Virus record (IMG/VR): IMGVR_UViG_3300020037_006332 | Coordinates: 8,561-72,560 of that record | DNA: 64,000 nucleotides | Source of the DNA: a virus | Lineage: Duplodnaviria; Caudoviricetes | Reading direction: 5' to 3' (one strand) | In this document: piece after piece, positions 1 through 64,000 of the stretch | Layout of the letters: each line of letters opens with the position of its first letter | Position numbering within the stretch: the first letter of the stretch is position 1 | Program-made: the position numbers and the translations under genes | The notes under the pieces: generated by a model | What the model saw: only the letters and a program-made list of their open reading frames with translations | Databases searched by the model: none | What the model was told of the DNA's origin: nothing

Positions 1-38
1 TCGATACGCTGGCCGAAAATCTCTTTAAGGATGCCCAT
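1..38 (-). CDS. 5' end of a gene running off the window (MGILKEIFGQRI...)
   Basis: ATG at 38 preceded by GGAG and a promoter-like TAGACT-17-TATGAT at 101..73. Confidence 0.5.
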   Translation of the reverse strand, partial: MGILKEIFGQRI

Positions 39-98
39 GTCTATTTTCTCCGGGGGTTAATTCGCTCGCTATATCATAGCTTCGGCAGCTTGGCGAGT

Positions 99-2165
99 CT
101 ACTGAATTCTGGCGTAGTAGGCTTTGAATTGTTCGGTTAGGTGCCGGCGGTACTGTTCCACGGCGTCAATGAGGCCCTGTTTTTCCCAGAATGCGTAGCA
201 CTTCGGGAATGCCTTCTTTAGGCCCTCTAGCCCCTTGGTTACTCCCCAAAATCCATCTGGCTTTTTGTGCGACCACGGTTCGCCGCCGGCGGCCTCGAAA
301 ATGGCCCGGCCAAACTCGGCGAAACCTTCCCACGTGCTTTGAACGGCGTAAGCCGATAGGGGCACGTCGCTGTCTTTGACTTGCTTCCACCAGTCGCTGC
401 GTCCGCCGCTGTTGTTGGCAATGGTCCGGACGGCACTGGTTTGGATTTCCTCTAGGAATGCTTCTACCCATTCCTGGTTTTTGGATAGCTCGAATTGGCC
501 GGTCCCTCCGCAGTCCAGGGCGTGGGCAAATTCATGGGCATAAATTCCTTCATTGCCGGAGCCGGCGACGTTGTGGATCGTGTTGTCGCCAGCCGCGTAG
601 AATCCGCCCACGGTAAACCCGGCGGGCCTGCCGGTGCGTTTCTCGAATTCGGCTTGCAGGGACTCCCGGTTAGCGTAGGCTTTCATGCCGCCGGCCGTCC
701 CCTTGGCGATGCGTTCCTTAGCCTTGGCTGAAAACCCACGCATGGATTTTCGCATTCCGGTTTTGTATTGCTCCGGCTTGCGGCCGTAGTTCGGGGCGTA
801 CTCGCCAAGGGCTTCGTTCATTTCCTTTTCAAAGTATTCCCCTAGGATTCGCTGCGTTTCTAGTGATAGCTCGGCACGCTCACGGGGCTGGTTTATAAAG
901 TTAATTCCCCGGGCGTCGGCGGCGGCGTTGACTATCCTTTGTTGGATTGTGTTCAGGTTCTCGCCGGTATTGAATGCGGCGTGCAGCATGTCGCCGGTAA
1001 TGCCTAGCGGGGCTAATTTCTTCACCAGCCCGGGCGAGATATCGACTAGATGGAAAGCATACTTGGGGTCTAGTTTGTAGTCGAACCAATCCCGGCGGCT
1101 GACGGTATCGACTAGCTCGTCGGTACTGCTGTCGATGGCGTCGGCCAGCTTCTCCCCCACGGCGACGCGGCTGGTGCCGGTGCTTTCGTCGAAAAGCGAT
1201 TGCTGGCCCTTGGCGGCCTTGCGTTTGGGTGCGGCGGATTCTCCGGGCCCGTCCCCAAACTTTCCATCGGCCGCCCGGGGGTGCTTACTTTCGTCCCACG
1301 CATAGCGAAACTGGCGGGCGTAGCGGTAGACGGATTCGGCTCGGCGGAATCGCTGGGCGTATTGTTCCACGGCGTCCACCAGCCCATGCTTGTGCCAATA
1401 GGCGTAGCACTGCGGAAACTGAGTTTTGGCGGCCTCGGGGTCTTCAAATAAAAGCCGGCCAAACTCGGCGAAACCCTCCTCGGATCGCGTGCAGGCGTAG
1501 GCCGATAACGGCACTTCCCACGGCACTAGATCGTGCCACCAGTTATCGAAATTGCCGGAATTAAAGCCGGCTTCCATTGCGTCCAGGACGGTCTGGTTAA
1601 TTATCTCGGCTCGCCATGCGTCTTCCCACTCGTTCGTTTGGGAAAACTCATACCGCTTTCCGTTCCAGTCAATCGCGTGGGCAAACTCGTGGGCGTAGCT
1701 CCCGGCCTGACCTTCCGTGGCAATGGTTGCTATGTAGCCCTTACTGCGGTCAAAAAACCCCATCACGCCTGCGTTTTCGGGGAGCCCTGACGCTACCGAA
1801 ATTTCGGCGGAATCTTCGTAAGCCTCGAATCCATTGGGGCACGAATTGCTAATCCGCTCGATGGCCTTGCGGCTGAATCGGTCCAGCACGCTGGCCATCT
1901 GCTGGCGGTACGCCTTGACGTTATCCCGGGATAAAAACGCCTTGCTTTCTTGCCCCGGGAAAGTCTTTAGCTTGTGGGATTGCCGTAGCCGTTCCTCGAT
2001 GCTCTGGCGGTGGTCGGTTGGTTCAGGGGCCGATGGTTCGGCTCCGCCGCCCTCGCCAAACTTCCCGTCTTCGGCCCTCGGGTGCTTACTTTCGTCCCAC
2101 TGGGCGGCGTAGCGGTCCAGGTAGGTGAATTCGGCGAATGCCAGCCGGTAGGCTAGGTCGTTCAT
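99..2165 (-). CDS. Putative head-associated protein with two WDESKHPR tags and two anthrax-lethal-factor-like (zincin) metallopeptidase domains
   Basis: Start moved to MNDLAY (AAGGA RBS). Two HEFAH...LSAYA...EGFAE...FPxCYAxW units and two WDESKHPRAxDGKFG motifs. Confidence 0.8.
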   Translation of the reverse strand: MNDLAYRLAFAEFTYLDRYAAQWDESKHPRAEDGKFGEGGGAEPSAPEPTDHRQSIEERLRQSHKLKTFPGQESKAFLSRDNVKAYRQQMASVLDRFSRKAIERISNSCPNGFEAYEDSAEISVASGLPENAGVMGFFDRSKGYIATIATEGQAGSYAHEFAHAIDWNGKRYEFSQTNEWEDAWRAEIINQTVLDAMEAGFNSGNFDNWWHDLVPWEVPLSAYACTRSEEGFAEFGRLLFEDPEAAKTQFPQCYAYWHKHGLVDAVEQYAQRFRRAESVYRYARQFRYAWDESKHPRAADGKFGDGPGESAAPKRKAAKGQQSLFDESTGTSRVAVGEKLADAIDSSTDELVDTVSRRDWFDYKLDPKYAFHLVDISPGLVKKLAPLGITGDMLHAAFNTGENLNTIQQRIVNAAADARGINFINQPRERAELSLETQRILGEYFEKEMNEALGEYAPNYGRKPEQYKTGMRKSMRGFSAKAKERIAKGTAGGMKAYANRESLQAEFEKRTGRPAGFTVGGFYAAGDNTIHNVAGSGNEGIYAHEFAHALDCGGTGQFELSKNQEWVEAFLEEIQTSAVRTIANNSGGRSDWWKQVKDSDVPLSAYAVQSTWEGFAEFGRAIFEAAGGEPWSHKKPDGFWGVTKGLEGLKKAFPKCYAFWEKQGLIDAVEQYRRHLTEQFKAYYARIQ

Positions 2166-2218
2166 GGTGGCATCCTTGCCAGTGGTGGGAATCCCGCTGG
2201 CCCATGATACCAAACCGG

Positions 2219-2527
2219 CTAGCGGTTGGTAAACGTCTTGCCGCGTTTCTTGACTTTGCTGGGGGCTAATTCCTTGGCTGTGGCGGTGCTTTGGCGGATG
2301 ATCTTGCGGGTGAGCCGGTCCAGCCGCTCGGCTTCGGTTTCCGGGGCTCGGGGCGGATCGACGGCCCGATAGCGGAGCATGCAACCGGCCCACGGGAATT
2401 GCTGGTTGAATCGCACGGCGGGGCGGTTCAGGCGTTCCAGGTGCGAATCTCGAAGTTCGCGGGTCGGGTAGCTCTTGAACGTCCGCCAGCCGGCTTTTTC
2501 GTCGAAGATTTCAATGCTAAAGTTCAT
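2219..2527 (-). CDS. Hypothetical protein
   Basis: ORF from MNFSIEIF, overlapping the upstream gene's stop, basic C-terminus. Confidence 0.65.
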   Translation of the reverse strand: MNFSIEIFDEKAGWRTFKSYPTRELRDSHLERLNRPAVRFNQQFPWAGCMLRYRAVDPPRAPETEAERLDRLTRKIIRQSTATAKELAPSKVKKRGKTFTNR

Positions 2528-2777
2528 GCGGTTCCTCGCGTTCGGCGGCCAGTCCGCCAACTAGGTAATTTCGGATTTCCTCGATAAGCCGATGCCGGCT
2601 GCCGTCCGGTATGCCGGGGTGCCCGTGGTCGCATCGGTTGGAAATCGTGATCGAGCCCGGGAAATCCTGGTCGAACCTGATTGTTTCGCCGGCATCGGTG
2701 CGGTCAATTATCGCGTCCACGATTTCGCGGCAAAGCCGGTTGATCGTTTCGTCGGACTTGACGCCTTTACGGGCCAT
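2517..2777 (-). CDS. Hypothetical protein
   Basis: 86-aa ORF downstream of the promoter at 2884-2911. Confidence 0.65.
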   Translation of the reverse strand: MARKGVKSDETINRLCREIVDAIIDRTDAGETIRFDQDFPGSITISNRCDHGHPGIPDGSRHRLIEEIRNYLVGGLAAEREEPHEL

Positions 2778-2798
2778 CGCGGGTTAATTCCGGGGGTG

Positions 2799-2842
2799 AA
2801 AAAACCGGGGGCAAGGGTAGTGTTAGACCCCTCGCCCCCGGC
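2799..2842 (-). terminator. Rho-independent terminator-like hairpin
   Basis: CCGGGGGC...GCCCCCGG stem followed by a U6 tract on the minus strand. Confidence 0.55.
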
Positions 2843-2883
2843 GGTTCAGGAGGTTGACGCATGAGGTCGCCAACTAGGTGCCC

Positions 2884-2911
2884 ACTATAGCGAGCGGTTT
2901 TGGCTTGTCAA
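2884..2911 (-). promoter_or_regulatory. Sigma70-like promoter with CGCTCGC box
   Basis: TTGACA-16 nt-TATAGT; spacer ends in CGCTCGC. Confidence 0.75.
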
Positions 2912-5900
2912 GCGTACCGCCAGCGGGGCCGGTAGTAGCGTTCCACGCTGCCGCTGGCGGCGTTGCGGGCTTGGAGGTCTTTTAGGTGCGGGAAGTCTTT
3001 GAGGATTTCCTGGGGGATGGTGCCGCCCTGGGCGATGTGGTCCTTCATGGCGGCCACGTAGTCGCGGTTCGCCTGCTGGACGTCGTAGTCCCCTTTCTTG
3101 CCGGCTTTCTGTAGGTGGTGCCACTGGGCCCTGGTGAATCCCCATTCGTTGGCTGGTCGGCCGCCGCCGGACTTGGGTGGCTCGGGTTTCTTGGGCGGTT
3201 CCGGGTCTTTGGGCTCGGGGGTCTTCGCTTCGGGCTGGTTGGGCTTGCTTTCTTCGGCGGCCTGCTGGGCTTTGCCGATTAGGCCATGCTTCTGCCAAAA
3301 CGCATAGCACTTGGGGAATTTCTCTTTGGCTAGTTCCTCGTTCTCGAAAATAAAACGGGCATATTCCGCAAACCCCTCTGAGGCGTTTTTGTTGGCGTAT
3401 TCGGAAAGTCGGTAGCCATGCTGGCGGCTATATTTGATTTCATCCTGGTACGCGACTTGCCACTGCGTATCGCTGGATAATTTCGATTCGCTGTAGCGGA
3501 ATTTAGCATCTAGGATATGGGCTTTCCGCTCCCACGCATCGCGGTCAAAGTCGATGGCGTGGCCCAGCTCGTGGGCCAGAATCGACGCGGGCCCCATGTC
3601 TCCCATGTCCTTTTCGAGTGGCACCACTAGCTCGCCCTTTTGGCCTGCGAAATAGCCGCCAATGCGGCTGTTTTGCGTGTTGATACGCTGGCGGCTGGCG
3701 GCTGCGTAGGCCCGGGTCACTGACAGCGTATCGCTGTGGACTTCGATTTTTTGGACGGATTTGCTAATCCGCTCGGCGGATTTCGGGGAGAACGTATTGA
3801 GGACGGCCCGGACGGATGCGTTAAAGCCTTGCATTTGCTCCGGCTTGGCTTTGAAAGCCACCATTTTGCCGGACTGATTGGCCATTTTCTTGACGTCGCC
3901 GGGGTTAATTTTGGCGAATGCGGCGGCCACGGTTTTGCGGAATGGATTATCTGCCGGGTCTTCTTCTTCCGGTTCTGGTTCGGGCTCGGGTGCTTTGGGC
4001 GGCTCGGGCTTCTCGGGTGGGCCATCGAATAGCCCCTTCTGCCCCTTGCTGGGCTTTACCCGGACGTCTTCGGTAGTCGCTCCGCCGCCCTCGCCAAACT
4101 TCCCGTCGGCCGCTCGGGGGTGTTTACTTTCGTCCCATTCGTAGCGGGCCACGTCGCCCCGGCGGGCAAACGGCACGGCGTCCAGTTCCTCGGGGGTGGC
4201 GTCGTGCTCGCCCCAGTCTTCCCAGCCGCCGCCCTCGCCTTCCGGGGCCATCCCGGATTTATTGGCGTTGTACAAGATTTCGGCGGCTTGGCGGATTAGC
4301 TTGGGGTCGGTTTTGCTAGGCTTTTCGGGCGGGTTGCGGAGTAAATCCCAAAGCCGGCCGGCTAGGTCTTCATCGTCGGCATTGGCCCCGCCTTCGTAGC
4401 CCCGGCCGATGCCCAGCTCGGGAATGCTGCTGGCCAGCCGGCGGGCGATATCGTCCAGGCCGGGGACGCTGGCGGCGTCGCCGCCGGTGTTCTCCAGGTG
4501 GGCTAGTTGCTTTGGGGTTAGGCCGGTTTGCTTGCGGGCTTCGGCGATAGCGTCCAGGGTGGGCTGGTAGGCTTCGGCCTTTTCCTGGTAAACGTGGTCC
4601 AGGGTTTTGGCTAATTCTTCCGGGTCGACGCCCCAGTCTTCGGCCTCACGGGCGACTAGCTGGTTCGATAGGTCATCCACCTTTTGGCCACGCATCCGCT
4701 CACGCGGGGCCTGGGCGTTGGCGGGCTGCTGGTCGGTGTGTTTGACGTTGCCGATCTTGGCATTGTTGCGGGCTAGGTATTTCTTGGCCCGGGCGGTCAT
4801 TTCGTCCTGAATCGCCTTGCGGACGGTGGGGTCGCTGGCGATGCCCGGGGCGAGATAGACGTCGGCGTCAATCTTCCCAGTCTGGCCGGTGGCCCGTTTC
4901 ATTTCAAACGCCCCGGCGACCTTGCTGTCGTGGATCACGGTGACGGTGACCGTGCCGGTGGCCTTGTCGGTCTTAATGCCCACCTGAAGGGCCTTGCGGA
5001 CTTGGCTGGCGGTGCCGGCCGTCGGCTTCGGTTTCTCGGGGGCGGGCTGGGCCTGCCGGGTTTTAGATTCCGCGATAGCGGCCCTGGCTTCGGCCAGTAG
5101 GTCCTGCTTCCGCTTGATATCGGCGTCCAGCTTGCTGGGTTTCTTGCCGGCCTTTCCTTTGGGCTCGGGCTGCTTCTTGTTGATGCTGCTGACGTTCTGG
5201 CCGGTTAAATTCTTGGGTCCGGCGTGGATATGGCCGTTGTCGTCAATCAGCACGGGGGTGCCGCCGTCGCCCTCGTGGGCCCCGATGGTGACCCAGCGGG
5301 CGTAACGTAGGATTTTCCCGGGGCGGCGGTTGCGTTCGGTGTCTGCCTGACGCATCGAAGCCAGAGAAGCCCGGTTCTCGGCTAGGACATTTTCCAGGGC
5401 GGCAATCTGTTTCTTGAGCTGCTTCTGCTCTTTTGCGTTCAGGGTCGGGAGCATGGCCGCCCCACGCTCTAGGGCTTCCTCTAGCTGGCTGTTTTGCTTT
5501 TCAAGGTGGGCAATATCTTTGGCAAAGCCGGTTGGCTCGGCCTTCTCGGCCGGGGCAAAGTCAGCCCGGACGTCTTCCGGGAGTTCAATTCCGTCGTGCT
5601 TCGCGTCGCTGATAGCCCCGACGTGCTGGCGATAAGTCGGTGTGTCAATCTCGTGGCTGCCAATCATCTTATCGACGTCCAGGCTAGAGATATCCAGCCA
5701 CCCTTGCTTGCCTCCCACAAAGATTTGCAGGCCGTTGCCGTGGGCCCGGATATGGGCCGGATCGGCGAGCGGCGTGGCTCGCATTTGCGTGGTGTGGTAA
5801 ACAGTTTCGCCGGATTTGATTTTCTCGGCGATGGCCTTGGCCGTAGTCTCGGCCCACTGCTTTTTAGTCCACTTCGTAAGGTCCGGGCGGCTGCCGCCGC

Positions 5901-7794
5901 TGGAGCCCCCGCCGCTGCCAAACTTCCCATCGGCGTCACGTGGGTGCTTGTCTTCATCCCATAGGCCCCGCTGGTGGTCGCCGTAGCGGTCTACGTCGCC
6001 GCCCCGGGCGTTCCGGCTGGGTTCGGGGATGTTCGACGGGAATAGCGGGCTGGGGCTGCCGTCATCCGGGTCGTCGTCATCGCCGCCCCCGGGAAACCAC
6101 CCGTCCCCGTCTTCGGCTTCGGCTTCGCCGCCGGGGTTAATTTCGGGGGTGTCTTGGCCCACGGTTTCCTTGAGTTTGGCGAATGCCTTATGGGCGTCGC
6201 TGGAGTGGAATTCGCTTACCAGCTTGGCCCGAAGCTGGTTGGCGGTGGGGTTATTGCTGCCGCTATTGGGGCTCATGCCGGCGGCTTTGGTTAAATCTCC
6301 CTGGGGAGCCGTGGCGGCGTTGGGGTCGTTCGGGTCGCCGCCCTGGCCTTGCATGGCGGCCATTTGCTGCTGGCCGGCGGCCGTGGCCTGGGGGTTTTGC
6401 AGGGTGGGCTCGTCGGGTTCGGGGATGGCGGCCCCGATGGCGTCCAGGACGTCGGACTCTTTCAGGCGGGCCCCCATGTTCCAAGCCTTTTCCATGCCGG
6501 CCAGCTTGGCTTCGACGTCGGGTAGCTGGGTCTGAATCACAAACCGCATATCGACGTTATGGGCACTGGCGTCGTTATAGATTTTGAGCGGCTTGAGTAG
6601 GTCGCGGGTAATCGTTTCTTCCAGATTCGTGGCGTCAAATTTGACGATATCGAGCATGGTCTGCAAATGGAGGTCGGCCACGCCGGAGCCCATGCCGGTG
6701 GCTTCGGCTTCGCTGGTGAGCACTTGGCCCAAAATGTAGCGTTTGATGCGGTGGCCAAAGTAGCCGTTTAGCAGGTTCTGGAATGCCTCGATGCCGCCCG
6801 GGTTGGGCTCGATGTGCTCGACGCCGTAGGCCATGCTGGTATCCCCCAGCGGCTTAGGAAACAGGACGATGGTTTTGCGGCCGTTGCGGTTCTCGGCGGC
6901 GTTCTTGACGTCCTGGTAGGCGGAGTCGTTGCCTTCGGGGTAGTACCAGATTTCAAAGCCTAGGGCGGCTCGCTCCAGAAACTCCAGAAACAGCCCCAGC
7001 ATTTCCTGCTTCTGAAACCACTCCCAGTAAATCCGGGAGCGGATACCGACGCCGTGGATGCTGCCGGCGTCCAGCGGGGACTCGTAGGCGGCGTCTTCGA
7101 TCAGATATTTGTGGATGGCCACCATCGACCGCTCGTGGGGGGCTAAAAACGTGGCTAGCCCGGCCTCGGTCGGGACCACGACGCGGCCGTCGATCAGGTC
7201 GTGGGGCTTGAATTGGGAGCCCACGCGGATGCCCACTTCGTCGCGGGGGTGTTCGTCGCTGCCGTCATCCTGCCGGAAAACCAGCTTGTCGCCGTTAATG
7301 GGGAGCCAATCGTCGACGATGATATCGCGGCCGTTGGGGGTAATTTTCCAGCCGAAACGGTGCTGGATGGCGTAACGGCCGTACCAAATAGCCTCGGACA
7401 GCGTGTAGCGGTACTTGGTAAAATTGCGAGTGGCCCGGAGGATGTTAGTCATCCGCTCTTGCAGGGCCTTGTGGTGGGGCAGGTCGGGCCCGTCGACTTC
7501 GATATGCCAGTCCAGCAGGGCTACGGATCGCATCCGCTGCTCCAGGCACTCCATCACGCCGATGTCGTTCCTCATGTAGCGGGCGTTATCAAGCGAATGC
7601 TTGAGGGCCTCGTCCGGGCTGCGGAACGTCTTGGCGATGGTCGAAACGATGCCCTGGAACGTGTGGACCGTCGGCATGACCGGGCGGCCCATATTGGGCG
7701 GGGCGGCCTTAAACTTCCGGGCGGGATCGCGGCGGTTGGCGTTGTCGAATTCGTTGCCCTTAGTGGGCCCGCTGCCGGGAGTTTGCTGGATCAT
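2908..7794 (-). CDS. Phage portal protein (DUF935/Mu gp29-like) fused to a roughly 1100-aa extension with WDE[SD]KHPR tags and a C-terminal zincin domain
   Basis: Start at MIQQTP (AAGGA RBS). DUF935-type segment KRYILGQVLTSEAEATGMGSGVADLH. Extension contains HELGHAID...LSEYA...EGFAE. Confidence 0.85.
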   Translation of the reverse strand: MIQQTPGSGPTKGNEFDNANRRDPARKFKAAPPNMGRPVMPTVHTFQGIVSTIAKTFRSPDEALKHSLDNARYMRNDIGVMECLEQRMRSVALLDWHIEVDGPDLPHHKALQERMTNILRATRNFTKYRYTLSEAIWYGRYAIQHRFGWKITPNGRDIIVDDWLPINGDKLVFRQDDGSDEHPRDEVGIRVGSQFKPHDLIDGRVVVPTEAGLATFLAPHERSMVAIHKYLIEDAAYESPLDAGSIHGVGIRSRIYWEWFQKQEMLGLFLEFLERAALGFEIWYYPEGNDSAYQDVKNAAENRNGRKTIVLFPKPLGDTSMAYGVEHIEPNPGGIEAFQNLLNGYFGHRIKRYILGQVLTSEAEATGMGSGVADLHLQTMLDIVKFDATNLEETITRDLLKPLKIYNDASAHNVDMRFVIQTQLPDVEAKLAGMEKAWNMGARLKESDVLDAIGAAIPEPDEPTLQNPQATAAGQQQMAAMQGQGGDPNDPNAATAPQGDLTKAAGMSPNSGSNNPTANQLRAKLVSEFHSSDAHKAFAKLKETVGQDTPEINPGGEAEAEDGDGWFPGGGDDDDPDDGSPSPLFPSNIPEPSRNARGGDVDRYGDHQRGLWDEDKHPRDADGKFGSGGGSSGGSRPDLTKWTKKQWAETTAKAIAEKIKSGETVYHTTQMRATPLADPAHIRAHGNGLQIFVGGKQGWLDISSLDVDKMIGSHEIDTPTYRQHVGAISDAKHDGIELPEDVRADFAPAEKAEPTGFAKDIAHLEKQNSQLEEALERGAAMLPTLNAKEQKQLKKQIAALENVLAENRASLASMRQADTERNRRPGKILRYARWVTIGAHEGDGGTPVLIDDNGHIHAGPKNLTGQNVSSINKKQPEPKGKAGKKPSKLDADIKRKQDLLAEARAAIAESKTRQAQPAPEKPKPTAGTASQVRKALQVGIKTDKATGTVTVTVIHDSKVAGAFEMKRATGQTGKIDADVYLAPGIASDPTVRKAIQDEMTARAKKYLARNNAKIGNVKHTDQQPANAQAPRERMRGQKVDDLSNQLVAREAEDWGVDPEELAKTLDHVYQEKAEAYQPTLDAIAEARKQTGLTPKQLAHLENTGGDAASVPGLDDIARRLASSIPELGIGRGYEGGANADDEDLAGRLWDLLRNPPEKPSKTDPKLIRQAAEILYNANKSGMAPEGEGGGWEDWGEHDATPEELDAVPFARRGDVARYEWDESKHPRAADGKFGEGGGATTEDVRVKPSKGQKGLFDGPPEKPEPPKAPEPEPEPEEEDPADNPFRKTVAAAFAKINPGDVKKMANQSGKMVAFKAKPEQMQGFNASVRAVLNTFSPKSAERISKSVQKIEVHSDTLSVTRAYAAASRQRINTQNSRIGGYFAGQKGELVVPLEKDMGDMGPASILAHELGHAIDFDRDAWERKAHILDAKFRYSESKLSSDTQWQVAYQDEIKYSRQHGYRLSEYANKNASEGFAEYARFIFENEELAKEKFPKCYAFWQKHGLIGKAQQAAEESKPNQPEAKTPEPKDPEPPKKPEPPKSGGGRPANEWGFTRAQWHHLQKAGKKGDYDVQQANRDYVAAMKDHIAQGGTIPQEILKDFPHLKDLQARNAASGSVERYYRPRWRYA

Positions 7795-7833
7795 ATTCGC
7801 ATCCTTGCGGTGGGCTGCTAAAATCGGGCCATC

Positions 7834-8133
7834 ATGGCACGGAATGCCCACCAATGTCTGGCGTGTCTGCGGCTCTTAGATGAGACAGCAATTTCGCTGA
7901 CTGGTGGGGCACGCAAGCATATCTGTTTTGCGTGTTGGAAAACGCTCCCGAAGTTTAGGCGGATACAGTTGCAGTTGTTTTGCCGAACGGTGCCAGACGG
8001 GGGCGTCGGCATCCGGGAATTCCTGCTCCGGCTTGTGGAAGCGATGGAGCGGGCGGCGGAATACGACGAAACCGATGAGCCCGATGACGATATCGAGCCC
8101 GGCGGCCCCGGCTGGAGCCCTCAGTGTAACTAA
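7834..8133 (+). CDS. Small CxxC...CxxC zinc-binding protein, on the opposite strand
   Basis: CLAC and CFAC motifs; TTCGCA-17-TAAAAT upstream; stop overlaps the convergent HNH stop (CTAA). Confidence 0.55.
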   Translation: MARNAHQCLACLRLLDETAISLTGGARKHICFACWKTLPKFRRIQLQLFCRTVPDGGVGIREFLLRLVEAMERAAEYDETDEPDDDIEPGGPGWSPQCN

Positions 8134-8612
8134 ATCGAGTGCTTTCGTCTTCGCTGGTTCGCGTTCTGCTCGGATCGTGTAGCCCATCGGCAGTTTTCTG
8201 GCGTGTAGTCGCCGTCGTTGTCTATCCGGTCGATGCTGTGCCGGGGGCTGGGCTTGCGGCCCATGTCGGCCAAGAAATTGGCGTATCCATCGACGCCTAG
8301 CCAGCGGTCACAAACGCGGATTCCACGGCCACCCCAGTGCCTAAATCCCTTTAACTTGGGATTAGTGGTTCTCTGGACCATGCCATTCCAGCTCTGGTAT
8401 TCCGTTGCGACTTTGCCGTGCGGTGCATCCCCGTGGCGAGTGTTTGGCGGGCGTTCCGCTCTAATACAGCCGCAACTTTTTGTCATTCCACGCTGGACGT
8501 TAAATTTGTCGGCAATCCTGAGCGTTCCGCACGTGCATAGGAATGCCCATGTCCGTTGCTTTACTGGCCCAATTGCCAGCAGTCGGCCGTAGAGTTTTCC
8601 GCGTTCAATCAT
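8130..8612 (-). CDS. HNH homing endonuclease
   Basis: GRL...CTCG...[36 protein letters not shown]. Confidence 0.9.
   Translation of the reverse strand: MIERGKLYGRLLAIGPVKQRTWAFLCTCGTLRIADKFNVQRGMTKSCGCIRAERPPNTRHGDAPHGKVATEYQSWNGMVQRTTNPKLKGFRHWGGRGIRVCDRWLGVDGYANFLADMGRKPSPRHSIDRIDNDGDYTPENCRWATRSEQNANQRRRKHSI
8179..8283. repeat. 105-bp exact repeat, copy 1 (copy 2 at 56081-56185)
   Basis: Base-by-base identity across the HNH catalytic core. Confidence 0.9.
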
Positions 8613-9760
8613 TGGTTTGGCAAGATTGAGCGATATTGACGGGCGGAGCGGCCCACGCCTTGCAGCATGGAACGGCCCACAAACTTGCCCGGCCCGGCGG
8701 CCCGGCGGGGGACGTAGGTGATCGACGCGACTTTCTTGCCGGGGAAGGATTGGCCCTGCTGGTACACCCGCTGCACGACGTCGACCACGCTGGCGGCGGA
8801 GAGGGAATAATCGTACTGGTGGCCGTAGACCGTCCCGCGAATGCGAAGATTGTCCCAAATGGCCTTACCCTTGCTGCTGGCGGCCTGGAGCCGCTTGAAG
8901 ATGCCCGGCGGGACGTTGTGGTAGTCGTACACGGGGCCCGGGCCGTGGCGGCGGTTACTGAGGGTCTTGCCTAGCTTGCCACGGGCTCGCCCCCGGCCCT
9001 TGTGGCCTCGGCCTTTGATGGAATCGGCGTAGACGGACGTGGCGAGAAATTGCACTCGGCAGGTGCGGGTATCTGGGTTGTAGCCGATGGCGTAGACGTT
9101 GCTGGAGCCCGTCACGATTTGCATCGGGATGTATTGATCGGACACAAACCGGCCTGTGGGCGGCTGTGGGCCCTGTGGCTGGCCTTGGGCTGGCGGCTGG
9201 GTGAATTGACTCCCGCCGGTTCCGGTGCGTGTGGGCTGGCTCGTGGGGCGGCTAGGCGGGGCTTTGGGCCGGCTGCTGCCGCCGGAGCCTCCCCGGGGCG
9301 GCTTCGTGCTGCCGCCGGTGCTGCTGGTGGGCGGGGTGACGTTGTAGCCCAGTGAATTCAGCAGGTCCATCGCTGATTTGAGGCTGGCCGGATTCACGTC
9401 CCGGCTCTTATCGGATTCGCGGCCGAATAAAAAACCGATGGCCTTGCCCACGGGGCCCAGTTGGCCCAGCACTTTGCTTAGGATGCCGCCGGTGGCTCCG
9501 CCCCGGGCATAGCGGTCGATATCGTTCAGAAATTGGCCGGCTAGGGTGCCGCCTAGGGCCTGCTTGCGGATTCCCTTCCAGCTCTTGGGTCGTGGTGAAT
9601 TGGTGAAGCGGGCCAGCTTTTGGGCCTCGCCGCCGAGTAGCTGGCGGGCTCCCTTGGTGTAAATCTGGCGGTTCCGCTGGGCCTGCGTGATCGCCTTATG
9701 GGCCTGTAGGCCAGCGTTGAGGGCGTTTCGCCATGCGTCGAACGTGGCCATCCTTGGCAC
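8609..9760 (-). CDS. KTSC-domain protein
   Basis: SSNVYAIGYNPDTRTCRVQF...VYDYHNVPPGIFKRLQAASSKGKAIW matches the KTSC pattern, with a basic insert. Confidence 0.7.
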   Translation of the reverse strand: MPRMATFDAWRNALNAGLQAHKAITQAQRNRQIYTKGARQLLGGEAQKLARFTNSPRPKSWKGIRKQALGGTLAGQFLNDIDRYARGGATGGILSKVLGQLGPVGKAIGFLFGRESDKSRDVNPASLKSAMDLLNSLGYNVTPPTSSTGGSTKPPRGGSGGSSRPKAPPSRPTSQPTRTGTGGSQFTQPPAQGQPQGPQPPTGRFVSDQYIPMQIVTGSSNVYAIGYNPDTRTCRVQFLATSVYADSIKGRGHKGRGRARGKLGKTLSNRRHGPGPVYDYHNVPPGIFKRLQAASSKGKAIWDNLRIRGTVYGHQYDYSLSAASVVDVVQRVYQQGQSFPGKKVASITYVPRRAAGPGKFVGRSMLQGVGRSARQYRSILPNQ

Positions 9761-9769
9761 CTTGGTGGG

Positions 9770-10102
9770 TTAAAACTGCGGCTGGATCGTTTCGGCTGGC
9801 CGGCGGCGGACGTGAGCCCGGCAGGGGTGCGATAGAGGTCTAAACCGGATTTCATTCTCGGAAATCACGGTGATTTCGGATAGGTCAATCGCAAATAGGT
9901 GGCAGAGATAAAGGATGGAACTTAGGTAGTCGTCGTTCAAACTTAGCTCGTAGTCTATCCACTGTCCGGCGAACCAGTATTCCACGCGGGTGACCATGTA
10001 GCCGTGGCCCTGGTGTTGCTTGAGGTCGTCGCGTAGCTGCTGGATGCCCGGACCACTGGCCCACTCGGTTACCATGTCGATAGGGTTAATTTCGGTGGTC
10101 AT
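9770..10102 (-). CDS. Hypothetical protein, EINP-DMV-EW N-terminal family
   Basis: MTTEINPIDMVTEW; ATGA coupling to the upstream gene. Confidence 0.75.
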   Translation of the reverse strand: MTTEINPIDMVTEWASGPGIQQLRDDLKQHQGHGYMVTRVEYWFAGQWIDYELSLNDDYLSSILYLCHLFAIDLSEITVISENEIRFRPLSHPCRAHVRRRPAETIQPQF

Positions 10103-10410
10103 TGCGGCCTCTGGAGCACTAGCCGGAATCCCAGCCTAGGGCATGGTTCTGAATCGAGTTCGACATACGCCACGTTTCCGCACTGGCGGACTTCGTGCCT
10201 GCCTTGGTTTTTGTACTGGGCCCAGTTGGAATACATGAAATCTAGGGCCTCCTGGCCGGTTAGGCCCACGCAATGATTCAGCCATTGGTCGTGTGGGTTG
10301 TGCCCCCAGCCAGCCCCGTCGCGGTGGCTGTGACTGACTACCTTCCAGCGGAGCGGGTCCAGGGTGTCCTGGAAGTCAGCGATGATCGTGGTGGTGGTTA
10401 TTTTGCTCAC
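10099..10410 (-). CDS. Hypothetical protein, tandem paralog (SKIT...IADF)
   Basis: GTG start in a GTGA overlap. Confidence 0.7.
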   Translation of the reverse strand: MSKITTTTIIADFQDTLDPLRWKVVSHSHRDGAGWGHNPHDQWLNHCVGLTGQEALDFMYSNWAQYKNQGRHEVRQCGNVAYVELDSEPCPRLGFRLVLQRPQ

Positions 10411-10772
10411 GGCTGGGGCTCGATGGTTAAACGCCAATGGAACGGATTGGAGCCGGACACAAACTCACAATAGGCTTGCCCGTTAAGCTGATAATAGGCC
10501 GTCCCGCCCGGCAGGATTTTCTCGGTAAGTCGCCACGAAAGCCCCCAGCGGTGTTGCCAGTATTCCAGATGCTCGGCGACGGTCTGCCCGTGGATGCCTA
10601 CTATTTCGTGGTCGCCGGAAAATCTCCCGGGGGCCATCGGCGGGTAGCCCACTGACAGTAAGGTCACGCTGGTGATGCGATAGCCTTGGGCTAGGCGTTC
10701 CGGGATCGGCTCGCCGCAAACCGAAAAGTCGTGCATGTCTTCGATCATTTCGCGGACTGTGAATTCGCTCAC
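10407..10772 (-). CDS. Hypothetical protein, tandem paralog (SEFT...WRLTI)
   Basis: GTG start in a GTGA overlap. Confidence 0.7.
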   Translation of the reverse strand: MSEFTVREMIEDMHDFSVCGEPIPERLAQGYRITSVTLLSVGYPPMAPGRFSGDHEIVGIHGQTVAEHLEYWQHRWGLSWRLTEKILPGGTAYYQLNGQAYCEFVSGSNPFHWRLTIEPQP

Positions 10773-11077
10773 GGTGGGGCTATCTCCAGCTTCCAGCGGC
10801 GTTTCTCGGGTGAGCGGTCTTTGCGTAGTGACACGCTCGTAAACGCCACGGTGGCCGGGATCGTGTCGGTGCGATACTTGATATCTTCCACCAGCCACCA
10901 TTGGCGGCGAAATTCGGCTAGCTGCTCGTCCACGGTGGTTTTGGGCCCATTCCACCAGTAAGTCCAGGCTTCCATGATGGTCTGGCGGTGATACCATCGC
11001 TGGATAATCCATTGGCCCGGGGGTGTGATCTCTTTTTGGAAATCCGCCAGTAGCGTGGCGGTCGTGATTTCGCTCAC
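10769..11077 (-). CDS. Hypothetical protein, tandem paralog (SEIT...LADF...WKLEI)
   Basis: GTG start in a GTGA overlap. Confidence 0.7.
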   Translation of the reverse strand: MSEITTATLLADFQKEITPPGQWIIQRWYHRQTIMEAWTYWWNGPKTTVDEQLAEFRRQWWLVEDIKYRTDTIPATVAFTSVSLRKDRSPEKRRWKLEIAPP

Positions 11078-11379
11078 AGCTCTAGCCTCCAGGTGTAGGT
11101 GCTGTAGCCGCCCCGGGTGACGTAGGCGTGATCGCCGTAAAACTTGATAGCGTCGATGCCGATAGTGGGCGTCCAGTGGTGATCGACTTCGGCCAGAAAC
11201 TCCTGGACGGTCTTCCCGGGGGCTGCCTTGCACCATTTGTCCGACATAAAGTCGGTTGCCGTGTGCTCGGGTCCGCCGTACCGCACCTGGGCCACGACGG
11301 CGGCCCGGATGATGCGTTGCATCGGCTCTAGGTGGCCGGTGAAATCAGCGATAATGCTATGGGCAGTGATTTCGTCCAT
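11074..11379 (-). CDS. Hypothetical protein, tandem paralog (DEIT...IADF...WRLEL)
   Basis: First gene after the promoter at 11473-11500. Confidence 0.7.
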   Translation of the reverse strand: MDEITAHSIIADFTGHLEPMQRIIRAAVVAQVRYGGPEHTATDFMSDKWCKAAPGKTVQEFLAEVDHHWTPTIGIDAIKFYGDHAYVTRGGYSTYTWRLEL

Positions 11380-11472
11380 CGGCTCGGCTAAATAGGTGCA
11401 TGAACTACGCTTGCCATCCTCCGCCCCCGCCCGGCGTAGCAGCGTTCGCACGCGGGGAGTTGCACGGCCTGT

Positions 11473-11500
11473 AGTATAGCGAGCGAATGCGGCTGGTCAA
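11473..11500 (-). promoter_or_regulatory. Sigma70-like promoter with CGCTCGC box
   Basis: TTGACC-16-TATACT. Confidence 0.7.
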
Positions 11501-13878
11501 GCTCGGCGGGGGCCCTGGAATTGCACGCTCTCGCGGGGCTTCCAGGGGCGTTGGACGGGCTTCGGGGCGGAGCCGGTGCCCATCTTGTCGCTATAGATCG
11601 CGTAGCCCATCGCGTCCAGGGCGTGGTCGTTAAAGTCCACGGGACGGTTTTGGGGGTTCCGCTGGCGGCGAGCGGCGTCGCCGGTGCTGGCCCCGGTGGG
11701 CTCGGCCCAGTGATAGCCGCGAATCTCGGAAATCAGATTCTTGCACTTGCTGAGAATGTAGAGCCGGGGGCGGCCGTTGTCGCCCACCAGCATAAGGCTC
11801 CGCAGTTCCGAAATCCGGCTATTGACGGGGTACTGGCCGAAACCTTTATTAGCCCCGGTGCACTTGAGGCCCAGCCGGGTAAATTCGACCATTTGCTGGG
11901 GGTCGGCCGTGTCGCAATAGGTTGGCCCGTAGGCGGGGTGATCGTATTTCCAATCCCGCTGGTTAATTTTGGCCAAGTGGTAGGCGTTGGGCTTTTGGGT
12001 TTCGTAGTGTTCGTCGTAAACGTAGTAGGTGCCGTCTTTGTCACGGGCCACCCAAACCACGGCAAACGGCGAATTGTAGCCCCAGTCGATGCCCCGGATG
12101 TGGAGCCATCCACTGGGGATGCGGCCGGCGTCAAGCTGCTCGGCCAGCTTCCGCATGGGCTCGGGGAGGGTGGTGCTGGCGGGGTCCAGGACGTGGATGC
12201 CCCGGCGGAATTCCTTGAATACCTGTCCCCGGAACGTGGCGAAATGCCCGGTTTCGCGGGTCATCCGCATATCTTCGTCGGTGGCCTTCAGTCGGCTTTG
12301 TACATAGTCCTGGTCGATGTACTGATTGAGGCTGGTGTTTAGGTGGTAGAATTCCCAGCCGTCGGGGACGTCTTCGTATTTGTCGGGCCACTCGGGGGAC
12401 ACGATTTCGACGGGGGTAAAATCGGCCCAGCCCGGGCTACCGTAGTCGCGGCATCGCCACTGGACTTCCTCCACAATCTCGAACGGCACTTCCTCGTTAA
12501 ACCAGTAGCCGCCGATTGATCGGCCTTGCATATGCTGGCGGCCCTGGTTGTAGCTCTTGAATTCGATAACCCACCCGATTTTGCTGGGGTTCTTGGGGTG
12601 CTTCAGCAGCACGGCGGCGGGCCATGATCGCTGCTTATCGAACCACGAAATATGGGCAATCTTTTCGGGCGGGATAAACGTGGAGAGTTTTTCCTGCCAG
12701 CAAATGCTGCAAACCATGTCGAACGATTGCCCGATAATCCAGAATGGGCAGTGTTCTCGATAGGGCGGGGTATCGAGCACGTAGCGGGCCGTCTTGTAGG
12801 CGGCGGCCACGGTCTTGCCGCTGTTGTGGTGGAAAACCCCGGCCAGCTCGTAGTTGTGCCACCCGTGGACGGTGAAATCATAGAAGTCCTGGACGCCAAT
12901 CGGCTCGATCTTGACCACGTGGGCGGTATTGGCTATCGTTGCCTCCAATGGGTACGTGGAATCGCATAGACTGGCCGGTCGAGAAAATGCGTACTTGGTA
13001 CGAAGTGGACGGCCTTTCGTGTGCTGAAATTGGGGCCAAGCTCCAGCAGTCTGGGCGGACTGTGTGGAAAGTTTGCAAGCGGCATGGGTTTCGGATGCGT
13101 CCTGTAGGGCCGCCCCGTGGCGAGAAAAACCCGGCCTGGAAGGGTGGCCGCACGGTCGATAAGGCTGGTTATGTGCTAACGCTTTGCCCGTCGCATCCGC
13201 AAGCCAATTCGGGCGGCTATGTCCGGGAGCATCGGCTAATCGCCGAACGGCTTCTAGGGCGATATCTGCTCCCGTCGGAAGTGGTTCACCATGTAAACGA
13301 TGACCCTGCGGATAATCGGCCGGAAAACCTACTGGTGTATGCCACAAACGGCTTGCACTTGGCGGACACGCTGCAAGGCAAGTGCCCAAACTGGTCGGAC
13401 GATGGGCGGGTCCGGATCGCGGCCGGAGTTGCGAAACGTGCATCCAATCGCCGGAAGCGGTCAAAACCCGGTGGTGCCCAGTCGCCTTAAATGCCTGCCC
13501 GTTGCTCATGGTTACGCGATAGAGCATGTCCCGGCCCTTGCGGAATGGGGCGTTGGCTAGGGCCGGCACGGCTTGCTGGCCATCCCACGCGACCACGTGC
13601 CACGGCTCCCGGATTTGGTCCACGCGGCGGTGGTGATTCGCCACGGGGTCAAAAACAAGCGTATCGCCGGCCACGCATCCGTTGCCCCCTAGGCAAATGG
13701 CGAAGTTGGCCTTGCTGTTGACGAATGCGGTTTGTTCGTCAAAGTTCTCGGGGTTGTCCGGGCGGGGAGTGAACATTTCCAGCGGGGTAAGCCGCTGGTT
13801 ATATTCCCGGACTAGGCGGCCGTGGCCTGCCTTAATGAGGGCTTGAATCTGCTGGGGGCTGAATACTTTGGCTGGCAT
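11497..13878 (-). CDS. terL: Terminase large subunit, intein-containing
   Basis: Walker A GGNG/SGKT split by an intein; Walker B YWFNEE; nuclease motifs GIDWG, YCDTAD, DHALDA. Confidence 0.92.
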   Translation of the reverse strand: MPAKVFSPQQIQALIKAGHGRLVREYNQRLTPLEMFTPRPDNPENFDEQTAFVNSKANFAICLGGNGCVAGDTLVFDPVANHHRRVDQIREPWHVVAWDGQQAVPALANAPFRKGRDMLYRVTMSNGQAFKATGHHRVLTASGDWMHVSQLRPRSGPAHRPTSLGTCLAACPPSASRLWHTPVGFPADYPQGHRLHGEPLPTGADIALEAVRRLADAPGHSRPNWLADATGKALAHNQPYRPCGHPSRPGFSRHGAALQDASETHAACKLSTQSAQTAGAWPQFQHTKGRPLRTKYAFSRPASLCDSTYPLEATIANTAHVVKIEPIGVQDFYDFTVHGWHNYELAGVFHHNSGKTVAAAYKTARYVLDTPPYREHCPFWIIGQSFDMVCSICWQEKLSTFIPPEKIAHISWFDKQRSWPAAVLLKHPKNPSKIGWVIEFKSYNQGRQHMQGRSIGGYWFNEEVPFEIVEEVQWRCRDYGSPGWADFTPVEIVSPEWPDKYEDVPDGWEFYHLNTSLNQYIDQDYVQSRLKATDEDMRMTRETGHFATFRGQVFKEFRRGIHVLDPASTTLPEPMRKLAEQLDAGRIPSGWLHIRGIDWGYNSPFAVVWVARDKDGTYYVYDEHYETQKPNAYHLAKINQRDWKYDHPAYGPTYCDTADPQQMVEFTRLGLKCTGANKGFGQYPVNSRISELRSLMLVGDNGRPRLYILSKCKNLISEIRGYHWAEPTGASTGDAARRQRNPQNRPVDFNDHALDAMGYAIYSDKMGTGSAPKPVQRPWKPRESVQFQGPRRA
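12911..12939 (+). promoter_or_regulatory. Promoter for the antisense HNH gene inside the intein
   Basis: TTGACC-17-TATCGT, 8 nt before the ATG at 12948 (leaderless geometry). Confidence 0.55.
12948..13490 (+). CDS. HNH endonuclease (HNH_3-like, N-terminal HTH) nested antisense within the intein
   Basis: GEKNPAWKGG, YVREHRLIAERLLGRYLLPSEVVHHVNDDPADNRPENL. Confidence 0.9.
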   Translation: MGTWNRIDWPVEKMRTWYEVDGLSCAEIGAKLQQSGRTVWKVCKRHGFRMRPVGPPRGEKNPAWKGGRTVDKAGYVLTLCPSHPQANSGGYVREHRLIAERLLGRYLLPSEVVHHVNDDPADNRPENLLVYATNGLHLADTLQGKCPNWSDDGRVRIAAGVAKRASNRRKRSKPGGAQSP

Positions 13879-14224
13879 CCATGCCTCTGCCGAACGGGAT
13901 GTAAAGGGTGTAATAGCCGGCCTTACGGAGTGCGTCCCGCATGGCAATCGCGGCTGGCCCGTTGAAACTGTGCACCACAAACGTCCGCACGTCGGGCTTG
14001 TTCATTAGAATCCAGCGGACCACTTCACTGCCGCTATTTTCTTCGGCGGTGTCTTGATAGTGCTGGCCGCCTAGGTCGTGGTCCAGGTGTACCTCGAACC
14101 ATGTTTCCGGGCGGCGGAGCTGGTCAATACACTCGCGGGCCGTGTTGACGATGATGGCGTCGGGTTGCATCCGACGGAAAATCCGGCAGCGGGTGGGGTC
14201 ATCGTCTAGGAACAAAATGGCCAT
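13832..14224 (-). CDS. Cyclic-phosphate-processing receiver-like domain protein
   Basis: ILFLDDD...HLDHDLG...SGSEVVRWI...VHSFN pattern. Confidence 0.75.
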   Translation of the reverse strand: MAILFLDDDPTRCRIFRRMQPDAIIVNTARECIDQLRRPETWFEVHLDHDLGGQHYQDTAEENSGSEVVRWILMNKPDVRTFVVHSFNGPAAIAMRDALRKAGYYTLYIPFGRGMDASQSIQPPADSSPH

Positions 14225-14621
14225 GTGTGCGGGCTTCCTTGCGGATAAATCCAAACTCCATTTCAAACATCGGGGACGCTTGGTGGCTCTTGAATGGTCG
14301 CCGCGAGACGTGTGAAAGCTGGTATTCCAGGACCGTCGCCACTAATCGCATCCGGGTCGTTAGCTGCTCGTGGTCATCGACGTGGGCCATGTAAATGGCG
14401 GTGATCGTGTGCACGTAGGCCAGCACGGTTTCGCGGCTACTGAGGCCCAGCGGCCGGGGGCCAACCGACATATCCCACGTGGCTTTTGTAAAAACTCGAT
14501 TGATACTTTTCCAGGTCCGCCAGTCTTCCCGGAGTTTGGCCAATAGCTCCCCGTGCTTATGCTCGGCGGCGGCTTGGTGCCCCCAGTCGGTGAACATCGT
14601 CACGGGGTCGATTTCGATCAT
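14199..14621 (-). CDS. Hypothetical protein, EIDP-xM-DW N-terminal family
   Basis: MIEIDPVTMFTDW; ATGA coupling. Confidence 0.7.
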   Translation of the reverse strand: MIEIDPVTMFTDWGHQAAAEHKHGELLAKLREDWRTWKSINRVFTKATWDMSVGPRPLGLSSRETVLAYVHTITAIYMAHVDDHEQLTTRMRLVATVLEYQLSHVSRRPFKSHQASPMFEMEFGFIRKEARTHGHFVPRR

Positions 14622-14947
14622 GCCAAAAGCATCCTAAAGCGTGAGCGGTAGCCGTTGCTTTCGGTGGCCCAGAGAATCGTTTCGGTGGAGCCGAATTCGA
14701 GTCTGATATTAGTGAGCTGGGGCCAGTGGTTGGCAATCCAGCGGGCGTAGTCGTCGATGGTTTTCGCCCCCATGTATTGTAGGCTGGCGGTGGCGTTTGT
14801 CTCGCCATAGCCGGCTGGCTGGCCGCCGGGCGTAAAATCCTTCCGGTAAACTGCCCGGATTTTTCGGTTCCTGGGGTCCAGGGCGATAGCCCAGTCGGTG
14901 ACCATATCCTGGGGGTTAATTTCCGGCGTCGGCAGTTTGCTGCTCAC
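14618..14947 (-). CDS. Hypothetical protein, EINP-DMV-DW N-terminal family
   Basis: PEINPQDMVTDW. Confidence 0.7.
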   Translation of the reverse strand: MSSKLPTPEINPQDMVTDWAIALDPRNRKIRAVYRKDFTPGGQPAGYGETNATASLQYMGAKTIDDYARWIANHWPQLTNIRLEFGSTETILWATESNGYRSRFRMLLA

Positions 14948-15992
14948 GGCTGGCCTCGGCGATGATCTTCTTGACCTTGGCAGGTTTCATCCGAACATCA
15001 CGGGCGATAGCCACGACGTCGTTGCCCTGCTGGAATAGCTCCAGGACACGCTGCTCCGGGGTGAGCGGTTCAGCGGGTTCCTCGTATTCTACAGCGAGCG
15101 AAGCAATTTCCAACTCCATTTCCGGCATCGCGGGTCGGGTCGGGAGCGGGGCGTCCACGACGTCCTGGCCAAACTGCTTGGCGGCGAAGTCCTGGCCGGC
15201 TTCGTTCAGTAGCTCCTGGGCATTATTAGCAATATCATCAATTCCCATAAGTTCCGCTAATACTGCGGCCAGCTCGGCCCAGCGGGCGTCTGCCAGCCAC
15301 GGGCTCCCCTCGTCTTCGCGGGCTCCGTATTGGGCGGATTTGATGCGGGCGATTTGCTCGATGGGCACCCGCTGGCGGATCAGGGTTTCCAGGTCGTCAA
15401 TGCGGGTGGGGATTTCGGGGGCCGGGACGGGCTCGCCGCTGTCGGGGTCGACTTCCGGGGTTTCGGGGCTGAGATAGCCCATCATTTCCAGGTCGTAGTG
15501 ATAGCGGGCTTCGATGGCGGCTGGGGTTAATTCTGACCCCGGCTTGTCAATCTCGCGTTGGACTCGCTCGATATCGGGGAGCGGGTTGTCGCCGGGCTGA
15601 AACCATCGCCATTCATTGGCGATAATGCGAAGCGGCACCTTTTCGGCGTGCATTTCGGTGGGCGTTTTGCGTTCGATACGCGGGGGCGGGTCCAGCAGGC
15701 ATTGCCGGCGGGCCTCGTCGCGGGCGTGCCAGAATGAGACGGGGGGCTCGGCTTCGCCGGTGGCGTTAAACTCGGCGTAGGCTTGGGCCAGCTTTCGCAT
15801 CGCTTGGCTGGCGATGGGCAGGGCGAATTGATCGTAGCCCCGGAGCCACGCTTCCAGGGGCCGCCAGTAGCGGGCGTCGGGCGGGACGCTGGTGCCGTCA
15901 TCGTTAAACAGCTCTAGGGCTTCGTAGGCTTCGTGCTCGGCGGCGGATAGGTCGCGGATTTCGGTAACGGTAATGCGTTCGGCGGCATCCAT
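14916..15992 (-). CDS. Hypothetical protein with C-terminal HTH-like segment
   Basis: Long acidic ORF ending LELFQQGNDVVAIARDVRMKPAKVKKII. Confidence 0.7.
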   Translation of the reverse strand: MDAAERITVTEIRDLSAAEHEAYEALELFNDDGTSVPPDARYWRPLEAWLRGYDQFALPIASQAMRKLAQAYAEFNATGEAEPPVSFWHARDEARRQCLLDPPPRIERKTPTEMHAEKVPLRIIANEWRWFQPGDNPLPDIERVQREIDKPGSELTPAAIEARYHYDLEMMGYLSPETPEVDPDSGEPVPAPEIPTRIDDLETLIRQRVPIEQIARIKSAQYGAREDEGSPWLADARWAELAAVLAELMGIDDIANNAQELLNEAGQDFAAKQFGQDVVDAPLPTRPAMPEMELEIASLAVEYEEPAEPLTPEQRVLELFQQGNDVVAIARDVRMKPAKVKKIIAEASREQQTADAGN

Positions 15993-16285
15993 GTATTTCG
16001 CTCCAGGACTCGAAAGTAGGCTTTCCATAATTGGCGGCGGTGCAAGTCTACCAGATGGTTACAAAGGGAGTGCACCGCTCGCAAGTTAGTTAGATCGTTG
16101 GTGCCGCCGTCCTGCAAGGCGACGATATGGTCGACGGTCACGAAATGCTCGGGGCGTCGGTCGTGCAGGTGCAGGTGCCGGCCGCAAATTTCGCATTTGC
16201 CTAGCTGGCGGACCACCAGTTTAAGTAGTTTGCGGCGGGCGGCTCGACGCATGGCCCGGACGTAACGGCTTCGGTTTGTGGCCAT
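15914..16285 (-). CDS. HNH endonuclease, terminase-adjacent
   Basis: CEICG...TVDHIVALQDGGTNDLTNLRAVHSLCN. Confidence 0.85.
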   Translation of the reverse strand: MATNRSRYVRAMRRAARRKLLKLVVRQLGKCEICGRHLHLHDRRPEHFVTVDHIVALQDGGTNDLTNLRAVHSLCNHLVDLHRRQLWKAYFRVLERNTWMPPNALPLPKSATYPPPSTKPTKP

Positions 16286-16748
16286 TTTTGGGGGCCTTAG
16301 CCGGGGTGGGTGGCGGAGTGGTCGGGGTGGCGGCGGCCAGCTTGGTTAGCTTGTCTTCCAGCTCGGTGGCGATATCGGCCAGCGGGCGGTCATCGCCATA
16401 GGGCTTTTCTTTGGCCTGAAATTTGGTCCGGTAGTTGGTGGCAAAGTGCCGGGGGTTGCGACGCTCCAGAATCCAGGCGAGGGCTTGCCACGGCCCGGGC
16501 TTGCCCTGGACGGCGTAGGTCCGCAGTTGCTCCAGGTCTTCGACTTCGGCCTGGGCCCGGGCTTTGGTGACGTCCTGGTAGAATCTGGCGTAGGTGGGGT
16601 GCCCCTTCTTTCCCTTGGCCAGCCAGCGGCGGACGGTGATACCCGCGATGCCGCAGCACTGGGCGGCGGTCGTGACGAAATTGCCTTTGCGGACAAAATC
16701 CACGATCAAGTCGTGGGTGGCTTGGTCTAGCAGTAGCTTGCGGGCCAT
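16221..16748 (-). CDS. Terminase small subunit-like HTH protein
   Basis: GNFVTTAAQCCGI...VRRWLAKG and WQALAWILERR pattern; upstream of TerL. Confidence 0.7.
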   Translation of the reverse strand: MARKLLLDQATHDLIVDFVRKGNFVTTAAQCCGIAGITVRRWLAKGKKGHPTYARFYQDVTKARAQAEVEDLEQLRTYAVQGKPGPWQALAWILERRNPRHFATNYRTKFQAKEKPYGDDRPLADIATELEDKLTKLAAATPTTPPPTPAKAPKNGHKPKPLRPGHASSRPPQTT

Positions 16749-16755
16749 GACTGGC

Positions 16756-17025
16756 TTACTCGTGGCCTACGATTCCGGTGGCCGTGGTGCCGGTCGCCCG
16801 GACGTAGGAAATCCGGCATTTGATTTTTTCGCCCACGGTTAAAAACGTAAGGGTGCGGTCGGCACTCTTGCCGTAGGGGCGGAACGTGACCGTGCCCACT
16901 GCCCCCCGGCACTCGATTTGCCGCACGGGCGGGTCCAGGGGGTTGGTATCGTGCGGGGTGATCGGCATGATATCCAGGGCGACTTGCGTGATATCGCCGT
17001 AGCTGCCTGGGAATTCGTTGGCCAT
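16756..17025 (-). CDS. Head spike-base protein (RcGTA Rcc01079-like)
   Basis: ITPHDTNPL...VRATGTTATGIV pattern. Confidence 0.7.
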   Translation of the reverse strand: MANEFPGSYGDITQVALDIMPITPHDTNPLDPPVRQIECRGAVGTVTFRPYGKSADRTLTFLTVGEKIKCRISYVRATGTTATGIVGHE

Positions 17026-17054
17026 CCTTGGCCTCCTTTTTCAAGTCGAGAGGG

Positions 17055-18743
17055 TTAAATTCCTAGTCCTAGGCCGGTCGATAGCCCGGGCTCGTCGTCC
17101 CTGGGGTAGAGCGTGTTGAGTAGTTCCCGGCGGGCCAGTGCTTTCCAGCTACTCGCGTCGGTCGTGTAGTATTTAGTAACCGTTTCGGCCGTGATAATCT
17201 GCCCATTGGTGGTGCTGTTAATGCCGTCTAGGCGGATGTAAATACGGCGGCCGTCGACGCTGTAGATGATGAGCCACGTCTGGGCTAGCGAGTAGCCTTG
17301 CAGCATCATAAATAGGGCCATCTGGCCAGTCGTCGGGCTCCACTGGGCAATTGCCACGGTCCCCTGGTCGCACGTGAAATCGGACGCTGAGACGGTCGAG
17401 TCGTGCAGCGTGTTGCCGTTAATGTCAAAGGCTACGAAATCGGCAAACCCTGCCGGCCGGCTGGTGCGAATGTAAGCCGGATTGATGGTGCGGCCATCGT
17501 TGCGACGCTGGAGCGTAATAAGGGCCTGACGCGAGTTCGCGGTGAGGGTCGAGACTTCGGTGTGGTAGAACGAAACCCCTAGCTCGGTCGTGCGAGTCGT
17601 GCGGATCGACGTGGTGGCTTCGTAAAGCTGGCCGTTGCTGTAATTCACGGCGGCGGCCCCGTCTAGCGAAATAGTGAACGACGTGAGTGTCTCGTTTTTG
17701 TGTGGGCCGCCGCACCAGCCAGCGGACCCACCTAGGTAATCGGTAGACACTCCATCGTTAATTACGACGCCTTCATCGCCTTCAGCTCCGGCGGCGGTCT
17801 GGGCTGTTACCCGCTGGCCGTTGTACCAGATGCAGTATGGCGAGCCGCATAGATCGACGGCCGGGTTGTAGTGCAGCGTACCGACTTTTAGCTCGCTACT
17901 GCCGCTGATTCCAGAGAGTGACAGCGGCCATTCTGCCAGCCACTCGGCGACGGCGGCGTCGCCGGGGTAGTCGGAATAAATGGCTCCGGTGATAAATTGG
18001 CCGGGGAAAAATTGGGTGGTAAAGTCGGCCCGATTCAGCAGGATCGTGTTGTAGGCCGCATTGCCCACGTAGGGCGTGCCGGAGACTTGGCCGTAGCATT
18101 TCCGGCCCTGGCCTACGCGGGCCCACGATAGCCCGGTTGGCTGAATGTAGCCCATGAAAACCATCGGGCTCGGCACGAGCTGATAAAGGTCGTCTTCCAG
18201 GTATAGGTCGATCAGCGGCGTAGCGTTAGCGTTTTTGATATCGACGCGGGCCACGCTGCCGCTGGTCTTGCGGTAAATTCCGCCGGTCGAGACGCCGCTA
18301 ACAAACCCCTGCGTGGATAGCCCGAAACCCTGGTTAGCGGTGGCCGTAGAGGTCAAGCTGACGTGGTTCGTGATAATCGGCCGGGTGGTGACCATGCCTA
18401 CGGACGGGATAAAAACCGTCACGAAAAACATTTTCGGCGTTTCGTGGATGGCCTTGGCGTAAGACGTGCTATTGTGCCGAAGTCCCCGGGCGGTGGTCCC
18501 CTGGGTGCTGAGATACCCGTAGCCGCTGTCTGCCAGCGGGAAGCGGTATTCTGTGCTGGGGGCGATTGATGGGGCGGTGAAGTTCACGCCAACAATCCCG
18601 GTCTGGATCGTCCCCACTAGGTCGCCGGCGGCTGCCGCTGCTCCGCCGTCGCTGTTGTTTCCCTTGAAGTATCGGGACGGCTGGGCCGCCTGCGACGGGA
18701 TGTAAAACAGCAAGTTTGGGTGGGAATTGGGGTCGAATGTCAT
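17055..18743 (-). CDS. Putative virion fibre or decoration protein
   Basis: 562-aa Thr/Gly/Ser-rich beta-type ORF next to the spike-base gene; start at MTFDPN. Confidence 0.6.
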   Translation of the reverse strand: MTFDPNSHPNLLFYIPSQAAQPSRYFKGNNSDGGAAAAAGDLVGTIQTGIVGVNFTAPSIAPSTEYRFPLADSGYGYLSTQGTTARGLRHNSTSYAKAIHETPKMFFVTVFIPSVGMVTTRPIITNHVSLTSTATANQGFGLSTQGFVSGVSTGGIYRKTSGSVARVDIKNANATPLIDLYLEDDLYQLVPSPMVFMGYIQPTGLSWARVGQGRKCYGQVSGTPYVGNAAYNTILLNRADFTTQFFPGQFITGAIYSDYPGDAAVAEWLAEWPLSLSGISGSSELKVGTLHYNPAVDLCGSPYCIWYNGQRVTAQTAAGAEGDEGVVINDGVSTDYLGGSAGWCGGPHKNETLTSFTISLDGAAAVNYSNGQLYEATTSIRTTRTTELGVSFYHTEVSTLTANSRQALITLQRRNDGRTINPAYIRTSRPAGFADFVAFDINGNTLHDSTVSASDFTCDQGTVAIAQWSPTTGQMALFMMLQGYSLAQTWLIIYSVDGRRIYIRLDGINSTTNGQIITAETVTKYYTTDASSWKALARRELLNTLYPRDDEPGLSTGLGLGI

Positions 18744-18745
18744 GG

Positions 18746-19054
18746 CTATGGCGTTCGCTTCTCTTTGATTTCGGCCCGTAGGTCTGTGATTTGCTGCTGG
18801 ACGTTGACTAGCTGCTGGCGAATCTCGGCGGCCAGTACAGCACTGGAGCGGATTTCGCTTTGGTGGGTGTCCACAATCCTGGTCTGGGTGGCAAGAATGC
18901 TTTCCATGACGGCCATCCGGCCGTTGAGGGTCCAGGCCCAGCCGAAAATCGAGACAGCGGGCAGGATCACGAAGGCGGCGAAAGCCATCCATTCGCGGAC
19001 GCCAAACTCTACCCGTTGCGGGTGGCCACTGTCGCCGGGTGCGGTAACGTGCAT
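18746..19054 (-). CDS. Single-TM plus coiled-coil protein (holin/XhlA-like, tentative)
   Basis: Hydrophobic WMAFAAFVILPAVSIFGWAW followed by heptad repeats. Confidence 0.55.
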   Translation of the reverse strand: MHVTAPGDSGHPQRVEFGVREWMAFAAFVILPAVSIFGWAWTLNGRMAVMESILATQTRIVDTHQSEIRSSAVLAAEIRQQLVNVQQQITDLRAEIKEKRTP

Positions 19055-19091
19055 CGCATAGCGTCCCTGCTTGCTGTCGTGTGATTAAATG

Positions 19092-19262
19092 CCCCGCAAG
19101 CCCGGGGGATCGGCGTCATTGCCTGCCGGGCTTGCGGGGTTAGCGTCCATGCTTTGGGGTTTGATTTGATAGGCGGGGCCGCCGGCCGGAGTTTAGTAAC
19201 CGGCGGCCCCGTGGGCTGAAACCCTGGCCCAGTCGCCGGGCGAAAGGAACAAACTCCCGGCG
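19092..19262. other. Intergenic multi-hairpin element
   Basis: 14-bp stem 19092-19139, 12-bp stem 19174-19211, 7-bp stem near 19234-19262. Confidence 0.6.
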
Positions 19263-19290
19263 GTGGGTTCAGGCTTCAGAGGCGGACGGT

Positions 19291-19794
19291 TTAGCGGGTC
19301 GTGGTTTTGCTGACAGCGAAGCTCCGGCTAGTCGTGGTCTGGCCACGGCCTCGGAAAACGCGAGTCAGCAAACCGCCGCCGCTGCTGGCACTGGCATTGC
19401 AATTGCCGGTGGGACAAACGGGGACGGCGGCGACGAAAGCGGGCTGGGGCTGGCTGACGATAAACGCCTGGGGCTGGGACTGGGCCACCAGTACCGTAGC
19501 CTGGGGAGCCGGCAGCAAGAATGCCGCACTGGAGCTAGCCGGGGCCAGCGTGGGAGCGGCGGAACTTGCAGCAGCACTTGAGCCGCTGGAAGCACTGGCG
19601 GCCGATGCGGCGGCATTCTGGGCCGCACTGGCGTTCAGGGCCAACTGGCTGGCGATGGCCTGATTCAAATTCAGGTTGGGGACGGCCGAAATAGGGGCAT
19701 TGCATCCGGCGGCCCCGGCTGGGCACTGGGCAAAGGCGGCGGCGGGCAGGATCAAGGCGAGTGCGGCGACGGCCGCAAGCAAATAGCGAAACAT
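19291..19794 (-). CDS. Secreted low-complexity Ala/Ser-rich protein
   Basis: Signal peptide MFRYLLAAVAALALILPAAAFA-QC; paired Cys motifs CPAGAAGC and CPTGNC. Confidence 0.7.
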   Translation of the reverse strand: MFRYLLAAVAALALILPAAAFAQCPAGAAGCNAPISAVPNLNLNQAIASQLALNASAAQNAAASAASASSGSSAAASSAAPTLAPASSSAAFLLPAPQATVLVAQSQPQAFIVSQPQPAFVAAVPVCPTGNCNASASSGGGLLTRVFRGRGQTTTSRSFAVSKTTTR

Positions 19795-19885
19795 AACAAA
19801 CCTCCGTGTGTGCGGTTTCGTGACCATTGGCAAAGCTGGTCGGTCTGGTCGTAAGCGTAGCAAATTGGCGGGCGGGCTGGCTAGG

Positions 19886-19972
19886 TCACTCCGGCGGAAC
19901 GTGGTAAAGCACGGCTAAAATTGCGATTGCGGCGGCGATAATGGCGATTTGGAGCCAGAGGGCTGGCGGCAT
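19886..19972 (-). CDS. Small membrane peptide (28 aa)
   Basis: MPPALWLQIAIIAAAIAILAVLYHVPPE, directly after the upstream stop. Confidence 0.5.
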   Translation of the reverse strand: MPPALWLQIAIIAAAIAILAVLYHVPPE

Positions 19973-19976
19973 GGGG

Positions 19977-20930
19977 TTAAAAACGCACCCGGTCCAGGAC
20001 TCCGGCCACGTCGTTGTAGATGCGATAATCGTTGCGTTTCTCGGGTGGCAAGGTGAGTAGGGCCCGGCCAAACTTGTCGAAAAAACTGGCCCAGAGGGCG
20101 GAGCCTCCATTTAGGGCCATCCGGGCTTGGGCGTAGGCTTCGGCCCAGAAATCGGCCCCGGCGGCGACTTGGCCCCGCTGGGCCCGGCTGGCAAAGCTCC
20201 GCAAGCTGCCGGCCACGATCTGGCAATCGGCTTGCAGCTCGGCGTTCGTGCGGCCTCGGCCGGTGGGAATCCAGGCGAGGACGTTCCGCTCTAGCTCGGC
20301 CTGCCGCTGTTCTTCGCGGGTGCGTGGGTTCTCGTGGGGCCCTGGTGGCGGCGGAGAGGGCGTCCCCTGCTGGATCACTGGCGGCGATGGCATCGCGGGC
20401 ATGGCGGCGGCCGGCTGCTGTTGTGGGGCCTGCTGGGGCTGTTGGGCGGGCTGCTGCTGGGGGACTTCGACAAACTGTGGTTCCAGAATCTCAAACTCCC
20501 ATTGATCGGTGGCGAGCCCCTTGGGTCCGCTTACGCTCACGCCGATTAAGTAGCGGCCGGGCTGGCGATTCGTGAATACGGCGGACTGGTTCCCTTTCAT
20601 GGGGACTAGGCCGGTGACGTCGGTATCAAGCCGGGGGCGGCCGTCCTGGTCCAGCACGAAAGCGGTGGCGGTCCAGACTGTAAACTCGATAACCCCGGTG
20701 GTGTCCAGGGTGAACGTGTTTTGGTCGCCTAGCTCGGCGTCGCGGGGGCCCTGGATGCTGACGGTGACGGGATCATTGGCGGCCAGCCGGGCGGCCTCTT
20801 GGGCCTGGATGGCCAGCTCCCGGGCGAGAATGGCGGCACGCTCGTCGGCCGTCACGGTGGGGGCCGTGTCGGCTGTTTCGTCGGGTGGCTGGCCGGTGAG
20901 GGCTGCCGCGATAATGAGGATCGCCAGCAT
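19977..20930 (-). CDS. Exported or membrane-anchored protein with Ig/PKD-like beta region and Gln/Pro linker
   Basis: Hydrophobic N-terminus, beta-rich middle, QQPAQQP linker. Confidence 0.65.
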   Translation of the reverse strand: MLAILIIAAALTGQPPDETADTAPTVTADERAAILARELAIQAQEAARLAANDPVTVSIQGPRDAELGDQNTFTLDTTGVIEFTVWTATAFVLDQDGRPRLDTDVTGLVPMKGNQSAVFTNRQPGRYLIGVSVSGPKGLATDQWEFEILEPQFVEVPQQQPAQQPQQAPQQQPAAAMPAMPSPPVIQQGTPSPPPPGPHENPRTREEQRQAELERNVLAWIPTGRGRTNAELQADCQIVAGSLRSFASRAQRGQVAAGADFWAEAYAQARMALNGGSALWASFFDKFGRALLTLPPEKRNDYRIYNDVAGVLDRVRF

Positions 20931-20933
20931 GGT

Positions 20934-21320
20934 CTACGCTTCCCTGTAAACCCAAACCCGGGAGCCGCATTCTTTGCGGATGGCTTCGGCAATCTCGGCG
21001 GGTTCGATATCGGGCACGAGCCACGTGCTGCGGTCCAGGGTGGCTTGCCCGTTGGTCCAGTATACAGCTTGGCCGATGAGAATCCGCCGGGGCTTCCCGT
21101 CGCGGCCTTTGGTCATGCTGTGGCCGATGAGGATTTCCAGGGTGGCCGGGCAATCCAGCTCGGCGGCCATCGCGTCGCATCCCTTGGCCCACGCCTTGAT
21201 ATGCTTCCAGTGTTTTTCAGGGGGCTGGCACTGGGCAAATAGCTCGGCCACGGGGCCAATGGCCACGCTCCCGGCGACGGCGGTGGCGGACGCGAGAAAC
21301 TTGCGACGGTCTTCGATCAT
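20934..21320 (-). CDS. Protein with twin-arginine (Tat) signal peptide
   Basis: MIEDRRKFLASATAVAGSVAIG...LFA-Q. Confidence 0.7.
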   Translation of the reverse strand: MIEDRRKFLASATAVAGSVAIGPVAELFAQCQPPEKHWKHIKAWAKGCDAMAAELDCPATLEILIGHSMTKGRDGKPRRILIGQAVYWTNGQATLDRSTWLVPDIEPAEIAEAIRKECGSRVWVYREA

Positions 21321-21345
21321 GGCAAACCTCCGTGTGGGTCAACGA

Positions 21346-21375
21346 AAACGCCCGGGGGTTAATTCCCGGGCGTTT
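21346..21375 (-). terminator. Terminator hairpin with AATTAACC loop
   Basis: AAACGCCCGGG/CCCGGGCGTTT stem followed by a U-rich tract on the minus strand. Confidence 0.7.
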
Positions 21376-21475
21376 AGTATAGCCAGCGGTCGGTGGTTGC
21401 CTAGATGCTGGGGCGAGCGACTTCACAAAGTCGAGCCTGTTCGCGTCGTCGCCGCCCCAGCGAGGGCACCCCGGT

Positions 21476-21802
21476 TTAGTATTCGCCGCTGTAGGCGTAT
21501 TCGCCGTGGTCCACGCTTTGGTAGTCTTCGACGGCCTGCTCGCCAAGGATGGTGTCGTTCAGGTGCTTGTCGTTCCGCAGATAGGCCAGAATCTCGGCCT
21601 TGTACTCGGGATGATCGACAAGCGGGACTTCGACGCCCCAGCGGTCGCCGTAGGTAATGACGGCTTCCAGGTCGACTAGCTCGACGTCGGAAATCTCGTG
21701 GTTGTGGACCTTGTAGCGTACCGAAACCCGGTAGCAGTTGTAGGGGCCGCCTAGGTCGGAATCGGGCTCGTAGTCGTAGGTGAATTCGTAGCGGTGGATC
21801 AT
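21476..21802 (-). CDS. Hypothetical acidic protein
   Basis: AGGAG RBS; 108-aa ORF. Confidence 0.7.
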   Translation of the reverse strand: MIHRYEFTYDYEPDSDLGGPYNCYRVSVRYKVHNHEISDVELVDLEAVITYGDRWGVEVPLVDHPEYKAEILAYLRNDKHLNDTILGEQAVEDYQSVDHGEYAYSGEY

Positions 21803-21901
21803 GGTAAAAACTCCTGTGCGATTTTTGAAACGGTCGAATGCAGCTTGGGGGGCGTCGGTTAGTGCTCCGCCTAGAGCACTTCCCGGGCCCTAGGTTAAAA
21901 A

Positions 21902-22147
21902 TCAGCCTTCGATATCGACGTAAGCCCAGCGGTTGCCGCCGCTGGTCATGCCTTCATAGCCGGCCGGCAGGCGAAGGTCGCCGTCGGCTGAGTGGAGCGT
22001 GTACTGCTGGAATGGTTCGCACGGGCGGCCCATTTCGTCGCGGTTGTACCACTGGACGTTGGAGACTTCACAGCGGCACCCCCAGAGATAGATCACGTCG
22101 CCATTCTTGACGTCCAGGGCAGTCGTGCGTTTGGTCGTGGTGGTCAT
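21902..22147 (-). CDS. Hypothetical protein (SH3-like beta, tentative)
   Basis: AAAGGA RBS before MTTTTK; promoter at 22197-22224. Confidence 0.7.
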   Translation of the reverse strand: MTTTTKRTTALDVKNGDVIYLWGCRCEVSNVQWYNRDEMGRPCEPFQQYTLHSADGDLRLPAGYEGMTSGGNRWAYVDIEG

Positions 22148-22196
22148 GTTTCGTTTCCTTTGCGATTTTTTGGTTTCGTTTCCGCCTGACCCTTGC

Positions 22197-22224
22197 ATTC
22201 TATCGTCTATTCGCTCGCTGTAAA
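22197..22224 (-). promoter_or_regulatory. Promoter with GCGAGCG box abutting the -35
   Basis: TTTACA-GCGAGCG...(16)-TAGAAT. Confidence 0.75.
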
Positions 22225-22272
22225 TAGACAAAATCCAAAATGGCCCGATAGAGGGGGGTGCGGTGGCTATAG

Positions 22273-22348
22273 AAAAAGCCCCGTAGCTGCTGCCCACGGG
22301 CGGGGGGCGGCGTTCGGCTTGCTTATATCAAGCCGGAGCTACGGGGCT
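22273..22348 (-). terminator. Branched hairpin with U-tract (terminator or structured RNA)
   Basis: 12-bp closing stem 22277-22288/22337-22348 enclosing a 7-bp and a 4-bp stem; A5 at 22273-22277. Confidence 0.6.
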
Positions 22349-22434
22349 CGTGTTCGTGGCGTGGCAGCCCCGGCTTACGGCACTCGCCTTTGACGGCGTT
22401 CACGGTTCGCCGGGGCTGGTTAGTCCACGCCTGC

Positions 22435-22716
22435 TTAGTTGTGCTTGTGCCGGCCTTCGGCGATTTGCTCGTTAATTTCGTTCTCCAGGTCGGGGAAGAA
22501 ATTCGCCAGCTCGGTCGCTAGGGCCTCGGCGTTCTCGTCGTCCTGCTGGGCCACCAGTCGCTTACGGTAGCTGTTGGCGGCGGCTGCGGACAAGATCAGC
22601 CCGATGTAGGCAAACGGCCACCATCGGCGGTCCCACGGGTTCCAGAGGGCAGCGATAGCCCCGGCCAGTAGCGTCCACTGGAGTACCCAAAGGCGTTTGA
22701 TGGTCAAGATTCGCAT
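22435..22716 (-). CDS. Two-TM membrane protein
   Basis: Two hydrophobic helices followed by an acidic tail. Confidence 0.65.
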   Translation of the reverse strand: MRILTIKRLWVLQWTLLAGAIAALWNPWDRRWWPFAYIGLILSAAAANSYRKRLVAQQDDENAEALATELANFFPDLENEINEQIAEGRHKHN

Positions 22717-23024
22717 GGGGGCGGGTTCCTTCCCTGGCGGTAGTCGCGGATGGCCTGGAATGAATAGGCAATAACTAGCGTGCGGCCGGGGAGGGCCACT
22801 CCCACAAACCAAAACCACGCTAGGAAGCTGTGGCCAGCGGCCTCGATGGTGTGCCATTCCCTGGTGAGCATGTCGGGGATTGTGAGCACGGCGACGGGCA
22901 GCAGGATCAGCCCCACGATGGCCCGGAGCCGTGGCAGGTAGCTCCCCAGCGGCGATATCAGCAGGCCGGTGACGAAACCGGCCACCAGCCACCACCATAG
23001 CGGTCTTTCGGGCAGGCCCATCAT
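22704..23024 (-). CDS. Three-TM membrane protein
   Basis: Three hydrophobic segments. Confidence 0.65.
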   Translation of the reverse strand: MMGLPERPLWWWLVAGFVTGLLISPLGSYLPRLRAIVGLILLPVAVLTIPDMLTREWHTIEAAGHSFLAWFWFVGVALPGRTLVIAYSFQAIRDYRQGRNPPPCES

Positions 23025-23025
23025 G

Positions 23026-23340
23026 CTAGTTAATATCCCCGTCCCGGACCACGGACGTCTTGCAAGGCAGGTGGGGAAAGTTCTCGGTAAGGGTTCGCAT
23101 TAGCAGCTCGGCCACGCGAATTTGATCGGCCTGAGTGGGCCTAGGCACGTCCACGTCACGATTCTCGAATGCCCCGGAGATTTGGGTAGCCATCGAAATG
23201 CAAGCCCCCACGAAGCCTAGGGCGTATTTTACGCGGTGTTCTTCGGGGACTTCCTGGCCGATGCTCTCGAACATCGTTTGCAGGGCTTCGCTAATTACGC
23301 GGGTTTCGGCGTAGGTGCTGGATTCCTTGGGCTCGTGCAT
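23026..23340 (-). CDS. Hypothetical protein
   Basis: 104-aa ORF abutting its downstream neighbour. Confidence 0.65.
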   Translation of the reverse strand: MHEPKESSTYAETRVISEALQTMFESIGQEVPEEHRVKYALGFVGACISMATQISGAFENRDVDVPRPTQADQIRVAELLMRTLTENFPHLPCKTSVVRDGDIN

Positions 23341-23392
23341 GGGCTGGACTTCCTTGATGGTTTGGCTGGTATTCGCCTTCGCGGGTTAATTT

Positions 23393-23902
23393 TCAGAATA
23401 GGCCGGCTGGCTGCGGGGTGTGGGCTGCCACGGTCTTGGATAGTCGCTTGTGCTTGGCTTTGCAGCATAACGTGCAAAGCGGGTGGAAGTCATTTGGTAA
23501 CTCATTCCCTAGGCGTTCCGTCGTGCGGTGGAACGGCTTCAAGGGCCCGGCCTTATTGCAGTCCGCACAGCGGTTGCCCCACGCGGCGGCCACGGCCTCG
23601 AATCGCTGCTTGAAATCGTGTGTTTCGTAGTAGTCGGCCAGCTCCGCCGGGGGCGTGTATTTGCCGGCTCCGTGGCCTCCGCTGACAGCTCCGATCAAGC
23701 CCCGGCGGCGAAAGTTGCCGGCTTGCCTGATTAGGGTCGCGTCGTCCAGGTGGGAGTAGTCTGGGCCAAGCTCTCGCCAAACCCGTGCCCAGTCGTCGGC
23801 CCCTAGGTTCTCGACGGTGCGGCCGGCGGCTTCGCATACTGATTGCAGAATCGGGACTAGGATTTTGGCGGGGACTTTGGTGACGGGGCGGCGGCGTTTC
23901 AT
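23393..23902 (-). CDS. Protein with C-terminal degenerate HNH/Zn domain
   Basis: CADCNKAGPLKPFHRTTERLGNELPNDFHPLCTLC; ATGA coupling. Confidence 0.6.
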   Translation of the reverse strand: MKRRRPVTKVPAKILVPILQSVCEAAGRTVENLGADDWARVWRELGPDYSHLDDATLIRQAGNFRRRGLIGAVSGGHGAGKYTPPAELADYYETHDFKQRFEAVAAAWGNRCADCNKAGPLKPFHRTTERLGNELPNDFHPLCTLCCKAKHKRLSKTVAAHTPQPAGLF

Positions 23903-24108
23903 GTTAGAAATTCCTCGAATGTGGCACTGACGGCTTCCAGCCCAGTGCGGGCGGCGAGCACGGCCTGGAGTTCGTAGGCGTCGCTGGGGTGCATTAGGAT
24001 CGGCTCGCGGCGGCCCTTGAGGGTTAATTTCCAGCGGTAGCCGCCTTTGCCGGGCGGGTCCAGCTTTACGATCATGCTCAAGTCCCACCCGCAGTAGATG
24101 CCATCCAT
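23899..24108 (-). CDS. Hypothetical protein
   Basis: 69-aa ORF after the promoter at 24234-24261. Confidence 0.55.
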   Translation of the reverse strand: MDGIYCGWDLSMIVKLDPPGKGGYRWKLTLKGRREPILMHPSDAYELQAVLAARTGLEAVSATFEEFLT

Positions 24109-24233
24109 GTCGCCCCCGCTAAATCGAACCGCCGCCGGGTGAGTTGATCCCGTGAGGGCACCCGGCGGCGGAATCGACTAACCAACCCTCGGGCCGGGTT
24201 CACTACGAGCTAGCCCGGCCACTCTCACGGCTT

Positions 24234-24261
24234 ACTATAGCGAGCGGTATGCGGGCGTCAA
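24234..24261 (-). promoter_or_regulatory. Sigma70-like promoter with CGCTCGC box
   Basis: TTGACG-16-TATAGT. Confidence 0.75.
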
Positions 24262-24268
24262 GCGGGCC

Positions 24269-25012
24269 CTAGATTTTACTAGCCCAGTAGTTAATTTCGT
24301 CCCGGGCGGCTACCTTGTGGAATTCAGGCTTACCTTTCAGCAGCGGGGCCAGTTGCTCCAGGACGTCGGCCATCGCTTCAGCTATCACTTTCTTCAGGTG
24401 GCCCAGCTCGTTGGGTGCTGGCGGCGGGGTCGGTTTAAGTGGCTTAGGATTCTTGGCGGCTAACTGCCGCTTGGCCTCTGGGATGGTGAGCGTGCCGGCT
24501 AGGACTTGCTCGGCTAGTTCAGGGGCCAGCTTTTCGAGCTTCACGGCGTCGGCCACGTACTGCCGGTTCGTGTTGGTTAGCTTGGCGGCTTGCGTGGTCG
24601 CCTTGCCGTTGTCGGAAACCCTAGGCAATTCTTTGCCTAGGGTTTTGCCACGCCCGCCGGAGCCGTTGGCCCCCTTGCCGGCCTTCATCCGCTCGGCGGC
24701 TTGCTCGGCCAGCATGGGAACGTACTTGGCAGCGATTTGGGCCCACTGGGATTTATTCAAATGCCTGCGGTGCAGGTTCAGGCTAATCACGTAGGCAATC
24801 GGGTCTTCGCATTCCTCCATTTCCCCGAAGTCCGGCTCGATGCCCAGCTCCAGGCAGGCCCGATAGCGGTTGCGGCCGTCCAGAATCTGGTCTTTCAGTA
24901 GCACGATGGTTTCCCGCTGGCCGTGCTTTTTAATGTCCGCCTTGAGTGCGGCAAATGCCTCGTCGGCCATCATGGGGAAGATCGCGGCGGCGGGGTGGGT
25001 TTCGTACTGCAT
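24269..25012 (-). CDS. ParB/Spo0J N-terminal domain protein
   Basis: HPAAAIFPMM...LKADIKKHG...ILDGRNRYRAC. Confidence 0.85.
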   Translation of the reverse strand: MQYETHPAAAIFPMMADEAFAALKADIKKHGQRETIVLLKDQILDGRNRYRACLELGIEPDFGEMEECEDPIAYVISLNLHRRHLNKSQWAQIAAKYVPMLAEQAAERMKAGKGANGSGGRGKTLGKELPRVSDNGKATTQAAKLTNTNRQYVADAVKLEKLAPELAEQVLAGTLTIPEAKRQLAAKNPKPLKPTPPPAPNELGHLKKVIAEAMADVLEQLAPLLKGKPEFHKVAARDEINYWASKI

Positions 25013-25015
25013 AGC

Positions 25016-26380
25016 CTACTCCATTGTGCTTGACATGACGCGGCCCCAGCTCGATAGAAAATCAGCCCGTTCCACCAGCAGCATTTGCGGGCCTTCGCTA
25101 TTGCACTCCGCGAACACCAGAATCCCCATCGCCACGGCGTAGAGTGCTTGGCGGTTCTTTGGGTTCCTAATGCTGGCGATATAGGGGTTCGCCTCGTTTA
25201 GCAATATCGCCTTACGTTCGGCGTCGAATACACCTATAACGTCGGGGTCGCGTCGGGTCCAGTCTACTTGGATGCCGTTTTTCCTGCCGCTGCCGTTTAC
25301 TTGGATATTGCCGTTAGGGTCGAGCGTGTATTTCTTGGCCTTTGTTCGCGGGCCTTTCTTGCCGGTGCTAGTGTGGGTGCCGGTGTGGTTTTCTGGTGAG
25401 TTCCGTTTCTCGCGGGCAGTTGTGGTAGTGGCGGCCTTCATTCCACTATTCACCAGCTCGGTAAGTTCGGTGCGGAGTTCCTTGCTTTCAATATCCTCGG
25501 TGAGCCGGCTGGCCTTTTCGCATAGGTGGGCAATTCGCTGATTGATGGCGGCCCCTAGTTCGTCGGCTAGGTCGGCAAAGTCATCCTTGTTCTTGGTTAA
25601 TTTCCAGCCCTTCCCTAGCTTAATCGTGCCGGCCATCCCGGCGGCACTGGCGTCCCCAGCTCCGACGGTGGTATTCTTGATAACACGGTGTCCGTAGCAA
25701 ACCAAAAAACCGCTTTGCGTGGCGGATTCCCGGTCTTTAATGATGCCGATTTCGATTTCGACTTGCTTGCCGTCTACGTCAAAAGAGTCGCGGACGGTAT
25801 CGGTTAGCTCGGGCAGCTTGTAGGGTTTTAATAGCTCTCTGATCTTACCGGCGACAACGATTTGCCGCTGGCTTTCCAGGGCTGGCATGAATGTCTCGCC
25901 TAGCCTAGTGATGGTGTCCTTAGTTGCCTTTTTCTTGGCGAGATTACTGATAACGATTCGCGTACCTTTCTCGCCGGGCAGGCTTGGGCGGTCGATAGGG
26001 TCCGGGCCTTCCCAGCGGCCATTGATCTGCTTAATATCGTCTGGCACTTTGACCCTGAGCGTGGAGGTAGTGCCGTTGTGCGTGGTGGTGATTTCGATGG
26101 TATCCCCGGCCCATAGCCACGCCTCCTTAACGCCCACGCCGTAGGTGCCTAGTGCGGTCGTGGAGTGCTTTTTGTGGTCGCCGAAGCGGACCATGCTCCC
26201 GATATCAGCGGCCCCGGTTCCGTCGTCGCTGATCGCCACGCTCCGGCCATGAAACTCGATAATCACTTGCATGGCCCCGGCGTCGAAAGAGTTGTCAATC
26301 AGTTCGGCTAGGGCGTTGTGCCAGCCCAGCATTGAATTACGCTGGGACTCCAGGAAATGCGGGTCGGGGGTGTAGTCCAT
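25016..26380 (-). CDS. GHKL (MORC/HATPase_c_3-like) ATPase
   Basis: ALAELIDNSFDAGA, ISDDGTG, GTYGVGVKEA, KGTRIVI. Confidence 0.85.
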   Translation of the reverse strand: MDYTPDPHFLESQRNSMLGWHNALAELIDNSFDAGAMQVIIEFHGRSVAISDDGTGAADIGSMVRFGDHKKHSTTALGTYGVGVKEAWLWAGDTIEITTTHNGTTSTLRVKVPDDIKQINGRWEGPDPIDRPSLPGEKGTRIVISNLAKKKATKDTITRLGETFMPALESQRQIVVAGKIRELLKPYKLPELTDTVRDSFDVDGKQVEIEIGIIKDRESATQSGFLVCYGHRVIKNTTVGAGDASAAGMAGTIKLGKGWKLTKNKDDFADLADELGAAINQRIAHLCEKASRLTEDIESKELRTELTELVNSGMKAATTTTAREKRNSPENHTGTHTSTGKKGPRTKAKKYTLDPNGNIQVNGSGRKNGIQVDWTRRDPDVIGVFDAERKAILLNEANPYIASIRNPKNRQALYAVAMGILVFAECNSEGPQMLLVERADFLSSWGRVMSSTME

Positions 26381-26456
26381 CCGTGCGGCTCCGTGGCGAG
26401 TGGGTTAAATATCGCCAGCATAGCGAGCGGATGGCGGGCCGGGAATGGGGCGGCCG

Positions 26457-26651
26457 TCAATCCCCTAGGAAAATCTCGTCGAATGCCCGCATAGCCAGCC
26501 AGTCGGTGCGTGCGTTGGGGTAAATTTCGCGGTCTACCAGTCGCGTAACCCACGGGCTGACCTTGACGCTCCAGAAACGCGGGGAGTTCTCCCGGACGTC
26601 CAGGGCTTCGGTGAGGTCGATTCGGACGCCAAAAAAGCTGGTTACGATCAT
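26457..26651 (-). CDS. IFL-motif small protein
   Basis: Ends AFDEIFLGD; ATGA coupling. Confidence 0.7.
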   Translation of the reverse strand: MIVTSFFGVRIDLTEALDVRENSPRFWSVKVSPWVTRLVDREIYPNARTDWLAMRAFDEIFLGD

Positions 26652-26848
26652 GGCAGGAAAATCCGCTCATAGGCGGCTTCAGCGGTCTGTTGCCGCTCGA
26701 ATTCGGCCAGCTCGGCTAGCTGCTCGGGAGTGTAGACGTAATAGGCCCCCTGGGCGTCGAGGATAAGGGAAATCTGCCCGTGCTGGCCCATGACTTGGTA
26801 GGGGGCGACGGGCCAGCTTTGGCCAGGGAAAACGAAATCGTCGCCCAT
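26648..26848 (-). CDS. IFL-motif small protein
   Basis: Ends AYERIFLP; TAATG coupling. Confidence 0.7.
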   Translation of the reverse strand: MGDDFVFPGQSWPVAPYQVMGQHGQISLILDAQGAYYVYTPEQLAELAEFERQQTAEAAYERIFLP

Positions 26849-27300
26849 TAGAGTTGCCGGACTGGTACCCCGTCGGTCGGTGCAAAGGACCACGCGAGAC
26901 AAAGTACCCAAACCACAAACGTCCAGCCGAAAACGATGTTGATGATAAACAGCATTTGCACGGTGCGGACGCCCCGGACCACGGCGATGATCGTGGGCAG
27001 CATGTAGGCCGAAAATCCGATCATGGCACAAATGACTAAAAACAGCTTGCCCAGCGGGGTGTCGATGCCCCGGACGGGCTCGGCGGCGGCCACGGTGACG
27101 GGCTCGGGGAACGGGTCCGGCTGGGGAGCGGTGGTTAAAACCACGGCCAGCATGAGTAGGGCCACGGCGGCCACGCCGGCGATGATGCCCACGGTAGCGG
27201 CCAGATTGTAGCGTGGCTTGGGCTTAATGCGGTAGATCGTGTGCCGGGGGACGGCTTGGGGGTTCAGGCCGTCGAATTGGATTGGGGGTTGGTCGGTCAT
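26848..27300 (-). CDS. Superinfection immunity (T4 Imm-like) membrane protein
   Basis: YMLPTIIAVVRG...LFIINIVFGWTFVVWVLCLAWS. Confidence 0.8.
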   Translation of the reverse strand: MTDQPPIQFDGLNPQAVPRHTIYRIKPKPRYNLAATVGIIAGVAAVALLMLAVVLTTAPQPDPFPEPVTVAAAEPVRGIDTPLGKLFLVICAMIGFSAYMLPTIIAVVRGVRTVQMLFIINIVFGWTFVVWVLCLAWSFAPTDGVPVRQL

Positions 27301-27659
27301 GGCTTGGCTCTTACGGGTTCGCGGTTGGGGTCGCCAAACTTCTGCGTGGCGTATTGGACCCACTGTTTTTCGGTTAATTCCAGGATGCCGCCAAAGTGCC
27401 TGATAAAAATCCCGGTTCCCGGGCTGGGCTGCTGGCTGGTGCAGGGCTCCATGAGAAACCATTTTTGGATGGCTAACAGCCAGTCGGCCCGGCATTCCTT
27501 GCAAACGTGCAGCGTGTAGGGCTCGCCGGCTCCGCCGCCGGCAAACGGGACGCCTTGTAACTCGCTCATGTCGTAGCCGCAAGCCATGTGCAGCGTGCGG
27601 CCGTCGCCGTCTAGGGCTTGCTTGCAGCGGTCGCATATCTGGGGCTTAGGTGTGTTCAT
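27297..27659 (-). CDS. Hypothetical Cys-containing protein
   Basis: CDRC and CKEC motifs; promoter at 27667-27695. Confidence 0.65.
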   Translation of the reverse strand: MNTPKPQICDRCKQALDGDGRTLHMACGYDMSELQGVPFAGGGAGEPYTLHVCKECRADWLLAIQKWFLMEPCTSQQPSPGTGIFIRHFGGILELTEKQWVQYATQKFGDPNREPVRAKP

Positions 27660-27666
27660 GCCCCTA

Positions 27667-27695
27667 GATATAGCCAGCGGTTAATTCCCTGTCAA
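27667..27695 (-). promoter_or_regulatory. Promoter with variant box (CGCTGGC)
   Basis: TTGACA-17-TATATC. Confidence 0.6.
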
Positions 27696-27699
27696 GGTT

Positions 27700-27783
27700 T
27701 CAGGGTGGCGGCTCTAGGGCGATAGTGAGCCCGATGACTCCGCCTAGAATCCAGGTGACCACTAGCACGGCGATGATGATCAT
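27700..27783 (-). CDS. Small membrane peptide (27 aa)
   Basis: MIIIAVLVVTWILGGVIGLTIALEPPP; ATGA coupling. Confidence 0.5.
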   Translation of the reverse strand: MIIIAVLVVTWILGGVIGLTIALEPPP

Positions 27784-28019
27784 GCTTTGGCCTTGCGGGG
27801 TGGTCCAGGGCCTTTGGGTGGCACCCCGGAATGACTGGGGCCGTCGATTTCGCGGGCGTCGCGGGCTACGGCCTGCTCGTAGGCTCGCATCGCTTGCCGC
27901 TCGAAAGCGAGCCAATGGCCTCGGGCGTCGTTAAGGGCCCGAAGCACGTCCACGGGCTTGCGGAATGCTTGCAGGGCTTCCAGCTCGGTCGCTAGGGCGT
28001 CTTCGATAGCCTTGCTCAT
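27780..28019 (-). CDS. Hypothetical protein
   Basis: 79-aa ORF with ATGA coupling. Confidence 0.6.
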   Translation of the reverse strand: MSKAIEDALATELEALQAFRKPVDVLRALNDARGHWLAFERQAMRAYEQAVARDAREIDGPSHSGVPPKGPGPPRKAKA

Positions 28020-29047
28020 GGTCCGCCGGTGGTGGTCGTGGTGGGGTAGAGGATCATGGTGCCATCGGGATAATTTCCGCCCCGGGCGTCCTTAATGGCG
28101 TCTTCGTCGTAGTTGACGGTTTTCGTGAAAACTCGCACGTCGGCGTCGTAGTATTCGGCTTCGATGCCGGGCGTGTAGTTAATTTTGCAGCGGGTGAACG
28201 TGAAATCGACGGTTCCTGAGCCGGAAAAATACCAGTTCGTGCCTAGTGCTGCAATCCGGGGGCAGCCATACGCTCCGCCCGCATAGACTACCCGCTGGCC
28301 GATAACGTCGACTTCGCAATCAGTGAGGGTCGTGGAGCCCAGTTTGTTGACGGCCACGGTGAGCACTCCGCCGGTGTCCGGGCTGGGCCCGCTGGACGTG
28401 CCCAGACTAGTGGAGCCATTGGCGTCGCCATAAAATCGCGTGCCGCTCACGATGATGGTTTGATCGGCTCCGCCGCCGCCGCCGGCTAGTGAAATGAATT
28501 GCCGGCAGAATCGCCCGATGCCGCCGGTCATGGTCACGCTTCGGGTGGTGTTTTCCCAGCTATAGATGCCCCAGTCGTGGCGGCTGGAGTCGATTTCGCA
28601 ATTGACTAGCTCCAGCTCGCCGGGGTCGTTGTTCTCGCCCTTCCAGCCCATTAGGCCGCCGTCTTCATCGGCATCCCAGCAAACCCCGCCCAAATAGAAA
28701 TTCTCAAAGCGTTGGAACGTCCCCAGACAAAACCCGGGGGTGGCGTCGCCCTTGGTGTAGCCGTCCAGGGTCGAGCCGTCGATGCGAACGTCGGTGGTCC
28801 AGCGGGCGGGGTTCGCTCGGCTGACACTGCGGAACGTGCAGGACGGGAGGACTAATTCCCGGGAGCGGCCAAAGTCGGCTCGGCCGGCACAGATAAAAAC
28901 GTCGGTGTCTTCGACTTCATCCCAGAGGCCGGTGAAAACGGTGCGGATTTGCTCGGCGGCGAGCGTGGGCCGGGGGGAAAGATAATAGGGCGGGTGGACG
29001 TTCACCCCGTTGCGGGTGAGCGTGATCGACGATGGTTGGCGGGTCAT
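28016..29047 (-). CDS. Putative right-handed beta-helix (pectin-lyase-like) protein ending in poly-Thr
   Basis: Repeating beta strands such as ELELVNCEIDS, VTMTGG, TTLTDCEVDV; C-terminus YPTTTTTGGP. Confidence 0.6.
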   Translation of the reverse strand: MTRQPSSITLTRNGVNVHPPYYLSPRPTLAAEQIRTVFTGLWDEVEDTDVFICAGRADFGRSRELVLPSCTFRSVSRANPARWTTDVRIDGSTLDGYTKGDATPGFCLGTFQRFENFYLGGVCWDADEDGGLMGWKGENNDPGELELVNCEIDSSRHDWGIYSWENTTRSVTMTGGIGRFCRQFISLAGGGGGADQTIIVSGTRFYGDANGSTSLGTSSGPSPDTGGVLTVAVNKLGSTTLTDCEVDVIGQRVVYAGGAYGCPRIAALGTNWYFSGSGTVDFTFTRCKINYTPGIEAEYYDADVRVFTKTVNYDEDAIKDARGGNYPDGTMILYPTTTTTGGP

Positions 29048-29074
29048 AATGCGAAATCCTTTTCGCGGGGTGGG

Positions 29075-29326
29075 TTAGTCCTGTTTCTTACACTTCCCTT
29101 GGCAGCAGCTCGTGGGGCTGGACTGTCGCCGAAATCGTTCGCGGCGGGCCTCCATTGTGAAATCCAGGATCATGTCGTTTACGCGGCTGATGCTGTAGGT
29201 GATATCGTCCGGGGTGGCCGTTTTATAGGCGTCCTGGAGTTTCTGGAGCATGTCACCGATAGCGGCCTCGATGGTCTTGTGCTCGCCTTCGCTGGCGGTG
29301 GCTTCGACTTCCTTGTCTTCGCTCAT
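29075..29326 (-). CDS. Hypothetical protein
   Basis: 83-aa ORF with GAGG RBS. Confidence 0.6.
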   Translation of the reverse strand: MSEDKEVEATASEGEHKTIEAAIGDMLQKLQDAYKTATPDDITYSISRVNDMILDFTMEARRERFRRQSSPTSCCQGKCKKQD

Positions 29327-29350
29327 GGGAGCCTCGGGGCGGTGCGGTGG

Positions 29351-30148
29351 TTAAAACAGGACTTCCTGAGCCAGTCTGTTGGCGGCAATCTCGCAATAGC
29401 GTTCACTGACGTCTATACCGATGGCCTTTCGGCCTAGGTCTTTCGCGGCCCGAAGCGTGGTTCCGCTGCCCATGAATGGGTCCAGGATCATATCCCCTTC
29501 ATTCGACCAACTGCGGATGTGGTCCGCCGCAAGTCGCTCTGGAAACTGTGCCGGGTGCTTTCGGTTTATGCTGCTCATTTCTGGGCTGATTTCCCAGATA
29601 TTAAAGCGTATGCCGTAATCGCCTAGCGGCTTCCCCTTGTGTGGCTTTCGGATCAATTCGCCGCCCTTGGTCCTGATGGTTGCGGATTTCCCATTAGCTC
29701 CGGCCTTGCGGTTTAGTCGATCCCTGATTGGGTTGAATGTCTTCGGCTTTCCAGCCGACAGAATAAACATGAATTCGGAGACTGGGCCGTATCTTACGCT
29801 CGTTGAGCCTACTGCCGTAAACCCCCCTTTGCTCCATATCATTGTATCGTGCAGCCGATACCCTAATTCCTTGAAACGCAACGCCTGTTTGAAGCTGCTG
29901 CCGGTTTTATCGCCGTCTTTGGTCTCGTCGTTGACTATCCAAACGGTAACTCCCCCAGCCGCTAATGCCGTCAACAGCGGGATGGCAATTCCGTCGAAAT
30001 CCCATTGATATCCGTCGTAATCACGAATGTTGTCGTAGGGCGGTGAAGTGACGGCAAGGTCTATCGTTGCTGGCGGTAGTCCGGCCACAATTTCCCGGCA
30101 ATCCCCGTGGTAAATCGTGATTCCTTCGTGCTCATAATACGGCTTCAT
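29351..30148 (-). CDS. DNA methyltransferase, N4/N6 family, beta class (SPPY suggests m4C)
   Basis: IYHGDC, DLAVTSPPY, KHPAQFP, ILDPFMGSGTT. Confidence 0.92.
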   Translation of the reverse strand: MKPYYEHEGITIYHGDCREIVAGLPPATIDLAVTSPPYDNIRDYDGYQWDFDGIAIPLLTALAAGGVTVWIVNDETKDGDKTGSSFKQALRFKELGYRLHDTMIWSKGGFTAVGSTSVRYGPVSEFMFILSAGKPKTFNPIRDRLNRKAGANGKSATIRTKGGELIRKPHKGKPLGDYGIRFNIWEISPEMSSINRKHPAQFPERLAADHIRSWSNEGDMILDPFMGSGTTLRAAKDLGRKAIGIDVSERYCEIAANRLAQEVLF

Positions 30149-30149
30149 C

Positions 30150-31208
30150 CTACGGGAGCCTCGGGGCGGTGACGTTGGGGTAGGTCGGGCTTTTGGTGGC
30201 GTCGCGGAGCAAGGCAATTACAGCCTGTTCATCGGCCGGGGTCCAGCCCTGGGGGTTAATTCGGCGGTCGATAAATTCGTCCCGCTGGTTGCTGAAGCCA
30301 ATCGCCCCGCCCACGTTGTAATGCCGGACCACGCGGGCAAGGTCGGGCATTCGGCCATTGTGGGCATATGGGGCAGTCTTGGCCAGCTCGGCCCACGTGG
30401 CGGTTTTGAAGGCCCGGACGTTGGGGGCGGTGCTGACCACGTTGGCCCGGCCTAGGTCGGTGCTGGCTCCCTTGGTCGCCAGCTCCATGCCGTTATTGTG
30501 GAAAGCGTAGTCGGTGAAAAATGGGGGCGTGTGGCAGGTATAGCAGCGGGCCCGGGTGGTCAACTGGAAGCCGCGTTCCTGCTGGGGCGTGAGGGCCTCC
30601 AGGTCGCCCCGTAAACGCTTGTGGAGCGGCGTGTCGAAGTTCCATACCAGCGTCGTCTGGAAGCTGGCTAGAGCGTGCCCGAAACGGTCCTGGTCGATAG
30701 GGCTGAGTCCGTTGGCCTTCATGCCGTACGCTTCGGCGAAAAGCACGTTGTAGCCGAAATTGCGGCGGAGCCGGTTAATTACGTCCTGGAGGCTTTGGTC
30801 GCCCATTTCCAGGTTGTTGGCCACGGGCAGTAGGGCTTGGTCGGCGAGCCCGATGGTGCGTCCATCGTGGAATAGCAGGGGGCTATAGGCGGCGTTCAGG
30901 ATCGTGGGGCTGTGGCGGTTGCCGGTGCGGCCCAGAATGCCCACGGCCTCGGCGAGCGGCTGGGCAAAGCCAAACCGGGGATCGTGGCAGGTGCTACAGC
31001 TTACGGTGAATAGCCGCTGTCCGCCCACGTCGACCGGGGCGGATAGGCGGGGATCGAAAAACAGCTTGCGGCCCAGCTCGACGCGGGGGCCGGTGACCGG
31101 GACGTTTAACGGCGGGGCGATAGGGGGCTGGGCTGAAACGTGTGGCGACACAATCACGGCCCAAACCACGGCTACCGCCGCCGCCGTCAAACCTAGAGCC
31201 TGTCGCAT
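30150..31208 (-). CDS. Di-haem cytochrome c peroxidase (CcpA/MauG family)
   Basis: Signal peptide, LGRKLFFDPRLS, CSTCH, RHSPTILNAAY, CYTCH, TAPYAHNG. Confidence 0.9.
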   Translation of the reverse strand: MRQALGLTAAAVAVVWAVIVSPHVSAQPPIAPPLNVPVTGPRVELGRKLFFDPRLSAPVDVGGQRLFTVSCSTCHDPRFGFAQPLAEAVGILGRTGNRHSPTILNAAYSPLLFHDGRTIGLADQALLPVANNLEMGDQSLQDVINRLRRNFGYNVLFAEAYGMKANGLSPIDQDRFGHALASFQTTLVWNFDTPLHKRLRGDLEALTPQQERGFQLTTRARCYTCHTPPFFTDYAFHNNGMELATKGASTDLGRANVVSTAPNVRAFKTATWAELAKTAPYAHNGRMPDLARVVRHYNVGGAIGFSNQRDEFIDRRINPQGWTPADEQAVIALLRDATKSPTYPNVTAPRLP

Positions 31209-31261
31209 CCTAATCGCCCTCCGATGGCTAAAGCCGGGCGGGGCGGTTGGGAGAACGGCCC

Positions 31262-31843
31262 TTAGACCGGCAATCCTAATAGCTTCTTGATGGCCGCCAG
31301 AATGATCGGCACGAGTTGCGGCCCCAGCTCATTTGCGAATTGTAGCAAAAGATTGACCACGGCCTCCCAGATTGCCGTATCCGGGAGCGTGCCAACAGCT
31401 TCGGCCTGGGCAGTGTAGGCCGCCTTGGTTTCGCTGGTGGCGGGGACGTGGCGGGACTGGAGGGCCTTGGCGTAGCTGTAGGGGTCATGGGCTCCGCGAA
31501 TGGCCACGGCCTGGGCGGCTCCCATCTGGCCCAGATACTTGGTGAGCAATTGTAGCAGCAGGGGCAGGGCCACGGGGCCGGCTTCCGCAATCAGCTTGCC
31601 GATCATTTCGCTGATGCCGCCCTTGAGGGCGTCCAGGATCGGGCGGGGCTTGGGCGGGGCGTTGGGGTCGGCCGGCGGGCGGGGGAAGAAAATCCCCAAA
31701 GCCTCGACTAGCTCGCCGTCGGTCATTTCGTGCGGTGCTCGGGTGAAGTCCAGTGGCTCGGCCGGCAGTTGGGCCGGCTCGATGGCTTCGACTTCGGGCA
31801 GGTTCTCGTGTTGGTCGTTGGGCTTGCTGTGCTTGGCGTTCAT
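31262..31843 (-). CDS. Hypothetical protein with two amphipathic helix repeats
   Basis: AEAGPVALPLLLQLLTKYL and NELGPQLVPIILAAIKKLL; ATGA coupling. Confidence 0.65.
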   Translation of the reverse strand: MNAKHSKPNDQHENLPEVEAIEPAQLPAEPLDFTRAPHEMTDGELVEALGIFFPRPPADPNAPPKPRPILDALKGGISEMIGKLIAEAGPVALPLLLQLLTKYLGQMGAAQAVAIRGAHDPYSYAKALQSRHVPATSETKAAYTAQAEAVGTLPDTAIWEAVVNLLLQFANELGPQLVPIILAAIKKLLGLPV

Positions 31844-32922
31844 GTTGCATCGCTCCATGCTTTGGAATCGGGAAGTGGCACCCCCGTTAGTGTCCAGCGG
31901 TGGCCCAGAAAATCAATGGGGCCTAGGGTCTGAGTTTCGCCGGGCTGGGGATCGGCCGGGAGGGTTGGGATCGGGGTAGTCGGGGGCGGGGCGGCGTCCT
32001 GGATGTATTTCAGGGCGTTGACCACGCCATAGCCCCAGTCTTGGCTGGGGAGGGTTCCGCCGGTGAGCGGCGTGGCGGTGCCGGTCATAAGCCGCTCAAA
32101 CTCGCCTTGGGTTAATTTCTTGCCGGTCGAACGGAGTAGGGCGGCGACGCCTGCGATAAACGGGGTGGCCATGCTCGTGCCGTCCAGGTAGGCGTATTTT
32201 CCGCCGGGCCAGCAGGATAGCACTTGCACGCCGGGAGCCATCACGTCGACCTGGGGGCCACGGCTGGAGAAGCTGGCCACGCGACGCTGTTTGTCGATAG
32301 CTCCCACGCCTAGGGCCAGTGAGCCCCATGCGGCCGGATATCCGATAGTGCTGATCGTGTGGCCGGTGCGGGGGTCCACGACTTTGCCGTCATTGCCCAC
32401 GGCACAAACCACCAGAATGCCGGCCTGGATACATTGCACCAGCTCGGCCTGGATTTCGGGGCTGGGGTCGGGGCTGCCTAGGCTCATGCTGACCACGTGG
32501 CACCCGTCCTGGCGAGCGAAGCGGAGCCCTTCGGCAATCCAGCTCCATGAGCCTGAGCCATCATTGCCCAGCACTTTGTAGATCGCTAGCTCGCACTTGG
32601 GGGCCACGCCTTTGATGCCCCGGCCGTTATCGCGGCTGCCGATGGTGCCGGCGGTATGGGTGCCGTGTCCGTTGACGTCGGTGACGTCTTTGGGGCCGCC
32701 GCTAGAGGTTAAATTCCGGGCGACGGCAATGGCCCCCTGGAAATCCGGGTGATTCGTGTCGATGCCGGTGTCCAGGACTCCCACGCGGCAATTCTCGCCC
32801 CGGTAGGTCATGCCCCACGCGGCTTCGACGCCTAGCTCGGCGATGCCCCACGGGTTGACTTCGCCCACTTGCTGGGCGGTGGCGGTGGCGGAGACGGTAA
32901 AGGCGGGTAGCTTCCAGCTCAT
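31840..32922 (-). CDS. S8 subtilisin-like serine protease
   Basis: Catalytic motifs VLDTG, HGTHTAG, GTSMATP. Confidence 0.93.
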   Translation of the reverse strand: MSWKLPAFTVSATATAQQVGEVNPWGIAELGVEAAWGMTYRGENCRVGVLDTGIDTNHPDFQGAIAVARNLTSSGGPKDVTDVNGHGTHTAGTIGSRDNGRGIKGVAPKCELAIYKVLGNDGSGSWSWIAEGLRFARQDGCHVVSMSLGSPDPSPEIQAELVQCIQAGILVVCAVGNDGKVVDPRTGHTISTIGYPAAWGSLALGVGAIDKQRRVASFSSRGPQVDVMAPGVQVLSCWPGGKYAYLDGTSMATPFIAGVAALLRSTGKKLTQGEFERLMTGTATPLTGGTLPSQDWGYGVVNALKYIQDAAPPPTTPIPTLPADPQPGETQTLGPIDFLGHRWTLTGVPLPDSKAWSDAT

Positions 32923-32950
32923 GGGTGCCATCCTTGACGGGTGCGGTGGG

Positions 32951-33196
32951 TTAGCCGGGTAGCATATCAGTTTCGGGCAGAAAAATCCCCTCCAGTGTGC
33001 TGGCGAATTCGCGGCGGTCGAGCATGTCCTGGACGACTTTGCGAAACTGGTCGGCACCTTCTTGGACTGCCGGCCAGCCGGCATGTTGGATATACCCCGC
33101 CGGGCTGTTGACGTATTCCAGCCGGCCATGCTTGAGGAAAGCCCTCCAGCCGGGGAAATCGGGATGCGTCACGAATTCAGATAGCAGGATGCTCAC
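32951..33196 (-). CDS. IFL-motif small protein
   Basis: Ends TLEGIFLPETDMLPG. Confidence 0.65.
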   Translation of the reverse strand: MSILLSEFVTHPDFPGWRAFLKHGRLEYVNSPAGYIQHAGWPAVQEGADQFRKVVQDMLDRREFASTLEGIFLPETDMLPG

Positions 33197-33350
33197 GGCG
33201 TTCGGCCTTCAGGCGTTTGATTTCGCGGGTTAAAACGCGGGTGCTGCTCACACAAATGCGGCGGACGGCCTCGTGGTAGGTGTTCGGCCGGAGCCGGTAT
33301 CCCTCGCGGGTCGCGGCGTGGATCACTTTCGCGGCTTGGCGGAGTTTCAT
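33177..33350 (-). CDS. Small basic hypothetical protein (57 aa, below the ORF-track cutoff)
   Basis: MKLRQAAKVIHAATREGYRLRP...; ATGA coupling. Confidence 0.5.
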   Translation of the reverse strand: MKLRQAAKVIHAATREGYRLRPNTYHEAVRRICVSSTRVLTREIKRLKAERREHPAI

Positions 33351-33586
33351 GGGGTGACTCCCTTGTTCAGCACGTCCACGGCCTGCTGGATGACGTTCCA
33401 GGTCGCTGGCTGCTGGGTGCTTTGCTGGACGTAACTCAAAATCCGTAGTGCCTCGTGGATCGCTTCCCCACGCTTCACTGACTCGCTCCAGGCTGCCGCT
33501 GCTCTAGCTTCTGCATCGTGGACGGCTTCGCGGTAGCCCTGTTCTTTGCACTGTCGGCAAATGGCGTCGTATTCGACTAAATTCAC
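33347..33586 (-). CDS. Hypothetical protein
   Basis: 79-aa ORF. Confidence 0.6.
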   Translation of the reverse strand: MNLVEYDAICRQCKEQGYREAVHDAEARAAAAWSESVKRGEAIHEALRILSYVQQSTQQPATWNVIQQAVDVLNKGVTP

Positions 33587-33651
33587 GGCTTGGCCCTCTA
33601 GGGTTAAAATCCAGCCCCAGCAGCGGCCGGTAGGGCCGTGGGCACAGATAC

Positions 33652-34047
33652 CTACTCGGGTCGCTGCTGGGGTTCTGGGGTGTCGTGGGGTGCGTAAGCG
33701 GCCACCATCGTGGCCTGGATGTAGCCGGCCTTGAAAGCCTTGGCAATCAGGTCGTGGACGTCGGGGGCGTAGCGGTTGGGGTGTATCTTCTGCTGCTTAC
33801 ACCACTCGGTATAAAGTTCGCTGATCTTCGGGCGTTGTTCGCTAGTCGGCCCCTGGATTGCAAGCCGTTTAGCCTGCGACCGGGAAACCGCTGGCGGATA
33901 GGTCATTTCGATGAGTTTAGCGGTTTTCTCGGTAACGGCGGGGTGGCTGCTCTCGCTCGCGGCTGCCTCGCATCGCTTGCGAAATTCAGCTCTCTGCTCG
34001 GCGGGGTAAATTTCCAGGACTCGGCAGGCTTGGGGTTCCCAGTTCAT
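33652..34047 (-). CDS. Hypothetical protein
   Basis: Start at MNWEPQ in an ATGA overlap. Confidence 0.65.
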   Translation of the reverse strand: MNWEPQACRVLEIYPAEQRAEFRKRCEAAASESSHPAVTEKTAKLIEMTYPPAVSRSQAKRLAIQGPTSEQRPKISELYTEWCKQQKIHPNRYAPDVHDLIAKAFKAGYIQATMVAAYAPHDTPEPQQRPE

Positions 34048-34409
34048 GGGCTCGGGGCTCCTAAAAACAGCTCGTCGAACGTCTGTTGGATGTTCATGTC
34101 GTGGAATTTCTCTTGCCACGCGGGCGGGAGTTTGTCGACGAAAAACCACCATGTCTGGACTTCCAGGGCGGTGAGTCGGGCGGCGAGCACAATCTGCCGG
34201 CCGTCGTCTCGGCCGCCGTCGTCGTCATAGCTGGCTGTGGCCAGCAGTGCCATGCGGGGGTAGTTGAAAAACGTGCGTTCATCGTTCGCTGGGTCGCTCG
34301 GCGTCCAGTGCTCGATTCGCTTGCTGGGGTAAAGCTGCTTGATCTTATGGCGTAGGTCCGGGATGTGCTCGACTCGCTGCATGGACGTGGGGCGGTAGTA
34401 CTGGATCAT
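34044..34409 (-). CDS. IFL-motif protein (LYP...HW...TWWF subfamily)
   Basis: Ends TFDELFLGAPSP. Confidence 0.75.
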   Translation of the reverse strand: MIQYYRPTSMQRVEHIPDLRHKIKQLYPSKRIEHWTPSDPANDERTFFNYPRMALLATASYDDDGGRDDGRQIVLAARLTALEVQTWWFFVDKLPPAWQEKFHDMNIQQTFDELFLGAPSP

Positions 34410-34735
34410 GCTCGGCCCTTTCGGCGGCGTCGGCGGCGGTTGGTGTCCATCGGCTGGGTTCTCGGCTCGGGCTCGGGCTGGACCCCTAGGAAAATCTCGT
34501 CGTAGTTGGCCTGGGCGGCGTCTCGGCTAGCCAGCTCATTCACGCGGCCCTGGATTTGGTCCAGCTTGAGCCGCGATTCGCTGGCCAGCTCGGAATGCTT
34601 GAACTGCCGTTCCGCTAGATGGCTGTTGGCTTCGACTAGGGCCTTGAATAGAGCGTATTTCATGGCCACGGCCACAAAGCAAAATACGGTCAAGCCGGTT
34701 AGCCAAACGGTGAGCACGATTTCGATGGCTGTCAC
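34406..34735 (-). CDS. IFL-motif protein with N-terminal TM and coiled coil
   Basis: Contains NYDEIFLG near the C-terminus; GTGA coupling. Confidence 0.7.
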   Translation of the reverse strand: MTAIEIVLTVWLTGLTVFCFVAVAMKYALFKALVEANSHLAERQFKHSELASESRLKLDQIQGRVNELASRDAAQANYDEIFLGVQPEPEPRTQPMDTNRRRRRRKGRA

Positions 34736-35106
34736 TGGGGTGCCCCTAGGAAAATGCGTTCCAATGTCTCGTCCAGCACGCCGGGCCGGAATTGGGTGGG
34801 CACTTCGTCGGCTTTGAACCACCATGTCCGCACGGCCAGCACTTCGCCCTTGACGGTGGTTAGGCGTCCCATGAGGTAATTCGTGCCTATCCCGGTTAGG
34901 TTCGGGGCAGTCGCTAAAGCCTCGATTTTCACGCCCCTGGTCGGTCGCCAAAATTCCAGCACGGCCTGCTTATAGTTGGCCATGCTGGGCGGGCTCCAGT
35001 GCAGGATTCTGGCCCTGGGGTAAAGTCTGGTTAGTTGCTGGTGTAGCTGCTTGGTGGAGGCGTATGGCGTCACGGCTGGCATTCCGCAAATCTCGGTCTG
35101 GATCAT
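34732..35106 (-). CDS. IFL-motif protein (LYP...HW...TWWF subfamily)
   Basis: Ends TLERIFLGAPQ. Confidence 0.75.
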   Translation of the reverse strand: MIQTEICGMPAVTPYASTKQLHQQLTRLYPRARILHWSPPSMANYKQAVLEFWRPTRGVKIEALATAPNLTGIGTNYLMGRLTTVKGEVLAVRTWWFKADEVPTQFRPGVLDETLERIFLGAPQ

Positions 35107-35282
35107 GGCCCGGGCTCCCGCTTTGGGGGTTCGGGCGACAATTGCTCACGGGCCCAGCGGTGCCACTCGGCGTCCCATTTGGCGTCGGGCTCGTCGCTGG
35201 CGGGGAGCTGGCTTTCGTCGATGATCTTGCCCACCTTGAAGTATGGCAATCGCGGGGGCTGCGGCTGGCGTTCGTCGGGCAT
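35103..35282 (-). CDS. Small hypothetical protein (59 aa, below the ORF-track cutoff)
   Basis: MPDERQPQPPRLPYFKVGKII...; ATGA coupling downstream. Confidence 0.5.
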   Translation of the reverse strand: MPDERQPQPPRLPYFKVGKIIDESQLPASDEPDAKWDAEWHRWAREQLSPEPPKREPGP

Positions 35283-35284
35283 GG

Positions 35285-35716
35285 CTAGTGGTCCCGTTTC
35301 TTGGCTTTCATGGTTTCCAGGATCGTGATTAGCTGCTGCTTCATGGCTGCCACGGCGGCGGTGATTTGCTCGCCGCTCATGCCCATCATTTGCATCGCGG
35401 CCCTGGTCTTAAAGGCCGATTCCGGGTGCAGAATGTTGGTCGAAACCAGCATAAAACTTTCGTTGGGCGTGGTGCCGGCCTCAAACTCGGCTACGGTCTT
35501 CTCCCCCCATGCGTCGGTTTGCTGTTCGGCTTCTTCGCCGGTCTTGGCCACGCAGATGAGTTTCACGCGGTCGGTATAGATCACGAGCCCGGCCCAGATT
35601 TCGCCCCACTTCTCGCGTCCGATTTCCAGGATTTTGCGGCTATCGCCTTCCTCGATGGCCTGCTCTAGCTTGCTGGTCTTGGAATTGGCAAACCAGCGTT
35701 TCAGGAACGTGCTCAC
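35285..35716 (-). CDS. Hypothetical protein
   Basis: 143-aa ORF after the promoter at 35762-35789. Confidence 0.7.
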   Translation of the reverse strand: MSTFLKRWFANSKTSKLEQAIEEGDSRKILEIGREKWGEIWAGLVIYTDRVKLICVAKTGEEAEQQTDAWGEKTVAEFEAGTTPNESFMLVSTNILHPESAFKTRAAMQMMGMSGEQITAAVAAMKQQLITILETMKAKKRDH

Positions 35717-35761
35717 GTCTATTGCCCCCTTTTTTTATATAGTTATTTTGGTCTGTCGCTG

Positions 35762-35789
35762 ATTATATAGCGAGCGTACTTAGATGCAA
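35762..35789 (-). promoter_or_regulatory. Promoter with CGCTCGC box
   Basis: TTGCAT-16-TATAAT. Confidence 0.7.
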
Positions 35790-35794
35790 GATGG

Positions 35795-36037
35795 TTAATT
35801 CCCGGGCTGGCCTAGGAACGTGTCCTCTAGGGTCTGGTCGAATAGCTGGCGGCGGGCGTATTCGGCTAAATGGGGCTCAATAATGGCTTTCCAGCCCTCG
35901 TCGAGCCTGACCGGCTCCTGGATGCCTGGAATCCAAAGCTGGTACTGCCGGCCGTGGGTTCCGGTTTCCACGGGGGCGGCAAAGGCGATGCGGGCGGGGT
36001 CCAGGAAAACGCCTTTTCCTAGGTCAATGAGGGGCAT
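35795..36037 (-). CDS. IFL-motif small protein (TFL variant)
   Basis: Ends TLEDTFLGQPGN. Confidence 0.7.
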   Translation of the reverse strand: MPLIDLGKGVFLDPARIAFAAPVETGTHGRQYQLWIPGIQEPVRLDEGWKAIIEPHLAEYARRQLFDQTLEDTFLGQPGN

Positions 36038-36407
36038 TTTGGCCTCGATTCGTTAGGAAAATCTGGTCGAACACTTGGCCGCAAGTGAGGTCGTCCATCT
36101 TGCGAAGCGTGATTCCGGGCGGGGCTGGGGACGTTTTCAGCCAAACCCACCATCCCCGGATGGTCTTTGTTTCGTGGCGAATGCAAGCCACTAGGTAGGC
36201 CGGGCCGGCGGCACCGCCGGTGACGTCGGGGGCCGTGTGCACGATCACGTATTCAGGCTGGCCGGGGGCCAGCCAAAATAGCTCGTTCAGGTCCAAGCGG
36301 TTGCCGCCCGGCAATCCCCTCCAGACGCCTACCCAATGTTCGTATCGGTAGCCCGGGTGCAAGCCGACTAGGTGGTCGATGGCTCGGTCCATGTCGCTTT
36401 TGCTCAT
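36024..36407 (-). CDS. IFL-motif protein
   Basis: LHPG...WW; ends VFDQIFLTNRGQNAPH. Confidence 0.75.
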   Translation of the reverse strand: MSKSDMDRAIDHLVGLHPGYRYEHWVGVWRGLPGGNRLDLNELFWLAPGQPEYVIVHTAPDVTGGAAGPAYLVACIRHETKTIRGWWVWLKTSPAPPGITLRKMDDLTCGQVFDQIFLTNRGQNAPH

Positions 36408-36751
36408 GCCTGCCCCCCTAAGAAAATGGCGTCATAGGCTTGCTCTAGTGCCTCGCTGGGGGCTTTATGCTCCTGGATGATCGGGTCGGTTCGCCGGCTG
36501 GCTCCCTCAGTAACCCACCAGAAGTCCGTGCGGCTGCCGTTGGCGGTGGCCATGAGGTACTGGGGGACTTCTTCGTCGGTGGCCGCAATCAGCGTGGTCC
36601 GGCCCGGGGCGGGGTGATTCAGCACGGTGTCAGTGTGCACAAACCGGCCGACGGGGAAACGCTTCCGCAAACCCGCGATGGCCTTGTCCGATTGTTCCTC
36701 GATGCGTGTGACACGCAAGCCGGGGACTAGGGCGTAGGTGAATTCGCTCAT
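36404..36751 (-). CDS. IFL-motif protein
   Basis: RFP...FWW; ends AYDAIFLGGQA. Confidence 0.75.
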   Translation of the reverse strand: MSEFTYALVPGLRVTRIEEQSDKAIAGLRKRFPVGRFVHTDTVLNHPAPGRTTLIAATDEEVPQYLMATANGSRTDFWWVTEGASRRTDPIIQEHKAPSEALEQAYDAIFLGGQA

Positions 36752-37113
36752 AGGAAAATCCGCTCCAGCTCCCGGGTGAAGTCTACGGCGTGCAGGTCAA
36801 GTTCCCGGATCGGCGGATAGGCGGCTACGTCGGGGTGTGTTTCGTGGTCGGTGTAGTAGCTGACGTCGCAATAGCCTACCCGGTGGACGCGGATATAAAT
36901 CGGGTAGTCGGCGTGCATGTTGGCCCCCGGGTGCACGGCCCGGTAGCCTGTGAGCCGGTAGTAGGTAAATGGCCCCTGTCTCGCTGGTTCCTTTTGGTAA
37001 AAAAAATAGTCGCTATGCTTGGCCCATTCGAGATAGACCATTGCGACGCGAAGGGCCTTTCGCAGAATGTCCACGAATTCAGCGTTTTGGTCTTTGGTGT
37101 GAATGAGTGGCAT
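36748..37113 (-). CDS. IFL-motif protein
   Basis: Ends ELERIFL. Confidence 0.75.
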   Translation of the reverse strand: MPLIHTKDQNAEFVDILRKALRVAMVYLEWAKHSDYFFYQKEPARQGPFTYYRLTGYRAVHPGANMHADYPIYIRVHRVGYCDVSYYTDHETHPDVAAYPPIRELDLHAVDFTRELERIFL

Positions 37114-37116
37114 TGG

Positions 37117-37599
37117 TTAAAATTCCCAGCCGGGGACGGCTTTGCTGAAAAATCCCGCTAGGGCTCGATAGGCTTTTTCGTCGATCACTACCAGCTTGAC
37201 GGCGGGGTGATACTTGGCCATGCGTTTGATCTTGGTTTTACTGCGGCCGTCCATGTGGCCTTTGACTTCGTGAAACTCGACGCGGCCGTCGGGTAGGGTG
37301 ACTTTGAAATCGGGCAGGTAGCTGACGCATCCCCGTTTGACTCCGGCAAACCAAAATGTTTCGGGCTCGTGGGCCCAGTCCTGGATATCGCCACGTTGCT
37401 TTTGCCACTCCAGATAGCGGGCGTAGTTGGCTTCCCATTTGGATCGGTAATATTTCTTTTGGCCTCCAATCTCTTGCCACGACGCTCGCCACTTTCGGGC
37501 CGCTGGGGATTTCGGGGGCGGTGCCTTGCGGGCCTCGGTTAATTTCCGGGCCAGCTCGGCGGCGTCCAGGCTAGGCGTCGGGGCTTTCTTCTTGGTCAT
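37117..37599 (-). CDS. PD-(D/E)XK nuclease (DUF1064-like)
   Basis: YYRSKWEANYA...YLPDF...FHEVKG. Confidence 0.8.
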   Translation of the reverse strand: MTKKKAPTPSLDAAELARKLTEARKAPPPKSPAARKWRASWQEIGGQKKYYRSKWEANYARYLEWQKQRGDIQDWAHEPETFWFAGVKRGCVSYLPDFKVTLPDGRVEFHEVKGHMDGRSKTKIKRMAKYHPAVKLVVIDEKAYRALAGFFSKAVPGWEF

Positions 37600-38131
37600 C
37601 GCGGGGGCCTTCCGTGGCTGGCTCCTTGGGTTCGGTCAAGTGGTCCAGCTTGGCCTGGAGTTGCTCGACTTGAAACTCCAGGCTTTTCAGTCGGGCTAAA
37701 ACCACGCCGGTGGCAAAGCAAAGCCGGTCCATCGCGTCGGCCTTTGGATCGTCGTCCGGGCTGTTGCTGTAGGTGTGCAGCTCGACGCGGCGGGCGAGCC
37801 ATGTTATCCGGTCTTGGAGGACTTCAATATCGCCGGTTTCGAGGACTGCGGAATCGAGTGGCATAGGGTCGGGCTCTTTCTTGTAGGTGGTGGTGGTTTT
37901 GGTTTCGGTGAATCGCGGTTCTTCGTTGGCGGCGTAGGCCCGGGTGGTTTCTCGCCAACTGGCTAGGGTGTCTTGCTCGTGCTGGCGGCCGTCGGCTCGG
38001 GCCAGCCGGAGGATCAATAGAAATAGGGCCATGCCGGTGAGTAGGCCGGCGATGGCGTAGGAAACCCCGTGGGGGTCGTTCTGGTGGAGCCACGCGGGCC
38101 ACTGGTGCCAGTCGGCGGGGAGTGGTGTCAT
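37571..38131 (-). CDS. Membrane-anchored coiled-coil hypothetical protein
   Basis: One TM helix and a C-terminal coiled coil. Confidence 0.65.
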   Translation of the reverse strand: MTPLPADWHQWPAWLHQNDPHGVSYAIAGLLTGMALFLLILRLARADGRQHEQDTLASWRETTRAYAANEEPRFTETKTTTTYKKEPDPMPLDSAVLETGDIEVLQDRITWLARRVELHTYSNSPDDDPKADAMDRLCFATGVVLARLKSLEFQVEQLQAKLDHLTEPKEPATEGPRDDQEESPDA

Positions 38132-38514
38132 CGGGCGGCCTTGGCCTTTCGTTTGACGTTCTTGGCCTCGGGATTGCCCACGACGTAGCCCAGCCGGGCG
38201 ATGGTCCGATTCCAGCAGGCGGCCAGCTCTCGGGGCCGGTTCTCGCGGTCGTCGTTAATCTGCACGACGCTGGGGAAACGGTGGTAGTAGTTCATGCTGA
38301 CCCCGCAGCTCCGAAGCCCCATTCTTTCGGCCTCGGCAAATAATCGCTTTTCCAGGGATGCAGCTAGCGGGCTATCCCAGCCCACGCATTCCAGGACCCA
38401 TCCACTGAGACAATGCCGCCGGCCCTCGCCATATTCGTTGCGGATAATGTCACTGCTTTCCAGGACGGGCATGGTGTCCGGGTATTTCCGTAGGTTCTTT
38501 TTGATCTTCTTCAT
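38128..38514 (-). CDS. Hypothetical protein
   Basis: 128-aa ORF with ATGA coupling. Confidence 0.65.
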   Translation of the reverse strand: MKKIKKNLRKYPDTMPVLESSDIIRNEYGEGRRHCLSGWVLECVGWDSPLAASLEKRLFAEAERMGLRSCGVSMNYYHRFPSVVQINDDRENRPRELAACWNRTIARLGYVVGNPEAKNVKRKAKAAR

Positions 38515-38960
38515 GGGTTTCCCTTTCCTAAAAAAATCTCGTGTAGGTTGTGATTGACGGGGGTGAAAACGTGGTGCTCGCTGCCATATCGGACTAGCTC
38601 GTCAATTCGCTGGCGGGTGCGGGGGTTGCGTTTGGCTAGCGTTTCCAGGACTCCCTGCCAGCCGTTGTGGTGCGGCCGGTCTTCGTGCAGGTAGGACGTT
38701 ATGAATAGTTTTCGCGGGGCCCGGGCGGTGGGTGTGAATTGCAGCTTCCCCACGGCTAGCATCCAGCTCCCGAAGTTGTGTGAGCAATAGGCATGGGCCG
38801 TTCGCACGGGACTGAGGGGATCGAAATATCTCACCAGCGAAATCGACGAACAAAGGGGCCCTATGCTTTCCGCGAATGTCCAGCCATCCACCACGAATTG
38901 GATTTTCTCGCCGGGGTATAACTCCCGGAATGTCTCCAGCGGTAGGGTGCTAGTTCTCAT
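38511..38960 (-). CDS. IFL-motif protein
   Basis: LYPG; ends NLHEIFLGKGNP. Confidence 0.75.
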   Translation of the reverse strand: MRTSTLPLETFRELYPGEKIQFVVDGWTFAESIGPLCSSISLVRYFDPLSPVRTAHAYCSHNFGSWMLAVGKLQFTPTARAPRKLFITSYLHEDRPHHNGWQGVLETLAKRNPRTRQRIDELVRYGSEHHVFTPVNHNLHEIFLGKGNP

Positions 38961-39268
38961 GGCAGAAAAATCTCGTCCATCGTTTTCTGGATTCGCATAT
39001 CGGCTAATTGCTTCTGGAGCCGCTCGCGTAGGTTCTTATTGAGTTGCTTTAGGCTCCAGTCGCCATTGTCGACCACGCGGGCCCAAACGGTTTTGGTGTC
39101 ATGGTTGACGCGGATAATGACAAGCCCACCTTCCGGCCGCTCGTAGATTTCAAAGGCTTCCAGCGGGGCGTTTAGGAAAGCCCGGCGGGCCATAAAAACG
39201 CGATAGGTGTAGCCGGGGTATCTCCGGCGGGCGATGGTGGCCAGTCTTTCGACGTAGAAATCTCGCAT
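38957..39268 (-). CDS. IFL-motif protein
   Basis: RYPG; ends TMDEIFLP; start could alternatively be 39286. Confidence 0.75.
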   Translation of the reverse strand: MRDFYVERLATIARRRYPGYTYRVFMARRAFLNAPLEAFEIYERPEGGLVIIRVNHDTKTVWARVVDNGDWSLKQLNKNLRERLQKQLADMRIQKTMDEIFLP

Positions 39269-39276
39269 GGTCGGCA

Positions 39277-39305
39277 ATCCTATCATCCGCTCGCTATACT
39301 TGCAA
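39277..39305 (-). promoter_or_regulatory. Promoter with TATAGCGAGCG box after the -35
   Basis: TTGCAA-17-TAGGAT. Confidence 0.55.
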
Positions 39306-39307
39306 GC

Positions 39308-40156
39308 CTAGGGGGCCCAGTCGATGCCTCGGTTCCAGGCGTCCAGGTCTTCGTTGAAGTTGGCCGGCTTGGGGGGCTGGTAGTGCTCCATCCAGCACGT
39401 GAGGTCGTGGACGCTCTCCTTGGAGAATCCGGGGCAGATTCTCATTTTCTTGGGATCGTATAGCAGGGGCTTGTCGGTGGCATATTGGCCCGTGTTCTTG
39501 TCGTAGCCGCCCCGGCTGTAGCCCTCGTGCCGGTCGCCGGCCTTACACGGGCAGCGGATGGCCACGCGGTAAAGGCCCCGGCCGGGGAAGGTTAATTTCT
39601 TGTCCTTGGCGAGTTTCATGCTGCTCATTCGCCAGACTTCGACTAGGCCCACGTCGCGGCAATCCAGGCAGGCGTAGCGGTGTTCCGTTTCGGGATCGAG
39701 TGGCATTAGCTCGGCGGCCAGCTCGTGGGGATCGTCGCCGGCCTCGGCGGCCTGGACTAGCTTGCCCATGATCGCCTTGCTATCCCAGTCGGCCGGGTTC
39801 GCGGGCGGGGTGGCCAGCTCGTTGTAGTCCACTTGCGGCAGGTTGGAGCGGAATCGCTCACCCTCTAGAATCGCACACAATCGCTTGTAATGCGTCGGTG
39901 TCATGGCCCGGTCTTTCGGGTCAACCGGATCGAAAGAGCCGCTTAGGATGCGTCTGGTGGCTTCCAGGGCATCGTCTAGGGTGCACTGCTCCAGGACTGG
40001 ATACCATTTGGCCAAGAAACTTCGGTAGCGGGGGTCTTTCTCGCGTTCGGCTTGCTCCATGCCGGCGGTTTCGGTGCTTTCGTTGATGAAAGCGGCGGCC
40101 TGGGGGAACGTGCTGCAATGATCGGCAAGCCACTTGATAAACTCTTGCTTGGTCAT
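39308..40156 (-). CDS. Replication-associated protein (helicase loader/inhibitor-like, Zn motif)
   Basis: Immediately downstream of the initiator; CLDC...CPC motif. Confidence 0.55.
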   Translation of the reverse strand: MTKQEFIKWLADHCSTFPQAAAFINESTETAGMEQAEREKDPRYRSFLAKWYPVLEQCTLDDALEATRRILSGSFDPVDPKDRAMTPTHYKRLCAILEGERFRSNLPQVDYNELATPPANPADWDSKAIMGKLVQAAEAGDDPHELAAELMPLDPETEHRYACLDCRDVGLVEVWRMSSMKLAKDKKLTFPGRGLYRVAIRCPCKAGDRHEGYSRGGYDKNTGQYATDKPLLYDPKKMRICPGFSKESVHDLTCWMEHYQPPKPANFNEDLDAWNRGIDWAP

Positions 40157-40159
40157 GGG

Positions 40160-40939
40160 TTAAAACTCCTGCTCTAGCGATGGGACGGAGTAGTCGCGGC
40201 GGCTGTTTTTCTGGAAAAGCTGGCCCTGGGGCCGCCGGTCTTGCTGCTTCGATAGCCAGTTATTCAAAAAACGCGGGATATTCACGGGCCTTTCGCTCGG
40301 ATTGTCGATGCACCATTGGCGGGCCTTGCGGCATTCCGCCAGCACGTTCACGCCGGGATAGGCTTCGGCGTACTCGTCGATCTTGGATTGGCGGAGTAGG
40401 TAAACCCCGGCCTTTTGGTTCTTTGAACCTGAGTGGGCAATTTCGAGAATCACGGGATCGGGATTAATTTCTGGCGTTCCGGTTGTATGGGTCTGGTTCT
40501 GGTGTGGGTCTGGTGTGGTGTGGGTCTGGTGTGGGTCTAGCGTAACGTTTTCGTTACGGGCCCGGCCCGTATCCGTAACGCTTTCGGGAAGTGGTTGCGG
40601 GAAAACAACTTGCGGCTTTACGTCTTTCCTTAGCGTCTTGTACACGTCGACCAGCTCGACGTATGCGTCTCCGTTGATGCGATACCTCTGGAGTAGCCCC
40701 ACGGCGGCCAGTTCGGCAATCCAGGATTCGACGTCTTTGGCGGTGACTTGACCGGCGACCATGCGGGCCGTGTATAGCCTCGCCATTACCCATTTTGCGT
40801 CGCCGTAGTACCTTCCCGCGTCGTCGCTGGCGGCAATCAGCCGGGTGTAGAGCGTTTCGGCTCCGATGCTAACGGCGTTCACCTTGTCGCTGTCCGGGTA
40901 GCTCTTTAAGAGGGGGTTATACGCTTCCCTGCGTGCCAT
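40160..40939 (-). CDS. Phage replication initiator / replisome organiser-like protein
   Basis: AETLYTRLIAASDDAGR N-terminal pattern, low-complexity linker, C-terminal YPGVNVLAECRKARQWC...RFLNNWL. Confidence 0.7.
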   Translation of the reverse strand: MARREAYNPLLKSYPDSDKVNAVSIGAETLYTRLIAASDDAGRYYGDAKWVMARLYTARMVAGQVTAKDVESWIAELAAVGLLQRYRINGDAYVELVDVYKTLRKDVKPQVVFPQPLPESVTDTGRARNENVTLDPHQTHTTPDPHQNQTHTTGTPEINPDPVILEIAHSGSKNQKAGVYLLRQSKIDEYAEAYPGVNVLAECRKARQWCIDNPSERPVNIPRFLNNWLSKQQDRRPQGQLFQKNSRRDYSVPSLEQEF

Positions 40940-41501
40940 CCTTGGGCTCCTTGATTTTTTTCCAGCAAACGCCGCAAAAGTACCGCCAAGTCTTATCGTC
41001 GTAGTGCGGCCAGTGCGGCGGCATCCTGACGAAAGCGATATCAATCGAGTCGAGTATTTCCGCCTCCGGTAAGCGGCGTAGGAACGTCTTTAGGGTCTGC
41101 TCGCGGTCCCTGTCTGCGTGCGTTCCTTCAGCCCATCCGCAGTTCGCTGTCCAGTGCTGCCAGAGTCGCCGCACGGAGTTGATTTCTGCTTCGCGTAGCT
41201 CTAGCAAAAGGTCGTTGTATGCCCGGGTCTGCTCTTGGCGTTCCTGGCGTTCCTTGGATTGGTCGGCCAGCGACCTAGGGACCATTGACAGCGGAACGGC
41301 CGCCTTGCCGCGATTACAGTCCTGGCAGGCGGTCAATAAGTTTCGCTCATGGTCTTCGCCGCCCTCCGCCAGTGGCACGATATGATCGGCTTCCAAGATG
41401 ACAGCCGGCGGCGATTTGCCGCAATATTGGCAACTAAACCTATCCCTCTTGAATACTTCAAACCGCTGTCGCTTTGATAGTCCCTTGCGTGGCTTTGCCA
41501 T
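40917..41501 (-). CDS. HNH endonuclease
   Basis: RFEVFKRDRFSCQYCG...LEADHIVPLAEGG...NLLTACQDCNRGK. Confidence 0.9.
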   Translation of the reverse strand: MAKPRKGLSKRQRFEVFKRDRFSCQYCGKSPPAVILEADHIVPLAEGGEDHERNLLTACQDCNRGKAAVPLSMVPRSLADQSKERQERQEQTRAYNDLLLELREAEINSVRRLWQHWTANCGWAEGTHADRDREQTLKTFLRRLPEAEILDSIDIAFVRMPPHWPHYDDKTWRYFCGVCWKKIKEPKDGTQGSV

Positions 41502-41525
41502 ATGGGTGGCCTCCCGTGGTCCAAC

Positions 41526-41562
41526 AAAAACGCCCCCGGGCACGGTCTTGTGCTCCGGGGGC
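41526..41562 (-). terminator. Terminator-like hairpin
   Basis: GCCCCCGG..GCAC/GTGC..CCGGGGGC stem with A5 at 41526-41530. Confidence 0.55.
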
Positions 41563-41614
41563 ATGATCTTGGCGAAGTGCCGTGGTCACTGTCAAGCTAC
41601 TGCGAGCGTACCCG

Positions 41615-42127
41615 CTATTTAGTGGCCGTCCCGTTTGCTAGCACTGCCAATAGTTCCCCGGCGGCGGTGTAGCTGCCGCACTCGTCGGCTAGTCGCTTGG
41701 CCATGAAAACCACGCGGGCGGGGCCTTCCAGCATGGATACAATCCCGTCGGCGGCCCGGACTAGGATCACGTCTTTGGGCTCCTTGTCGACGCGGGTGGT
41801 GACGGTCACGGCCTTGCCCTTGGGCTTGTTCTTGGCCCCCTTGGGGCGGCCGACGGCCTTCTTGGCCTTGAGCGGCCCGGCGGGCCGGAGAATCCCGCCC
41901 AGCGTGCCGGGCTTGGCCTTGGGTAGCTTCAGCTTGGGGACGGTCTTGGCCTTCTCGGTCTTGCCCAGCAGGCCCCGGCGGACTTGATAGATCAAGGCCG
42001 GCGAGCACGGGATGCCCTCGGCTTGCAGCGTGGCGGCGATGCCGGCGGCGGGGGCCTTGGGATCGGCGGTTAGCAGTTCGCGGATACGCTCGCTGCGGCT
42101 GCTGGTCTGGTCGGTCGTGGTGCTCAT
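41615..42127 (-). CDS. Basic Lys-rich putative DNA-binding protein
   Basis: SRSERIRELL...IAATLQAEGIPCSPALIYQVR; Lys-rich linker. Confidence 0.65.
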   Translation of the reverse strand: MSTTTDQTSSRSERIRELLTADPKAPAAGIAATLQAEGIPCSPALIYQVRRGLLGKTEKAKTVPKLKLPKAKPGTLGGILRPAGPLKAKKAVGRPKGAKNKPKGKAVTVTTRVDKEPKDVILVRAADGIVSMLEGPARVVFMAKRLADECGSYTAAGELLAVLANGTATK

Positions 42128-42187
42128 AGCGGTAAACTCCAGTTTTGGTTAAATCCGTTCGGGTTGAAAATGTCCGCCCAGCGGACA

Positions 42188-43306
42188 CTAAAATGGGATA
42201 TCGTCGTGTGTGGGGAATGCCTGTTTCTGTTCGGGCGGGGCGGCCGGCTTGGGGTCGGCTTTCTTGGCGGCCTTCTTTTCGGCGGCGGCCATTTCCTTGG
42301 CCTCGCGGGCCTTGCCGGCTTGGTCCAGGTTAATTTTCTGGGTCTGCTCGGTGGCTCGCATGGCTAGCTCGCCCTGGGTCTGGTCGAATAGCTCCCGGAG
42401 GTCGTGGGGGGCTAGGCTGGTGTCGACGGCTTTGATCTGGCTGCCGAATTCTTGCACGGCGTCGTGCACGGCTCCCCGGGTCTGGGCCCGTTCGATCTGT
42501 TGGGTGGCGGCCTCGATGATTTCCCCCAGCTTGGCCTCGACGGCTATCACGTCGATTTCGGGCCGCTCGGGTACGGGGCTGCTCTCGACGTCGATCACTT
42601 CCTCGGGCCGGCTGGCCTTGCGGCCCTTGCGTAGCTTGGCGGTGGCGGCCTGGAGCGTGGCGGCCGGTGCCGGCAGGTTGGCGGCGGCCCGGCTTTCGTT
42701 GATCTGCTCCATGTCTTCCTCGGTGACCACGCCGAGAATGATTTCGGGAGCGTGCCGGCGGGCCCATTTGATCGCCCCAGTGTAGGTGATTTTCTGCTGG
42801 GGGTCTTTCTTCCAGGCGTCGTTAGTGGTCCTGTGATCGCCCACCCGGGCGGTGACGGTGCGGTCGAAATCCTCTCCCTCGAAGCGGCCGGAGACGGTGA
42901 CGGTGAGGTCGTCGCCGGTGCCGGTGTAGTCGTACCGCAAGCGGCCCACTAGGCCAGCTCGGGCGTTGATAACCCCGGCCACCAGTTTGCCCTGGAAAGC
43001 CAGCTTTCCGCCCACGACGTAGGTTTCGGGGGTGAGGCTAAACGGGTCCATTTGCCAGCGGAATGCCTGTGAGCAAATGAGGAAACAGTTACCTACCACT
43101 TCCTCGAATTCAAACCGCCGTTCTTTATTGCGGGTCAAGTGGTCCGGCAGCACGGACGCCGATGCCATGATCTTGGCCACGCGGTAGAGGGCGTTATAGC
43201 GGTCGGTGTCCAGCAGGTAGCCCAGCGGGCTGTCGTCTTTGTTGACACTCAGCCGGCGGGGCTCGGGGACGGTGACGGCGGTGCTAGGCTGGGGCTCGGT
43301 GCTCAT
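42188..43306 (-). CDS. RecT-like single-strand annealing protein
   Basis: GNCFLICSQAFRWQMDPF...YVVGGKLAFQGKLVAGVI...WARRHAPEIILG; adjacent to YqaJ. Confidence 0.7.
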   Translation of the reverse strand: MSTEPQPSTAVTVPEPRRLSVNKDDSPLGYLLDTDRYNALYRVAKIMASASVLPDHLTRNKERRFEFEEVVGNCFLICSQAFRWQMDPFSLTPETYVVGGKLAFQGKLVAGVINARAGLVGRLRYDYTGTGDDLTVTVSGRFEGEDFDRTVTARVGDHRTTNDAWKKDPQQKITYTGAIKWARRHAPEIILGVVTEEDMEQINESRAAANLPAPAATLQAATAKLRKGRKASRPEEVIDVESSPVPERPEIDVIAVEAKLGEIIEAATQQIERAQTRGAVHDAVQEFGSQIKAVDTSLAPHDLRELFDQTQGELAMRATEQTQKINLDQAGKAREAKEMAAAEKKAAKKADPKPAAPPEQKQAFPTHDDIPF

Positions 43307-43459
43307 GGGTTTCCTTTTCTGCGGCGTCTGCGGCCATTAGCGATAGCTTGGCGTAGAGCTGGGCTAGCGGCCTGACTTCTGGGTAGTCTTTTCCGTAAAC
43401 GGCTTCTAGGGCTTCCAGCAGGATTCTGATTTCTTCGCACGATAGCACTGTCGAATCTC

Positions 43460-44410
43460 CTACTCTAGTGCCTTTAGTATTTTCTTGGTCGCGGACTCGC
43501 CGACTTTCCGAAGCGTGCGAATCGACTTAGGGGCCACGGTGAAACCGGCCCGGTCGCTGGTCTTCCAGGCGTAGAGCGAGCCATCCGGGAGCCGGGCGTA
43601 GGTGTTATCCCCTAGGGCGGCCTTGACGGTGTTCTCGAATAGCTCGATATCCTTTTCCAGCTCTTTGATCTGGGCCCGGGCCTCGTCGGCCTTGCTGGCC
43701 ATATCGGCCGGGATGCTGGTCACTTCTACCAGTAGCCCGTTATCGCGGGGGTGCAGTTGGGTTAAAACTCGGCTGGTTAATTCGCTGTCATCGGCCGGCG
43801 GCATTTTGTTGTTTTGAACATACCACCAGAATTTTGCGGCCGATTCCAGCATGGCCTCGATAAACTCGTCGTCCCGCTGGACGTCGTACCAGACTAGCCG
43901 CTGGCCTCCGATCAAGGCGGCGAGCGTGCCCCACGTGCATCCCGTGCAAGCCAGTTCGGCCTGCACTTGGATTTGATACTGGAGCGGGATGCTGGCTTCC
44001 TCCTTCCAGTGCTTGCCCATCATTTCGTTGGTGGTCTTCACTTGCAGCACGCCGACTAGCGGGTTCGGCTCGATTTGCTGCCATGCGTCCGGGGTACAGC
44101 CCAGAAATGGGTAGTCCGGGTGCTGGTGCACGGTGAACGGCGGGGCGGCCTGGACTAGCCGGCCCGTCCGCTCGGCAAACTCGTCGATGATCGGGCCCTC
44201 GAATCGTTGCCCCCAGCGGATACGCTCGTGGAGGGCGGCTAGGTCTTCGGCCGGCAGGTTGCCGGTCTTCTCGGCCCAAACGGCGACGGGGCTTTTCCAG
44301 GGTGAAAACCCTAGGGCGGCGGCGATATCACTGGCCCCTAGTAGACTGCGGCGGGCCAGCAGCCACGCCTCGCGGCTACTGTAGGCGGTTGGTGCGGGGT
44401 GGCGTGTCAT
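43460..44410 (-). CDS. YqaJ/lambda-exonuclease family recombinase exonuclease
   Basis: WLLARRSLLGASDIAA...SPVAVWAEK, FLGCTPD, LQVKT, YQIQVQ. Confidence 0.9.
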   Translation of the reverse strand: MTRHPAPTAYSSREAWLLARRSLLGASDIAAALGFSPWKSPVAVWAEKTGNLPAEDLAALHERIRWGQRFEGPIIDEFAERTGRLVQAAPPFTVHQHPDYPFLGCTPDAWQQIEPNPLVGVLQVKTTNEMMGKHWKEEASIPLQYQIQVQAELACTGCTWGTLAALIGGQRLVWYDVQRDDEFIEAMLESAAKFWWYVQNNKMPPADDSELTSRVLTQLHPRDNGLLVEVTSIPADMASKADEARAQIKELEKDIELFENTVKAALGDNTYARLPDGSLYAWKTSDRAGFTVAPKSIRTLRKVGESATKKILKALE

Positions 44411-44885
44411 CGTCTTTCTGGTCCTGGAGGGCGTCGGTTAATTCCTTCATCAGCTCGCGGATCGCGTCTTTGCTCTCGGGGAGCCCTTTGGTCACAATCG
44501 GGAAAATCGCGTCTTGCATGGCGTGCATAAGCGTGTTCGTCATGCGGTTGCAATCGTCGATGGCGTCGTCGCCGGAGCACTTCACTTCGGCCATGAGCCG
44601 GGCGGCGGTGCGTAGCAGGGCCCGGACCATTGCCGCCGAGTGGTTGGTGAACCGTAGGCTAGTGGCCTTGATATCGTCCATGCTCGTGGTTTCCGGGTCG
44701 GGTAGTCCGTCGGGGAATGCGTTGGCGGTTAAATACCCGTTGGCGGCCTCGATTATGAAATCGAATGCCTTTTTCTCCAGGGCGATAACCTGGAGCATTT
44801 CCGGCATCTTTTCCTGGGCCTCGGCCTTGGTGGCCTTTTCGCGGATCGAGTCTGAGAAGTCTTTCCAAAAATCTTCGGGCTTCAT
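44376..44885 (-). CDS. Hypothetical helical protein
   Basis: 169-aa ORF. Confidence 0.65.
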   Translation of the reverse strand: MKPEDFWKDFSDSIREKATKAEAQEKMPEMLQVIALEKKAFDFIIEAANGYLTANAFPDGLPDPETTSMDDIKATSLRFTNHSAAMVRALLRTAARLMAEVKCSGDDAIDDCNRMTNTLMHAMQDAIFPIVTKGLPESKDAIRELMKELTDALQDQKDDDTPPRTNRLQ

Positions 44886-44896
44886 GCGTCGGGCTC

Positions 44897-45190
44897 CTAG
44901 GTTAATTTTGCGAGTGCGGTGCGGGGTCGGGTGTAGTACACAAACCCGGCGATTTCGATGCCGTTCGGGTGCAGTATGTAGGGCGTTCCTGGCCAGTGGG
45001 TGCGGTGCATGTGTAGGGGCCCCCAGTGCTTGGTGGCGGCCCGGCCTACTATGGATTCTTCGGCGGCCCGGGCTCGCCAGCCGTCACGGTTTGCTCGGCG
45101 GATGGTGGTGGTAAACTCGCCAGTTATCTCAGTGGGCTCGTGGGTGGCCCACTCGAAAACCATGTCCTGGGGTGTGATTTCAGGCGGCAT
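44897..45190 (-). CDS. Hypothetical protein, EITP-DMV-EW N-terminal family
   Basis: MPPEITPQDMVFEW. Confidence 0.7.
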   Translation of the reverse strand: MPPEITPQDMVFEWATHEPTEITGEFTTTIRRANRDGWRARAAEESIVGRAATKHWGPLHMHRTHWPGTPYILHPNGIEIAGFVYYTRPRTALAKLT

Positions 45191-45362
45191 TGACCTTGGC
45201 CTCTGCGGCTAGTCGGGCCTTAACTTCGCTGCGGTGCACGGTGACGTCGCGGGGGGCCTCGATGCCCAGCTTAACGCGGCCGTCGCGGGCCTCCAGGACG
45301 CGGATCACGATGTTCTCGCCGACAATCACGTCTTCGCCATTCTTCCGGGTTAAAACCAGCAT
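45180..45362 (-). CDS. csrA: Carbon storage regulator CsrA/RsmA
   Basis: MLVLTRKNGEDVIVGENIVIRVLEARDGRVKLGIEAPRDVTVHRSEV. Confidence 0.93.
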   Translation of the reverse strand: MLVLTRKNGEDVIVGENIVIRVLEARDGRVKLGIEAPRDVTVHRSEVKARLAAEAKVNAA

Positions 45363-45465
45363 GTGGAAATTCCTTTTCTGTGGGTTGCATCCATTCGTTT
45401 GAAAGATGCCCGGCGGCTGGAAATCGCGTAACCAGCCGCCGGGGCTAACGTGGGGCGGTGGAACC

Positions 45466-46890
45466 TTACGAAGTTCCGCCAGCACGTTTGTCGGGGAGCA
45501 TTTCGACCACCTGAATCCAGGCCGGGATTTTTCCCTGCTTGGGGCGGGTGAGGCAAGCCACGACCGGGATGCCGACGTCCTGGTCGGGCCAGCCGGTGTA
45601 GCCGTCGGTGCAGACTAGGATTACCTGTGGCTTTTTGCGGCCCCCCTTGCCACCCCGTAGGATTTCCTCGTCGGTCGCGGCCTGGATGATGGCCCGGCTC
45701 ATGTCGGTGCCGCCGCCGCCCATCACTTCCAGGGTTTCCGGGCGGAGCACGGTTTGCACGCTAGCGGCGGACGTGTCCGCACAAACCACCTTAATGCCAT
45801 CCCGGCAGCGGTAGGCGTCCAGGACTTGTCCGATCATGCCCAGCGATAGCGAAATATCGGCGTGGTCCATGCTGCCGCTGGTGTCCACGATCACGGTCAC
45901 GCGGGGCACGGGCTGGACGTTGCTCGGCAGCAGAATATCGGTCCGTGGGTTGCGGCGGTTCGGGCGGCGGTAGCTGTAGTCCCCCTGGCCTTGCGTGACT
46001 TCCACGCAATGGCGGACGGCTCGCCGGAGAATCGTGCGGGGGTCGACCTTGGGCTCGATTAGCTCCCTGGCCCACGCTCGCATTCTGCCGGCCATCTTGC
46101 CTACCCGCTTTTCGTGCTCCAGGATTTTTTCGGCAATCTCGCGGCGGATCATTTCTTGTTCGGCGTCGTCCAGGCCGTGGCGGCCGTCCCCGTCTGGTCC
46201 GTCGCTGCCTTCCTCGGTGCCGTGCTGCTCCCATTCCTTGGGGATACCATCGCACGCGGAGCCGGCCAGCGATGGATCAAACTTGCCTTGTCCCTTGCCT
46301 TTGCCCTGTTTGTCCCCGGGTTGGCCTTCGCCGTCCCCGTCCCCGGGTTGGCCTTCGCCGTCCCCGTCCCCGTCTTCATCGCCGTCCCCGCCTTCGCTCT
46401 CGGGCGGCATCATTTTTCGCAGTTCGTAGTCGTAGAAATCGGCGGTTTCTTCTTCGACTAGGCCGTAGTCGGCCGGCTTGTGGGCGTCTTCCGGGAGACT
46501 CACGCCGGAGGCCAGCAGGTTGCTGTTCGCGGCCAGCTCACTGGCCAGTTGCCAGCGTTTCATGTCCGACTTTTTGGGATTGCTGCCCAAAATTTGGGCC
46601 CCACGCTTGGGATGGCGAAATAGCAGGCGGGCCACGTCTCGCAAGATCATGCCGGCCACGTCGTCGGTGCGGGCGGCCTTGATGGCCTCGGGATTGAAGT
46701 GTAGCCGCCAAGTGCTGTCACAAGCCACGGGCCCCGGGAGCCGGGGGTTTTCCACGGCCATCAGGGTTAAAATCATATAGGTCGCGTAGGGCCATTTTTG
46801 ACAAGCCAAAATGCGAGCCTTGACTAGCTCCTGGCACTGGTGTCGGCCGGGGCGGCTGGTGCCGCCCTGGCTAATCGCTTGCGTGGTCAT
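45466..46890 (-). CDS. DUF2201-type metallopeptidase-like plus VWA domain protein
   Basis: Acidic Gly-rich linker, YSYRRPNRR, VIVDTSGSM, GGGGTDM, VCTDGY. Confidence 0.85.
   Translation of the reverse strand: MTTQAISQGGTSRPGRHQCQELVKARILACQKWPYATYMILTLMAVENPRLPGPVACDSTWRLHFNPEAIKAARTDDVAGMILRDVARLLFRHPKRGAQILGSNPKKSDMKRWQLASELAANSNLLASGVSLPEDAHKPADYGLVEEETADFYDYELRKMMPPESEGGDGDEDGDGDGEGQPGDGDGEGQPGDKQGKGKGQGKFDPSLAGSACDGIPKEWEQHGTEEGSDGPDGDGRHGLDDAEQEMIRREIAEKILEHEKRVGKMAGRMRAWARELIEPKVDPRTILRRAVRHCVEVTQGQGDYSYRRPNRRNPRTDILLPSNVQPVPRVTVIVDTSGSMDHADISLSLGMIGQVLDAYRCRDGIKVVCADTSAASVQTVLRPETLEVMGGGGTDMSRAIIQAATDEEILRGGKGGRKKPQVILVCTDGYTGWPDQDVGIPVVACLTRPKQGKIPAWIQVVEMLPDKRAGGTS
46312..46365. repeat. 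27-bp in-frame tandem duplication (GDGEGQPGD twice)
   Basis: GTCCCCGGGTTGGCCTTCGCCGTCCCC repeated twice. Confidence 0.85.
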
Positions 46891-46941
46891 CGGTAAGGTT
46901 TCCTTTTCGTCGGGTGCGATTTTGTAAACTCCACTCGCTTG

Positions 46942-46969
46942 ATTATAGCGAGCGGACAAGCGGCGTCAA
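46942..46969 (-). promoter_or_regulatory. Promoter with CGCTCGC box
   Basis: TTGACG-16-TATAAT. Confidence 0.8.
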
Positions 46970-46978
46970 GCGTTCTTT

Positions 46979-47374
46979 CTATCGGGCCGGGGCGATGCTC
47001 AGATTGAGCCTTTCCACGCTCATGCCTAGGTCACGCATCACGGCGGCTAGCCGGTCTTCCTGGGCGGCCAGCCTGGCCTCCAGCTCGGCGACGCGGGTTT
47101 CCAGCTCGGCGGTCGCGGCGGAGCCGTGACGGGCCCGGGGGCGGGTGTACTGCTCGGGGTCGATAGTCTGGAGGTCTTTCAAGACGCCCCGGATCATAGC
47201 CGGGGTGATTCGGCTCGCGTCTTTCAGGGCGGGAATCTTGATAGCGTTGACCAGCTCGGCCAGCTCGCCGTCGCCCATCCCCTTGGCGACAATCCAGTCC
47301 TGCCAGTTAGCTTTCATGGTGTCCATGAGGCTGATGGCGTGGACGCGGTTAAATTTGTGGGTTCTCTTGGCCAT
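46979..47374 (-). CDS. Hypothetical protein with C-terminal coiled coil
   Basis: AAAGGA RBS; 131 aa. Confidence 0.7.
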   Translation of the reverse strand: MAKRTHKFNRVHAISLMDTMKANWQDWIVAKGMGDGELAELVNAIKIPALKDASRITPAMIRGVLKDLQTIDPEQYTRPRARHGSAATAELETRVAELEARLAAQEDRLAAVMRDLGMSVERLNLSIAPAR

Positions 47375-47490
47375 TGCAAGGTTTCCTTTTGCTTGCGATT
47401 TCAGGTGGTTAAAACAAGCCGCCGGGCTAGGTACTAGGATTGCTAGAGTGAATCCATCCTAGCCCGGGCGGCCCGTGACAAGGGCGGGAG

Positions 47491-48597
47491 TTATGCTCCT
47501 ACCAGGGCGGTCAACTTGCTCTTACGCTTCTTCGGGGTGTAGCCGACCGGCTTGATCTTCCAAAGCGAGCCGTGTGCGGCCTGGGCGATTTCGGGAATCT
47601 GGCTGTGAACGTGTTCCAGGACGTCGAAACCGGCTTCCCAGCGGTCGGGCGTGTTGTCGTGCTGGATGCGATTCCAAACGCTGGCCACAATCGCCATTGC
47701 GTGATCGCCACGCTTGGGCAGGTTCAAGCTGGTGGGGTCGTTCAGGATGGCCTCGGGGTCCGGCAGGTCTTGCTTGGAAAGCCACGTCAAAAACTCGGTC
47801 CCGGCGGCCTGTCCGACGCATCCCCAAACCAGCTTACTGCGAACTTCGTTGTTTGCTCCCACGCTCTCGGCGGCCCCCAGCAGCTTGATTACGTTCGTCC
47901 AGCTCCGGGGCGTCGGGTAGGGCTCGGTGGCCTTGTGGGCGTCTTTGGGGTACTTCTCAATCAGGGTGGGGATGGCGTCGGCAAACTTGTCCATCAGGGC
48001 CCCCCACTTCGCACAGTAGTTCCGCCAGTCGGCCGGCAGGATCGGTAGGCTGGGGGCGGGGAAATCCAGGTTATCCCGCCAGCCCTGGCGAATGCTCTTG
48101 AGGTCGGTTTCCCACTCCAAGATGCACAAGCGGTTCACCATCGGCGGGGCCAAGTCGACGCCGGCAGCGGCCTTGTCGACGGGGTTGGCGGCGGAGAAAA
48201 TCCAGCAGGATTCGATGCCTTCGGCCATGAGCTGAAGGGCCGACGCCTGAGTCGCGTGGCCGGTGTTCGTCAGCTCGTCAATCAGCAGGACGCTGGGCTC
48301 CAGCTTGCAGCGGACAAACCGCTCGTCGTGCACCCGGGCCATAACCTTGTAGTGGTGGCCCGTGGTGGGGTCCAGGTGGTCCGGTAATTCTTGGACGGTT
48401 GGGTAGCCGCCAAGGTCTTCGGGGAGCACTTGGTCAAGACACACTGAGCGGAAATGCCGGCCGACGGCGGCGGCTAAAGCCCGATGCGTTTCGGTTTTGG
48501 CCACGCCTGGGATGCCCAGCGACAGCGGGATAACTCCCGCTTGGCCGGCAATAAAGTGGGCCCAGTTGACTTGGCTGATTGCTCGTTTAGCTGACAT
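47491..48597 (-). CDS. MoxR-like AAA+ ATPase
   Basis: GIPGVAKT, LLIDELTN, SAANP, PMVNR, PTPRSW. Confidence 0.88.
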   Translation of the reverse strand: MSAKRAISQVNWAHFIAGQAGVIPLSLGIPGVAKTETHRALAAAVGRHFRSVCLDQVLPEDLGGYPTVQELPDHLDPTTGHHYKVMARVHDERFVRCKLEPSVLLIDELTNTGHATQASALQLMAEGIESCWIFSAANPVDKAAAGVDLAPPMVNRLCILEWETDLKSIRQGWRDNLDFPAPSLPILPADWRNYCAKWGALMDKFADAIPTLIEKYPKDAHKATEPYPTPRSWTNVIKLLGAAESVGANNEVRSKLVWGCVGQAAGTEFLTWLSKQDLPDPEAILNDPTSLNLPKRGDHAMAIVASVWNRIQHDNTPDRWEAGFDVLEHVHSQIPEIAQAAHGSLWKIKPVGYTPKKRKSKLTALVGA

Positions 48598-48694
48598 GCG
48601 ATTTTTTTCCTTCTGTTGAGTCTGAAAATCCGTAGGTTAAAAATGCCTTCTCTGTCCGGCCACGTGGGGTCCGTTTCACTTCCTTCTGGGCCTG

Positions 48695-48722
48695 AGTATA
48701 GCGAGCGTATCGACTACTGCAA
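48695..48722 (-). promoter_or_regulatory. Promoter with CGCTCGC box
   Basis: TTGCAG-16-TATACT. Confidence 0.7.
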
Positions 48723-48747
48723 GCCCTATTCTAGAAATTATTTATTC

Positions 48748-49641
48748 CTAGCTGAATAGGGTATGGAAGTGTTCTTTGTCTTCGATCTGGGCTAGTGCGG
48801 CGGTGACTTCCATTTCAGCGGCGGCGATGGTTTCGTGTAGGGCGGTGAGGGCTTCGCCTAGGATTTCCTCGTAGCGGCTAACCCGGGTGTGTAGCGTGCC
48901 GGCGGCGGCCTTCCGGCGGGTAAGGGCCGATTCGCCTAGCTCGTTGGCGGCCAGCTCGGTTCGCATTGCTTCAGCGGCGGCGGTGACTTCGGCGACAATC
49001 GCGTCTTTCACGGCCCGGACGGTCCCCTCGTCGATCAGGGTGCTGACGCGGTAGACCGTGCTGGCGTTAAGCCGGCCGTCCACGGGGGTCTGGCTGGCGG
49101 CCTCGACGGCGGCGGCCAGTTTATCCAGGGTGGCCCGGTGGTGCTCGGGCACCCAATAGACTCCGCCGTGGGCCCGCAAAACCACTCCCTCCAGGTCGTT
49201 CTCAATGATCGAAATCAGGGACTTCGCCACGCTGTTGGCGGGGGCCACGCGGCGGGCCCTTTCGTAGAGCATTTGCAGGCCGCTGACTCCGCTGGGGAAT
49301 TCGCCCCGGGTGATTTCCACAAACCCGCCCGTGTTGATCTTCACCGAAAAGTCGTGGCTGACTTCGTTTTCTTCGGCCCCGCGTTTGACGTTGCGGACTT
49401 CGTAGCCGTCTAGGGCGGAGTTCTCTAGCTCCAGGATGATTTTGTCGAATTTGCGGCCCCGGTTGCCGGCAATGGTCATGCGGATGGCGGCCTTGAGGGC
49501 GGCGGAGTCGGTGCGGGGTGCGACCATGTACCGCTCGAAACCTAGGTCGGCTAGGCGGGCGTTGATCGCGGCCCGGTCGGTGTCGTGCAGTTGCCAGTAG
49601 ACCACGGCCCCGCTGGCGGAAATTGCGTGCGTGCTGTTCAT
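48748..49641 (-). CDS. Hypothetical protein (DUF6744/DUF3150-like, tentative)
   Basis: GAVVYW...HGGVYWVP pattern, coiled C-terminus; located beside MoxR. Confidence 0.55.
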   Translation of the reverse strand: MNSTHAISASGAVVYWQLHDTDRAAINARLADLGFERYMVAPRTDSAALKAAIRMTIAGNRGRKFDKIILELENSALDGYEVRNVKRGAEENEVSHDFSVKINTGGFVEITRGEFPSGVSGLQMLYERARRVAPANSVAKSLISIIENDLEGVVLRAHGGVYWVPEHHRATLDKLAAAVEAASQTPVDGRLNASTVYRVSTLIDEGTVRAVKDAIVAEVTAAAEAMRTELAANELGESALTRRKAAAGTLHTRVSRYEEILGEALTALHETIAAAEMEVTAALAQIEDKEHFHTLFS

Positions 49642-49824
49642 GGTAGTGGGTTCCCTTCGTTGAGTAGTGCGGCGATTTTTCAGGTTTGGAAAGCGGTGCA
49701 AGGGGCTCGATTTGTTTATTTGGCCAGCGGGGTTTGCGGTCCCGTCGGTAGCCGTCCATCCTAGGATTGGCCGGGGGTTAGCCCGGTAGACGCTCGAACC
49801 ATCTTGCAAGCGGCTAGCCAGTAG

Positions 49825-49850
49825 CCGGCCCGGGGTTAATTCCGGGCCGG
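49825..49850. other. Hairpin with GGTTAATT loop
   Basis: CCGGCCCGG-GGTTAATT-CCGGGCCGG. Confidence 0.75.
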
Positions 49851-49866
49851 TTCGCTGGGCAGTCGC

Positions 49867-50190
49867 TTACGCTCCGACGTAGTGATAGTAGCCCTTGCTG
49901 GTCACGACGTAGCAAGGCATATCGCTGGGAACGTGGGGCGTTGTGCAGTCGTGAAACTCATGGCCGCCCATGTAGAAATCCACGGCGGCGGCATACTCGC
50001 GGGCCAGTGCTTCGCTGGCAAACGCGGCCGGGTGCATCGCACGCTTCCAGTTGTCGCGGTCCTGGTAGGTGTTGACGATAGCCTTCATGGCCTCGCTGGG
50101 CTCGGTGATCGGGCCCACGGGGACGGCCGCCAAGATAATTCCGCCGTCTTCGGTCGGCAGGGTGATCGTTTTGGTTTCGACTTTCGGCAT
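49867..50190 (-). CDS. Hypothetical protein
   Basis: AAAGGA RBS; promoter at 50252-50279. Confidence 0.7.
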   Translation of the reverse strand: MPKVETKTITLPTEDGGIILAAVPVGPITEPSEAMKAIVNTYQDRDNWKRAMHPAAFASEALAREYAAAVDFYMGGHEFHDCTTPHVPSDMPCYVVTSKGYYHYVGA

Positions 50191-50251
50191 GGCTTAGGTT
50201 CCTTTCAGGTTTGCGATTTTTCAGGGCAGCAACTTGCTGCGTCTGGGTGTG

Positions 50252-50279
50252 ATTATAGTCGGCATCCGCTCGCTGTAAA
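50252..50279 (-). promoter_or_regulatory. Promoter with GCGAGCG box abutting the -35
   Basis: TTTACA-16-TATAAT. Confidence 0.8.
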
Positions 50280-50341
50280 CCCCAGAAATAAATAATTTCC
50301 GAAATGGCTCGATAGCGGGGGGTTCCTCGCGGGGTCGGGTT

Positions 50342-50398
50342 AAAAACGCTAGCCGGTAGCCCCCACGGTTTCCCGTGGGGGTTGGCCGGGCAGCGTTC
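50342..50398 (-). terminator. Terminator hairpin
   Basis: CCCCCACGG-TTTC-CCGTGGGGG core with outer pairing and an A5 tract. Confidence 0.65.
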
Positions 50399-51106
50399 CT
50401 AGGCCCACGAGTGTTCGACGTTCGGCTGCCGGTTGTCCATTTCGGCCTGGGCGTATTCGGCTTCCGGGCAGTCCTGGTTGGCGGGCTCCAGGGCGGCCGG
50501 GGCGGCCTTGCCCCATGCTAGGCCGTAGTTCTTGGCACAAACCGGCCCGTAGCCCACGCCGGTGCTCTTGGCGTCGGTGAGGGTCTTCTGGCAAAAGCAG
50601 CAGTTGCCCGTGGTGCGGCCGTACTTGGCAGCGTAGCCGGCGGGGTCGGCGGCAAACTGTTGCAGCACTTCGGTGATCGCGTCGGTGGCGTCGCGGCCAG
50701 CTTCAAACTTCCCGTCCCGGTGAATCCGGCCAAACCACTGATTGTCCCCGTAGCGGCCCCCGTCGGTGACGTTGATCGTGCCGGGGAACTTGGCCCGGTC
50801 GCCGGCCTTGGCCAGTTGAATCTTGCCACCATCGGCGGCGGCGAAGACGATCTTCGGGAACTTGAGTTTCTGGCCCGCGATGACAAACAACGCGGCGATG
50901 GCGGCGAAGTTGTTAATTTCCACTTCGCGGCGGACGGCTGGGGCGGCCAGCTTGAAAACCCAATGGAGCTGTTTGTCCGAGAGGCCCCGGGTGCGGAATC
51001 GCTGGACTAGCGAGCGAGCGAAGTCGGCCGAGTTGCCCAGCGTGTCGGTGGCGAGTTTGCTTTCCAGGGCTTCGATGGCGGCGGCGATTTCGGCGGCGGT
51101 CTTCAT
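50399..51106 (-). CDS. DUF6011-like protein
   Basis: TGNCCFCQKTLTDAKSTGVGYGPVCAK. Confidence 0.75.
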   Translation of the reverse strand: MKTAAEIAAAIEALESKLATDTLGNSADFARSLVQRFRTRGLSDKQLHWVFKLAAPAVRREVEINNFAAIAALFVIAGQKLKFPKIVFAAADGGKIQLAKAGDRAKFPGTINVTDGGRYGDNQWFGRIHRDGKFEAGRDATDAITEVLQQFAADPAGYAAKYGRTTGNCCFCQKTLTDAKSTGVGYGPVCAKNYGLAWGKAAPAALEPANQDCPEAEYAQAEMDNRQPNVEHSWA

Positions 51107-51168
51107 GGCGGGGTTCCTTTTCTAGTTTTGCGATTTTCTGGCCGGCATTCGTGTCGGCCATGAGCATT

Positions 51169-51196
51169 ACTATAAAGGTTATCCGCTCGCTGTAAA
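51169..51196 (-). promoter_or_regulatory. Promoter with GCGAGCG box abutting the -35
   Basis: TTTACA-16-TATAGT. Confidence 0.8.
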
Positions 51197-51253
51197 TGGG
51201 GGCTGGAGTATTTTTCTACAAATAGTTTCAAAATAGACCACTAGAGGGGGTGG

Positions 51254-51496
51254 CTATTCAGTCGGGTTATTTTTGGCCGCTAGGGCGGCGGCCTTGGCCC
51301 GCTTGGTAGCCCATGCCTTGTGGGCCCGGTTGACGGCTTGCTCGCTGCCGGCCGGGACTTTTTGGGCTAGGCTCCGCATTAGCTCGGATCGCTGCTTGGG
51401 GTCGGTGCTTTCGCATAGGCGTTGCCAGCGAAGCCGGCCGAGTTCAGCGGCGTCGGGGTCGGGCGTGGTGGGGGTGGCGGTGCGGCGGCGTGACAT
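51254..51496 (-). CDS. Small basic protein (DAAELGRLRW motif)
   Basis: GGGAG RBS; start at MSRRRT. Confidence 0.65.
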   Translation of the reverse strand: MSRRRTATPTTPDPDAAELGRLRWQRLCESTDPKQRSELMRSLAQKVPAGSEQAVNRAHKAWATKRAKAAALAAKNNPTE

Positions 51497-51567
51497 GGTG
51501 GCTGCTCCCTGGTGGATCGTGGTGACTCCTTTGCGTTGGCGAATGGCAGTCCTGCCTCTCACTGCCC

Positions 51568-51639
51568 ATCTTACCATGCCGCTCGCTGTAGGCAAACAGT
51601 CGGATTCGAGTTGACGGCCCTGGATACGCTCGCTATAGT
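51568..51639. promoter_or_regulatory. Back-to-back divergent promoters, each with a box
   Basis: Minus strand TTGCCT-16-TAAGAT (51595-51568); plus strand TTGACG-17-TATAGT (51611-51639). Confidence 0.7.
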
Positions 51640-51687
51640 TGGGTGTCCGTAAGTCGCCCCAAAATCGCACTCGCCAAGGAAATTGCA

Positions 51688-52200
51688 ATGATTGCCGTCC
51701 CTCGCAAGGATCGCCGCCCCCGGCTCGAACGTATTACCGAAGCGGTTAAAAACAGCACTGGCGGGGAGCTGCCGCCGGAGGTCGTGGGCCAGCTTGCGGA
51801 AGCGATTGATAAGATGGTCCCGGCGGGCTACGATCTGCACAAACTCAAGGCCACGACGGTTGATATTGCCGATTCCCTGGAGGGGGTGGCGGTCGCCGAT
51901 ATGGCCCGGATTTTGAATGCCACCATGAAATGCCTGGGGATGGTGCTGCCGAAAATCGCCAATAGCTCGGCGGTCTACAGCACGGTTTGCGACGTGGCTC
52001 GGCGGAAAGTCGAGAAACTCCACGCCAAACTGGGCAGCAAAACCTACCTGGAAACCATGAATGCCTGCCTTGAGAAAACCCCCGATGGGGCCTCGCCTGA
52101 AAACGTCGCCCTCATGCTCACGCAATGCTACCTTCTCGAAATGGAACGGCTCGCGGCGGTCGCGGTCCAGGCCAGCAAGAAACCGGCCGATAAAGGTTAA
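51688..52200 (+). CDS. Hypothetical helical protein
   Basis: AAGGA RBS before MIAVPRK; follows the plus-strand promoter. Confidence 0.7.
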   Translation: MIAVPRKDRRPRLERITEAVKNSTGGELPPEVVGQLAEAIDKMVPAGYDLHKLKATTVDIADSLEGVAVADMARILNATMKCLGMVLPKIANSSAVYSTVCDVARRKVEKLHAKLGSKTYLETMNACLEKTPDGASPENVALMLTQCYLLEMERLAAVAVQASKKPADKG

Positions 52201-52240
52201 TTTTACGGCGGCTAGGATGCCGTTGATAGGGTCGATAGAT

Positions 52241-52405
52241 ATGCCACGTAAACCAAAGCCGGAAGCGGAAGCCGGCCCGGAAACTCCAGATACGGCCGCC
52301 GGCCGGCTCTCACGAAAGCGATGGGAAAAATGGAAACGGGATCAAGCGAAGAAAGAGGCGGCGAAGGCCAAGCGGGCGGCCAGTCGCCGGAAGGGGAAGC
52401 CCTGA
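52241..52405 (+). CDS. Small basic protein (DTAAGRLSRKRW motif)
   Basis: 54-aa Lys/Arg-rich ORF from MPRKPKP. Confidence 0.6.
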   Translation: MPRKPKPEAEAGPETPDTAAGRLSRKRWEKWKRDQAKKEAAKAKRAASRRKGKP

Positions 52406-52665
52406 CGTGTGTAGCCTATCGGGTCGACCACGCGGGGGCGTTTAGCGTCCCGGGCTGCTCCGTGCGGCGGTGCTCGGACTGCGGGGCTGAGACGTGCCTA
52501 GCCCCCAGCAGTGTCGCCGAAATGGCCAAGCGGCCGGGCAGTAACGTGATCTGCCACGAATGCTTTAGCCGGCACTTGCTGGCGGGCCTGGATTCGGCGG
52601 TCAAGCCCATGACGCCCCAGCAGGCGGCCGAAATTCTGGCCTCGCTGGCGGCCCCCAACAATTGA
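52321..52665 (+). CDS. Zn-ribbon-like small protein (start uncertain)
   Basis: CSDC...CHEC motifs. Confidence 0.55.
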   Translation: MGKMETGSSEERGGEGQAGGQSPEGEALTCVAYRVDHAGAFSVPGCSVRRCSDCGAETCLAPSSVAEMAKRPGSNVICHECFSRHLLAGLDSAVKPMTPQQAAEILASLAAPNN

Positions 52666-52771
52666 TAAAATCCCCATTGCACTGCTGTAGCTTAACGGGC
52701 CAATGTCCCACCTAAAGCGGCGGGCCTTGATAACCCGCATGGATGCCGGTTGATCCGGCCAGTGGTGCGTT

Positions 52772-53881
52772 TTACACGAAATTCGCGTCCGGCGGGGCCG
52801 GGTCCACGGCGTAGGCCATCGCCTGATTCTGGGCGTTGAACGGGCAGCGTTCGCATCCCGTGGCGTCAAAGTCGGCCATCCCGGCCTGAGACTCTTTCCA
52901 GAGGTCGCGGAAGCGTTTCCCTTCCAGGCTGCCAATCAGCCCGGAATCGTTGTAGGCCAGCGTGCAGCAGCGGTATACGTTCAGGTCGCCGCCGACATAG
53001 GTGTTAGCCTGTTGATACCAGCAGCGGTGGTAGTCGGGGCGGCCTTGCTGGAGGTCACTGTAGCGGCTACCGAAGTTATTCAGCACGGCAAACGTGCCGG
53101 GGACGTCGCGGGTTTGGGCGGCCTCTAGTAGCTCGTGGATTTCGTCTAGCAGGCCAGCGTAGTATTGAGCCCCGTCGGGCTGGAAATAGGCCCCCAGCCG
53201 GATATTGTCGGCCCCGGCCTCTTTGGCTCGGTCGACGGCCAGCAGGATTTCGCGGTAGTTTTCGCGGGTGACCACGAAGCTAACCCCTAGGCGGAGTTTG
53301 GTCCCCATGCCGTTTTTCTTGTCGGCCAGCATGGCCACGTTCCGCCAAGCGGCCTCGAAGTGTTGGGTGCTGACGTTGCGGGTCACGGCGTAGGTTTCGG
53401 GCTTCCCGGCGTCGATGCTGACGCGGACCCACTTGGCAAAAACTAGGGCCTGGAGCGTGTCGGCATTCCAGCGGACCCCATTCGAGACTAGGGCTAGGTC
53501 CATATTGCGATGGTGCACGGCCTCGAAAATCTCGACGTGGTGCGGGTGCACGGTAGGCTCGCCGCCGCCGGTGATCTGGATCGCTTTGACCCCCATTTGC
53601 TGGCAGTCTTCCAGGATTTCGATAACCTTGCCTAGCGGGATTTTCCGGTTGGGGTTATTGTTGACCACGCCGAAAGCGTTGGTTTCCCCGAAGCGTTGAT
53701 TAGAGCTGTAGCCGGGCATTCGGAAAGCACAGAATCCGCAGCTTTGGTTGCAGAGGTCGCTGATAACTAGCTGGACTTGCACGGGGGCGGCGGTCTTGCC
53801 GGCTCGCCATGCCTTCACGCGGTCGGGGTGGTGGATGATCTTTAGCGGCGAGTAGGGGCTGGCCGGGTGAGGTCGTTCCAT
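52772..53881 (-). CDS. Radical SAM protein with SPASM/twitch domain
   Basis: CNQSCGFC, ITGGGEPT, C-terminal C..C...CERCPF. Confidence 0.9.
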   Translation of the reverse strand: MERPHPASPYSPLKIIHHPDRVKAWRAGKTAAPVQVQLVISDLCNQSCGFCAFRMPGYSSNQRFGETNAFGVVNNNPNRKIPLGKVIEILEDCQQMGVKAIQITGGGEPTVHPHHVEIFEAVHHRNMDLALVSNGVRWNADTLQALVFAKWVRVSIDAGKPETYAVTRNVSTQHFEAAWRNVAMLADKKNGMGTKLRLGVSFVVTRENYREILLAVDRAKEAGADNIRLGAYFQPDGAQYYAGLLDEIHELLEAAQTRDVPGTFAVLNNFGSRYSDLQQGRPDYHRCWYQQANTYVGGDLNVYRCCTLAYNDSGLIGSLEGKRFRDLWKESQAGMADFDATGCERCPFNAQNQAMAYAVDPAPPDANFV

Positions 53882-54609
53882 TGCTTACGCTCCATCGCTT
53901 GTAGGATTGTGGCCGTCCTGGCGTCCTGTTTGGCGGTTAATTTTCCACGCTTGGCGACGGGCTTATACATGGTCGCGGCGAGTTCATACCAGCCGGTATC
54001 TGTGGGGCCTCGATTGCAGTTTTGGCCGTGGGCGTAGCCGGTATGCCAGCCCATCACGTAGCTGCAAGTTTCGGGGGTCGGGCAGGGGTCGCCGATGCTG
54101 GCGGCTTCCCGGCTGAGTCGGCCGATAAGCTGGAGGTCGAAATCGGCTTGGTCGGTGACCGGCCAGCCGCCTACCCGCTGGATTAGCTCTTTGCGGAATG
54201 CCAGCGACGAATGGAAGCGGGGGCCGGCGGTTTCGGCCTGGAGCTGGCCCGGGCCCGGGTAGTCGGTCAAGATCGTGCTAGGCTTCGATAGCTCGTGGGT
54301 CTGGAGTTGCTCGACGTGCTGGCTGATGTAGGTCGGGCAATAAATGTCGTCGTCTTCCCAAACCAGATACGCCTGATTCCGTAGCGGGGCGACGCATCGC
54401 ATGAAATTGTACTTGGACGGTAGGCTCGGGAATCGCTCCGTGCTGAATAGCCGCCAGTTGGGCCCCTGCTGGTCGTCGAACGTGCCGCCGTCGTCGTGGA
54501 TGATTAGATAGCGTTGGTCGGCCGGATAGTCCTGCTGGTCCCAGAGCCAGAGGGTATTTTCTAGCAGGTCCGGGTGGCGGAACGTGGGGCACAGTGCGGT
54601 TATAAACAT
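53842..54609 (-). CDS. GT-A fold (GT2-like) glycosyltransferase
   Basis: ALCPTFRHP...LIIHDD...WEDDDIY. Confidence 0.8.
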   Translation of the reverse strand: MFITALCPTFRHPDLLENTLWLWDQQDYPADQRYLIIHDDGGTFDDQQGPNWRLFSTERFPSLPSKYNFMRCVAPLRNQAYLVWEDDDIYCPTYISQHVEQLQTHELSKPSTILTDYPGPGQLQAETAGPRFHSSLAFRKELIQRVGGWPVTDQADFDLQLIGRLSREAASIGDPCPTPETCSYVMGWHTGYAHGQNCNRGPTDTGWYELAATMYKPVAKRGKLTAKQDARTATILQAMERKQWNDLTRPAPTRR

Positions 54610-55127
54610 AGCCGTTCCAGGATCGTTAGGCCGTAGTTATTGGTGAAGTGCTCGATAATCCGAAATTCCCCGGCGGCAATAAGTTCCCCGATGGCTTTCC
54701 ACATGCTGGTTTCGTGGCTGCCGCAAACCGGGTGCGTGTCGTGCAGGGCGATATACTTGCTGACCTTGGGGGCGTGGCGGGTTAATTCTCGGGCTAGATG
54801 ATCGTAGCTATGGTCGCTGTCGATAAATAGCAGGTCCGTGGGCTCGATGTCGATTTCGGCGGAGTTGGCTTGGTAGAAAACGAAATTCGTTTCCGGGCCC
54901 ACCAGCTTTTGCAGCTCGACAATTACTGGGCAGGGCATGATATCGACGCTGGTGAGCCGGCGGGGCTCGGCGGCCAGAAATGCCGTGGTGGAGTTGCCGG
55001 TGCGGACGCCAAACTCGGTGATCGTCTGGCACTTGCAGGCCAGCCGGTGTAGGGTTTCCAGGTGCTCGTTAATTTCTCCCGGGCGGGCAATGAGTAGCCG
55101 GAGCCGGTTTTCTAGGGCTTGGTTCAT
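54600..55127 (-). CDS. Class I SAM-dependent methyltransferase (Methyltransf_24-like)
   Basis: ITEFGVRTGNST...DLLFIDSDHSY...IALHDT. Confidence 0.85.
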   Translation of the reverse strand: MNQALENRLRLLIARPGEINEHLETLHRLACKCQTITEFGVRTGNSTTAFLAAEPRRLTSVDIMPCPVIVELQKLVGPETNFVFYQANSAEIDIEPTDLLFIDSDHSYDHLARELTRHAPKVSKYIALHDTHPVCGSHETSMWKAIGELIAAGEFRIIEHFTNNYGLTILERLCL

Positions 55128-55873
55128 AGGTGCTTTACGCCTTTGGCCTTGAGCTTGGCGAGTACGTCCACGGTGCGGCTATCGTAGGCCGGTTTGGCGG
55201 GGCCCCACTGGATCGGCTGGACGGCTTGGGCGTAACGCTCGTACCATCCAAGGTCATTCAGGTCGTTGGTGTAGACGGTACTGGAATGCGTGTAGCCGGT
55301 GCCGGAGTAGCCCATAACATACTGGCAATCTTCATCGGTGTCCCACGGCTCGACGGAGCCCCCGGAAACCGTGGTCGCGGCGTCCCGGAATAACATATCG
55401 AAATTCCCCACGGGTTCCACGGGGTAGCCGCTGATTCGGTCGATGGTTTCTTTGCGGACGGCTAGGGCGGAATGAAACCAGCGGCGTTCGATATGTACGC
55501 TGTTGCCGTAGTGCACCCAATTCCGCAAGGGGTTGGAAATCCCGGAGCGGGCTAGGGCGGCGGCCTGGGCGGCGACATAGCCGGGCAGGTAGATATCGTC
55601 GTCTTCCCAAATGAGCACGCCGAACGTCTCGGGCGGGCACATGGCGAAAATCCGGTTAAATTTCTCGCCTAGTGATCGGCCTCGGTCGGTGGTGGTCACG
55701 ATTTCCCAGTTGGGGCCGGACTGGGGCACAAACGTCCCGCCGTCTTCCAGGATAATCATCTTGCGACGGTCGGCCGGGTAGGTCTGGGCCTCCCAGAGGG
55801 CGAGCGTATTTTCGACTAGGCGGGGCCGGCGGTACGTGGGGACGGCGGCCACCATAAACGGCAATTCGCTCAT
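55124..55873 (-). CDS. GT-A fold (GT2-like) glycosyltransferase, paralog of 53842-54609
   Basis: VPTYRRP...IILEDGG...IWEDDDIY...WFHSALA. Confidence 0.8.
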
Positions 55874-56316
55874 GCAATGGCCCGCCGTGGGTTGTTTTTT
55901 CGCCCTGGCGAGCCAGCCGGAACGGTTACGGCGTCCCCGGGAAGCCAGCCGTGTTTTAGTCTGTCTTGGATGGTCCCGGCCGAAAGCCCTGAAATCCGGC
56001 ACCACTCGGCTAGCGTCCGGGTGACGCCATCGCACTCAATGACTTTATTGCTTCGGCGATTATTTGATTGCTCAAGCGGCGTAGCCCATCGGCAGTTTTC
56101 TGGCGTGTAGTCGCCGTCGTTGTCTATCCGGTCGATGCTGTGCCGGGGGCTGGGCTTGCGGCCCATGTCGGCCAAGAAATTGGCGAAATCTTGCCAGCGG
56201 TCGCAAACCCGAATGCCACGCTGGTGATACCTTTGCGATTCCTGATTATTGGGGTTACTGCATCGCTGACGCATTTGCTTCCAAACGGCGTATTCTGGGA
56301 TACTACTTTTGGCCAT
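55870..56316 (-). CDS. HNH homing endonuclease with C-terminal DNA-binding extension
   Basis: [48 protein letters not shown]. Confidence 0.9.
56081..56185. repeat. 105-bp exact repeat, copy 2 (copy 1 at 8179-8283)
   Basis: Base-by-base identity. Confidence 0.9.
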
Positions 56317-58243
56317 TTTCCTCTGCCCTCCTGATTGCTTCATCTATAAGAGACGGAAATGGGTCGGTAACGTCCAGCTTGAAAGCGAGTCCGCTGGTGA
56401 CGGCAAGGGCGGCGGCCTTGAGCTTGTCTTTCCAGCCCCAGCGGCCTTGGCCGTCACGCATCCAGCCGATGATTTCCTCGCGGTGCTCGCGGCACCCGTC
56501 GACGCCCCAGAGGTCCATTTGAGCCTGCCGGGCTTTGCAGTCGCATCCCGGGGCGGCGTTGACCCCGATGGTTTCCAGCATTTTCGCTAGCTCGCTGCCG
56601 GGGCCTTTGCCCGGAGGGGCAAGGTGGATGCGTTGGGCCGGCTTGTCCTGGGGCTGGCGGCCCAGCACGGTGAGGCCGTGCTGCTTGGGTGTGTGCCACG
56701 CGATAAACCACTCGGGATTTTCTTCCAGGAACGTCTGGATCGCGTTGTGGAAGCCTAGCTTGCCGTCGGGCCCGGTGCCGCCATAGACGTGCGTGTCGTG
56801 GCGGACAATCCAGCGGCGGACCACGCGGCTATAGTGCCGGAGGTCTTCCAGGAACATTTCGCCGGTGTGCCGGGTGTCGATAAATAGCAGGTCCGTGGGG
56901 CCAATGTCCAGCGGCTTGGGTGGGTTCGGCAGCAGTTCCATAAGCGTGGCATTTGGGGCCATCGTTTGCAGGAGCCGGACTAGGCCGTGGTTCCATTCGG
57001 TGTTATACGATAGCAGCTTGGCCGGGTTGCCGGCGGCCAGCCCGATGACGCTTTCGCGTCGCTCCGAAATGTCGGTCACGTGACTGCACTGGGCGGCCAG
57101 CTCGGTTAATTTCGGGATATGCTGGTTTAGGTCGCGGTTGGGCTCGTTGAAAGCCAGCTCGGCGAGTTGGGCCGGGGTTTCAATGGTGCCGTGTGCTCCG
57201 GCGGGTTTGGGTCGCTCGGCGGGGCGGTGCCCGGGCGGGTTGATATGGCCCACGGGATCGGCCAGCAGGAAAGCCCAGTCGGCTTCTGAAAACAGCCGGG
57301 CGGCGACGAAATGCTCGTAGACGGGGGTGAGGTCCAGGCCCAGCTCTTGGTGGCCCAGCACGTAGTTGCGAACTTTATTCCAGCGGGTCAGCGGGTATTT
57401 CACGCCATTGGGGTGCCCGAAGCGGTGCAGCCACTTGAGAAATCCTAGGCACATGGCCCGGCCGCCCTGCTGGCGGAATTTCTCGTGCATATACATTTCT
57501 TCGCCGCCAAAGCCCCGGAATTCCGGGTTAAATCCGGGCCAGATAGCCTTGCGGCAACTGAATAGGCCCATGCCCTGGCCGGGGATTTCAAACTCGTCGT
57601 CCGGGCTGTAGCCAAGTGGCCTGCACCCGGCGGCGGTGAGCGTGTTTTCGTGGCCATAGAATGGGATCGTGCCCAGCCCGATATCGACGTCCTGGTGGTT
57701 GGTCGTGAGGGTCACTAGGCGGGCGGTGCCGTCCTGGTCCAGGACGCTGAACCGCTGGCCGTCCGGGGCCTCCCACGCGGTCCCCCAGATTCCCCACATT
57801 TCCCCACGCCAAAAATCGACGAAATGGGTCGAGATTTGGGCCAGCGAATCGTATTCCAGGGGCCCGGTGAGTAGGTCCGTAGACTCCGGGTGGGCCTCGT
57901 AGTAAGCGATTAGCCGCTGGAGGGCGTAGGGCTCCAGCAGGACGTGGGAGTCCATGCAAAGCACGTAGGGGGCGTCTGCCTCGCGGATAACGCGGTCCTT
58001 TGCTAGGGCGGGTCCGCCGGGTCCGGGGGCGGCGATATACTTGGCGGAGTGGCACCCGTGGCGGGCGACGCCTAGCAGGCGGGTAAGGTGGGGACTGGCC
58101 GGAGAATCCGGCTTGTTGTCGATCAGCAAAAACTGGACGCGGCTAAGGTCGCCCTGGTATTTGCGGAGGGCCTGGAGGGTGAAATAGGTGCCGTCGTGAT
58201 CGTCATACGTGGGGAATCCCACGGTTAAAAACGGGTCTGCCAC
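56303..58243 (-). CDS. GT2 glycosyltransferase-methyltransferase fusion with C-terminal Cys domain
   Basis: [10 protein letters not shown]...CMDSH...FGGEE; DLLFIDTRH...IVRHDT; GCDCKAR...WGVDGC. Confidence 0.82.
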
Positions 58244-58336
58244 TTGGGTGCACTCCGTTGCATGGGCTGGGCCGCCCGATTCCGTGGGCGGCCTATAGCC
58301 AGCGATTCTAGCAAGCCTCGGGAGGATTGCCAGCCT

Positions 58337-61300
58337 TTACGGGGTTTCCGTCGTGGTGGTCGTGGTGATGTTGGAGCAAGCCCCCGGGCCGGTCGCTCCC
58401 GCACATGGATTGCAGCACGGGTATTCGTAGGGTCCGTCCGGCGGGACGCACTCTGAGCCCAGCAGGCCGGGGTAGTACATTTCCGCGATGGCGTTGCTGC
58501 ACCCGCAACTGCGTGGATCGTCGCCGCTGCAAGTGTTGAGCGGGTAGGGGACATAGAAGTGCGGGAAGCTGCTGCCGCAGACAATCAAGCAATGGCCGCC
58601 GCAATCAAAACTCGGGTCACAGCTCGTAGTGGTCGTGCTGGTGGTGGTGCTGGTGGTACTCGTGCCGCCGCTGCACTCGGCTTCGCATAGCTCCTCGGTT
58701 TCGTAGTCGCCCCCGCAGATTTCGCAACTTGGATCGGACAGGCAGAGGGCCACCATTTCGTCGTAGGTCCACTGGATGCAGGAGCTACTGATAAAGCACG
58801 TGCCGCCGCCGACGTTGACGCACCAGTAGGGTGCCGGCGTGGTGGTCGTGGTGCTCGTGCTGGTGGTCGTGGTCGACGTCGTGGTGGTTGTGGTGGTTGT
58901 GGTCGACGTGGTGCTGGTGCTGGTCGTGGTCGAGCTAGTGCTGGTCGTCGGCGGCGGGTCTTGCGGGAGGCAGTTGGTGGCGGCCCGCTCGCATTCTTCG
59001 GCCGGATTCCAGTAGGGTGGCAAGCAATTGCAGCCGCCGGTGCAGCTTCCGCTGGTGAGGCTCCAGGTGAGCCCGGCCGTGGCACTCCAGTTACACGGGC
59101 CGCCGCACGGGGCGGACGTCGACGTCGTGCTGGTGGGCGGCATACTGCTGGTGGGGCCGGGATAGCAGGGATCGACGGGGCCCGGGCAGTTATTGGGCTC
59201 GCACGGCCGTGGCTTGCAGCCGACGCTGTAGGTGCTGCCGCAGTTGCACGGGCCTTCGGGGGGCTGGCCGTCCAGAATGCAGCCGCCTTTCTGGCCGTTG
59301 TCTCCCATCCAATCCATAATCCGGCCAAGGCAATCCGGGCACCCGGGGCAGCAATTGCCGTAGCCGCTGCAAGGCGAGTAGTTAATTAAAACCCATGAGC
59401 CTTCTTCGAAGTCAAAGCTAGAGCACTTCCAGGTCGCTCCGCCGGTGCAGCCCTTCGTGCACGGTACTCCAGGGCCCGGTGGGCCCGGGGTGGTGCAGGC
59501 CGTGACGGCGGAGCCGCATGGATCGTATGGGACGGCAGGGTAGGGGCAGTCGCCGCACCATTGGCGTTCATTGCCGCCAATCGGGTCCGCTCCCCGGCAG
59601 TCGTAGGCCACGCCGCACCCGCTGACCTTGCCCCATGTCGACGTGAGCGGGTTGCCCCGCCAATAGCACTCACTGCTGCAAGGGTTGGGGGTGGTGGTGG
59701 TGTCACAACCGGATGGGTCGAACGTGGTCGACGTTGTGCTGGTGGTGCTCGTGGTCGAGCTGGTGCTGGTCGAGCTGGTGCACGAGAGGGCCGGGATTTC
59801 CAGCAAGTCCTGGCGGACGCACGGGCCATAGTAGCACTCCCCGTCGGCGGTTCCGCAGAATAGCGGTTCCTGGCAAACGCAAGGGGGTTCGGTGGTCGTG
59901 GTGCTCGACGTGGTGGTCGTGGTGGTGGTGGCCGGGTTCGGCGTGGTCGTGACGAATGCGGCGGCCGGGCATCGCCACCTATTGGTAGCGGCCGGGTAGG
60001 GGGTCGTGCTCGTGCTGGTTAAATACGGGGGGAGGGTGCTGGTCGTGCTGGTGCTGGTGGTGGTCGTGGTGCAGTTGTTGCTAACCCGGGTCCAGTATTT
60101 GGCGGAGTTATTCCAAACATACTTGCAGCGGTTGCCGCCGCACGATTCCGGCAGCGGGGGCTCGGTGCTGGTGGTGCTCGACGTGGTGGTCGTGGTGCTC
60201 CAGACTTGGGCGAGATTTTCGTCCACGCCGAAATTGGCGGGTAGGGTTTGAATCCTGGTGTGAGCGGTGTACTGGCCGCCCCGGACAGCTCCCCACGAAA
60301 TCGTGAGGGCGTCGTCTAGGCCACTCAATAGCCAGAGGTCGGGGACGCCGGGGACCACAAAATCGTGGTCGTCATTGATGAGATTTCCAAGGTACTGGAT
60401 GCCGATGAAATTCGTGAGGGCCTGGAGGTCATCGGCGTTGTGGGGCTCGCCTTCGCTCCCGCCGTCGGTGAAATCGGCGACGGCCGCACAATGGAAAATC
60501 TTCTCCAGGTTTTCGTCAACTACATTCGAGCCGACTTGTGGCGAAAGATCGAGCGTGGCCGTGTAGCGGCGGGGCGTGATTTCACCGTCTTCAAAAACCG
60601 GGAACGTGCAGCGGACGGTTTTCGGGAATACTCGGCCCCGGCCAATTTTGCCGCCGGCCGTGATTTCGCCCTTGGTGGTTCGCTTGGCGGCGGTGGTTCC
60701 GGCTAGGGTTTCGTCTTGGGTTAAAATTTCCTTGTCGACGTAGGTGCCTAGGTTGTACTTGCGGGTACAGTAGGAGCTTTGCCAGTTCATGGCCACGACG
60801 TTGCCGTCCAGTAGCCGCACGATGCGGTGCCCGCAAGAATGAGCCACGGCGTCCAGCAGGGCCGGCAGTGTTTCGTATTTCCGGCTAAGTTCTACCGGGT
60901 CCGGGAATCCGGCGTTGAGGTCCAGGTAGATCGGTTCGGGGTCAAACTCGTCATCGGTATAACTCCCGATGATGCTGTTGTTTACCAGCGGGTCGACGTT
61001 GATTGTGACCCCTAGCTGCTCGCCCAGCATGGCATAAAGCTGGCTCCAAGTGGTCGCGTCGGTGAGGGTTAAATCTCCGGTGTGCTTGAATTGCCAGAAA
61101 TAGCGGGCGTCGACTAGGGTGATTAGGTAGAGTCGTTCGTCGGCTTGCTCTTGCCCGGTGGTGTCTCGCTCGCGTGCCTTGTCGGTTTGGAGGGGCTGGC
61201 CAAAATACCAGTCCCGTGGCGAAACCGCCGAAATCAGACGTTCCGGCAGCAGGTGCATCCTTAGCCGTAAATCGAACTTGTCTTGGGGCTGCTGGTCTTG

Positions 61301-61690
61301 GTCCGTAATGCGGACGGTGTAGATTTCTTGCGATAGGTCGCGGTACTCGGCTCCATTGGCCCAGTCGACGCCCCGGATTTCCGCAAGCTGGCTTTCGGTA
61401 ACCAGAAAATGCCCAAAGGCCCAGCGGCTCGCCCCGGTCGGCCAGTAGATGGTGCCGATTTCGGGGGGCGGCGGGGGCGGGTAGTTTGGGCGGGGGATGT
61501 TCACGCCGGGGCGGTGGTCCCCTTGGGATTGGGTCCGCTGGCTGAAATCGGCGATAGCCCGGGCGACTTGGGTGCTGGCTTCTAGGGGCAGGTAGCGGTT
61601 GATCCAGCGTTGGACTTCGCCGTCAATGTCCGGCAAGATCAAGGGGCTGGAGCCTAGGCCCAGCCGCGTCCTGTTAATGGTAATGCCCAT
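58337..61690 (-). CDS. Putative tail/baseplate-tip protein with Thr/Ser-rich tracts and Cys-rich modules
   Basis: Globular N-terminal roughly 500 aa, then alternating poly-Thr/Ser tracts and Cys-rich blocks; ends NITTTTTTETP. Confidence 0.65.
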   Translation of the reverse strand: MGITINRTRLGLGSSPLILPDIDGEVQRWINRYLPLEASTQVARAIADFSQRTQSQGDHRPGVNIPRPNYPPPPPPEIGTIYWPTGASRWAFGHFLVTESQLAEIRGVDWANGAEYRDLSQEIYTVRITDQDQQPQDKFDLRLRMHLLPERLISAVSPRDWYFGQPLQTDKARERDTTGQEQADERLYLITLVDARYFWQFKHTGDLTLTDATTWSQLYAMLGEQLGVTINVDPLVNNSIIGSYTDDEFDPEPIYLDLNAGFPDPVELSRKYETLPALLDAVAHSCGHRIVRLLDGNVVAMNWQSSYCTRKYNLGTYVDKEILTQDETLAGTTAAKRTTKGEITAGGKIGRGRVFPKTVRCTFPVFEDGEITPRRYTATLDLSPQVGSNVVDENLEKIFHCAAVADFTDGGSEGEPHNADDLQALTNFIGIQYLGNLINDDHDFVVPGVPDLWLLSGLDDALTISWGAVRGGQYTAHTRIQTLPANFGVDENLAQVWSTTTTTSSTTSTEPPLPESCGGNRCKYVWNNSAKYWTRVSNNCTTTTTSTSTTSTLPPYLTSTSTTPYPAATNRWRCPAAAFVTTTPNPATTTTTTTSSTTTTEPPCVCQEPLFCGTADGECYYGPCVRQDLLEIPALSCTSSTSTSSTTSTTSTTSTTFDPSGCDTTTTPNPCSSECYWRGNPLTSTWGKVSGCGVAYDCRGADPIGGNERQWCGDCPYPAVPYDPCGSAVTACTTPGPPGPGVPCTKGCTGGATWKCSSFDFEEGSWVLINYSPCSGYGNCCPGCPDCLGRIMDWMGDNGQKGGCILDGQPPEGPCNCGSTYSVGCKPRPCEPNNCPGPVDPCYPGPTSSMPPTSTTSTSAPCGGPCNWSATAGLTWSLTSGSCTGGCNCLPPYWNPAEECERAATNCLPQDPPPTTSTSSTTTSTSTTSTTTTTTTTTSTTTTSTSTTTTTPAPYWCVNVGGGTCFISSSCIQWTYDEMVALCLSDPSCEICGGDYETEELCEAECSGGTSTTSTTTSTTTTSCDPSFDCGGHCLIVCGSSFPHFYVPYPLNTCSGDDPRSCGCSNAIAEMYYPGLLGSECVPPDGPYEYPCCNPCAGATGPGACSNITTTTTTETP

Positions 61691-61694
61691 GCTA

Positions 61695-62237
61695 TCACGG
61701 CCCGGCCGTCGTGGTGGTGGTACTGGCGGAGCTGATGAGCCAGTCGAATGAGATATTAAAAACCACGGTTAGGGAGCCGTATTTGTCATCTTTCAGCCGG
61801 GTCGGTTTGGAGAAGCCGGTCGGGCTGATTTGAGCACGCAAGGCGGGGGCGTTATCGCTGTTGCCGAAAACGGCGGGGTCAAAGCCGGTGAGGGCTGTAA
61901 TGACGCGGTTTAATAAGGCCCCGATGCCCAGCGTGGCATGGGTTAAAAACTGCTCGTCCCGCATTCCGGTGTCGAGCCGGTTGGTGCTGTGAATGGTGAC
62001 CGCCAGCCCCGTCTCGACGGTTACCTGTTGGATGCCGCCGCCGTCGAACATGCTGCTATCAAACGAACCGCCATCGGGAGCCAGTGTTACGAAAACACTG
62101 GACGTCGTGGGCGGGGGCGGTTCTCCATCGTCAAGCCACCAGAAACACGTGCTTGTGTTCAGCCCTAGGGCCGTCCGCAAGTGCGTAATCACGGCCTCCC
62201 AGACTTCGACGATGGTAACGTCTACGCGGTCTGGCAC
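61695..62237 (-). CDS. Putative tail-completion/terminator-like virion protein
   Basis: VWEAVITHLRTAL...VAIHS...LTVVFNISFDW pattern; ends STTTTTAGP. Confidence 0.5.
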   Translation of the reverse strand: MPDRVDVTIVEVWEAVITHLRTALGLNTSTCFWWLDDGEPPPPTTSSVFVTLAPDGGSFDSSMFDGGGIQQVTVETGLAVTIHSTNRLDTGMRDEQFLTHATLGIGALLNRVITALTGFDPAVFGNSDNAPALRAQISPTGFSKPTRLKDDKYGSLTVVFNISFDWLISSASTTTTTAGP

Positions 62238-62252
62238 GGCACGCTTTCAGGC

Positions 62253-62420
62253 TTAGGTGGTGGTGGTGGTCAAGTAGGCTACCGACTTCCAGGCGGAGCC
62301 GTTGTAAACCAGAAATTCCTGGGTGGTCGTGTCGAAATAGGTAAACCCGATTTCGGCGTTCGTCGGCCGCTTGGCGGTGGTGCCGCTGGTTTCCAGGCCG
62401 TGTTCTACATAAGGGGGCAT
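62253..62420 (-). CDS. Small virion-type protein (55 aa, below the ORF-track cutoff)
   Basis: MPPYVEHGLETSGTTAKRPTNAEIGFTYFDTTTQEFLVYNGSAWKSVAYLTTTTT; GTTAxRP..G..YFDT...YNG.W motif common in phage fibre proteins. Confidence 0.7.
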   Translation of the reverse strand: MPPYVEHGLETSGTTAKRPTNAEIGFTYFDTTTQEFLVYNGSAWKSVAYLTTTTT

Positions 62421-62432
62421 GGGTTAATTTCC

Positions 62433-63656
62433 TTAGCTAAGGGTGATCGTAACGTCGTAGCCGACGTCTAGGGTGACGTCTTCTAGCTTGCACTTGTCGA
62501 GCAAAATGCCGGTGGTAAATGAGCCACTGGCCAGCGGGTCGGAAATGGTCGAGCCGGCGGCCAGCGTGCAGTTGTTAATGACCTTGGCCCCGGATCGGTA
62601 GGTTAAATCCAGGGTACTGCCGTTGCTGCCGGAATAGTCTTCGACGTCGCCGCCCGCGTGCAGGATGCCGCCGTAGTTCAGGACGGTGGCGGTAGTCGCG
62701 GTGGGTAGGAAAACTTCAGCCCCGTCGTAAATATTCAGGGTGTCGCTGGGGGTGACGCTCCCCTTGAGGGTCACGGCGGCCCCGTCGGCGGCGGTTAAAT
62801 TTTCGAGTCCGGTGGTGTTGGCGATTTCCAGGGTGAGCGGGTTGCCGTTGGTGGGCGTGGCTACAATGTCTTCGATAACGCTGGAATGCCCAGAGAAGAC
62901 GCTGACCCCGACGTCGCCCCCATAGACTTGCAGCGACGCCCCGGTCGTGAGCCCGGTAAGGCAAACCGTGGGCTCGGCGGGGTCGCTCCGGTTGGCGGAG
63001 TTGAGAATCACGACGGCCCCAGCCCCTAGCGAATAGAATTTGGCCCGGGCTCCGGTGCCGGCATATTCCACGGGGACGGCGGTGGCTAGGTGGGTGGCCC
63101 GATATTCGTCGTAGCCGGCGGGGTTCCGCTCGGGGAGCCCGATGCTGCCGCTATACGTCGACATAACCCGGCAGGTGGTGCTGACGCAATGCTGGAGGCC
63201 ATACAGCAGGTCGATATTCGATAGCTCGAAGATCAGCGTATCGCCAGCCCCGGGGACGGCTCCGCCGCTCCAATTCGACGCGACGTTAAACTCGTTGGGG
63301 CCGCTATTGGGGGTGACGCTTGCGATGCCAATCGCGTGCAGGTTGGTGCCGCCGGTCCCTTGGGCCTTGCTGACGGTGATCGCATGGGAGCGGCCGGCGA
63401 CGCTGGCCGTGCAGTCGACGCGAAGCACGCCTTCGGCAAAGGTGAGTTCGGTGAATTCCGTGATCGTGGAAGCCGCTAGGGCGGCGGCTAACCCGGTGCG
63501 GACGCTGGCCGTCGTGGTGGCAGTGGCGGTATAGGTGACGCTCTTGCCGTTGATCGTGACGGTGAACGTGTTGCCAATGGCGACCACGCCCGACACGGTG
63601 ATCGTGTCGACCTGGGCGACGGTTGGGGCGTGTCCTAGGAAAGAGACGTTCGCCAT
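62433..63656 (-). CDS. Putative tail structural protein (beta-rich)
   Basis: AQVDTITVSG...FTVTINGKSVTYTA N-terminus; WSGGAVPGAGD; Thr/Gly-rich. Confidence 0.6.
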   Translation of the reverse strand: MANVSFLGHAPTVAQVDTITVSGVVAIGNTFTVTINGKSVTYTATATTTASVRTGLAAALAASTITEFTELTFAEGVLRVDCTASVAGRSHAITVSKAQGTGGTNLHAIGIASVTPNSGPNEFNVASNWSGGAVPGAGDTLIFELSNIDLLYGLQHCVSTTCRVMSTYSGSIGLPERNPAGYDEYRATHLATAVPVEYAGTGARAKFYSLGAGAVVILNSANRSDPAEPTVCLTGLTTGASLQVYGGDVGVSVFSGHSSVIEDIVATPTNGNPLTLEIANTTGLENLTAADGAAVTLKGSVTPSDTLNIYDGAEVFLPTATTATVLNYGGILHAGGDVEDYSGSNGSTLDLTYRSGAKVINNCTLAAGSTISDPLASGSFTTGILLDKCKLEDVTLDVGYDVTITLS

Positions 63657-63702
63657 TGTTTTCGGGCCTCCTTGCCCAAACTAGCTGCGGGGCTCGATTC
63701 TA

Positions 63703-64000
63703 CTAAAACGCGAGTTTCTTGTCGAATGCGGTGGGCTTGAGGGCGAGCGTGTCCATGCTGGCGGTTTCCCACGGGAGTTTGCCAATGGCGATTTTCTCGC
63801 CGTCCCGGTAGGGCCGGTCGATGCCGTGGGTATATTCGACTTCCAGGTGGTAGCGGCGGGTTTTCTTGTCGGCGGTATAGGTCGAATGGGCCACGATTTC
63901 GCTTTCGCCAATCAGGCGGATATGCCGGGCATTGGAAAAAATATTCGTGGGCGGCGGGAGCTGGGGCCATTCGCCGTATCGCTCGGCGATGATCTTGATG
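63703..64000 (-). CDS. 3' end of a gene entering from outside the window
   Basis: Frame open from 63999 (IKIIAERYGEWPQLP...KLAF). Confidence 0.6.
   Translation of the reverse strand, partial: IKIIAERYGEWPQLPPPTNIFSNARHIRLIGESEIVAHSTYTADKKTRRYHLEVEYTHGIDRPYRDGEKIAIGKLPWETASMDTLALKPTAFDKKLAF

Follow-up and report, generated by a model that had tools for sequence, protein, structure and literature searches.

An uncultured wastewater phage carries the nine-letter word GGTTAAWWH about once per kilobase, on the same strand throughout and inside genes as well as between them. What the word does, and what reads it, is the question raised by this locus. Counts below refer either to the window, the 64-kb stretch that was analysed, or to the whole 72.5-kb contig.

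A nine-letter word in one orientation

The initial annotation had noticed, by eye, more than 50 copies of GGTTAAW on the plus strand against about 8 expected, and our counts are stronger than that claim. In the window, GGTTAA occurs 66 times on the plus strand and not once as TTAACC on that strand, and in each of the 66 copies the next base is A or T. The corresponding figures for the contig are 74 versus 0 reversed copies for GGTTAA and 72 versus 0 for GGTTAAWW. Markov models of orders 0–2 predict 9–16 copies of the 6-mer, which ranks first among all 6-mers (z=21.8), so the enrichment stands after correction, while the full 8-mer has an expectation of about 2 with its sites masked, compared with the 72 observed in the contig. 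The lack of reversed copies is not in itself proof of avoidance, because only 0.4–1.3 reverse-strand 8-mers are expected.

The 66 copies of the window form an array on the plus strand (55–62801), the template for nearly all genes. Their start positions are 55, 1595, 2782, 3903, 5203, 6135, 6289, 9768, 10084, 10425, 11961, 14914, 15525, 16837, 17053, 19975, 21357, 21893, 23384, 24022, 25595, 26403, 27133, 27372, 27679, 29349, 30254, 30773, 32110, 32707, 33228, 33602, 35793, 37115, 37537, 39590, 40158, 42147, 42328, 43760, 43775, 44436, 44727, 44900, 45348, 46765, 47347, 47407, 48635, 49834, 50338, 51744, 52195, 53935, 54780, 55654, 57104, 57526, 58223, 60017, 60719, 61067, 61941, 62422, 62601 and 62793. 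The mean spacing is about 950 nt and more even than chance (CV 0.75 vs 0.98, P=0.006), and only two gaps are shorter than 150 nt, against an expectation of 10.6 (P=0.0009). The sole close pair is a tandem of copies 15 nt apart (43760–43783, plus strand), and it is kept in the sister phage.

Closer inspection defined the word as GGTTAA-WW-H, read as DWWTTAACC on the sense strand of nearly all genes, with an information content of about 15 bits for the asymmetric form. Among the 72 contig copies, the WW positions are TT in 37, AA in 20 and AT in 15, but never TA (P=2e-9), and G is never found at position 9. No information was detected in the flanks outside positions 1–10, and one-mismatch variants are not enriched. 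An integron attC or dispersed repeat, which needs conserved flanks, was rejected for that reason; the G321 array, by contrast, has a 35-nt conserved repeat. The allowed tails AATT, AAAA and AAAT are all A-tract forms, while AATA, with its TpA step, is never seen. Since the tail letters follow a rule of duplex-DNA shape, we infer that the word is read on double-stranded DNA.

These features bear on the notion that the copies are lagging-strand primer start sites for a sequence-specific primase during unidirectional replication. The mean spacing matches the length of bacterial and phage Okazaki fragments, the word has the polarity of a single strand, and its AT-rich tail would melt easily. We nevertheless regard this reading as quite improbable, given that the tail obeys the duplex-shape rule rather than a template-reading rule and that the searches for replication genes yielded a Rep initiator and a 282-aa Cys-rich protein but nothing for a primase, helicase or polymerase. 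Host DnaG, which reads trinucleotides, would for lack of such phage genes be expected to prime, and the primases known to us read 3–5 nt, not 9.

Selection at the level of nucleic acid

With nearly all genes sharing one strand, codon, dicodon or amino-acid usage might have produced the word as a by-product, and many other 6-mers are extremely strand-asymmetric for that very reason (e.g. GCTCGG, 109 vs 0). Synonymous-codon shuffling within genes, however, yielded 4.4±1.9 copies of WWTTAACC (maximum 12) against 46 observed (z ~21), so that the enrichment survives correction for codon usage. When all 7- and 8-mers were ranked by the same shuffle, the motif words came out on top, and the remaining enriched words are each confined to one frame, which points to codon-pair effects.

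The word itself is spread over TTA-ACC (L-T; 32 copies), xTT-AAC-Cxx (16 copies) and intergenic DNA or gene ends (24 copies). Non-coding DNA, 7% of the sequence, holds 24 of the 74 copies (P=2e-10), with a 4.5-fold enrichment at gene junctions, while 50 of the 74 (68%) lie inside ORFs. The word also encloses 9 of the 34 TAA stops, and the gene ends at 9770, 19977, 29351, 37117 and 40160, already listed in the initial annotation, are correct. The places that could hold the word synonymously comprise 78 of the type x-L-T, of which 32 are occupied, and 27 of the type x-[IF]-N-[PQHRL], of which 14 are, so that overall about half of its protein-neutral places are filled; ACC comes directly after 33 of the 95 rare TTA codons. 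It appears in none of the 15 places whose preceding codon must begin with C (P=2e-5), a DNA-level constraint on that codon's first base. The use of two frames, stop overlaps and non-coding DNA, together with the shuffle, this constraint, the unenriched one-mismatch variants and the lack of the word in relatives of similar composition, refutes the by-product explanation, to which we give practically no weight. The word is a nucleic-acid-level signal and not a coding by-product, as had been proposed on the ground that all usable frames, non-coding DNA and stop codons contain it. The half-filled accessible places further suggest a function for which more copies are better.

The sole convincing plus-strand gene (51688–52200, 170 aa) was informative with respect to polarity. 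The gene comes with a ribosome-binding site and a sigma70-type promoter of its own (TTGACG-17 nt-TATAGT, about 51605–51640); its product showed no family or PDB match, and the homolog in the sister phage is 64% identical. Two copies lie in this 1-kb block compared with 0.03 expected (P=4e-4, in a small sample). The first (51744–51752, plus strand, frame G-GTT-AAA) keeps the plus polarity despite the opposite gene direction and is not conserved in the sister phage. The second (52195–52203, plus strand) supplies the stop codon of the gene as GGT TAA, and the homologous gene in the sister phage ends with the same GGT-TAA-TTTT, albeit in DNA too diverged for blastn alignment. The flip of polarity that might have been looked for at this block is therefore not there, and no switch occurs anywhere across the contig, the surroundings of the Rep gene included. 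The word thus keeps one polarity over 72.5 kb regardless of local gene direction.

That result weighs on a further suggestion of the initial annotation, namely an RNA-level mark. In such a case WWUUAACC in the mRNAs would be recognised by a nuclease or by an RNA-binding protein, for example the phage CsrA. Nearly all copies do lie on the sense strand of genes, the phage encodes a CsrA homolog, leftward read-through transcripts may cross the plus-strand block, and two copies are the loops of terminator-like hairpins. In the first of these, a terminator-like hairpin at 21346–21375 (plus strand; stem CGCCCGGG / CCCGGGCG), the word is the 8-nt loop and a T run follows the stem on the sense strand; the second (49825–49851, plus strand; stem CCGGCCCGG / CCGGGCCGG) is looped by a copy that is kept in the sister phage. 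In the mRNA of the plus-strand gene, however, the complementary sequence would appear, yet the copies there hold to the DNA polarity, and one of them is conserved. In addition, the word lacks the GGA core of CsrA-type sites, no Rfam family matched, and the barring of TA while AT, AA and TT are allowed is a property of duplex DNA. An RNA-level mark is therefore highly improbable. On the sequence evidence taken together, GGTTAAWWH is an orientation-fixed recognition word and a strongly selected directional DNA signal.

Confinement to one phage lineage

Comparison with the sister phage (L044, 74–96% nucleotide identity) revealed 23 copies and no reversed copy in 21 kb. In segments of at most 82% identity, 7 of 11 sites are retained there in all eight letters (P=0.002), whereas 5 of its 23 sites lie in non-homologous DNA, a turnover of sites that leaves density and polarity unchanged. 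The word is under both purifying and positive selection. Only strains of the type of the present phage (G000) and of the sister phage carry it, and it is absent from eight relatives of similar composition (portal 45–58% or MCP 57–68% identity); genome comparison thus shows a word private to this phage lineage.

Such confinement is relevant to the idea that a DNA translocase or helicase-nuclease takes the word as a polar guide or stop signal. Rolling-circle concatemers have a single free end, which the word might protect against a host enzyme of RecBCD/AddAB type; alternatively, a phage-encoded motor might recognise phage DNA as self by the word. The strictly one-way polarity of the whole genome and the even spacing of copies are in line with this reading, the high density fits a signal that is not recognised on every pass (probability below 1), and one orientation would be enough for a rolling-circle tail with one end of fixed polarity, as reasoned from established knowledge of RecBCD and Chi. 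Like Chi (RecBCD/AddAB) and KOPS/SRS (FtsK/SpoIIIE), the word is short, polar and over-represented across coding DNA in any frame, and those signals are read by a machine that moves along DNA. They are host words, however, frequent in the chromosome and switching strand at ori and ter, while the phage word never switches.

One would expect a host Chi to be common both in the chromosome of the host and in its other phages. The word was at or below control frequency, without enrichment, in every candidate set searched: 401 Acidobacteriota genomes, 301 from the order in which a related prophage has its host, five further candidate genomes and the genome of that prophage's host (G411). Host-wide enrichment or clusters of the word were found in none of the roughly 700 genomes of the two candidate host groups. 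An AT-rich word would also be a poor Chi at a host G+C of about 61%, the phage has its own exonuclease/annealase pair, and the only phage translocase found is the terminase, whose TerL is common to relatives without the word. A Chi- or KOPS-like signal, one of the candidates of the initial annotation, is thus unlikely, and a host-type version gains no support from these candidate genomes, from the related phages without the word or from a polarity that never flips along 72.5 kb as that of a replichore-linked signal would. Since the word is absent from relatives and not enriched in about 700 candidate-host genomes, it is probably read by the phage and is probably not a host Chi or uptake sequence. 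DNA uptake sequences (DUS/USS) occur about once per kilobase in host and phage in both orientations; as an identity for the word they were rejected, as the density fits but the word is 100% one-way and rare in candidate hosts.

Candidate readers and comparison with known systems

A binding site for a phage protein, one of the candidates first proposed, is still the most general reading that fits, but the particular readers then named (ParB-like, terminase or YqaJ/RecT proteins) gained no specific support, the terminase being disfavored by its presence in relatives without the word. Our candidate reader is an orphan 170-aa protein (41615–42127, minus strand), 100% identical in the sister phage. 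Its AF2 model comprises an N-terminal, helix-turn-helix-like three-helix bundle (residues 7–53, pLDDT ~80), followed by a disordered lysine-rich linker with an AT-hook-like GRPKG and a C-terminal helical hairpin, and no homolog beyond the lineage was found among 5.8 billion proteins. Lineage restriction is the one thing that ties this protein to the word, and about 50 other orphan genes are equally restricted. The next gene downstream encodes an HNH endonuclease (40917–41564, minus strand; Pfam HNH, 4.6e-12), also 100% identical in the sister phage and a candidate for the enzyme that would cut at the word. Phages widely carry this family, often beside terminase genes, and it is usually linked to terminase and cos cleavage, so that belonging to it is by itself no sign of a site-specific nickase. 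Together with RecT (42188–43306, minus strand; Pfam, 97% identical) and a YqaJ-type exonuclease (43460–44410, minus strand; Pfam, 91% identical), these genes form one block with 91–100% identity between the sub-lineages, compared with 35–90% in its flanks.

The main rival of our leading explanation (below), a reading that we hold to be doubtful but worth serious weight, is an oriented array bound by a monomeric phage DNA-binding protein. The bound protein would block or silence leftward (lytic) transcription in a direction-dependent, stoperator-like manner, or would mark the genome by coating it. L5-type repressors bind as monomers to 13-bp asymmetric sites, and inversion of a site abolishes the effect (PMC9283540). 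As in the Cluster A mycobacteriophages (L5 gp71, TipsytheTRex), dozens of asymmetric, lineage-specific words are spread over the genome in an orientation fixed relative to transcription, with enrichment at gene junctions (PMC9283540). A lineage-private word is what repressor/operator pairs display, and the heavy occupancy of accessible places suits a function in which more is better. The copies in the plus-strand block are oriented such that they would stop leftward read-through and spare the plus-strand gene, and the block, with its own promoter, resembles a small divergent regulatory module. On the other side, the word has 9 bp and not 13, and two thirds of its copies lie within ORFs, while stoperators occupy promoters and short intergenic gaps; there is no consistent promoter overlap, as one of the seven identified leftward promoters is adjoined by a copy (35793). 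Neither an integrase nor a recognisable repressor was found by Pfam, PHROG, NCBIfam or PDB-sequence searches of the contig (~86% complete), neither 170-aa candidate matches the L5 or TipsytheTRex repressor by sequence, and the product of the plus-strand gene is only 64% identical between phages with an identical word. Stoperators also flip between genome arms; here nearly all genes run one way and the copies in the plus-strand gene are unflipped, although a repressor gene need not be blocked.

The explanation that we tentatively place first, by analogy, is that the words are strand-specific nick sites of the T5/tf kind. A phage-encoded sequence-specific protein, possibly the orphan protein or the adjacent HNH enzyme, would read the word on double-stranded DNA, and each word would direct a cut in one strand, giving localized single-strand interruptions like those of T5, tf/LUZ24-like and phiKMV-like phages. 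About 75 nicks, all in one strand, would then be present in virion DNA. These might be ligated after entry; alternatively, the passage of forks might turn them into one-ended breaks, on which the RecT/YqaJ pair encoded nearby would act in recombination-dependent replication. A site-specific nickase is not known to us from any of these phages, T5 and tf included, and we know of no function of nicks for which more copies would be better.

Several differences separate the word from the described nick sites. Its 74 sites, one per kilobase, compare with 4–14 in nicked phages and are 3 to 20 times denser than any described. Nick systems are common to whole phage groups, whereas this word is missing at 57–68% MCP identity, and it is known from sequence alone and fills about half of its synonymously accessible places, unlike nick sites. 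A further, unexplained array comprises the 21-nt direct repeats of the T1-like, pac-type phage TLS, which point along transcription; unlike our word, those 18–21 copies are intergenic, about 76 nt upstream of start codons, and probably promoter-associated (PMC11447400).

In phage tf, an exact 9-bp asymmetric consensus is enriched about 20-fold, with 14 copies on the top strand only across convergently transcribed arms; related phages also have the consensus on one strand only, and phiKMV nicks are located in the non-coding strand (PMC3517423). The phage word resembles the nick sites of tf/LUZ24-like (TACT/RTGMC), T5/BF23 and phiKMV-like phages in being an exact, short, asymmetric and strongly enriched consensus that lies on a single strand, ignores gene direction and keeps its strand in close relatives.

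The contig and its polar word

The contig, i.e. the whole viral record, is linear (72,560 nt, ~86% complete, 61% G+C; the window covers its positions 8561-72560) and carries ~100 genes, all but two or three of them on the minus strand. The initial annotation had estimated more than 50 plus-strand copies of GGTTAA followed by A or T in the window, together with a scarcity of TTAACC on that strand; both statements held, with 66 copies in the window (74 in the contig) and no TTAACC in either. The real word proved longer. Among 72 copies in the contig, positions 7–8 are TT in 37, AA in 20, AT in 15 and TA in none (P = 2e-9), and G occurs at position 9 in 0/72 copies (P = 2e-13), yielding the 9-bp word GGTTAAWWH, which reads DWWTTAACC on the sense strand of nearly all genes. 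Position 10 is mostly a pyrimidine, the farther flanks carry no information, and one-mismatch variants of the word are not enriched. After masking of the sites, ~2 forward and 0.4–1.3 reverse occurrences of the 8-mer are predicted by order 1–3 Markov models, and the enrichment of the word is ~36-fold. Since so few reverse copies are expected, their absence is at chance level, and masking leaves no significant avoidance of that orientation.

The copies span the whole contig without a strand switch, and their spacing is more even than random (CV of 0.75 vs 0.98, P = 0.006), with only two gaps below 150 nt vs 10.6 expected (P = 0.0009), the exception being one conserved tandem pair. A simple model in which sites saturate the genome at one per domain found no support, as unused accessible places lie no nearer to existing sites than random positions do. 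Non-coding DNA makes up 7% of the total and holds 32% of the copies (P = 2e-10), consistent with a signal placed where constraint permits. Distances to start codons range between 2 and 148 nt and only two copies sit in hairpin loops, so that the word follows neither translation starts nor terminators.

Several structural and replication genes could be recognized. A Mu-type portal is fused into a 1648-aa protein (2908-7854), in which Portal_Mu covers the first ~480 aa and an in-frame continuation runs to residue 1648 with a zincin-like Peptidase_M90 region near the end; the portals of relatives measure 505–1145 aa, some with other C-terminal additions. TerL (11497-13980) contains an intein (Pfam Intein_splicing), which is spanned by one of the three longest word-free stretches (11961-14914, 2953 nt), as would fit an insert that arrived recently and has yet to gain the word. 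Also recognized were head genes, a replication initiator (Rep; 40160-40939), an HNH endonuclease, RecT, a YqaJ exonuclease and an N6/N4 DNA methylase. A GHKL (HATPase_c_3) ATPase, weakly similar to MzaB and to the restriction enzymes BbrUII/HgiDII, is encoded immediately upstream of a ParB-like protein (24269-25012) that combines a ParB/Srx fold with a GxxRxxA motif and an HTH; together (24269-26380) the two may form a DNA-clamping or defence-related module. Auxiliary-looking genes at 30150-33129 and 52772-58243 encode a di-haem cytochrome c peroxidase and a subtilase, and include a cluster of radical SAM/SPASM, methyltransferase and family-2 glycosyltransferase genes. Further products are a small membrane protein with a T4 Imm-type superinfection-immunity domain (PF14373; 26848-27300), a CsrA homolog (45180-45362) and a 1117-aa protein for which an Atlas look-up gave weak tail-protein-like leads only. 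Searches for tRNA genes and Rfam families found none.

Selection on the DNA and orientation of the word

Many words on the contig are highly strand-asymmetric. As a gene strand shared by nearly all genes produces such asymmetry by itself, synonymous codons were shuffled within each gene; the sense-strand WWTTAACC was observed 46 times vs 4.4 ± 1.9 after shuffling, so that the initial proposal of selection at the nucleic-acid level survives codon correction. When all 7- and 8-mers were ranked in this way, the motif words came first, and the next-ranked words (GTTTGTG, CACGTTCC and CCTGGA) were each confined to one frame, as codon-pair effects are. CCTGGA itself occurs 131 times on the sense strand of the whole window vs 64 predicted by synonymous shuffling, nearly all in a single frame (GTCCTGGA lies in frame 0 in 17/18 cases), and CCTGGA is also enriched in relatives that lack GGTTAAWWH; its excess is a codon-pair preference and not a DNA signal.

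The initial annotation had further described the motif as used in every frame. Copies indeed occur as TTA-ACC (n = 32), as xTT-AAC-Cxx (n = 16) and in non-coding DNA or across gene ends (n = 24). The full word overlaps 9/34 TAA stops, and 33/95 TTA codons are followed by ACC; TTA-ACC accounts for a quarter of all Leu-Thr pairs, with TTA making up 5.6% of Leu codons. Where the word could be written synonymously, it was present in 32/78 x-Leu-Thr places and in 14/27 x-[Ile/Phe]-Asn-[Pro/Gln/His/Arg/Leu] places, and in 0/15 places whose preceding codon is obliged to start with C (P = 2e-5), revealing that a DNA-level constraint acts on position 9 whichever amino acid is encoded. The chance that the word is a coding artefact is, in our judgment, negligible. 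A DNA signal skews the codon choice of this phage, and one third of its TTA codons are there only to spell the word.

A single convincing plus-strand gene (51688-52200) offered a view of what the polarity follows. The gene appears real: its promoter (TTGACG-17-TATAGT) belongs to the family of the phage's leftward promoters, and it possesses a ribosome-binding site, positive codon scores vs negative ones in the opposite frames, and a 64% identical homolog in the sister phage. The structural model of its product is of low confidence (pLDDT 54). The initial annotation had asked whether polarity flips in the plus-strand block, and it does not, as both copies there read GGTTAAWW on the plus strand vs 0.03 expected (P = 4e-4); the copy at the stop codon is kept in the sister phage within otherwise unalignable DNA. 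What is polarised is therefore the DNA molecule itself, or leftward travel along it, rather than the sense strand of each gene. The promoter family to which this gene's promoter belongs is sigma70-type (cTTGAC-N11-GCTCGCTATAnT), with minus-strand members at 2895, 11484, 15099, 24245, 35775, 46953 and 48706, a plus-strand member at 51628 and a conserved GCTCGC in the spacer beside the -10 element. Six further plus-strand copies of the GCTCGCTRTA box without a -35 element (64, 22213, 39289, 50268, 51185 and 51581) may represent antisense promoters or regulator sites.

Relatives and potential hosts

No deposited phage with DNA-level similarity was found by megablast of 20 kb, the viral contigs searched with a 282-aa Cys-rich protein and the GHKL ATPase gave no matches, and a portal search of JGI metagenome contigs returned matches at 46–53% identity only. 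Four public runs, kept as contigs and with no RNA run listed among them, hold parts of the contig; they are wastewater metagenomes. A Logan contig from a wastewater run (L044) represents a sister phage, of which 21 kb were obtained that align to 32030-52336 at 74–96% identity. This sister carries 23 copies and none reversed, at a density equal to that of the window. In segments that are at most 82% identical, 7/11 window sites are kept at all 8 positions (P = 0.002), elsewhere sites have been lost or gained, and five sister sites lie in DNA without a counterpart in the window; a single sister genome thus shows sites being conserved as well as turning over. Strains with >99% identity to the window are represented by four JGI contigs, in which every covered site except one is intact.

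Distant relatives, namely five IMG/VR contigs (portal 45–52%) and three contigs (capsid 57–68%), among them a complete 60-kb genome and a prophage located on a 153-kb bacterial contig, hold 0–6 scattered copies of the word and no comparable polar word. These relatives share only structural genes with the phage, the whole early half (13832-52665) being private to the lineage. Candidates for private words in these relatives were mostly local protein repeats or iterons and were discarded. The only dispersed candidate is GCGGAAAC in the IMG/VR relative G003 (L026; portal 45% identical), with 9 sense-strand and 0 reversed copies in 20 kb vs 0.9 expected, and with every phase represented; G003 may thus have a private polar word of its own, at a significance that is borderline after multiple testing.

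Among the signals first suggested was a KOPS/Chi-like one. In its host form this suggestion found no support: none of the genomes scanned pointed to a Chi, KOPS or uptake sequence of the host, and the lack of the word in related phages also argues against such an origin. The best matches of the cytochrome c peroxidase, a weak host clue, are from Acidobacteriota and Myxococcus at no more than 38% identity, and in the five genomes with its closest homologs the word does not exceed the frequency of its reversed control. The word is likewise at or below that frequency in 401 Acidobacteriota genomes (a tally that takes in three unpublished genomes, G162, G034 and G059, for the negative count only) and in the host of the related prophage (G411) and 301 genomes of its order, the three most asymmetric of which hold scattered sites and no clusters. 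A Chi/KOPS-like guide for a motor is rated improbable.

The host-genome scans produced one cluster, ~24 polar copies of GGTTAATTCC at 610–648 kb of an Acidobacteriota genome (G321:C1), which proved a false lead, as these copies belong to an integron-like array of cassettes that share a conserved 35-nt repeat. This region (G321:C1:610000-648000, L052-L054) holds ~60 co-oriented 35-nt repeats, one every 430–1000 nt and each ending in a GTTAGGC core, at 50% G+C within 63% G+C DNA, and looks like a large chromosomal integron cassette array. Scattered copies of GGTTAATTTT in the same genome are part of a multicopy insertion element and were likewise dismissed.

Candidate readers and mechanisms

The word is a real, strongly selected, lineage-private directional DNA signal. 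Its allowed tails (AATT, AAAA and AAAT) and forbidden AATA, which contains a TpA step, amount to an A-tract rule, and ahead of the tail come a GG anchor and, in TTAA, a TpA step. This is a duplex-shape pattern and not an RNA or single-strand pattern; an RNA mark is accordingly given very little credence, and primer start sites hardly more.

The protein that reads the word should be encoded in the lineage-private half. Here, the proteins encoded at 39308-43448 (the 282-aa Cys-rich protein, Rep, HNH, a 170-aa orphan, RecT and a 54-aa protein) are 97–100% identical between the window and the sister phage, the adjoining YqaJ (43460-44410) is 91% identical, and flanking genes are 35–90% identical, which points to recent exchange or unusually strong constraint across 39308-44410. 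For the 170-aa orphan (41615-42127, minus strand), a search of 5.8 billion proteins gave no homolog from outside the lineage; it is predicted to fold into an N-terminal three-helix bundle (pLDDT ~80), after which a basic, disordered linker bears an AT-hook-like GRPKG motif, and lies directly upstream of the HNH gene (40917-41564, minus strand). The pairing of orphan and HNH as a candidate reader is suggestive, with ~50 other orphan genes equally lineage-restricted. Two HNH homologs that were looked up lie on contigs of 2–3 kb.

To our knowledge, the directional DNA signals that act genome-wide and are understood are very few: Chi, KOPS, stoperators and phage nick sites, the last of these still lacking an explanation. 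The present one is unusually clean, with 9 bp, perfect polarity and about half of the silent opportunities used, and belongs to a well-defined system whose reader should be findable among a handful of small proteins; such a system could explain the purpose of strand-specific marks in phages.

By analogy, nick sites are the single most likely mechanism, a choice we make tentatively. Phage tf has 14 nick sites, all on the top strand across convergent arms, phages related to it carry the nick word in one strand only, and the nicks of phiKMV lie on the non-coding strand (PMC3517423). The tf site is the closest documented precedent, as an exact asymmetric word on one strand whatever the direction of the genes, and, as an attractive extension, polar nicks here might feed the adjacent RecT/YqaJ system. 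However, the density of the word is far above any known nick case, nicks would not be expected to fill the accessible places almost to saturation, and the HNH family usually serves terminases. The main rival, itself unlikely, is that a monomeric DNA-binding protein occupies the copies as an array of the stoperator type (PMC9283540); the dose-like density, the enrichment at gene junctions and the lineage privacy of the word speak for such an array, whereas the copies placed inside ORFs, the lack of overlap with promoters and the lack of a recognisable repressor or integrase speak against it.

Roughly a fifth of our expectation is reserved for something not yet imagined. It is rather unlikely that the word forms the cis half of an undescribed self-marking system, in which a phage-encoded reader would recognise the oriented 9-bp word, present at near-saturating density, and through its polarity lend the entire genome a direction. 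Such a reader could make programmed one-ended breaks that drive RecT/YqaJ recombination-dependent replication, or it could stop or steer a DNA motor, so that phage DNA would be treated differently from host DNA. If true, the system would be a genome-wide, phage-private analogue of Chi and KOPS rather than a variant of nick sites or stoperators.

Follow-up and report, generated by a model that had tools for sequence, protein, structure and literature searches.

A phage portal protein extended by leader-tagged cargo modules, and a candidate rule for putatively head-packaged polyproteins

The window analysed here, 64,000 nt of one strand of the IMG/VR virus record IMGVR_UViG_3300020037_006332 (positions 8,561 to 72,560), derives from an uncultured tailed phage whose host is probably a member of the Planctomycetota. 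Its head module is ordered as TerL (11497-13980), a portal fusion, the protein P0003, a 525-aa protein, a scaffold/cement-like protein, the major head protein and an adaptor, the genes of the protease-scaffold, the scaffold/cement-like protein and the major head protein all lying downstream of the portal fusion. The portal part of the fusion comprises the following features.

2908..7794, minus strand: portal-cargo fusion gene of 1628 aa (P0004), with an ATG at 7794, a start backed by the ortholog in L011
6433..7584, minus strand: Mu-type portal domain, Pfam PF06074 match at aa 91-474 of P0001
6025..6342, minus strand: low-complexity linker rich in Q, G, P and D, 3' of the portal domain, seen in the translation

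The wider ORF (2908..7854, minus strand) runs through 1648 codons without interruption, P0001 being the open frame from 7854, while the 1628-aa product from the ATG at 7794 is also present in public protein collections as P0004 and is aligned by the L011 ortholog from residue 1. The portal domain matched Portal_Mu PF06074 (formerly DUF935) with an E-value of 4e-31 and 108.9 bits versus a cut-off of 23.9, over profile positions 4-335 of 336, and also matched the phrog_113 portal (E 1.7e-28). Approximately 1,100 residues of cargo are joined to the portal C-terminus, and the cargo-free orthologous portals stop at about the linker. A preliminary description, made from the letters alone, had read the gene as a DUF935-type portal continuing in one frame into cargo, and this was borne out by the uninterrupted ORF, by the PF06074 match well over its cut-off and by L011 and L012, which carry the fusion as well. 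In these two independent assemblies (JGI and Logan), the portal is 92% identical over the first 635 aa within a protein of 1474 aa in total, which rules out misassembly of this record as the source of the fusion. Among orthologous portals of 47-54% identity, some are devoid of cargo (538, 563 and 590 aa) and others bear different cargo (726, 1032 and 1068 aa). What is supported of the proposal that the portal serves as an effector carrier is its variable C-terminal cargo; the idea itself had been published before (PMC5512222; PMC9503650). When 50,697 phage records were searched by tblastn, the complete portal fusion found one weak portal match and P0002 found none, so that no close relative is present among cultured phages.

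Downstream of the linker, the portal gene and its neighbour P0003 carry the following elements.

5983..6000, minus strand: junction J1 (GDVDRY), a probable prohead-protease site and recombination breakpoint, with V-x-R-Y as in the protease linker
5917..5961, minus strand: HPR leader tag A (WDEDKHPRDADGKFG), followed by GSGGGSSGG
5302..5916, minus strand: module 1, made up of a coiled coil and a ~140-aa domain without a recognised fold, with junction J2 (KILRY) at its end
5215..5295, minus strand: WVTIG...PVLIDDNGHIHAGP leader, the second type of module-starting motif
4141..5214, minus strand: module 2, mostly helical, ending in junction J3 (GDVARY, 4141-4158)
4093..4137, minus strand: HPR leader tag B (WDESKHPRAADGKFG) of the portal gene
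3283..3849, minus strand: zincin core, an LF/PPEP/MtfA-like gluzincin, with HELGH at 3559-3573 and then Tyr-x6-Glu
2911..2949, minus strand: last junction (SVERY) and conserved 8-aa C-terminal tail YRPRWRYA
99..2165, minus strand: free cargo gene P0003 (688 aa), ordered as leader, tag, zincin 1, junctions, tag, insert and zincin 2
2055-2099 and 1254-1298, minus strand: tags of P0003; 1677-1691 and 522-536, minus strand: its HEFAH motifs

Throughout the polyproteins one cassette grammar was observed: a junction [GS]-[DS]-V-x-R-Y, 0-8 residues, a leader, a Gly-rich or disordered spacer, and a domain, where two kinds of leader occur, the HPR tag (W-D-E-S-K-H-P-R-x-x-D-G-K-F-G) and the WVTIG motif. 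The V-x-R-Y junction precedes every module and is clade-specific. What had been described as a WVTIG module is indeed present, as a second recurrent leader motif rather than a domain: it was found in 10 other polyvalent proteins, has x-[RQ]-Y ahead of it in each of L005, L008, L011 and L013, and shares with the HPR leader a P-x3-4-D-x-G-[KH]-[FI]-x-x-G core. Two of the three portal cargo modules matched no known domain. The middle cargo (aa 647-1239) had no match in the ESM Atlas, its Pfam matches were at noise level, and a search of proteins 906-2884 aa long yielded no homolog; module 1 gave only weak coiled-coil matches in Pfam; and none of the polyvalent-specific Pfam families matched module 1, module 2 or the zincin at E<=5. 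To call modules 1 and 2 effectors is thus an assumption.

The sole recognisable cargo enzyme, judged from sequence and model, is a predicted zincin of the anthrax-LF/PPEP/MtfA type, present in three diverged copies (25-31% identity). The single HELGH motif in the portal gene upholds the earlier call of a zincin there, and Foldseek matched it to 1yqy (E 3e-5, probability 1.00), 6r5a and 3khi, the structural matches being anthrax LF and also PPEP-1/2/3 and MtfA, with a mean pLDDT of only 56 for the zincin model and 62-84 for its core. Peptidase_M90 scored 24.9 bits in the portal zincin, below the cut-off of 26.2, and 26.2 bits in P0002, at the cut-off, and H204, E205, H208, Y262 and E269 were invariant in 8 sequences. 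The other two copies are in P0003, which is encoded between the portal and the prohead protease and for which the ATG at 2165 is the most likely start, in preference to a GTG at 2393; its material is divided between two separate genes in L011. A zincin follows three of the four tags.

Comparison with L011, whose portal is 92% identical, revealed the same modules in a different order. Module 1 is missing from the L011 ortholog; module 2 has 75% aa identity to L011 aa 1093-1466 and is the last module there and the middle one here; and the C-terminal tail and the DNA downstream of it are common to both portal genes. DNA homology between the window and L011 breaks at aa 606, at aa 1210-1218 and at aa 1617, positions that coincide with the junctions. 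The best explanation is that the junction and tag repeats act as crossover points at which cassettes are reshuffled between portal and free genes. As the preliminary description had noted, the tag copies are alike even in DNA, with 71% mean column identity over ~96 nt and exact runs of ~20 nt, and these shared runs, together with breakpoints on repeated junction/tag DNA, could be read as mere recombination linkers whose DNA is kept for cassette exchange and whose peptide is functionless. This is very improbable, since the copies differ at synonymous sites, with the invariant tag Arg encoded by four codons (CGT, CGA, AGG, CGG) and the Pro by three, and since the peptide is conserved over 1,675 clusters; positions left free by a search pattern are conserved as well. 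The varied codons for invariant residues indicate that selection acts on the tag peptide.

The four tag copies were confirmed as two in the portal gene and two in the next gene (in the portal fusion at aa 612 and 1220, in P0003 at aa 23 and 290), with the consensus WDE[SD]KHPRxxDGKFG, and a six-frame scan of the whole 72.5-kb record found no copies beyond these. The tag matched 1,675 cluster representatives (50% identity) at E<=1e-3, and one protein of 7,334 aa had as many as 18 matched stretches. With a search pattern that fixed H, P, R and the first Gly, and limited Phe to F, L, W or Y, conservation at the positions left free was 95% for E, 95% for W/F, 74% for D+5 and 76% for K+7. Statistically, at least 60 aa precede the next tag or the C-terminus after 99.2% of 511 tags in 232 proteins (median 262), only 2.5% of these tags lie within 100 aa of the C-terminus or the next tag, and 47% of first tags are within 100 aa of the N-terminus (median first-tag position 150). 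As nearly all 511 copies precede a domain-sized stretch, the tag is an N-terminal leader of each module. It is predicted to be unstructured and is followed by ~80 disordered residues.

The tag is also associated with head-module genes in other phages, as the preliminary description required: its carriers include portals of four families (PF06381, PF06074, PF04860, PF05136), MuF (PF04233) and prohead proteases (PF04586, PF10123, PF09979), and the tagged cargo includes ARTs, zeta-toxin kinases, NUDIX, TopoIB, RelA/SpoT, LPD3 and PBECR1. Polyvalent families occur in other tag-bearing proteins (ART-PolyVal PF18760, LPD3 PF18798, PBECR1 PF18809, InPase PF18823). The variable cargo of the orthologous portals and this tie of the tag to head-module genes therefore uphold the preliminary description on the two points where it might have failed, a break after the portal domain and a tag detached from head genes. 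One carrier is cultured, the Xanthomonas phage PhiXhv-5, whose portal (PV764598.1, 2302-4398) bears the tag QWEENKHPRADNGQFG; a Neisseria lactamica prophage with a P0082-type portal is a further candidate of this kind. A tblastn search of the 46-aa tag region gave 4 weak phage matches and no plasmid match, no PDB chain carries the tag, no Pfam or NCBIfam model of it was found, and no description of it was found in full-text literature searches or in the texts of Iyer et al., 2017 and Jamet et al., 2017.

The preliminary description had taken the tag for a capsid-targeting or docking signal like the T4 CTS; such a signal would bind scaffold, core or portal and load cargo into the prohead. Free-standing proteins that share only an N-proximal tag are encoded in head modules, namely P0003 here, g8979 and P0019 in L011 and the products of the genes that follow the portal in L006 and L007, and many matches of 137-300 aa consist of the tag and one domain only. 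Proteins of this kind need some route into the head. However, the tag recurs in chains that a portal, MuF or protease domain already holds and that would gain nothing from an entry signal, it is found 20-60 aa from the N-terminus rather than at it, and the probable cut site is upstream, so that the tag would be kept, while the T4 CTS is removed; moreover, its sequence is nearly constant across phages with unrelated scaffolds, portals and capsid proteins. Being internal and downstream of the likely cut site, the HPR tag is not T4-CTS-like, and we consider such a targeting signal rather doubtful, although a docking or address role is possible, especially on free-standing tagged proteins. We would guess that the HPR leader, instead of being a removable entry signal, stays on the mature module as a handle by which the module is retained or positioned in the head, or threaded out via the portal.

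Two further candidates for the tag were tried and dropped. An N-degron created by cleavage right before the Trp/Phe does not fit the cut site here, which lies 0-8 residues upstream of the Trp, with acidic residues following, and the zincin as a general tag reader does not fit the majority of tagged proteins, which are without HExxH.

The 525-aa protein P0250, a downstream neighbour of the portal fusion, was identified as a putative assemblin-fold prohead protease fused to a scaffold, the fold match being moderate and taken from a predicted model. Its N-terminal domain modelled at pLDDT >90 over residues 11-160, and the best three of 48,161 chains were the VZV protease (1vzv, Z 7.1), T4 gp21 (5jbl, Z 6.8) and the HCMV protease (8j3s, Z 5.1), a Z of ~7 being a moderate level that is common for best matches with the exhaustive aligner used; Foldseek alone gave a best E of 0.6 for the protease model, which is not significant. 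H79 and S138 are invariant and H32 nearly so, and the C-terminal part is low-complexity and coiled coil, as in a scaffold.

V-x-R-Y is kept in the disordered linker just after the P0250 protease fold (R in 32/40 and Y in 36/40), where herpesvirus assemblin has its release site. The RY dipeptide is 4-5 times over-represented, with 8 observed versus 1.7 expected in P0250 and 10 versus 2.3 in the portal fusion. Moreover, [RQK]-[YF] was found at most 16 aa upstream of the leader in 16/16 cases in loci with a P0250-type protease and in 77/473 elsewhere (Fisher p 1e-12, a value that overstates independence, the loci being related to one another). On these sequence patterns, the V-x-R-Y junctions are probably sites cut by the phage's own head protease; alternatively, V-x-R-Y could serve for binding, with the capsid interior as one conceivable partner.

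A related reading is that the tag is a recognition element, as an exosite or on the primed side, for the prohead protease or the zincins, with the direction of boundary cleavage as its sole role. The tag lies 0-8 aa after the V-x-R-Y junction here, and the residue directly before it is Glu or Asp in 54% of copies in the wider set, with [ASG]-x-E enriched fivefold there; Glu is the residue after which prohead proteases of the T4 and phiKZ types cut. Iyer et al., 2017 (PMC5512222) proposed that zincins process polyvalent proteins, and we counted this in favour of the reading together with the zincin that follows three of the four tags. Nevertheless, some junctions are without an HPR tag (J2, which precedes WVTIG, and VERY at the C-terminus), no tag stands behind the conserved V-x-R-Y of the protease itself, HExxH occurs in only about one quarter of the tagged proteins listed, and at least four protease families go with one and the same tag, whereas the upstream site varies by lineage. 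We consider cleavage guidance as the sole role of the tag unlikely, less probable still than a CTS-like signal, and keep to the reading of a retained handle.

Taken together, we propose, with fair confidence, a head-cargo system built as polyproteins that would be cleaved into leader-first modules, packaged and injected. The first polyprotein extends the Mu-type portal at its C-terminus, which faces the capsid interior in solved portal structures, and the second is the free protein P0003. Twelve copies of the portal fusion would bring cargo into the prohead, with free tagged proteins entering alongside, and the assemblin-fold protease-scaffold may then cut after the Tyr of each V-x-R-Y junction and release modules that each start with a leader. 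The freed modules would remain in the head until they pass into the host together with the DNA, and there the three LF/PPEP-like zincins may cleave host targets or the cargo itself, while the repeated junction and tag sequences would double as crossover points for cassette reshuffling.

The tag is nearly identical across phages with unrelated portals and proteases, and no partner can be named for it, an observation that we counted against our preferred explanation.

More tentatively, and as something we would hold possible at most, the HPR leader, with WVTIG as a variant, might be a universal and portable address or handle that marks protein cargo for the heads of tailed phages. Its reader would then be a component that all HK97-lineage proheads have in common, for example the assemblin-fold protease, the portal channel or the end of the packaged DNA. 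If this were true, any domain gaining a junction and a leader would become a head-packaged, injected effector, and the order of protease site, leader, spacer and domain would be a rule for assembling and reshuffling injected arsenals.

Phages are thought to inject host-disarming enzymes in the first seconds of infection, and, to our knowledge, the selection of such proteins for the head is known only in a few model phages, for example T4 and P1. A short leader that over a thousand protein clusters have in common, and that precedes ARTs, kinases, NUDIX, TopoIB and zincins, would provide a sequence rule for spotting injected effectors in metagenomes, as well as a candidate tag with which proteins of choice could be loaded into phage capsids. 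New here are a natural case of shuffling, in which the same cassettes are reordered in a phage with a 92%-identical portal, the protease-site hypothesis, in which V-x-R-Y would be cut by an uncatalogued assemblin-fold protease family, and a testable system in the cultured phage PhiXhv-5 with its tagged portal. The value lies more in the general rule than in the portal-fusion locus alone.

Portal-effector fusions have been described before, among the polyvalent proteins defined by Iyer et al., 2017, who reported portal fusions to PBECR, 2H and NUDIX domains (PMC5512222), and the gene studied here fits their architecture, having a portal and three modules in one ORF within the head module. Shared features are a multi-module chain in the portal-terminase head module with a head-anchoring domain at one end, a zincin among the modules, a mosaic architecture between relatives and predicted packaging and injection. 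In contrast, the text of Iyer et al., 2017, as searched by keyword, gives neither the leader motif nor the junction grammar (PMC5512222). The zincin here is LF/PPEP/MtfA-like, and the Pfam model of the polyvalent MPTase did not match it at E<=5.

With the T4 CTS of IPI-III and Alt, which is cut by gp21, the tag shares the nature of a short peptide near the N-terminus of head-packaged, injected proteins (predicted ones in the case of the tag) and beside a prohead-protease site, here a probable one, and gp21 is of the same fold class as P0250 and its second-best structural match. The T4 CTS occupies ~10 aa at the very N-terminus and is cleaved off at L/I-x-E, whereas the HPR tag is internal or 20-60 aa in, can occur as many as 18 times in a protein, has the probable cut upstream of it and shows a conservation that extends far outside any single phage group. 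The herpesvirus assemblin-scaffold likewise combines an assemblin-fold serine protease with a C-terminal scaffold, a conserved site in the linker after the fold and related sites in substrates; its site is (V/L)-x-A|S, whereas that proposed here is V-x-R-Y, with substrates that would include portal-borne and free cargo polyproteins, and the structural Z is only 5-7, with no detectable sequence similarity. Finally, anthrax LF/PPEP (M34) and MtfA (M90) share with the zincins the HExxH, the downstream Tyr and Glu seven residues apart, and the fold, at 12-16% identity, while the zincins here are without the LF N-terminal or PA-binding domains, are phage-encoded, have an HPR leader in front and occur as three diverged copies.

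The source IMG/VR record is linear, 72,560 bp long and estimated at 86% completeness; the window covers its bases 8561-72560, and its minus strand holds nearly all of the genes. On this strand, the portal fusion lies in an open frame, 2908..7854 (-), that runs without a stop for 1648 codons (P0001); the ATG at 7794 gives a product of 1628 aa (P0004), which is the form found in public protein collections and to whose residue 1 the alignment of a close ortholog extends. Residues 91-474 match Pfam Portal_Mu PF06074 (formerly DUF935; E 4e-31), and PHROG 113 (portal) concurs. All four WDE[SD]KHPRxxDGKFG peptides (HPR tags) of the preliminary description were confirmed in the sequence, two in the portal fusion (5917-5961 and 4093-4137, tags A and B) and two in the free cargo protein P0003 (2055-2099 and 1254-1298), and a six-frame scan of the entire record found no fifth copy. 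The copies are alike at the DNA level; the invariant Arg has four different codons (CGT, CGA, AGG and CGG) and the Pro three, which indicates that conservation is at the peptide level. The surrounding genes, in head-module order on the minus strand, are:

11497-13980 (-): large terminase, first in the order
between the terminase and the portal fusion (-): small genes, one encoding a KTSC-domain protein
2908..7794/7854 (-): portal fusion
2219-2560 (-) and 2517-2777 (-): two small ORFs in the 742-bp gap between the portal fusion and P0003
99-2165 (-): P0003, 688 aa
record bases 6538-8115 (L003:6538-8115) (-), about 0.4-2 kb left of window base 1: P0250, 525 aa
after P0250, in the record's 8.5 kb left of the window (L003): a 144-aa scaffold/cement-like protein, the major head protein and a head-tail adaptor

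This order of terminase, portal, P0003, P0250 and head genes places the cargo genes within a classical head module, in the portal-protease slot. The KTSC-domain protein (PF13619, E 3.7e-11; 8609-9760 (-)) is found at the corresponding place in L011 and L012, two assemblies of a close relative. The 113-aa ORF between the portal fusion and P0003 has a homolog in a 103-aa gene at the matching place in L011, which makes it probably a genuine gene. The large terminase has 827 aa with terminase domains from aa 387 onward only; its residues 148-386 give a below-threshold match to Pfam Intein_splicing (E 7e-7, 29.6 bits versus a cut-off of 35.8), by which the N-terminal part may contain an intein or another insertion.

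The cargo of the two proteins is arranged as follows, with the fusion numbered by P0001 (subtract 20 for the 1628-aa product):

after the portal: a Q/G/P/D-rich linker, junction GDVDRY, tag A and a Gly/Ser stretch
aa 647-851: module 1, an unknown-fold domain plus coiled coil
after module 1: junction KILRY, the WVTIG...PVLIDDNGHIHAGP element, then module 2 (to aa 1238)
after module 2: junction GDVARY, tag B, about 80 disordered residues, a zincin and a helical C-terminal part
end of the fusion: SVERY plus an 8-aa tail
start of P0003: a 22-aa leader ending LDRY, a tag, then zincin 1
after zincin 1 of P0003: VEQY...VYRY...FRY, a tag, an insert and zincin 2, ending ...AYYARIQ

The 8-aa tail is conserved between the window (YRPRWRYA, 2911-2934 (-)) and L011 (YRPRWKYT, L011:7448-7471 (+)), and the modules preceding it differ. 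No relatives of modules 1 and 2 were detected outside the window's clade. The three zincins are paralogs with 25-31% identity to each other, scoring at or slightly under the Pfam M90 cut-off, and the HExxH plus Tyr-x6-Glu pair is invariant across 8 zincin sequences. The model of the portal-borne zincin (mean pLDDT 56, core 62-84) matches anthrax lethal factor (E 3e-5), Pro-Pro endopeptidases and MtfA; in the predicted model of this region, the tag lacks regular structure (pLDDT 46-61) and the 80 residues behind it are disordered.

A four-copy tag profile matched 140 proteins at E<=1 in a word-indexed set of 5.8 billion proteins, and exhaustive HMMER searching of 1.84 billion representatives gave 1,675 clusters at E<=1e-3 and 188 at E<=1e-10, with up to 18 matched stretches in one protein of 7,334 aa and 15 in another of 5,313 aa. 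From 150 distinct copies, the consensus is A-[AK]-E-[WF]-[DN]-E-S-K-H-P-R-A-[AE]-D-G-K-F-G-S-G-G-G. Tagged carriers include four portal families (PF06381, PF06074, PF04860 and PF05136), MuF (PF04233) and prohead proteases (PF04586, PF10123 and PF09979), and the cargo domains comprise ADP-ribosyltransferases, zeta-toxin kinases, NUDIX, type IB topoisomerase, RelA/SpoT, LPD3, PBECR1 and InPase. The stretch from a tag to the next tag or to the end of the protein measures 60 residues or more for 99.2% of 511 tags (median 262); it is shorter than 100 residues for only 2.5%, and 47% of first tags fall in the N-terminal 100 residues. In tagged portals, the tag directly follows the portal domain. These positions indicate that the tag belongs to the module downstream, and the HPR tag is, on sequence grounds, an N-terminal module leader. 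Full-text literature searches, including Iyer 2017 (PMC5512222) and Jamet 2017, returned no description of the tag, and it is absent from the scanned Pfam and NCBIfam models and from the PDB. A tblastn of PLSDB with the tag region gave no plasmid hit, which is weak evidence against its occurrence on plasmids. The cultured Xanthomonas phage PhiXhv-5 has a tagged portal and thus offers an experimental handle.

The WVTIG motif, at 5215-5295 (-) in the window, likewise begins modules; it does so in L005, L008, L011 and L013 and in a further 10 fetched proteins, and by this placement is a second leader of the same kind. Its form, WVTIG-x(n)-PV-x-ID-x-x-G-x-I-x-x-GP, occurs N-terminally in zeta-toxin-kinase proteins and in the interior of other polyvalent proteins, with x-[RQ]-Y upstream as for HPR leaders. 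By our own reading, the two leaders would have a P-x3-4-D-x-G-[KH]-[FI]-x-x-G core in common.

Orthologous portals (47-54% identity) occur without cargo, at 538, 563 and 590 aa, or with different cargo, at 726 aa (L008), 1032 aa (L009) and 1068 aa, the last bearing both a tag and a WITLN leader. L008:7899-10079 (+) and L009:7914-11012 (+) appear to share an InPase-like module behind the portal, and L009 seems to end in a motif like the type IB topoisomerase C-terminus (...NTPQMARDNYIHPEV...), both read by eye rather than by profile; a degenerate tag, DFDESKVKRDDDGKF, with HPR replaced, precedes the TopoIB-like part. The close relative, assembled twice independently (L011 by JGI, L012 by Logan), has a portal of 1474 aa with 92% identity to that of the window over 635 aa. 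In L011, the zincin (80% identical) and the WVTIG-led module (75% identical) are in reversed order, module 1 is absent, and the zincins that P0003 joins in one chain are encoded by two separate genes. The blastn breakpoints, at aa 606, 1210-1218 and 1617 of the 1628-aa product, are exactly the GDVxRY junctions, with nine residues, RRGDVARY, common to both flanking segments. This shows that the portal-cargo fusion proposed earlier is real, that a module works on the portal or free, and that the repeated junction/tag DNA is the site of rearrangement.

The neighbor P0250 has no match in Pfam, PHROG or NCBIfam. In its 66 homologs, H79 and S138 are invariant and H32 nearly so. An AlphaFold model from 40 sequences has pLDDT >90 at residues 11-160; Foldseek alone gave no significant match, and exhaustive comparison with 48,161 chains placed varicella-zoster virus protease (Z 7.1), T4 gp21 (Z 6.8) and cytomegalovirus protease (Z 5.1) at the top. 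Beyond this fold lies low-complexity sequence and then a coiled coil, the customary protease-scaffold layout, and by its model P0250 is a prohead protease fused to a scaffold. Its family looks like an uncatalogued prohead protease-scaffold family, found chiefly in phages and prophages of Planctomycetota: most of the relatives among genome assemblies come from Planctomycetota MAGs (best, Pirellulales, 50% identity), which suggests a Planctomycetota host.

Right after the protease fold, the disordered linker of the P0250 family carries a V-x-R-Y motif (R in 32/40, Y in 36/40), repeated in some members. The RY dipeptide is in excess in P0250 (8 versus 1.7 expected) and the portal fusion (10 versus 2.3), an excess absent in most other proteins of this phage. 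In loci encoding a P0250-family protease (window, L004-L008, L011 and L013), [RQK]-[YF] lies within 16 residues upstream of 16/16 leaders, compared with 77/473 tags in other lineages (Fisher P = 1e-12, with independence overstated as the loci are related). In the wider set, the residue preceding the tag is Glu/Asp in 54% of copies, with [ASG]-x-E enriched five-fold. The upstream site thus varies by lineage and the leader is constant, a pattern that fits a predicted protease site with, behind it, a leader that stays on the module.

In solved portal structures, the C-terminus points into the capsid. The explanation with the best support is a head-cargo polyprotein system, in which the portal would carry cargo into the prohead, the assemblin-fold protease would cut at V-x-R-Y, and each released module would start with an HPR or WVTIG leader. 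That the leader stays constant where portals, capsid proteins and proteases are unrelated favors either a partner shared by all or a function in leaving the head by way of the portal channel; among the putative roles, we rate a retained handle above an entry signal or a protease exosite. The portal as effector carrier, proposed in the preliminary description, is supported, yet has been published before (PMC5512222, PMC9503650).

The likeness drawn there to the T4 capsid-targeting sequence is not supported in its specifics, given the varying upstream site and the constant, apparently retained leader. T4- and phiKZ-type proteases have Glu-specific sites, which the Glu before the tag in the wider set recalls. 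The cargo junctions of this phage bear the same V-x-R-Y as the P0250-family linker, and the release site of herpesvirus assemblin occupies the same position, directly after the protease fold.

Follow-up and report, generated by a model that had tools for sequence, protein, structure and literature searches.

The large terminase gene (terL) described here is interrupted in its Walker A codons by an intein, and an endonuclease-like gene can be read from the opposite strand of the same DNA. This raises the questions whether both strands are used for coding and whether intein and nuclease form one mobile element. All positions refer to the window, i.e. the whole 64,000-nt stretch of viral DNA that was analysed.

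The intein in terL and its empty site

The minus-strand ORF of terL extends over 11497-13980, with TTG 13980 as upstream limit. ATG 13878 was assigned as the start by homology, as the alignment with the intein-less allele P0001 begins at residue 1. The boundaries predicted for the 285-aa intein, from Cys1 to His-Asn with Ser+1 behind it and splitting GGNG/SGKT, proved to be exact (Table 1). In the terL frame Terminase_6N, Terminase_6C and Intein_splicing were the sole Pfam matches, the last one below its cut-off (29.6 vs 35.8 bits). Neither a LAGLIDADG nor an HNH domain was detected in this frame by Pfam at E ≤ 0.1, in agreement with the original prediction.

Table 1 Features of the terL locus (positions in the window)
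Feature	Position	Strand	Evidence
terL (large terminase) precursor gene, intein included	11497..13878	-	Terminase_6N + Terminase_6C (Pfam)
N-extein, 67 aa, ends ...CLGGNG (Walker A first half)	13678..13878	-	
C-extein, begins SGKT (Walker A second half), includes stop codon	11497..12822	-	
Class-1 intein, 285 aa; Cys1, block B T66..H69, block F D267, His284-Asn285, then Ser+1	12823..13677	-	
Hint N-terminal lobe, intein residues 1-88	13414..13677	-	AF2 pLDDT 88-96, beta strands
Intein linker, residues 89-249; open, unstructured, antisense reading of the HNH gene	12931..13413	-	
Hint C-terminal lobe, intein residues 250-285, blocks F + G	12823..12930	-	AF2 pLDDT 86-95
HTH-HNH homing-endonuclease gene (predicted), 180 aa + stop, antisense within the intein	12948..13490	+	Pfam, PHROG, AF2
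Sigma-70-like site TTGACC-17-TATCGT, putative	12911..12939	+	9/12 consensus match

In an alignment of 10 homologous inteins C1, H69, D267, Y276, G280 and N285 were invariant and H284 nearly so; T66 was conserved in at least 90%. The Hint model matched the mini-inteins of Mtu RecA and Ssp DnaB (Foldseek, E 4e-6 to 3e-5, probability 1.0), with an rmsd of 1.4 Å over 90 columns for the N-terminal lobe. For the linker between the two lobes an AF2 pLDDT of 30-37 (about 33) and no secondary structure were obtained. The terminal residues, blocks B and F, the Hint fold and the in-frame insertion with collinear intein-less alleles identify a class-1 intein; the in-frame endonuclease domain of a canonical bifunctional intein is missing. 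A mini-intein without linker was found at the same insertion site (P0004), and junk-like linkers occur in three other terminase inteins (P0069, P0024, P0063). Because the catalytic residues are intact and TerL is essential, we infer that the intein splices from the TerL precursor and restores GGNG-SGKT. A Hint domain would thus accommodate an unstructured stretch of about 160 residues between the lobes, which makes the case relevant to intein engineering in practice.

The search for intein-less terL alleles, recommended with the original prediction, was successful. A syntenic relative (L003/L004), whose TerL is 93% (aa) and 87% (nt) identical to that of the window, has an uninterrupted GGNGSGKT. 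Exactly the 855 bp of the intein are missing there as a clean indel, and the blastn alignment breaks at 12820/13679 of the window; for the C-extein the nucleotide identity with L003 was 88%. No HNH homologue was found in the 21.5 kb around terL (about 10 kb on either side) covered of the 71-kb contig L003, or in the 15.3 kb of L004. A comparison of the region with GenBank phages (blastn, distant mode) gave zero matches. Both intein junctions were bridged by contigs from an independent DNA run (four short low-depth contigs from three runs, in which no joints were seen). Hence, an assembly chimera was rejected.

The antisense HNH gene and selection in both frames

The intact HTH-HNH endonuclease gene expected on the opposite strand was confirmed. 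The ORF matched PF13392 HNH_3 (E 8.3e-9, 35.4 bits, cut-off 24.8) and PHROG HNH families (phrog_10730 HNH endonuclease, E 4.5e-26), and a weak Pfam match to HTH_38 was obtained with the plus-strand ORF 12939/12948-13490. The HTH comprises approximately residues 3-48 and the HNH core approximately residues 58-149 of the protein. The ORF, 543 nt in length, is completely enclosed by the open intein frame, so the dual coding of about 540 bp was correctly described; the last 77 nt overlap the coding sequence of the Hint N-terminal lobe. Upstream of the ATG there is an in-frame TTG (12939), which is not conserved; the start MGTWNRIDWP is common to the window and L001.

H115, N123 and N127 were invariant in 18 homologues, and all residues invariant among these are present in the window. 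The HNH model (AF2, mean pLDDT 87.4) contains two strands (112-115, 128-131) and a helix (134-142) at a pLDDT of about 95; a beta-beta-alpha metal core with catalytic His and Asn residues is predicted. The top PDB structural match was I-HmuI (1u3e), the HNH homing endonuclease of a group I intron in phage SPO1, with Z 6.9 and an rmsd of 3.6 Å over 81 residues (VIA-align), a Z which unrelated folds can reach as well and which is too low for fold identity to be safe. HTH domains were also among the structural matches. By Foldseek I-HmuI was a weak match (E 0.42), and nothing in the PDB was found at E ≤ 0.001. The HNH alignment profile searched against PDB sequences gave a weak HTH match alone (2lvs, E 6e-4). 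Gene callers report terL alone at these loci and skip the nested HNH. Thus, protein databases and phage annotations would systematically undercount such nucleases.

The comparison of dN/dS in both frames, which had been suggested as a check, was performed with L001. Over the same DNA the amino acid identity was 63% in the HNH frame vs 29% in the intein frame. At HNH codon positions 1/2/3 the window and L001 differ by 56/41/103 changes, with pN 0.24 and pS 0.79; for the intein-linker frame an apparent dN/dS of 2.5 was calculated. These values indicate purifying selection on the HNH frame and none on the overlapping intein frame. The intein-bearing relatives compared are distant, so that purifying selection is shown for long divergence rather than for the recent past, and the HNH copy of the window could be newly inactive.

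The statement that the intein frame stays open through the nuclease region was confirmed as well. No stop was present in this frame in 4/4 loci tested, vs 3-20 in every other frame; in the window the other four alternative frames contain 3-6 stops. When synonymous codons of the HNH gene were permuted, the probability of an open intein frame was 0.039 for the window and 0.0006, 0.0002 and <0.0002 for three other loci. The openness is therefore beyond chance. According to these comparisons the intein frame appears to be kept free of stops, and nothing more. A chance antisense ORF was rejected, since the double openness exceeds chance, the HNH changes are biased to third positions and the layout is conserved. 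The locus is a neat natural example of coding on both strands, in which selection maintains a protein on one strand and, on its complement, the absence of stops alone.

The nuclease gene had also been credited with its own promoter. The TTGACC-17-TATCGT site is present; as a promoter it is weak on its own, because a single 9/12 match to the sigma-70 consensus was found vs 0.4 expected in shuffles. The site is not conserved in L001. Its -10 hexamer ends 8 nt upstream of the HNH ATG, and a Shine-Dalgarno sequence is absent before this ATG, while most other lineages have one. Hence, a transcript starting here would carry little or no leader. Transcription may start from this site; it is speculation that the timing of the nuclease is decoupled and that antisense RNA affects terL.

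Spread of the element and its probable mobility

Other inteins with antisense HNH ORFs, a further item proposed for checking, were detected in 21 loci besides the window (22 in total) with the same layout and phase and in distant terminase families. Among the best 80 IMG/VR HNH loci, 18 showed this layout. Pfam scans of ten of these 18 antisense frames gave matches to Terminase_6N/Terminase_3, to Hint/intein-splicing families or to both in nine cases; L054 was the sole exception with zero matches. HNH codon position 1 lies on terL codon position 1 in the window and identically in L001, L005 and L006. The HNH of the window is 61-63% identical to those of L007 and L008, compared with 26-27% for the exteins. 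This conservation of the HNH well above the host TerL (63% vs 27%) points to horizontal spread.

In a quick tree with many long branches these HNHs formed one clade (SH-aLRT 96). The intein-embedded HNHs grouped by insertion site in the same tree, with one label change each for the Walker A and the second-site groups, a number as low as in none of 500 shuffles (0/500). The antisense layout is a recurrent, long-lived design in terminases of environmental phages and extends beyond a few actinophages.

In our judgement, the locus quite probably contains a composite selfish element in the P-loop codons of terL, consisting of a class-1 mini-intein with the Hint domain only and an antisense HTH-HNH homing gene. 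The mini-intein would excise itself from the TerL precursor. The nuclease gene, of the free-standing type, would occupy the opposite strand of the dispensable linker, and its protein would be translated from a plus-strand message of its own. During co-infection the HNH protein would presumably nick or cleave terL alleles that lack the intein, close to their P-loop codons, and recombinational repair would copy intein and HNH gene jointly into the empty site. The same 540 bp would then be subject to two levels of selection, purifying selection on the HNH protein and, on the other strand, the demand to contain no stop codon and stay in frame. The linker frame may be held to this demand alone because the linker of about 160 residues would be a mere flexible tether between the Hint lobes. 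Endonuclease activity, its target and ongoing homing are what we infer from sequence.

A wider version of this model appears doubtful to us. The element might be an autonomous, self-transcribed module for terminase P-loops, whose nuclease would recognise the conserved Walker A coding DNA and so let the module jump between unrelated terminase families. A plus-strand transcript of its own, early and possibly leaderless, would place the nuclease ahead of late-gene expression and also dampen terL in antisense.

The HNH gene could instead be an independent free-standing homing endonuclease with the linker as a safe harbour, its target being located elsewhere or beside the insertion site. Linkage would then be the sole reason why intein and nuclease move jointly; collaborative or trans homing has been described for T4 mobE and I-TevIII. 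Outside inteins, the genes most closely related to it are free-standing HNH genes from isolated phages and from many IMG/VR loci, and nicking remote from the insertion point is known for enzymes of the I-HmuI type. The conservation of the HNH above the flanking Hint lobes (63% vs 36-57%) would also fit separate movement of the nuclease or separate selection on it. We nevertheless consider such independence unlikely, as the clustering by insertion site is the pattern expected from co-evolution with the target site, the phase is identical in 22/22 loci and the intein-less relative has no HNH in the region covered.

It is very improbable that the element is immobile, with a recently inactivated or unexpressed HNH relic in a vertically inherited intein that is becoming a mini-intein. 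The HNH ORF is intact, its fold is predicted with confidence, the residues invariant in the 18 homologues are all kept and the substitutions vs L001 show a strong bias towards third positions of HNH codons. Since translation of terL gives the antisense ORF no protection, an unselected HNH would have gained stops quickly. Decay does occur, as seen for L011 with a stop inside the HNH match and an intein frame that is still open, and the linker-less P0004 at the same site, the weak promoter-like site and the absent Shine-Dalgarno sequence would agree with a relic.

A role of the HNH as a terminase packaging accessory of the HK97 gp74 type, which assists cos cleavage, can hardly be credited: many phages encode HNH proteins beside their terminase genes (PMC3592412) and this gene lies physically within terL, but it encodes an HNH_3 protein with N-terminal HTH and I-HmuI resemblance, its presence tracks that of the intein across several terminase families, and L003 with its 93% identical TerL has neither the intein nor an HNH within about 10 kb on either side of terL, so that the HNH is dispensable for packaging and was rejected as a conserved partner.

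Comparison with known systems

With canonical bifunctional inteins the composite element of the window shares the Hint fold, the splice-junction residues, the position within a conserved nucleotide-binding motif and the logic of homing. In contrast, its nuclease lies outside the intein polypeptide, and the linker has no domain match and a pLDDT of about 33. I-HmuI is likewise a free-standing polypeptide encoded within a self-splicing element. It differs in residing on the sense strand of an RNA intron and in its C-terminal DNA-binding domains, whereas the window encodes an N-terminal HTH in antisense to a protein intron.

A free-standing endonuclease gene flanked by the N-terminal and the C-terminal half of a Hint domain is also known from fractured genes with split inteins (Dassa et al. 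2009, PMC2677866). In that case two separate ORFs make up the host gene and splicing occurs in trans; the intein of the window is contiguous and its frame is open through the nuclease gene. ShiLan-type insertions (Arsenault et al. 2025, PMC11855218) resemble it in that the insertion is open in the host frame and conceals an HNH in another of its frames. This HNH of phage methylase genes is encoded on the same strand and without Hint or splicing domain, and the insert is thought to be retained as a protein loop. Its translation route is unsolved, and leaderless initiation was proposed (PMC11855218).

The closest systems are inteins with antisense endonucleases. Gosselin, Arsenault and Gogarten (bioRxiv 10.1101/2025.01.02.630785) reported antisense LAGLIDADG and VSR-like (EDxHD) endonucleases in inteins of actinobacteriophages, with non-canonical inteins in four host proteins including the terminase large subunit. 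The authors attribute the earlier cases in Synechocystis DnaX and a Chloroflexus SpoVR-like protein, and the first antisense LAGLIDADG, to Gorbalenya 1998 and Gogarten 2002 (bioRxiv 10.1101/2025.01.02.630785). The endonuclease of the dnaX intein is termed a '+2 ORF', not antisense, in a 2026 preprint (10.64898/2026.09.14.751524). Thus, the original prediction was mistaken in stating that described inteins always carry their endonuclease in frame. The proposal of a new architecture of mobile inteins is also to be withdrawn: the antisense layout has been described for other nucleases, in some cases in terminases, and the window contains the HNH version of a known arrangement.

The published antisense inteins and that of the window share an in-frame Hint domain, an opposite-strand ORF between the splicing blocks, a linker without recognisable structure, the terminase large subunit as host and a proposed origin from a free-standing endonuclease gene invading an intein. 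In the window the intein frame is open and selection acts on the endonuclease frame. The nuclease is an HTH-HNH protein (HNH_3, I-HmuI-like) and thus outside the reported antisense kinds (LAGLIDADG, VSR-like), and it occurs in several terminase types of uncultured environmental phages instead of actinophages. HNH is given solely as an in-frame intein domain in bioRxiv 10.1101/2025.01.02.630785, and no published antisense HNH intein endonuclease was found in the literature. The element of the window is therefore a variant of the described antisense-endonuclease inteins, not one of them. With it the HNH family joins the nucleases known in antisense inside inteins, which supports the view that splicing came first and the nuclease invaded later.

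The terminase intein and its antisense HNH gene

The IMG/VR phage record containing the window comprises 72.6 kb, and nearly all long ORFs of the window lie on the minus strand. For the large terminase gene (terL), homology to an intein-less allele places the start at the ATG at 13878. The intein splits the Walker A motif of TerL as GGNG/SGKT. The ORF on the opposite strand matches PHROG HNH families with an E-value of 4.5e-26. Since intein boundaries, catalytic residues and the Pfam and PHROG domain matches agree, the coordinates and the description of both elements in the original prediction are correct. The observation itself is confirmed, and its interpretation is partly supported. Most likely this is a mini-intein with a nested antisense HNH homing endonuclease gene, both of which would home together into the P-loop codons of terminase genes.

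Features in the window and in related loci
Feature	Locus	Position	Strand	Remarks
Large terminase ORF	window	11497-13980	-	Pfam Terminase_6N, Terminase_6C; Intein_splicing sub-threshold
Intein, 285 aa	window	12823-13677	-	Cys1, terminal His-Asn, Ser at +1
HNH ORF, entirely within intein	window	12948-13490	+	Pfam HNH_3 above threshold; HTH_38 weak
Promoter-like sequence	window	12911-12939		TTGACC-17-TATCGT
144-aa gene directly upstream of terL	window	13832-14266	-	47-nt overlap with terL start
HNH match with internal stop	L011	3001-3486	+	812-aa terL/intein frame on other strand open
TerL frame, 1214 aa	L014	311-3952	-	antisense-HNH Walker A intein
Giant 'large polyvalent protein' gene	L076	1-5133	-	HNH-like match at 3001-3150 (+)
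Giant 'large polyvalent protein' gene	L080	1-6150	-	HNH-like match at 3001-3150 (+)
HNH-like ORF, 408 aa	L080	2128-3354	+

In the protein collection, the closest terminase is P0001, with 93% identity and no intein. The contigs that encode it, L003 and L004, share synteny with the window for more than 20 kb (67-93% nucleotide identity). The alignment is interrupted at 12820/13679 by a clean insertion of 855 bp, and GGNGSGKT is continuous in the empty allele. No HNH homologue was found within the 21.5 kb of L003 examined. An assembly artefact was ruled out, because both junctions between intein and extein are spanned by contigs from an independent public run. The L003 counterpart of the 144-aa gene matches PF20274 cREC_REC; thus, a receiver-like domain stands at the position expected for the small terminase subunit.

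An alignment of ten homologous inteins served as input for an AlphaFold2 model of the intein. Residues 1-88 and 250-285 form a confident Hint domain (pLDDT 86-96), onto which the Mtu RecA splicing domain (rmsd 1.4 A, 90 columns) and likewise the Ssp DnaB mini-intein superpose. Residues 89-249 are predicted without secondary structure (pLDDT 30-37). The model of the HNH protein (mean pLDDT 87.4) has three helices in its N-terminal domain and a core of beta-beta-alpha type. In an unfiltered structural search, HTH DNA-binding domains were matched by residues 3-48, and the homing endonuclease I-HmuI ranked first for residues 58-149 with a Z-score of 6.9, which is not decisive alone. This match agrees with the profile matches. 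All 18 homologues compared conserve H115, N123 and N127.

Selection and expression signals

A second example was found in L001, where terL (protein P0006) contains an antisense ORF of 198 aa. The HNH proteins of L001 and the window are 63% identical; the intein frame of that stretch reaches only 29%. The differences are distributed 56/41/103 over HNH codon positions 1/2/3, giving pN 0.24 and pS 0.79. The apparent dN/dS of 2.5 in the intein frame is an expected artefact, because its second position is the third position of the other frame. The register is the same in all four loci analysed in detail: the first codon position of the HNH gene coincides with the first codon position of terL. The intein frame of these loci has no stop, whereas the two other antisense and two other sense frames contain 3-20 stops each. 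When synonymous codons were permuted within each HNH gene, the intein frame stayed open in 3.9%, 0.06%, 0.02% and <0.02% of permutations for the four loci. Hence, selection preserves a protein in the HNH frame, but in the intein frame only the absence of stops.

The promoter-like sequence named in the original prediction is present; a scan of 1.1 kb gave this one match against 0.4 expected. It is not conserved in L001. Its -10 hexamer ends 8 nt upstream of the conserved start codon (ATG), which has no Shine-Dalgarno sequence in front of it; a transcript from the candidate promoter would therefore have no leader or almost none. In the L007-L010 group a different sequence, TTGCCC-17-TAATAT, precedes an AGGAG ribosome-binding site, and Shine-Dalgarno-like motifs occur in most other lineages. 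Among the public runs listed as containing the sequence, none is an RNA run. Decoupled timing of the nuclease and antisense regulation of terL are speculation.

Recurrence of the element and related observations

The same antisense layout was detected in L005 and L006 (HTH-HNH ORFs of 260 and 286 aa), whose terminase exteins are only about 36% identical to those of the window. IMG/VR was scanned with the HNH alignment. Among the best 80 loci, 18 (L007-L018, L022, L034-L036, L039, L054) have an antisense, same-phase HNH match within an uninterrupted frame of 543-1214 aa. Nine of the ten enclosing frames scanned with Pfam match terminase (Terminase_6N or Terminase_3), Hint/intein-splicing families, or both; that of L054 has no Pfam match. 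The insert lies in the P-loop, except for one group with a second insertion site. The other loci among the best 80, like the matches in isolated phages, look like free-standing HNH genes.

Between the window and L007 and L008, the HNH proteins share 61-63% identity, compared with only 26-27% for the exteins and 36-42% for the Hint N-lobes. A quick tree (short search, many long branches) places these HNHs in a single clade (SH-aLRT 96), and the HNHs embedded in inteins group by insertion site. These comparisons are consistent with movement of the element among distantly related terminase genes, and with this HNH lineage having long been tied to inteins. The HNH match of L011 may represent a nuclease in decay within an intein that is still able to splice.

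Further inteins were seen alongside. The terL homologues P0024, P0063 and P0017 have a second site near the TerL C-terminus (..NDH/C ... N/S..). Some alleles carry long, junk-like linkers rich in Pro/Ser/Thr there, which probably hide another out-of-frame or antisense nuclease; P0004 and P0026 have a compact mini-intein. P0004 (770 aa) contains mini-inteins at both sites. The one in Walker A, at the same position as the intein of the window, is linker-less with about 130 aa and is likely the end state after nuclease loss. For P0081 (1195 aa), taken as the same contig as L014, a LAGLIDADG_3 family is on record, and this terL may contain a second, canonical intein.

The HNH-like matches in L076 and L080 lie in exact-complement phase to giant genes with LPD22, InPase and helicase domains. 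Pfam detected no Hint family in these large ORFs. The HNH-like matches may be nested nuclease genes of another kind, or frames open by chance. In the public gene tables of L001, L005 and L006 only terL is listed and the nested ORF was never called; therefore it is missing from protein collections built on those calls.

Comparison with known systems

The original prediction assumed that described inteins always carry an in-frame nuclease and proposed a new architecture. This is incorrect, as antisense LAGLIDADG and VSR-like endonucleases of inteins have been published. Gosselin, Arsenault and Gogarten (bioRxiv 10.1101/2025.01.02.630785) describe both types among non-canonical inteins whose host proteins include the large terminase subunit. 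They attribute earlier antisense LAGLIDADG cases to Gorbalenya 1998 and Gogarten 2002 and propose as origin a free-standing endonuclease gene invading an intein. In a 2026 preprint (10.64898/2026.09.14.751524), selection on the cyanobacterial dnaX intein depends on the frame in the same way as in the intein of the window, although its endonuclease ORF is termed '+2' there, at odds with the antisense description. The hidden HNH of Arsenault et al. 2025 (PMC11855218) lies on the host strand without any Hint domain, whereas that of the window is antisense inside a Hint intein. In the intein literature searched, the HNH domains reported for inteins are all in frame. Thus, the element of the window is an undescribed HNH variant of an already described architecture.
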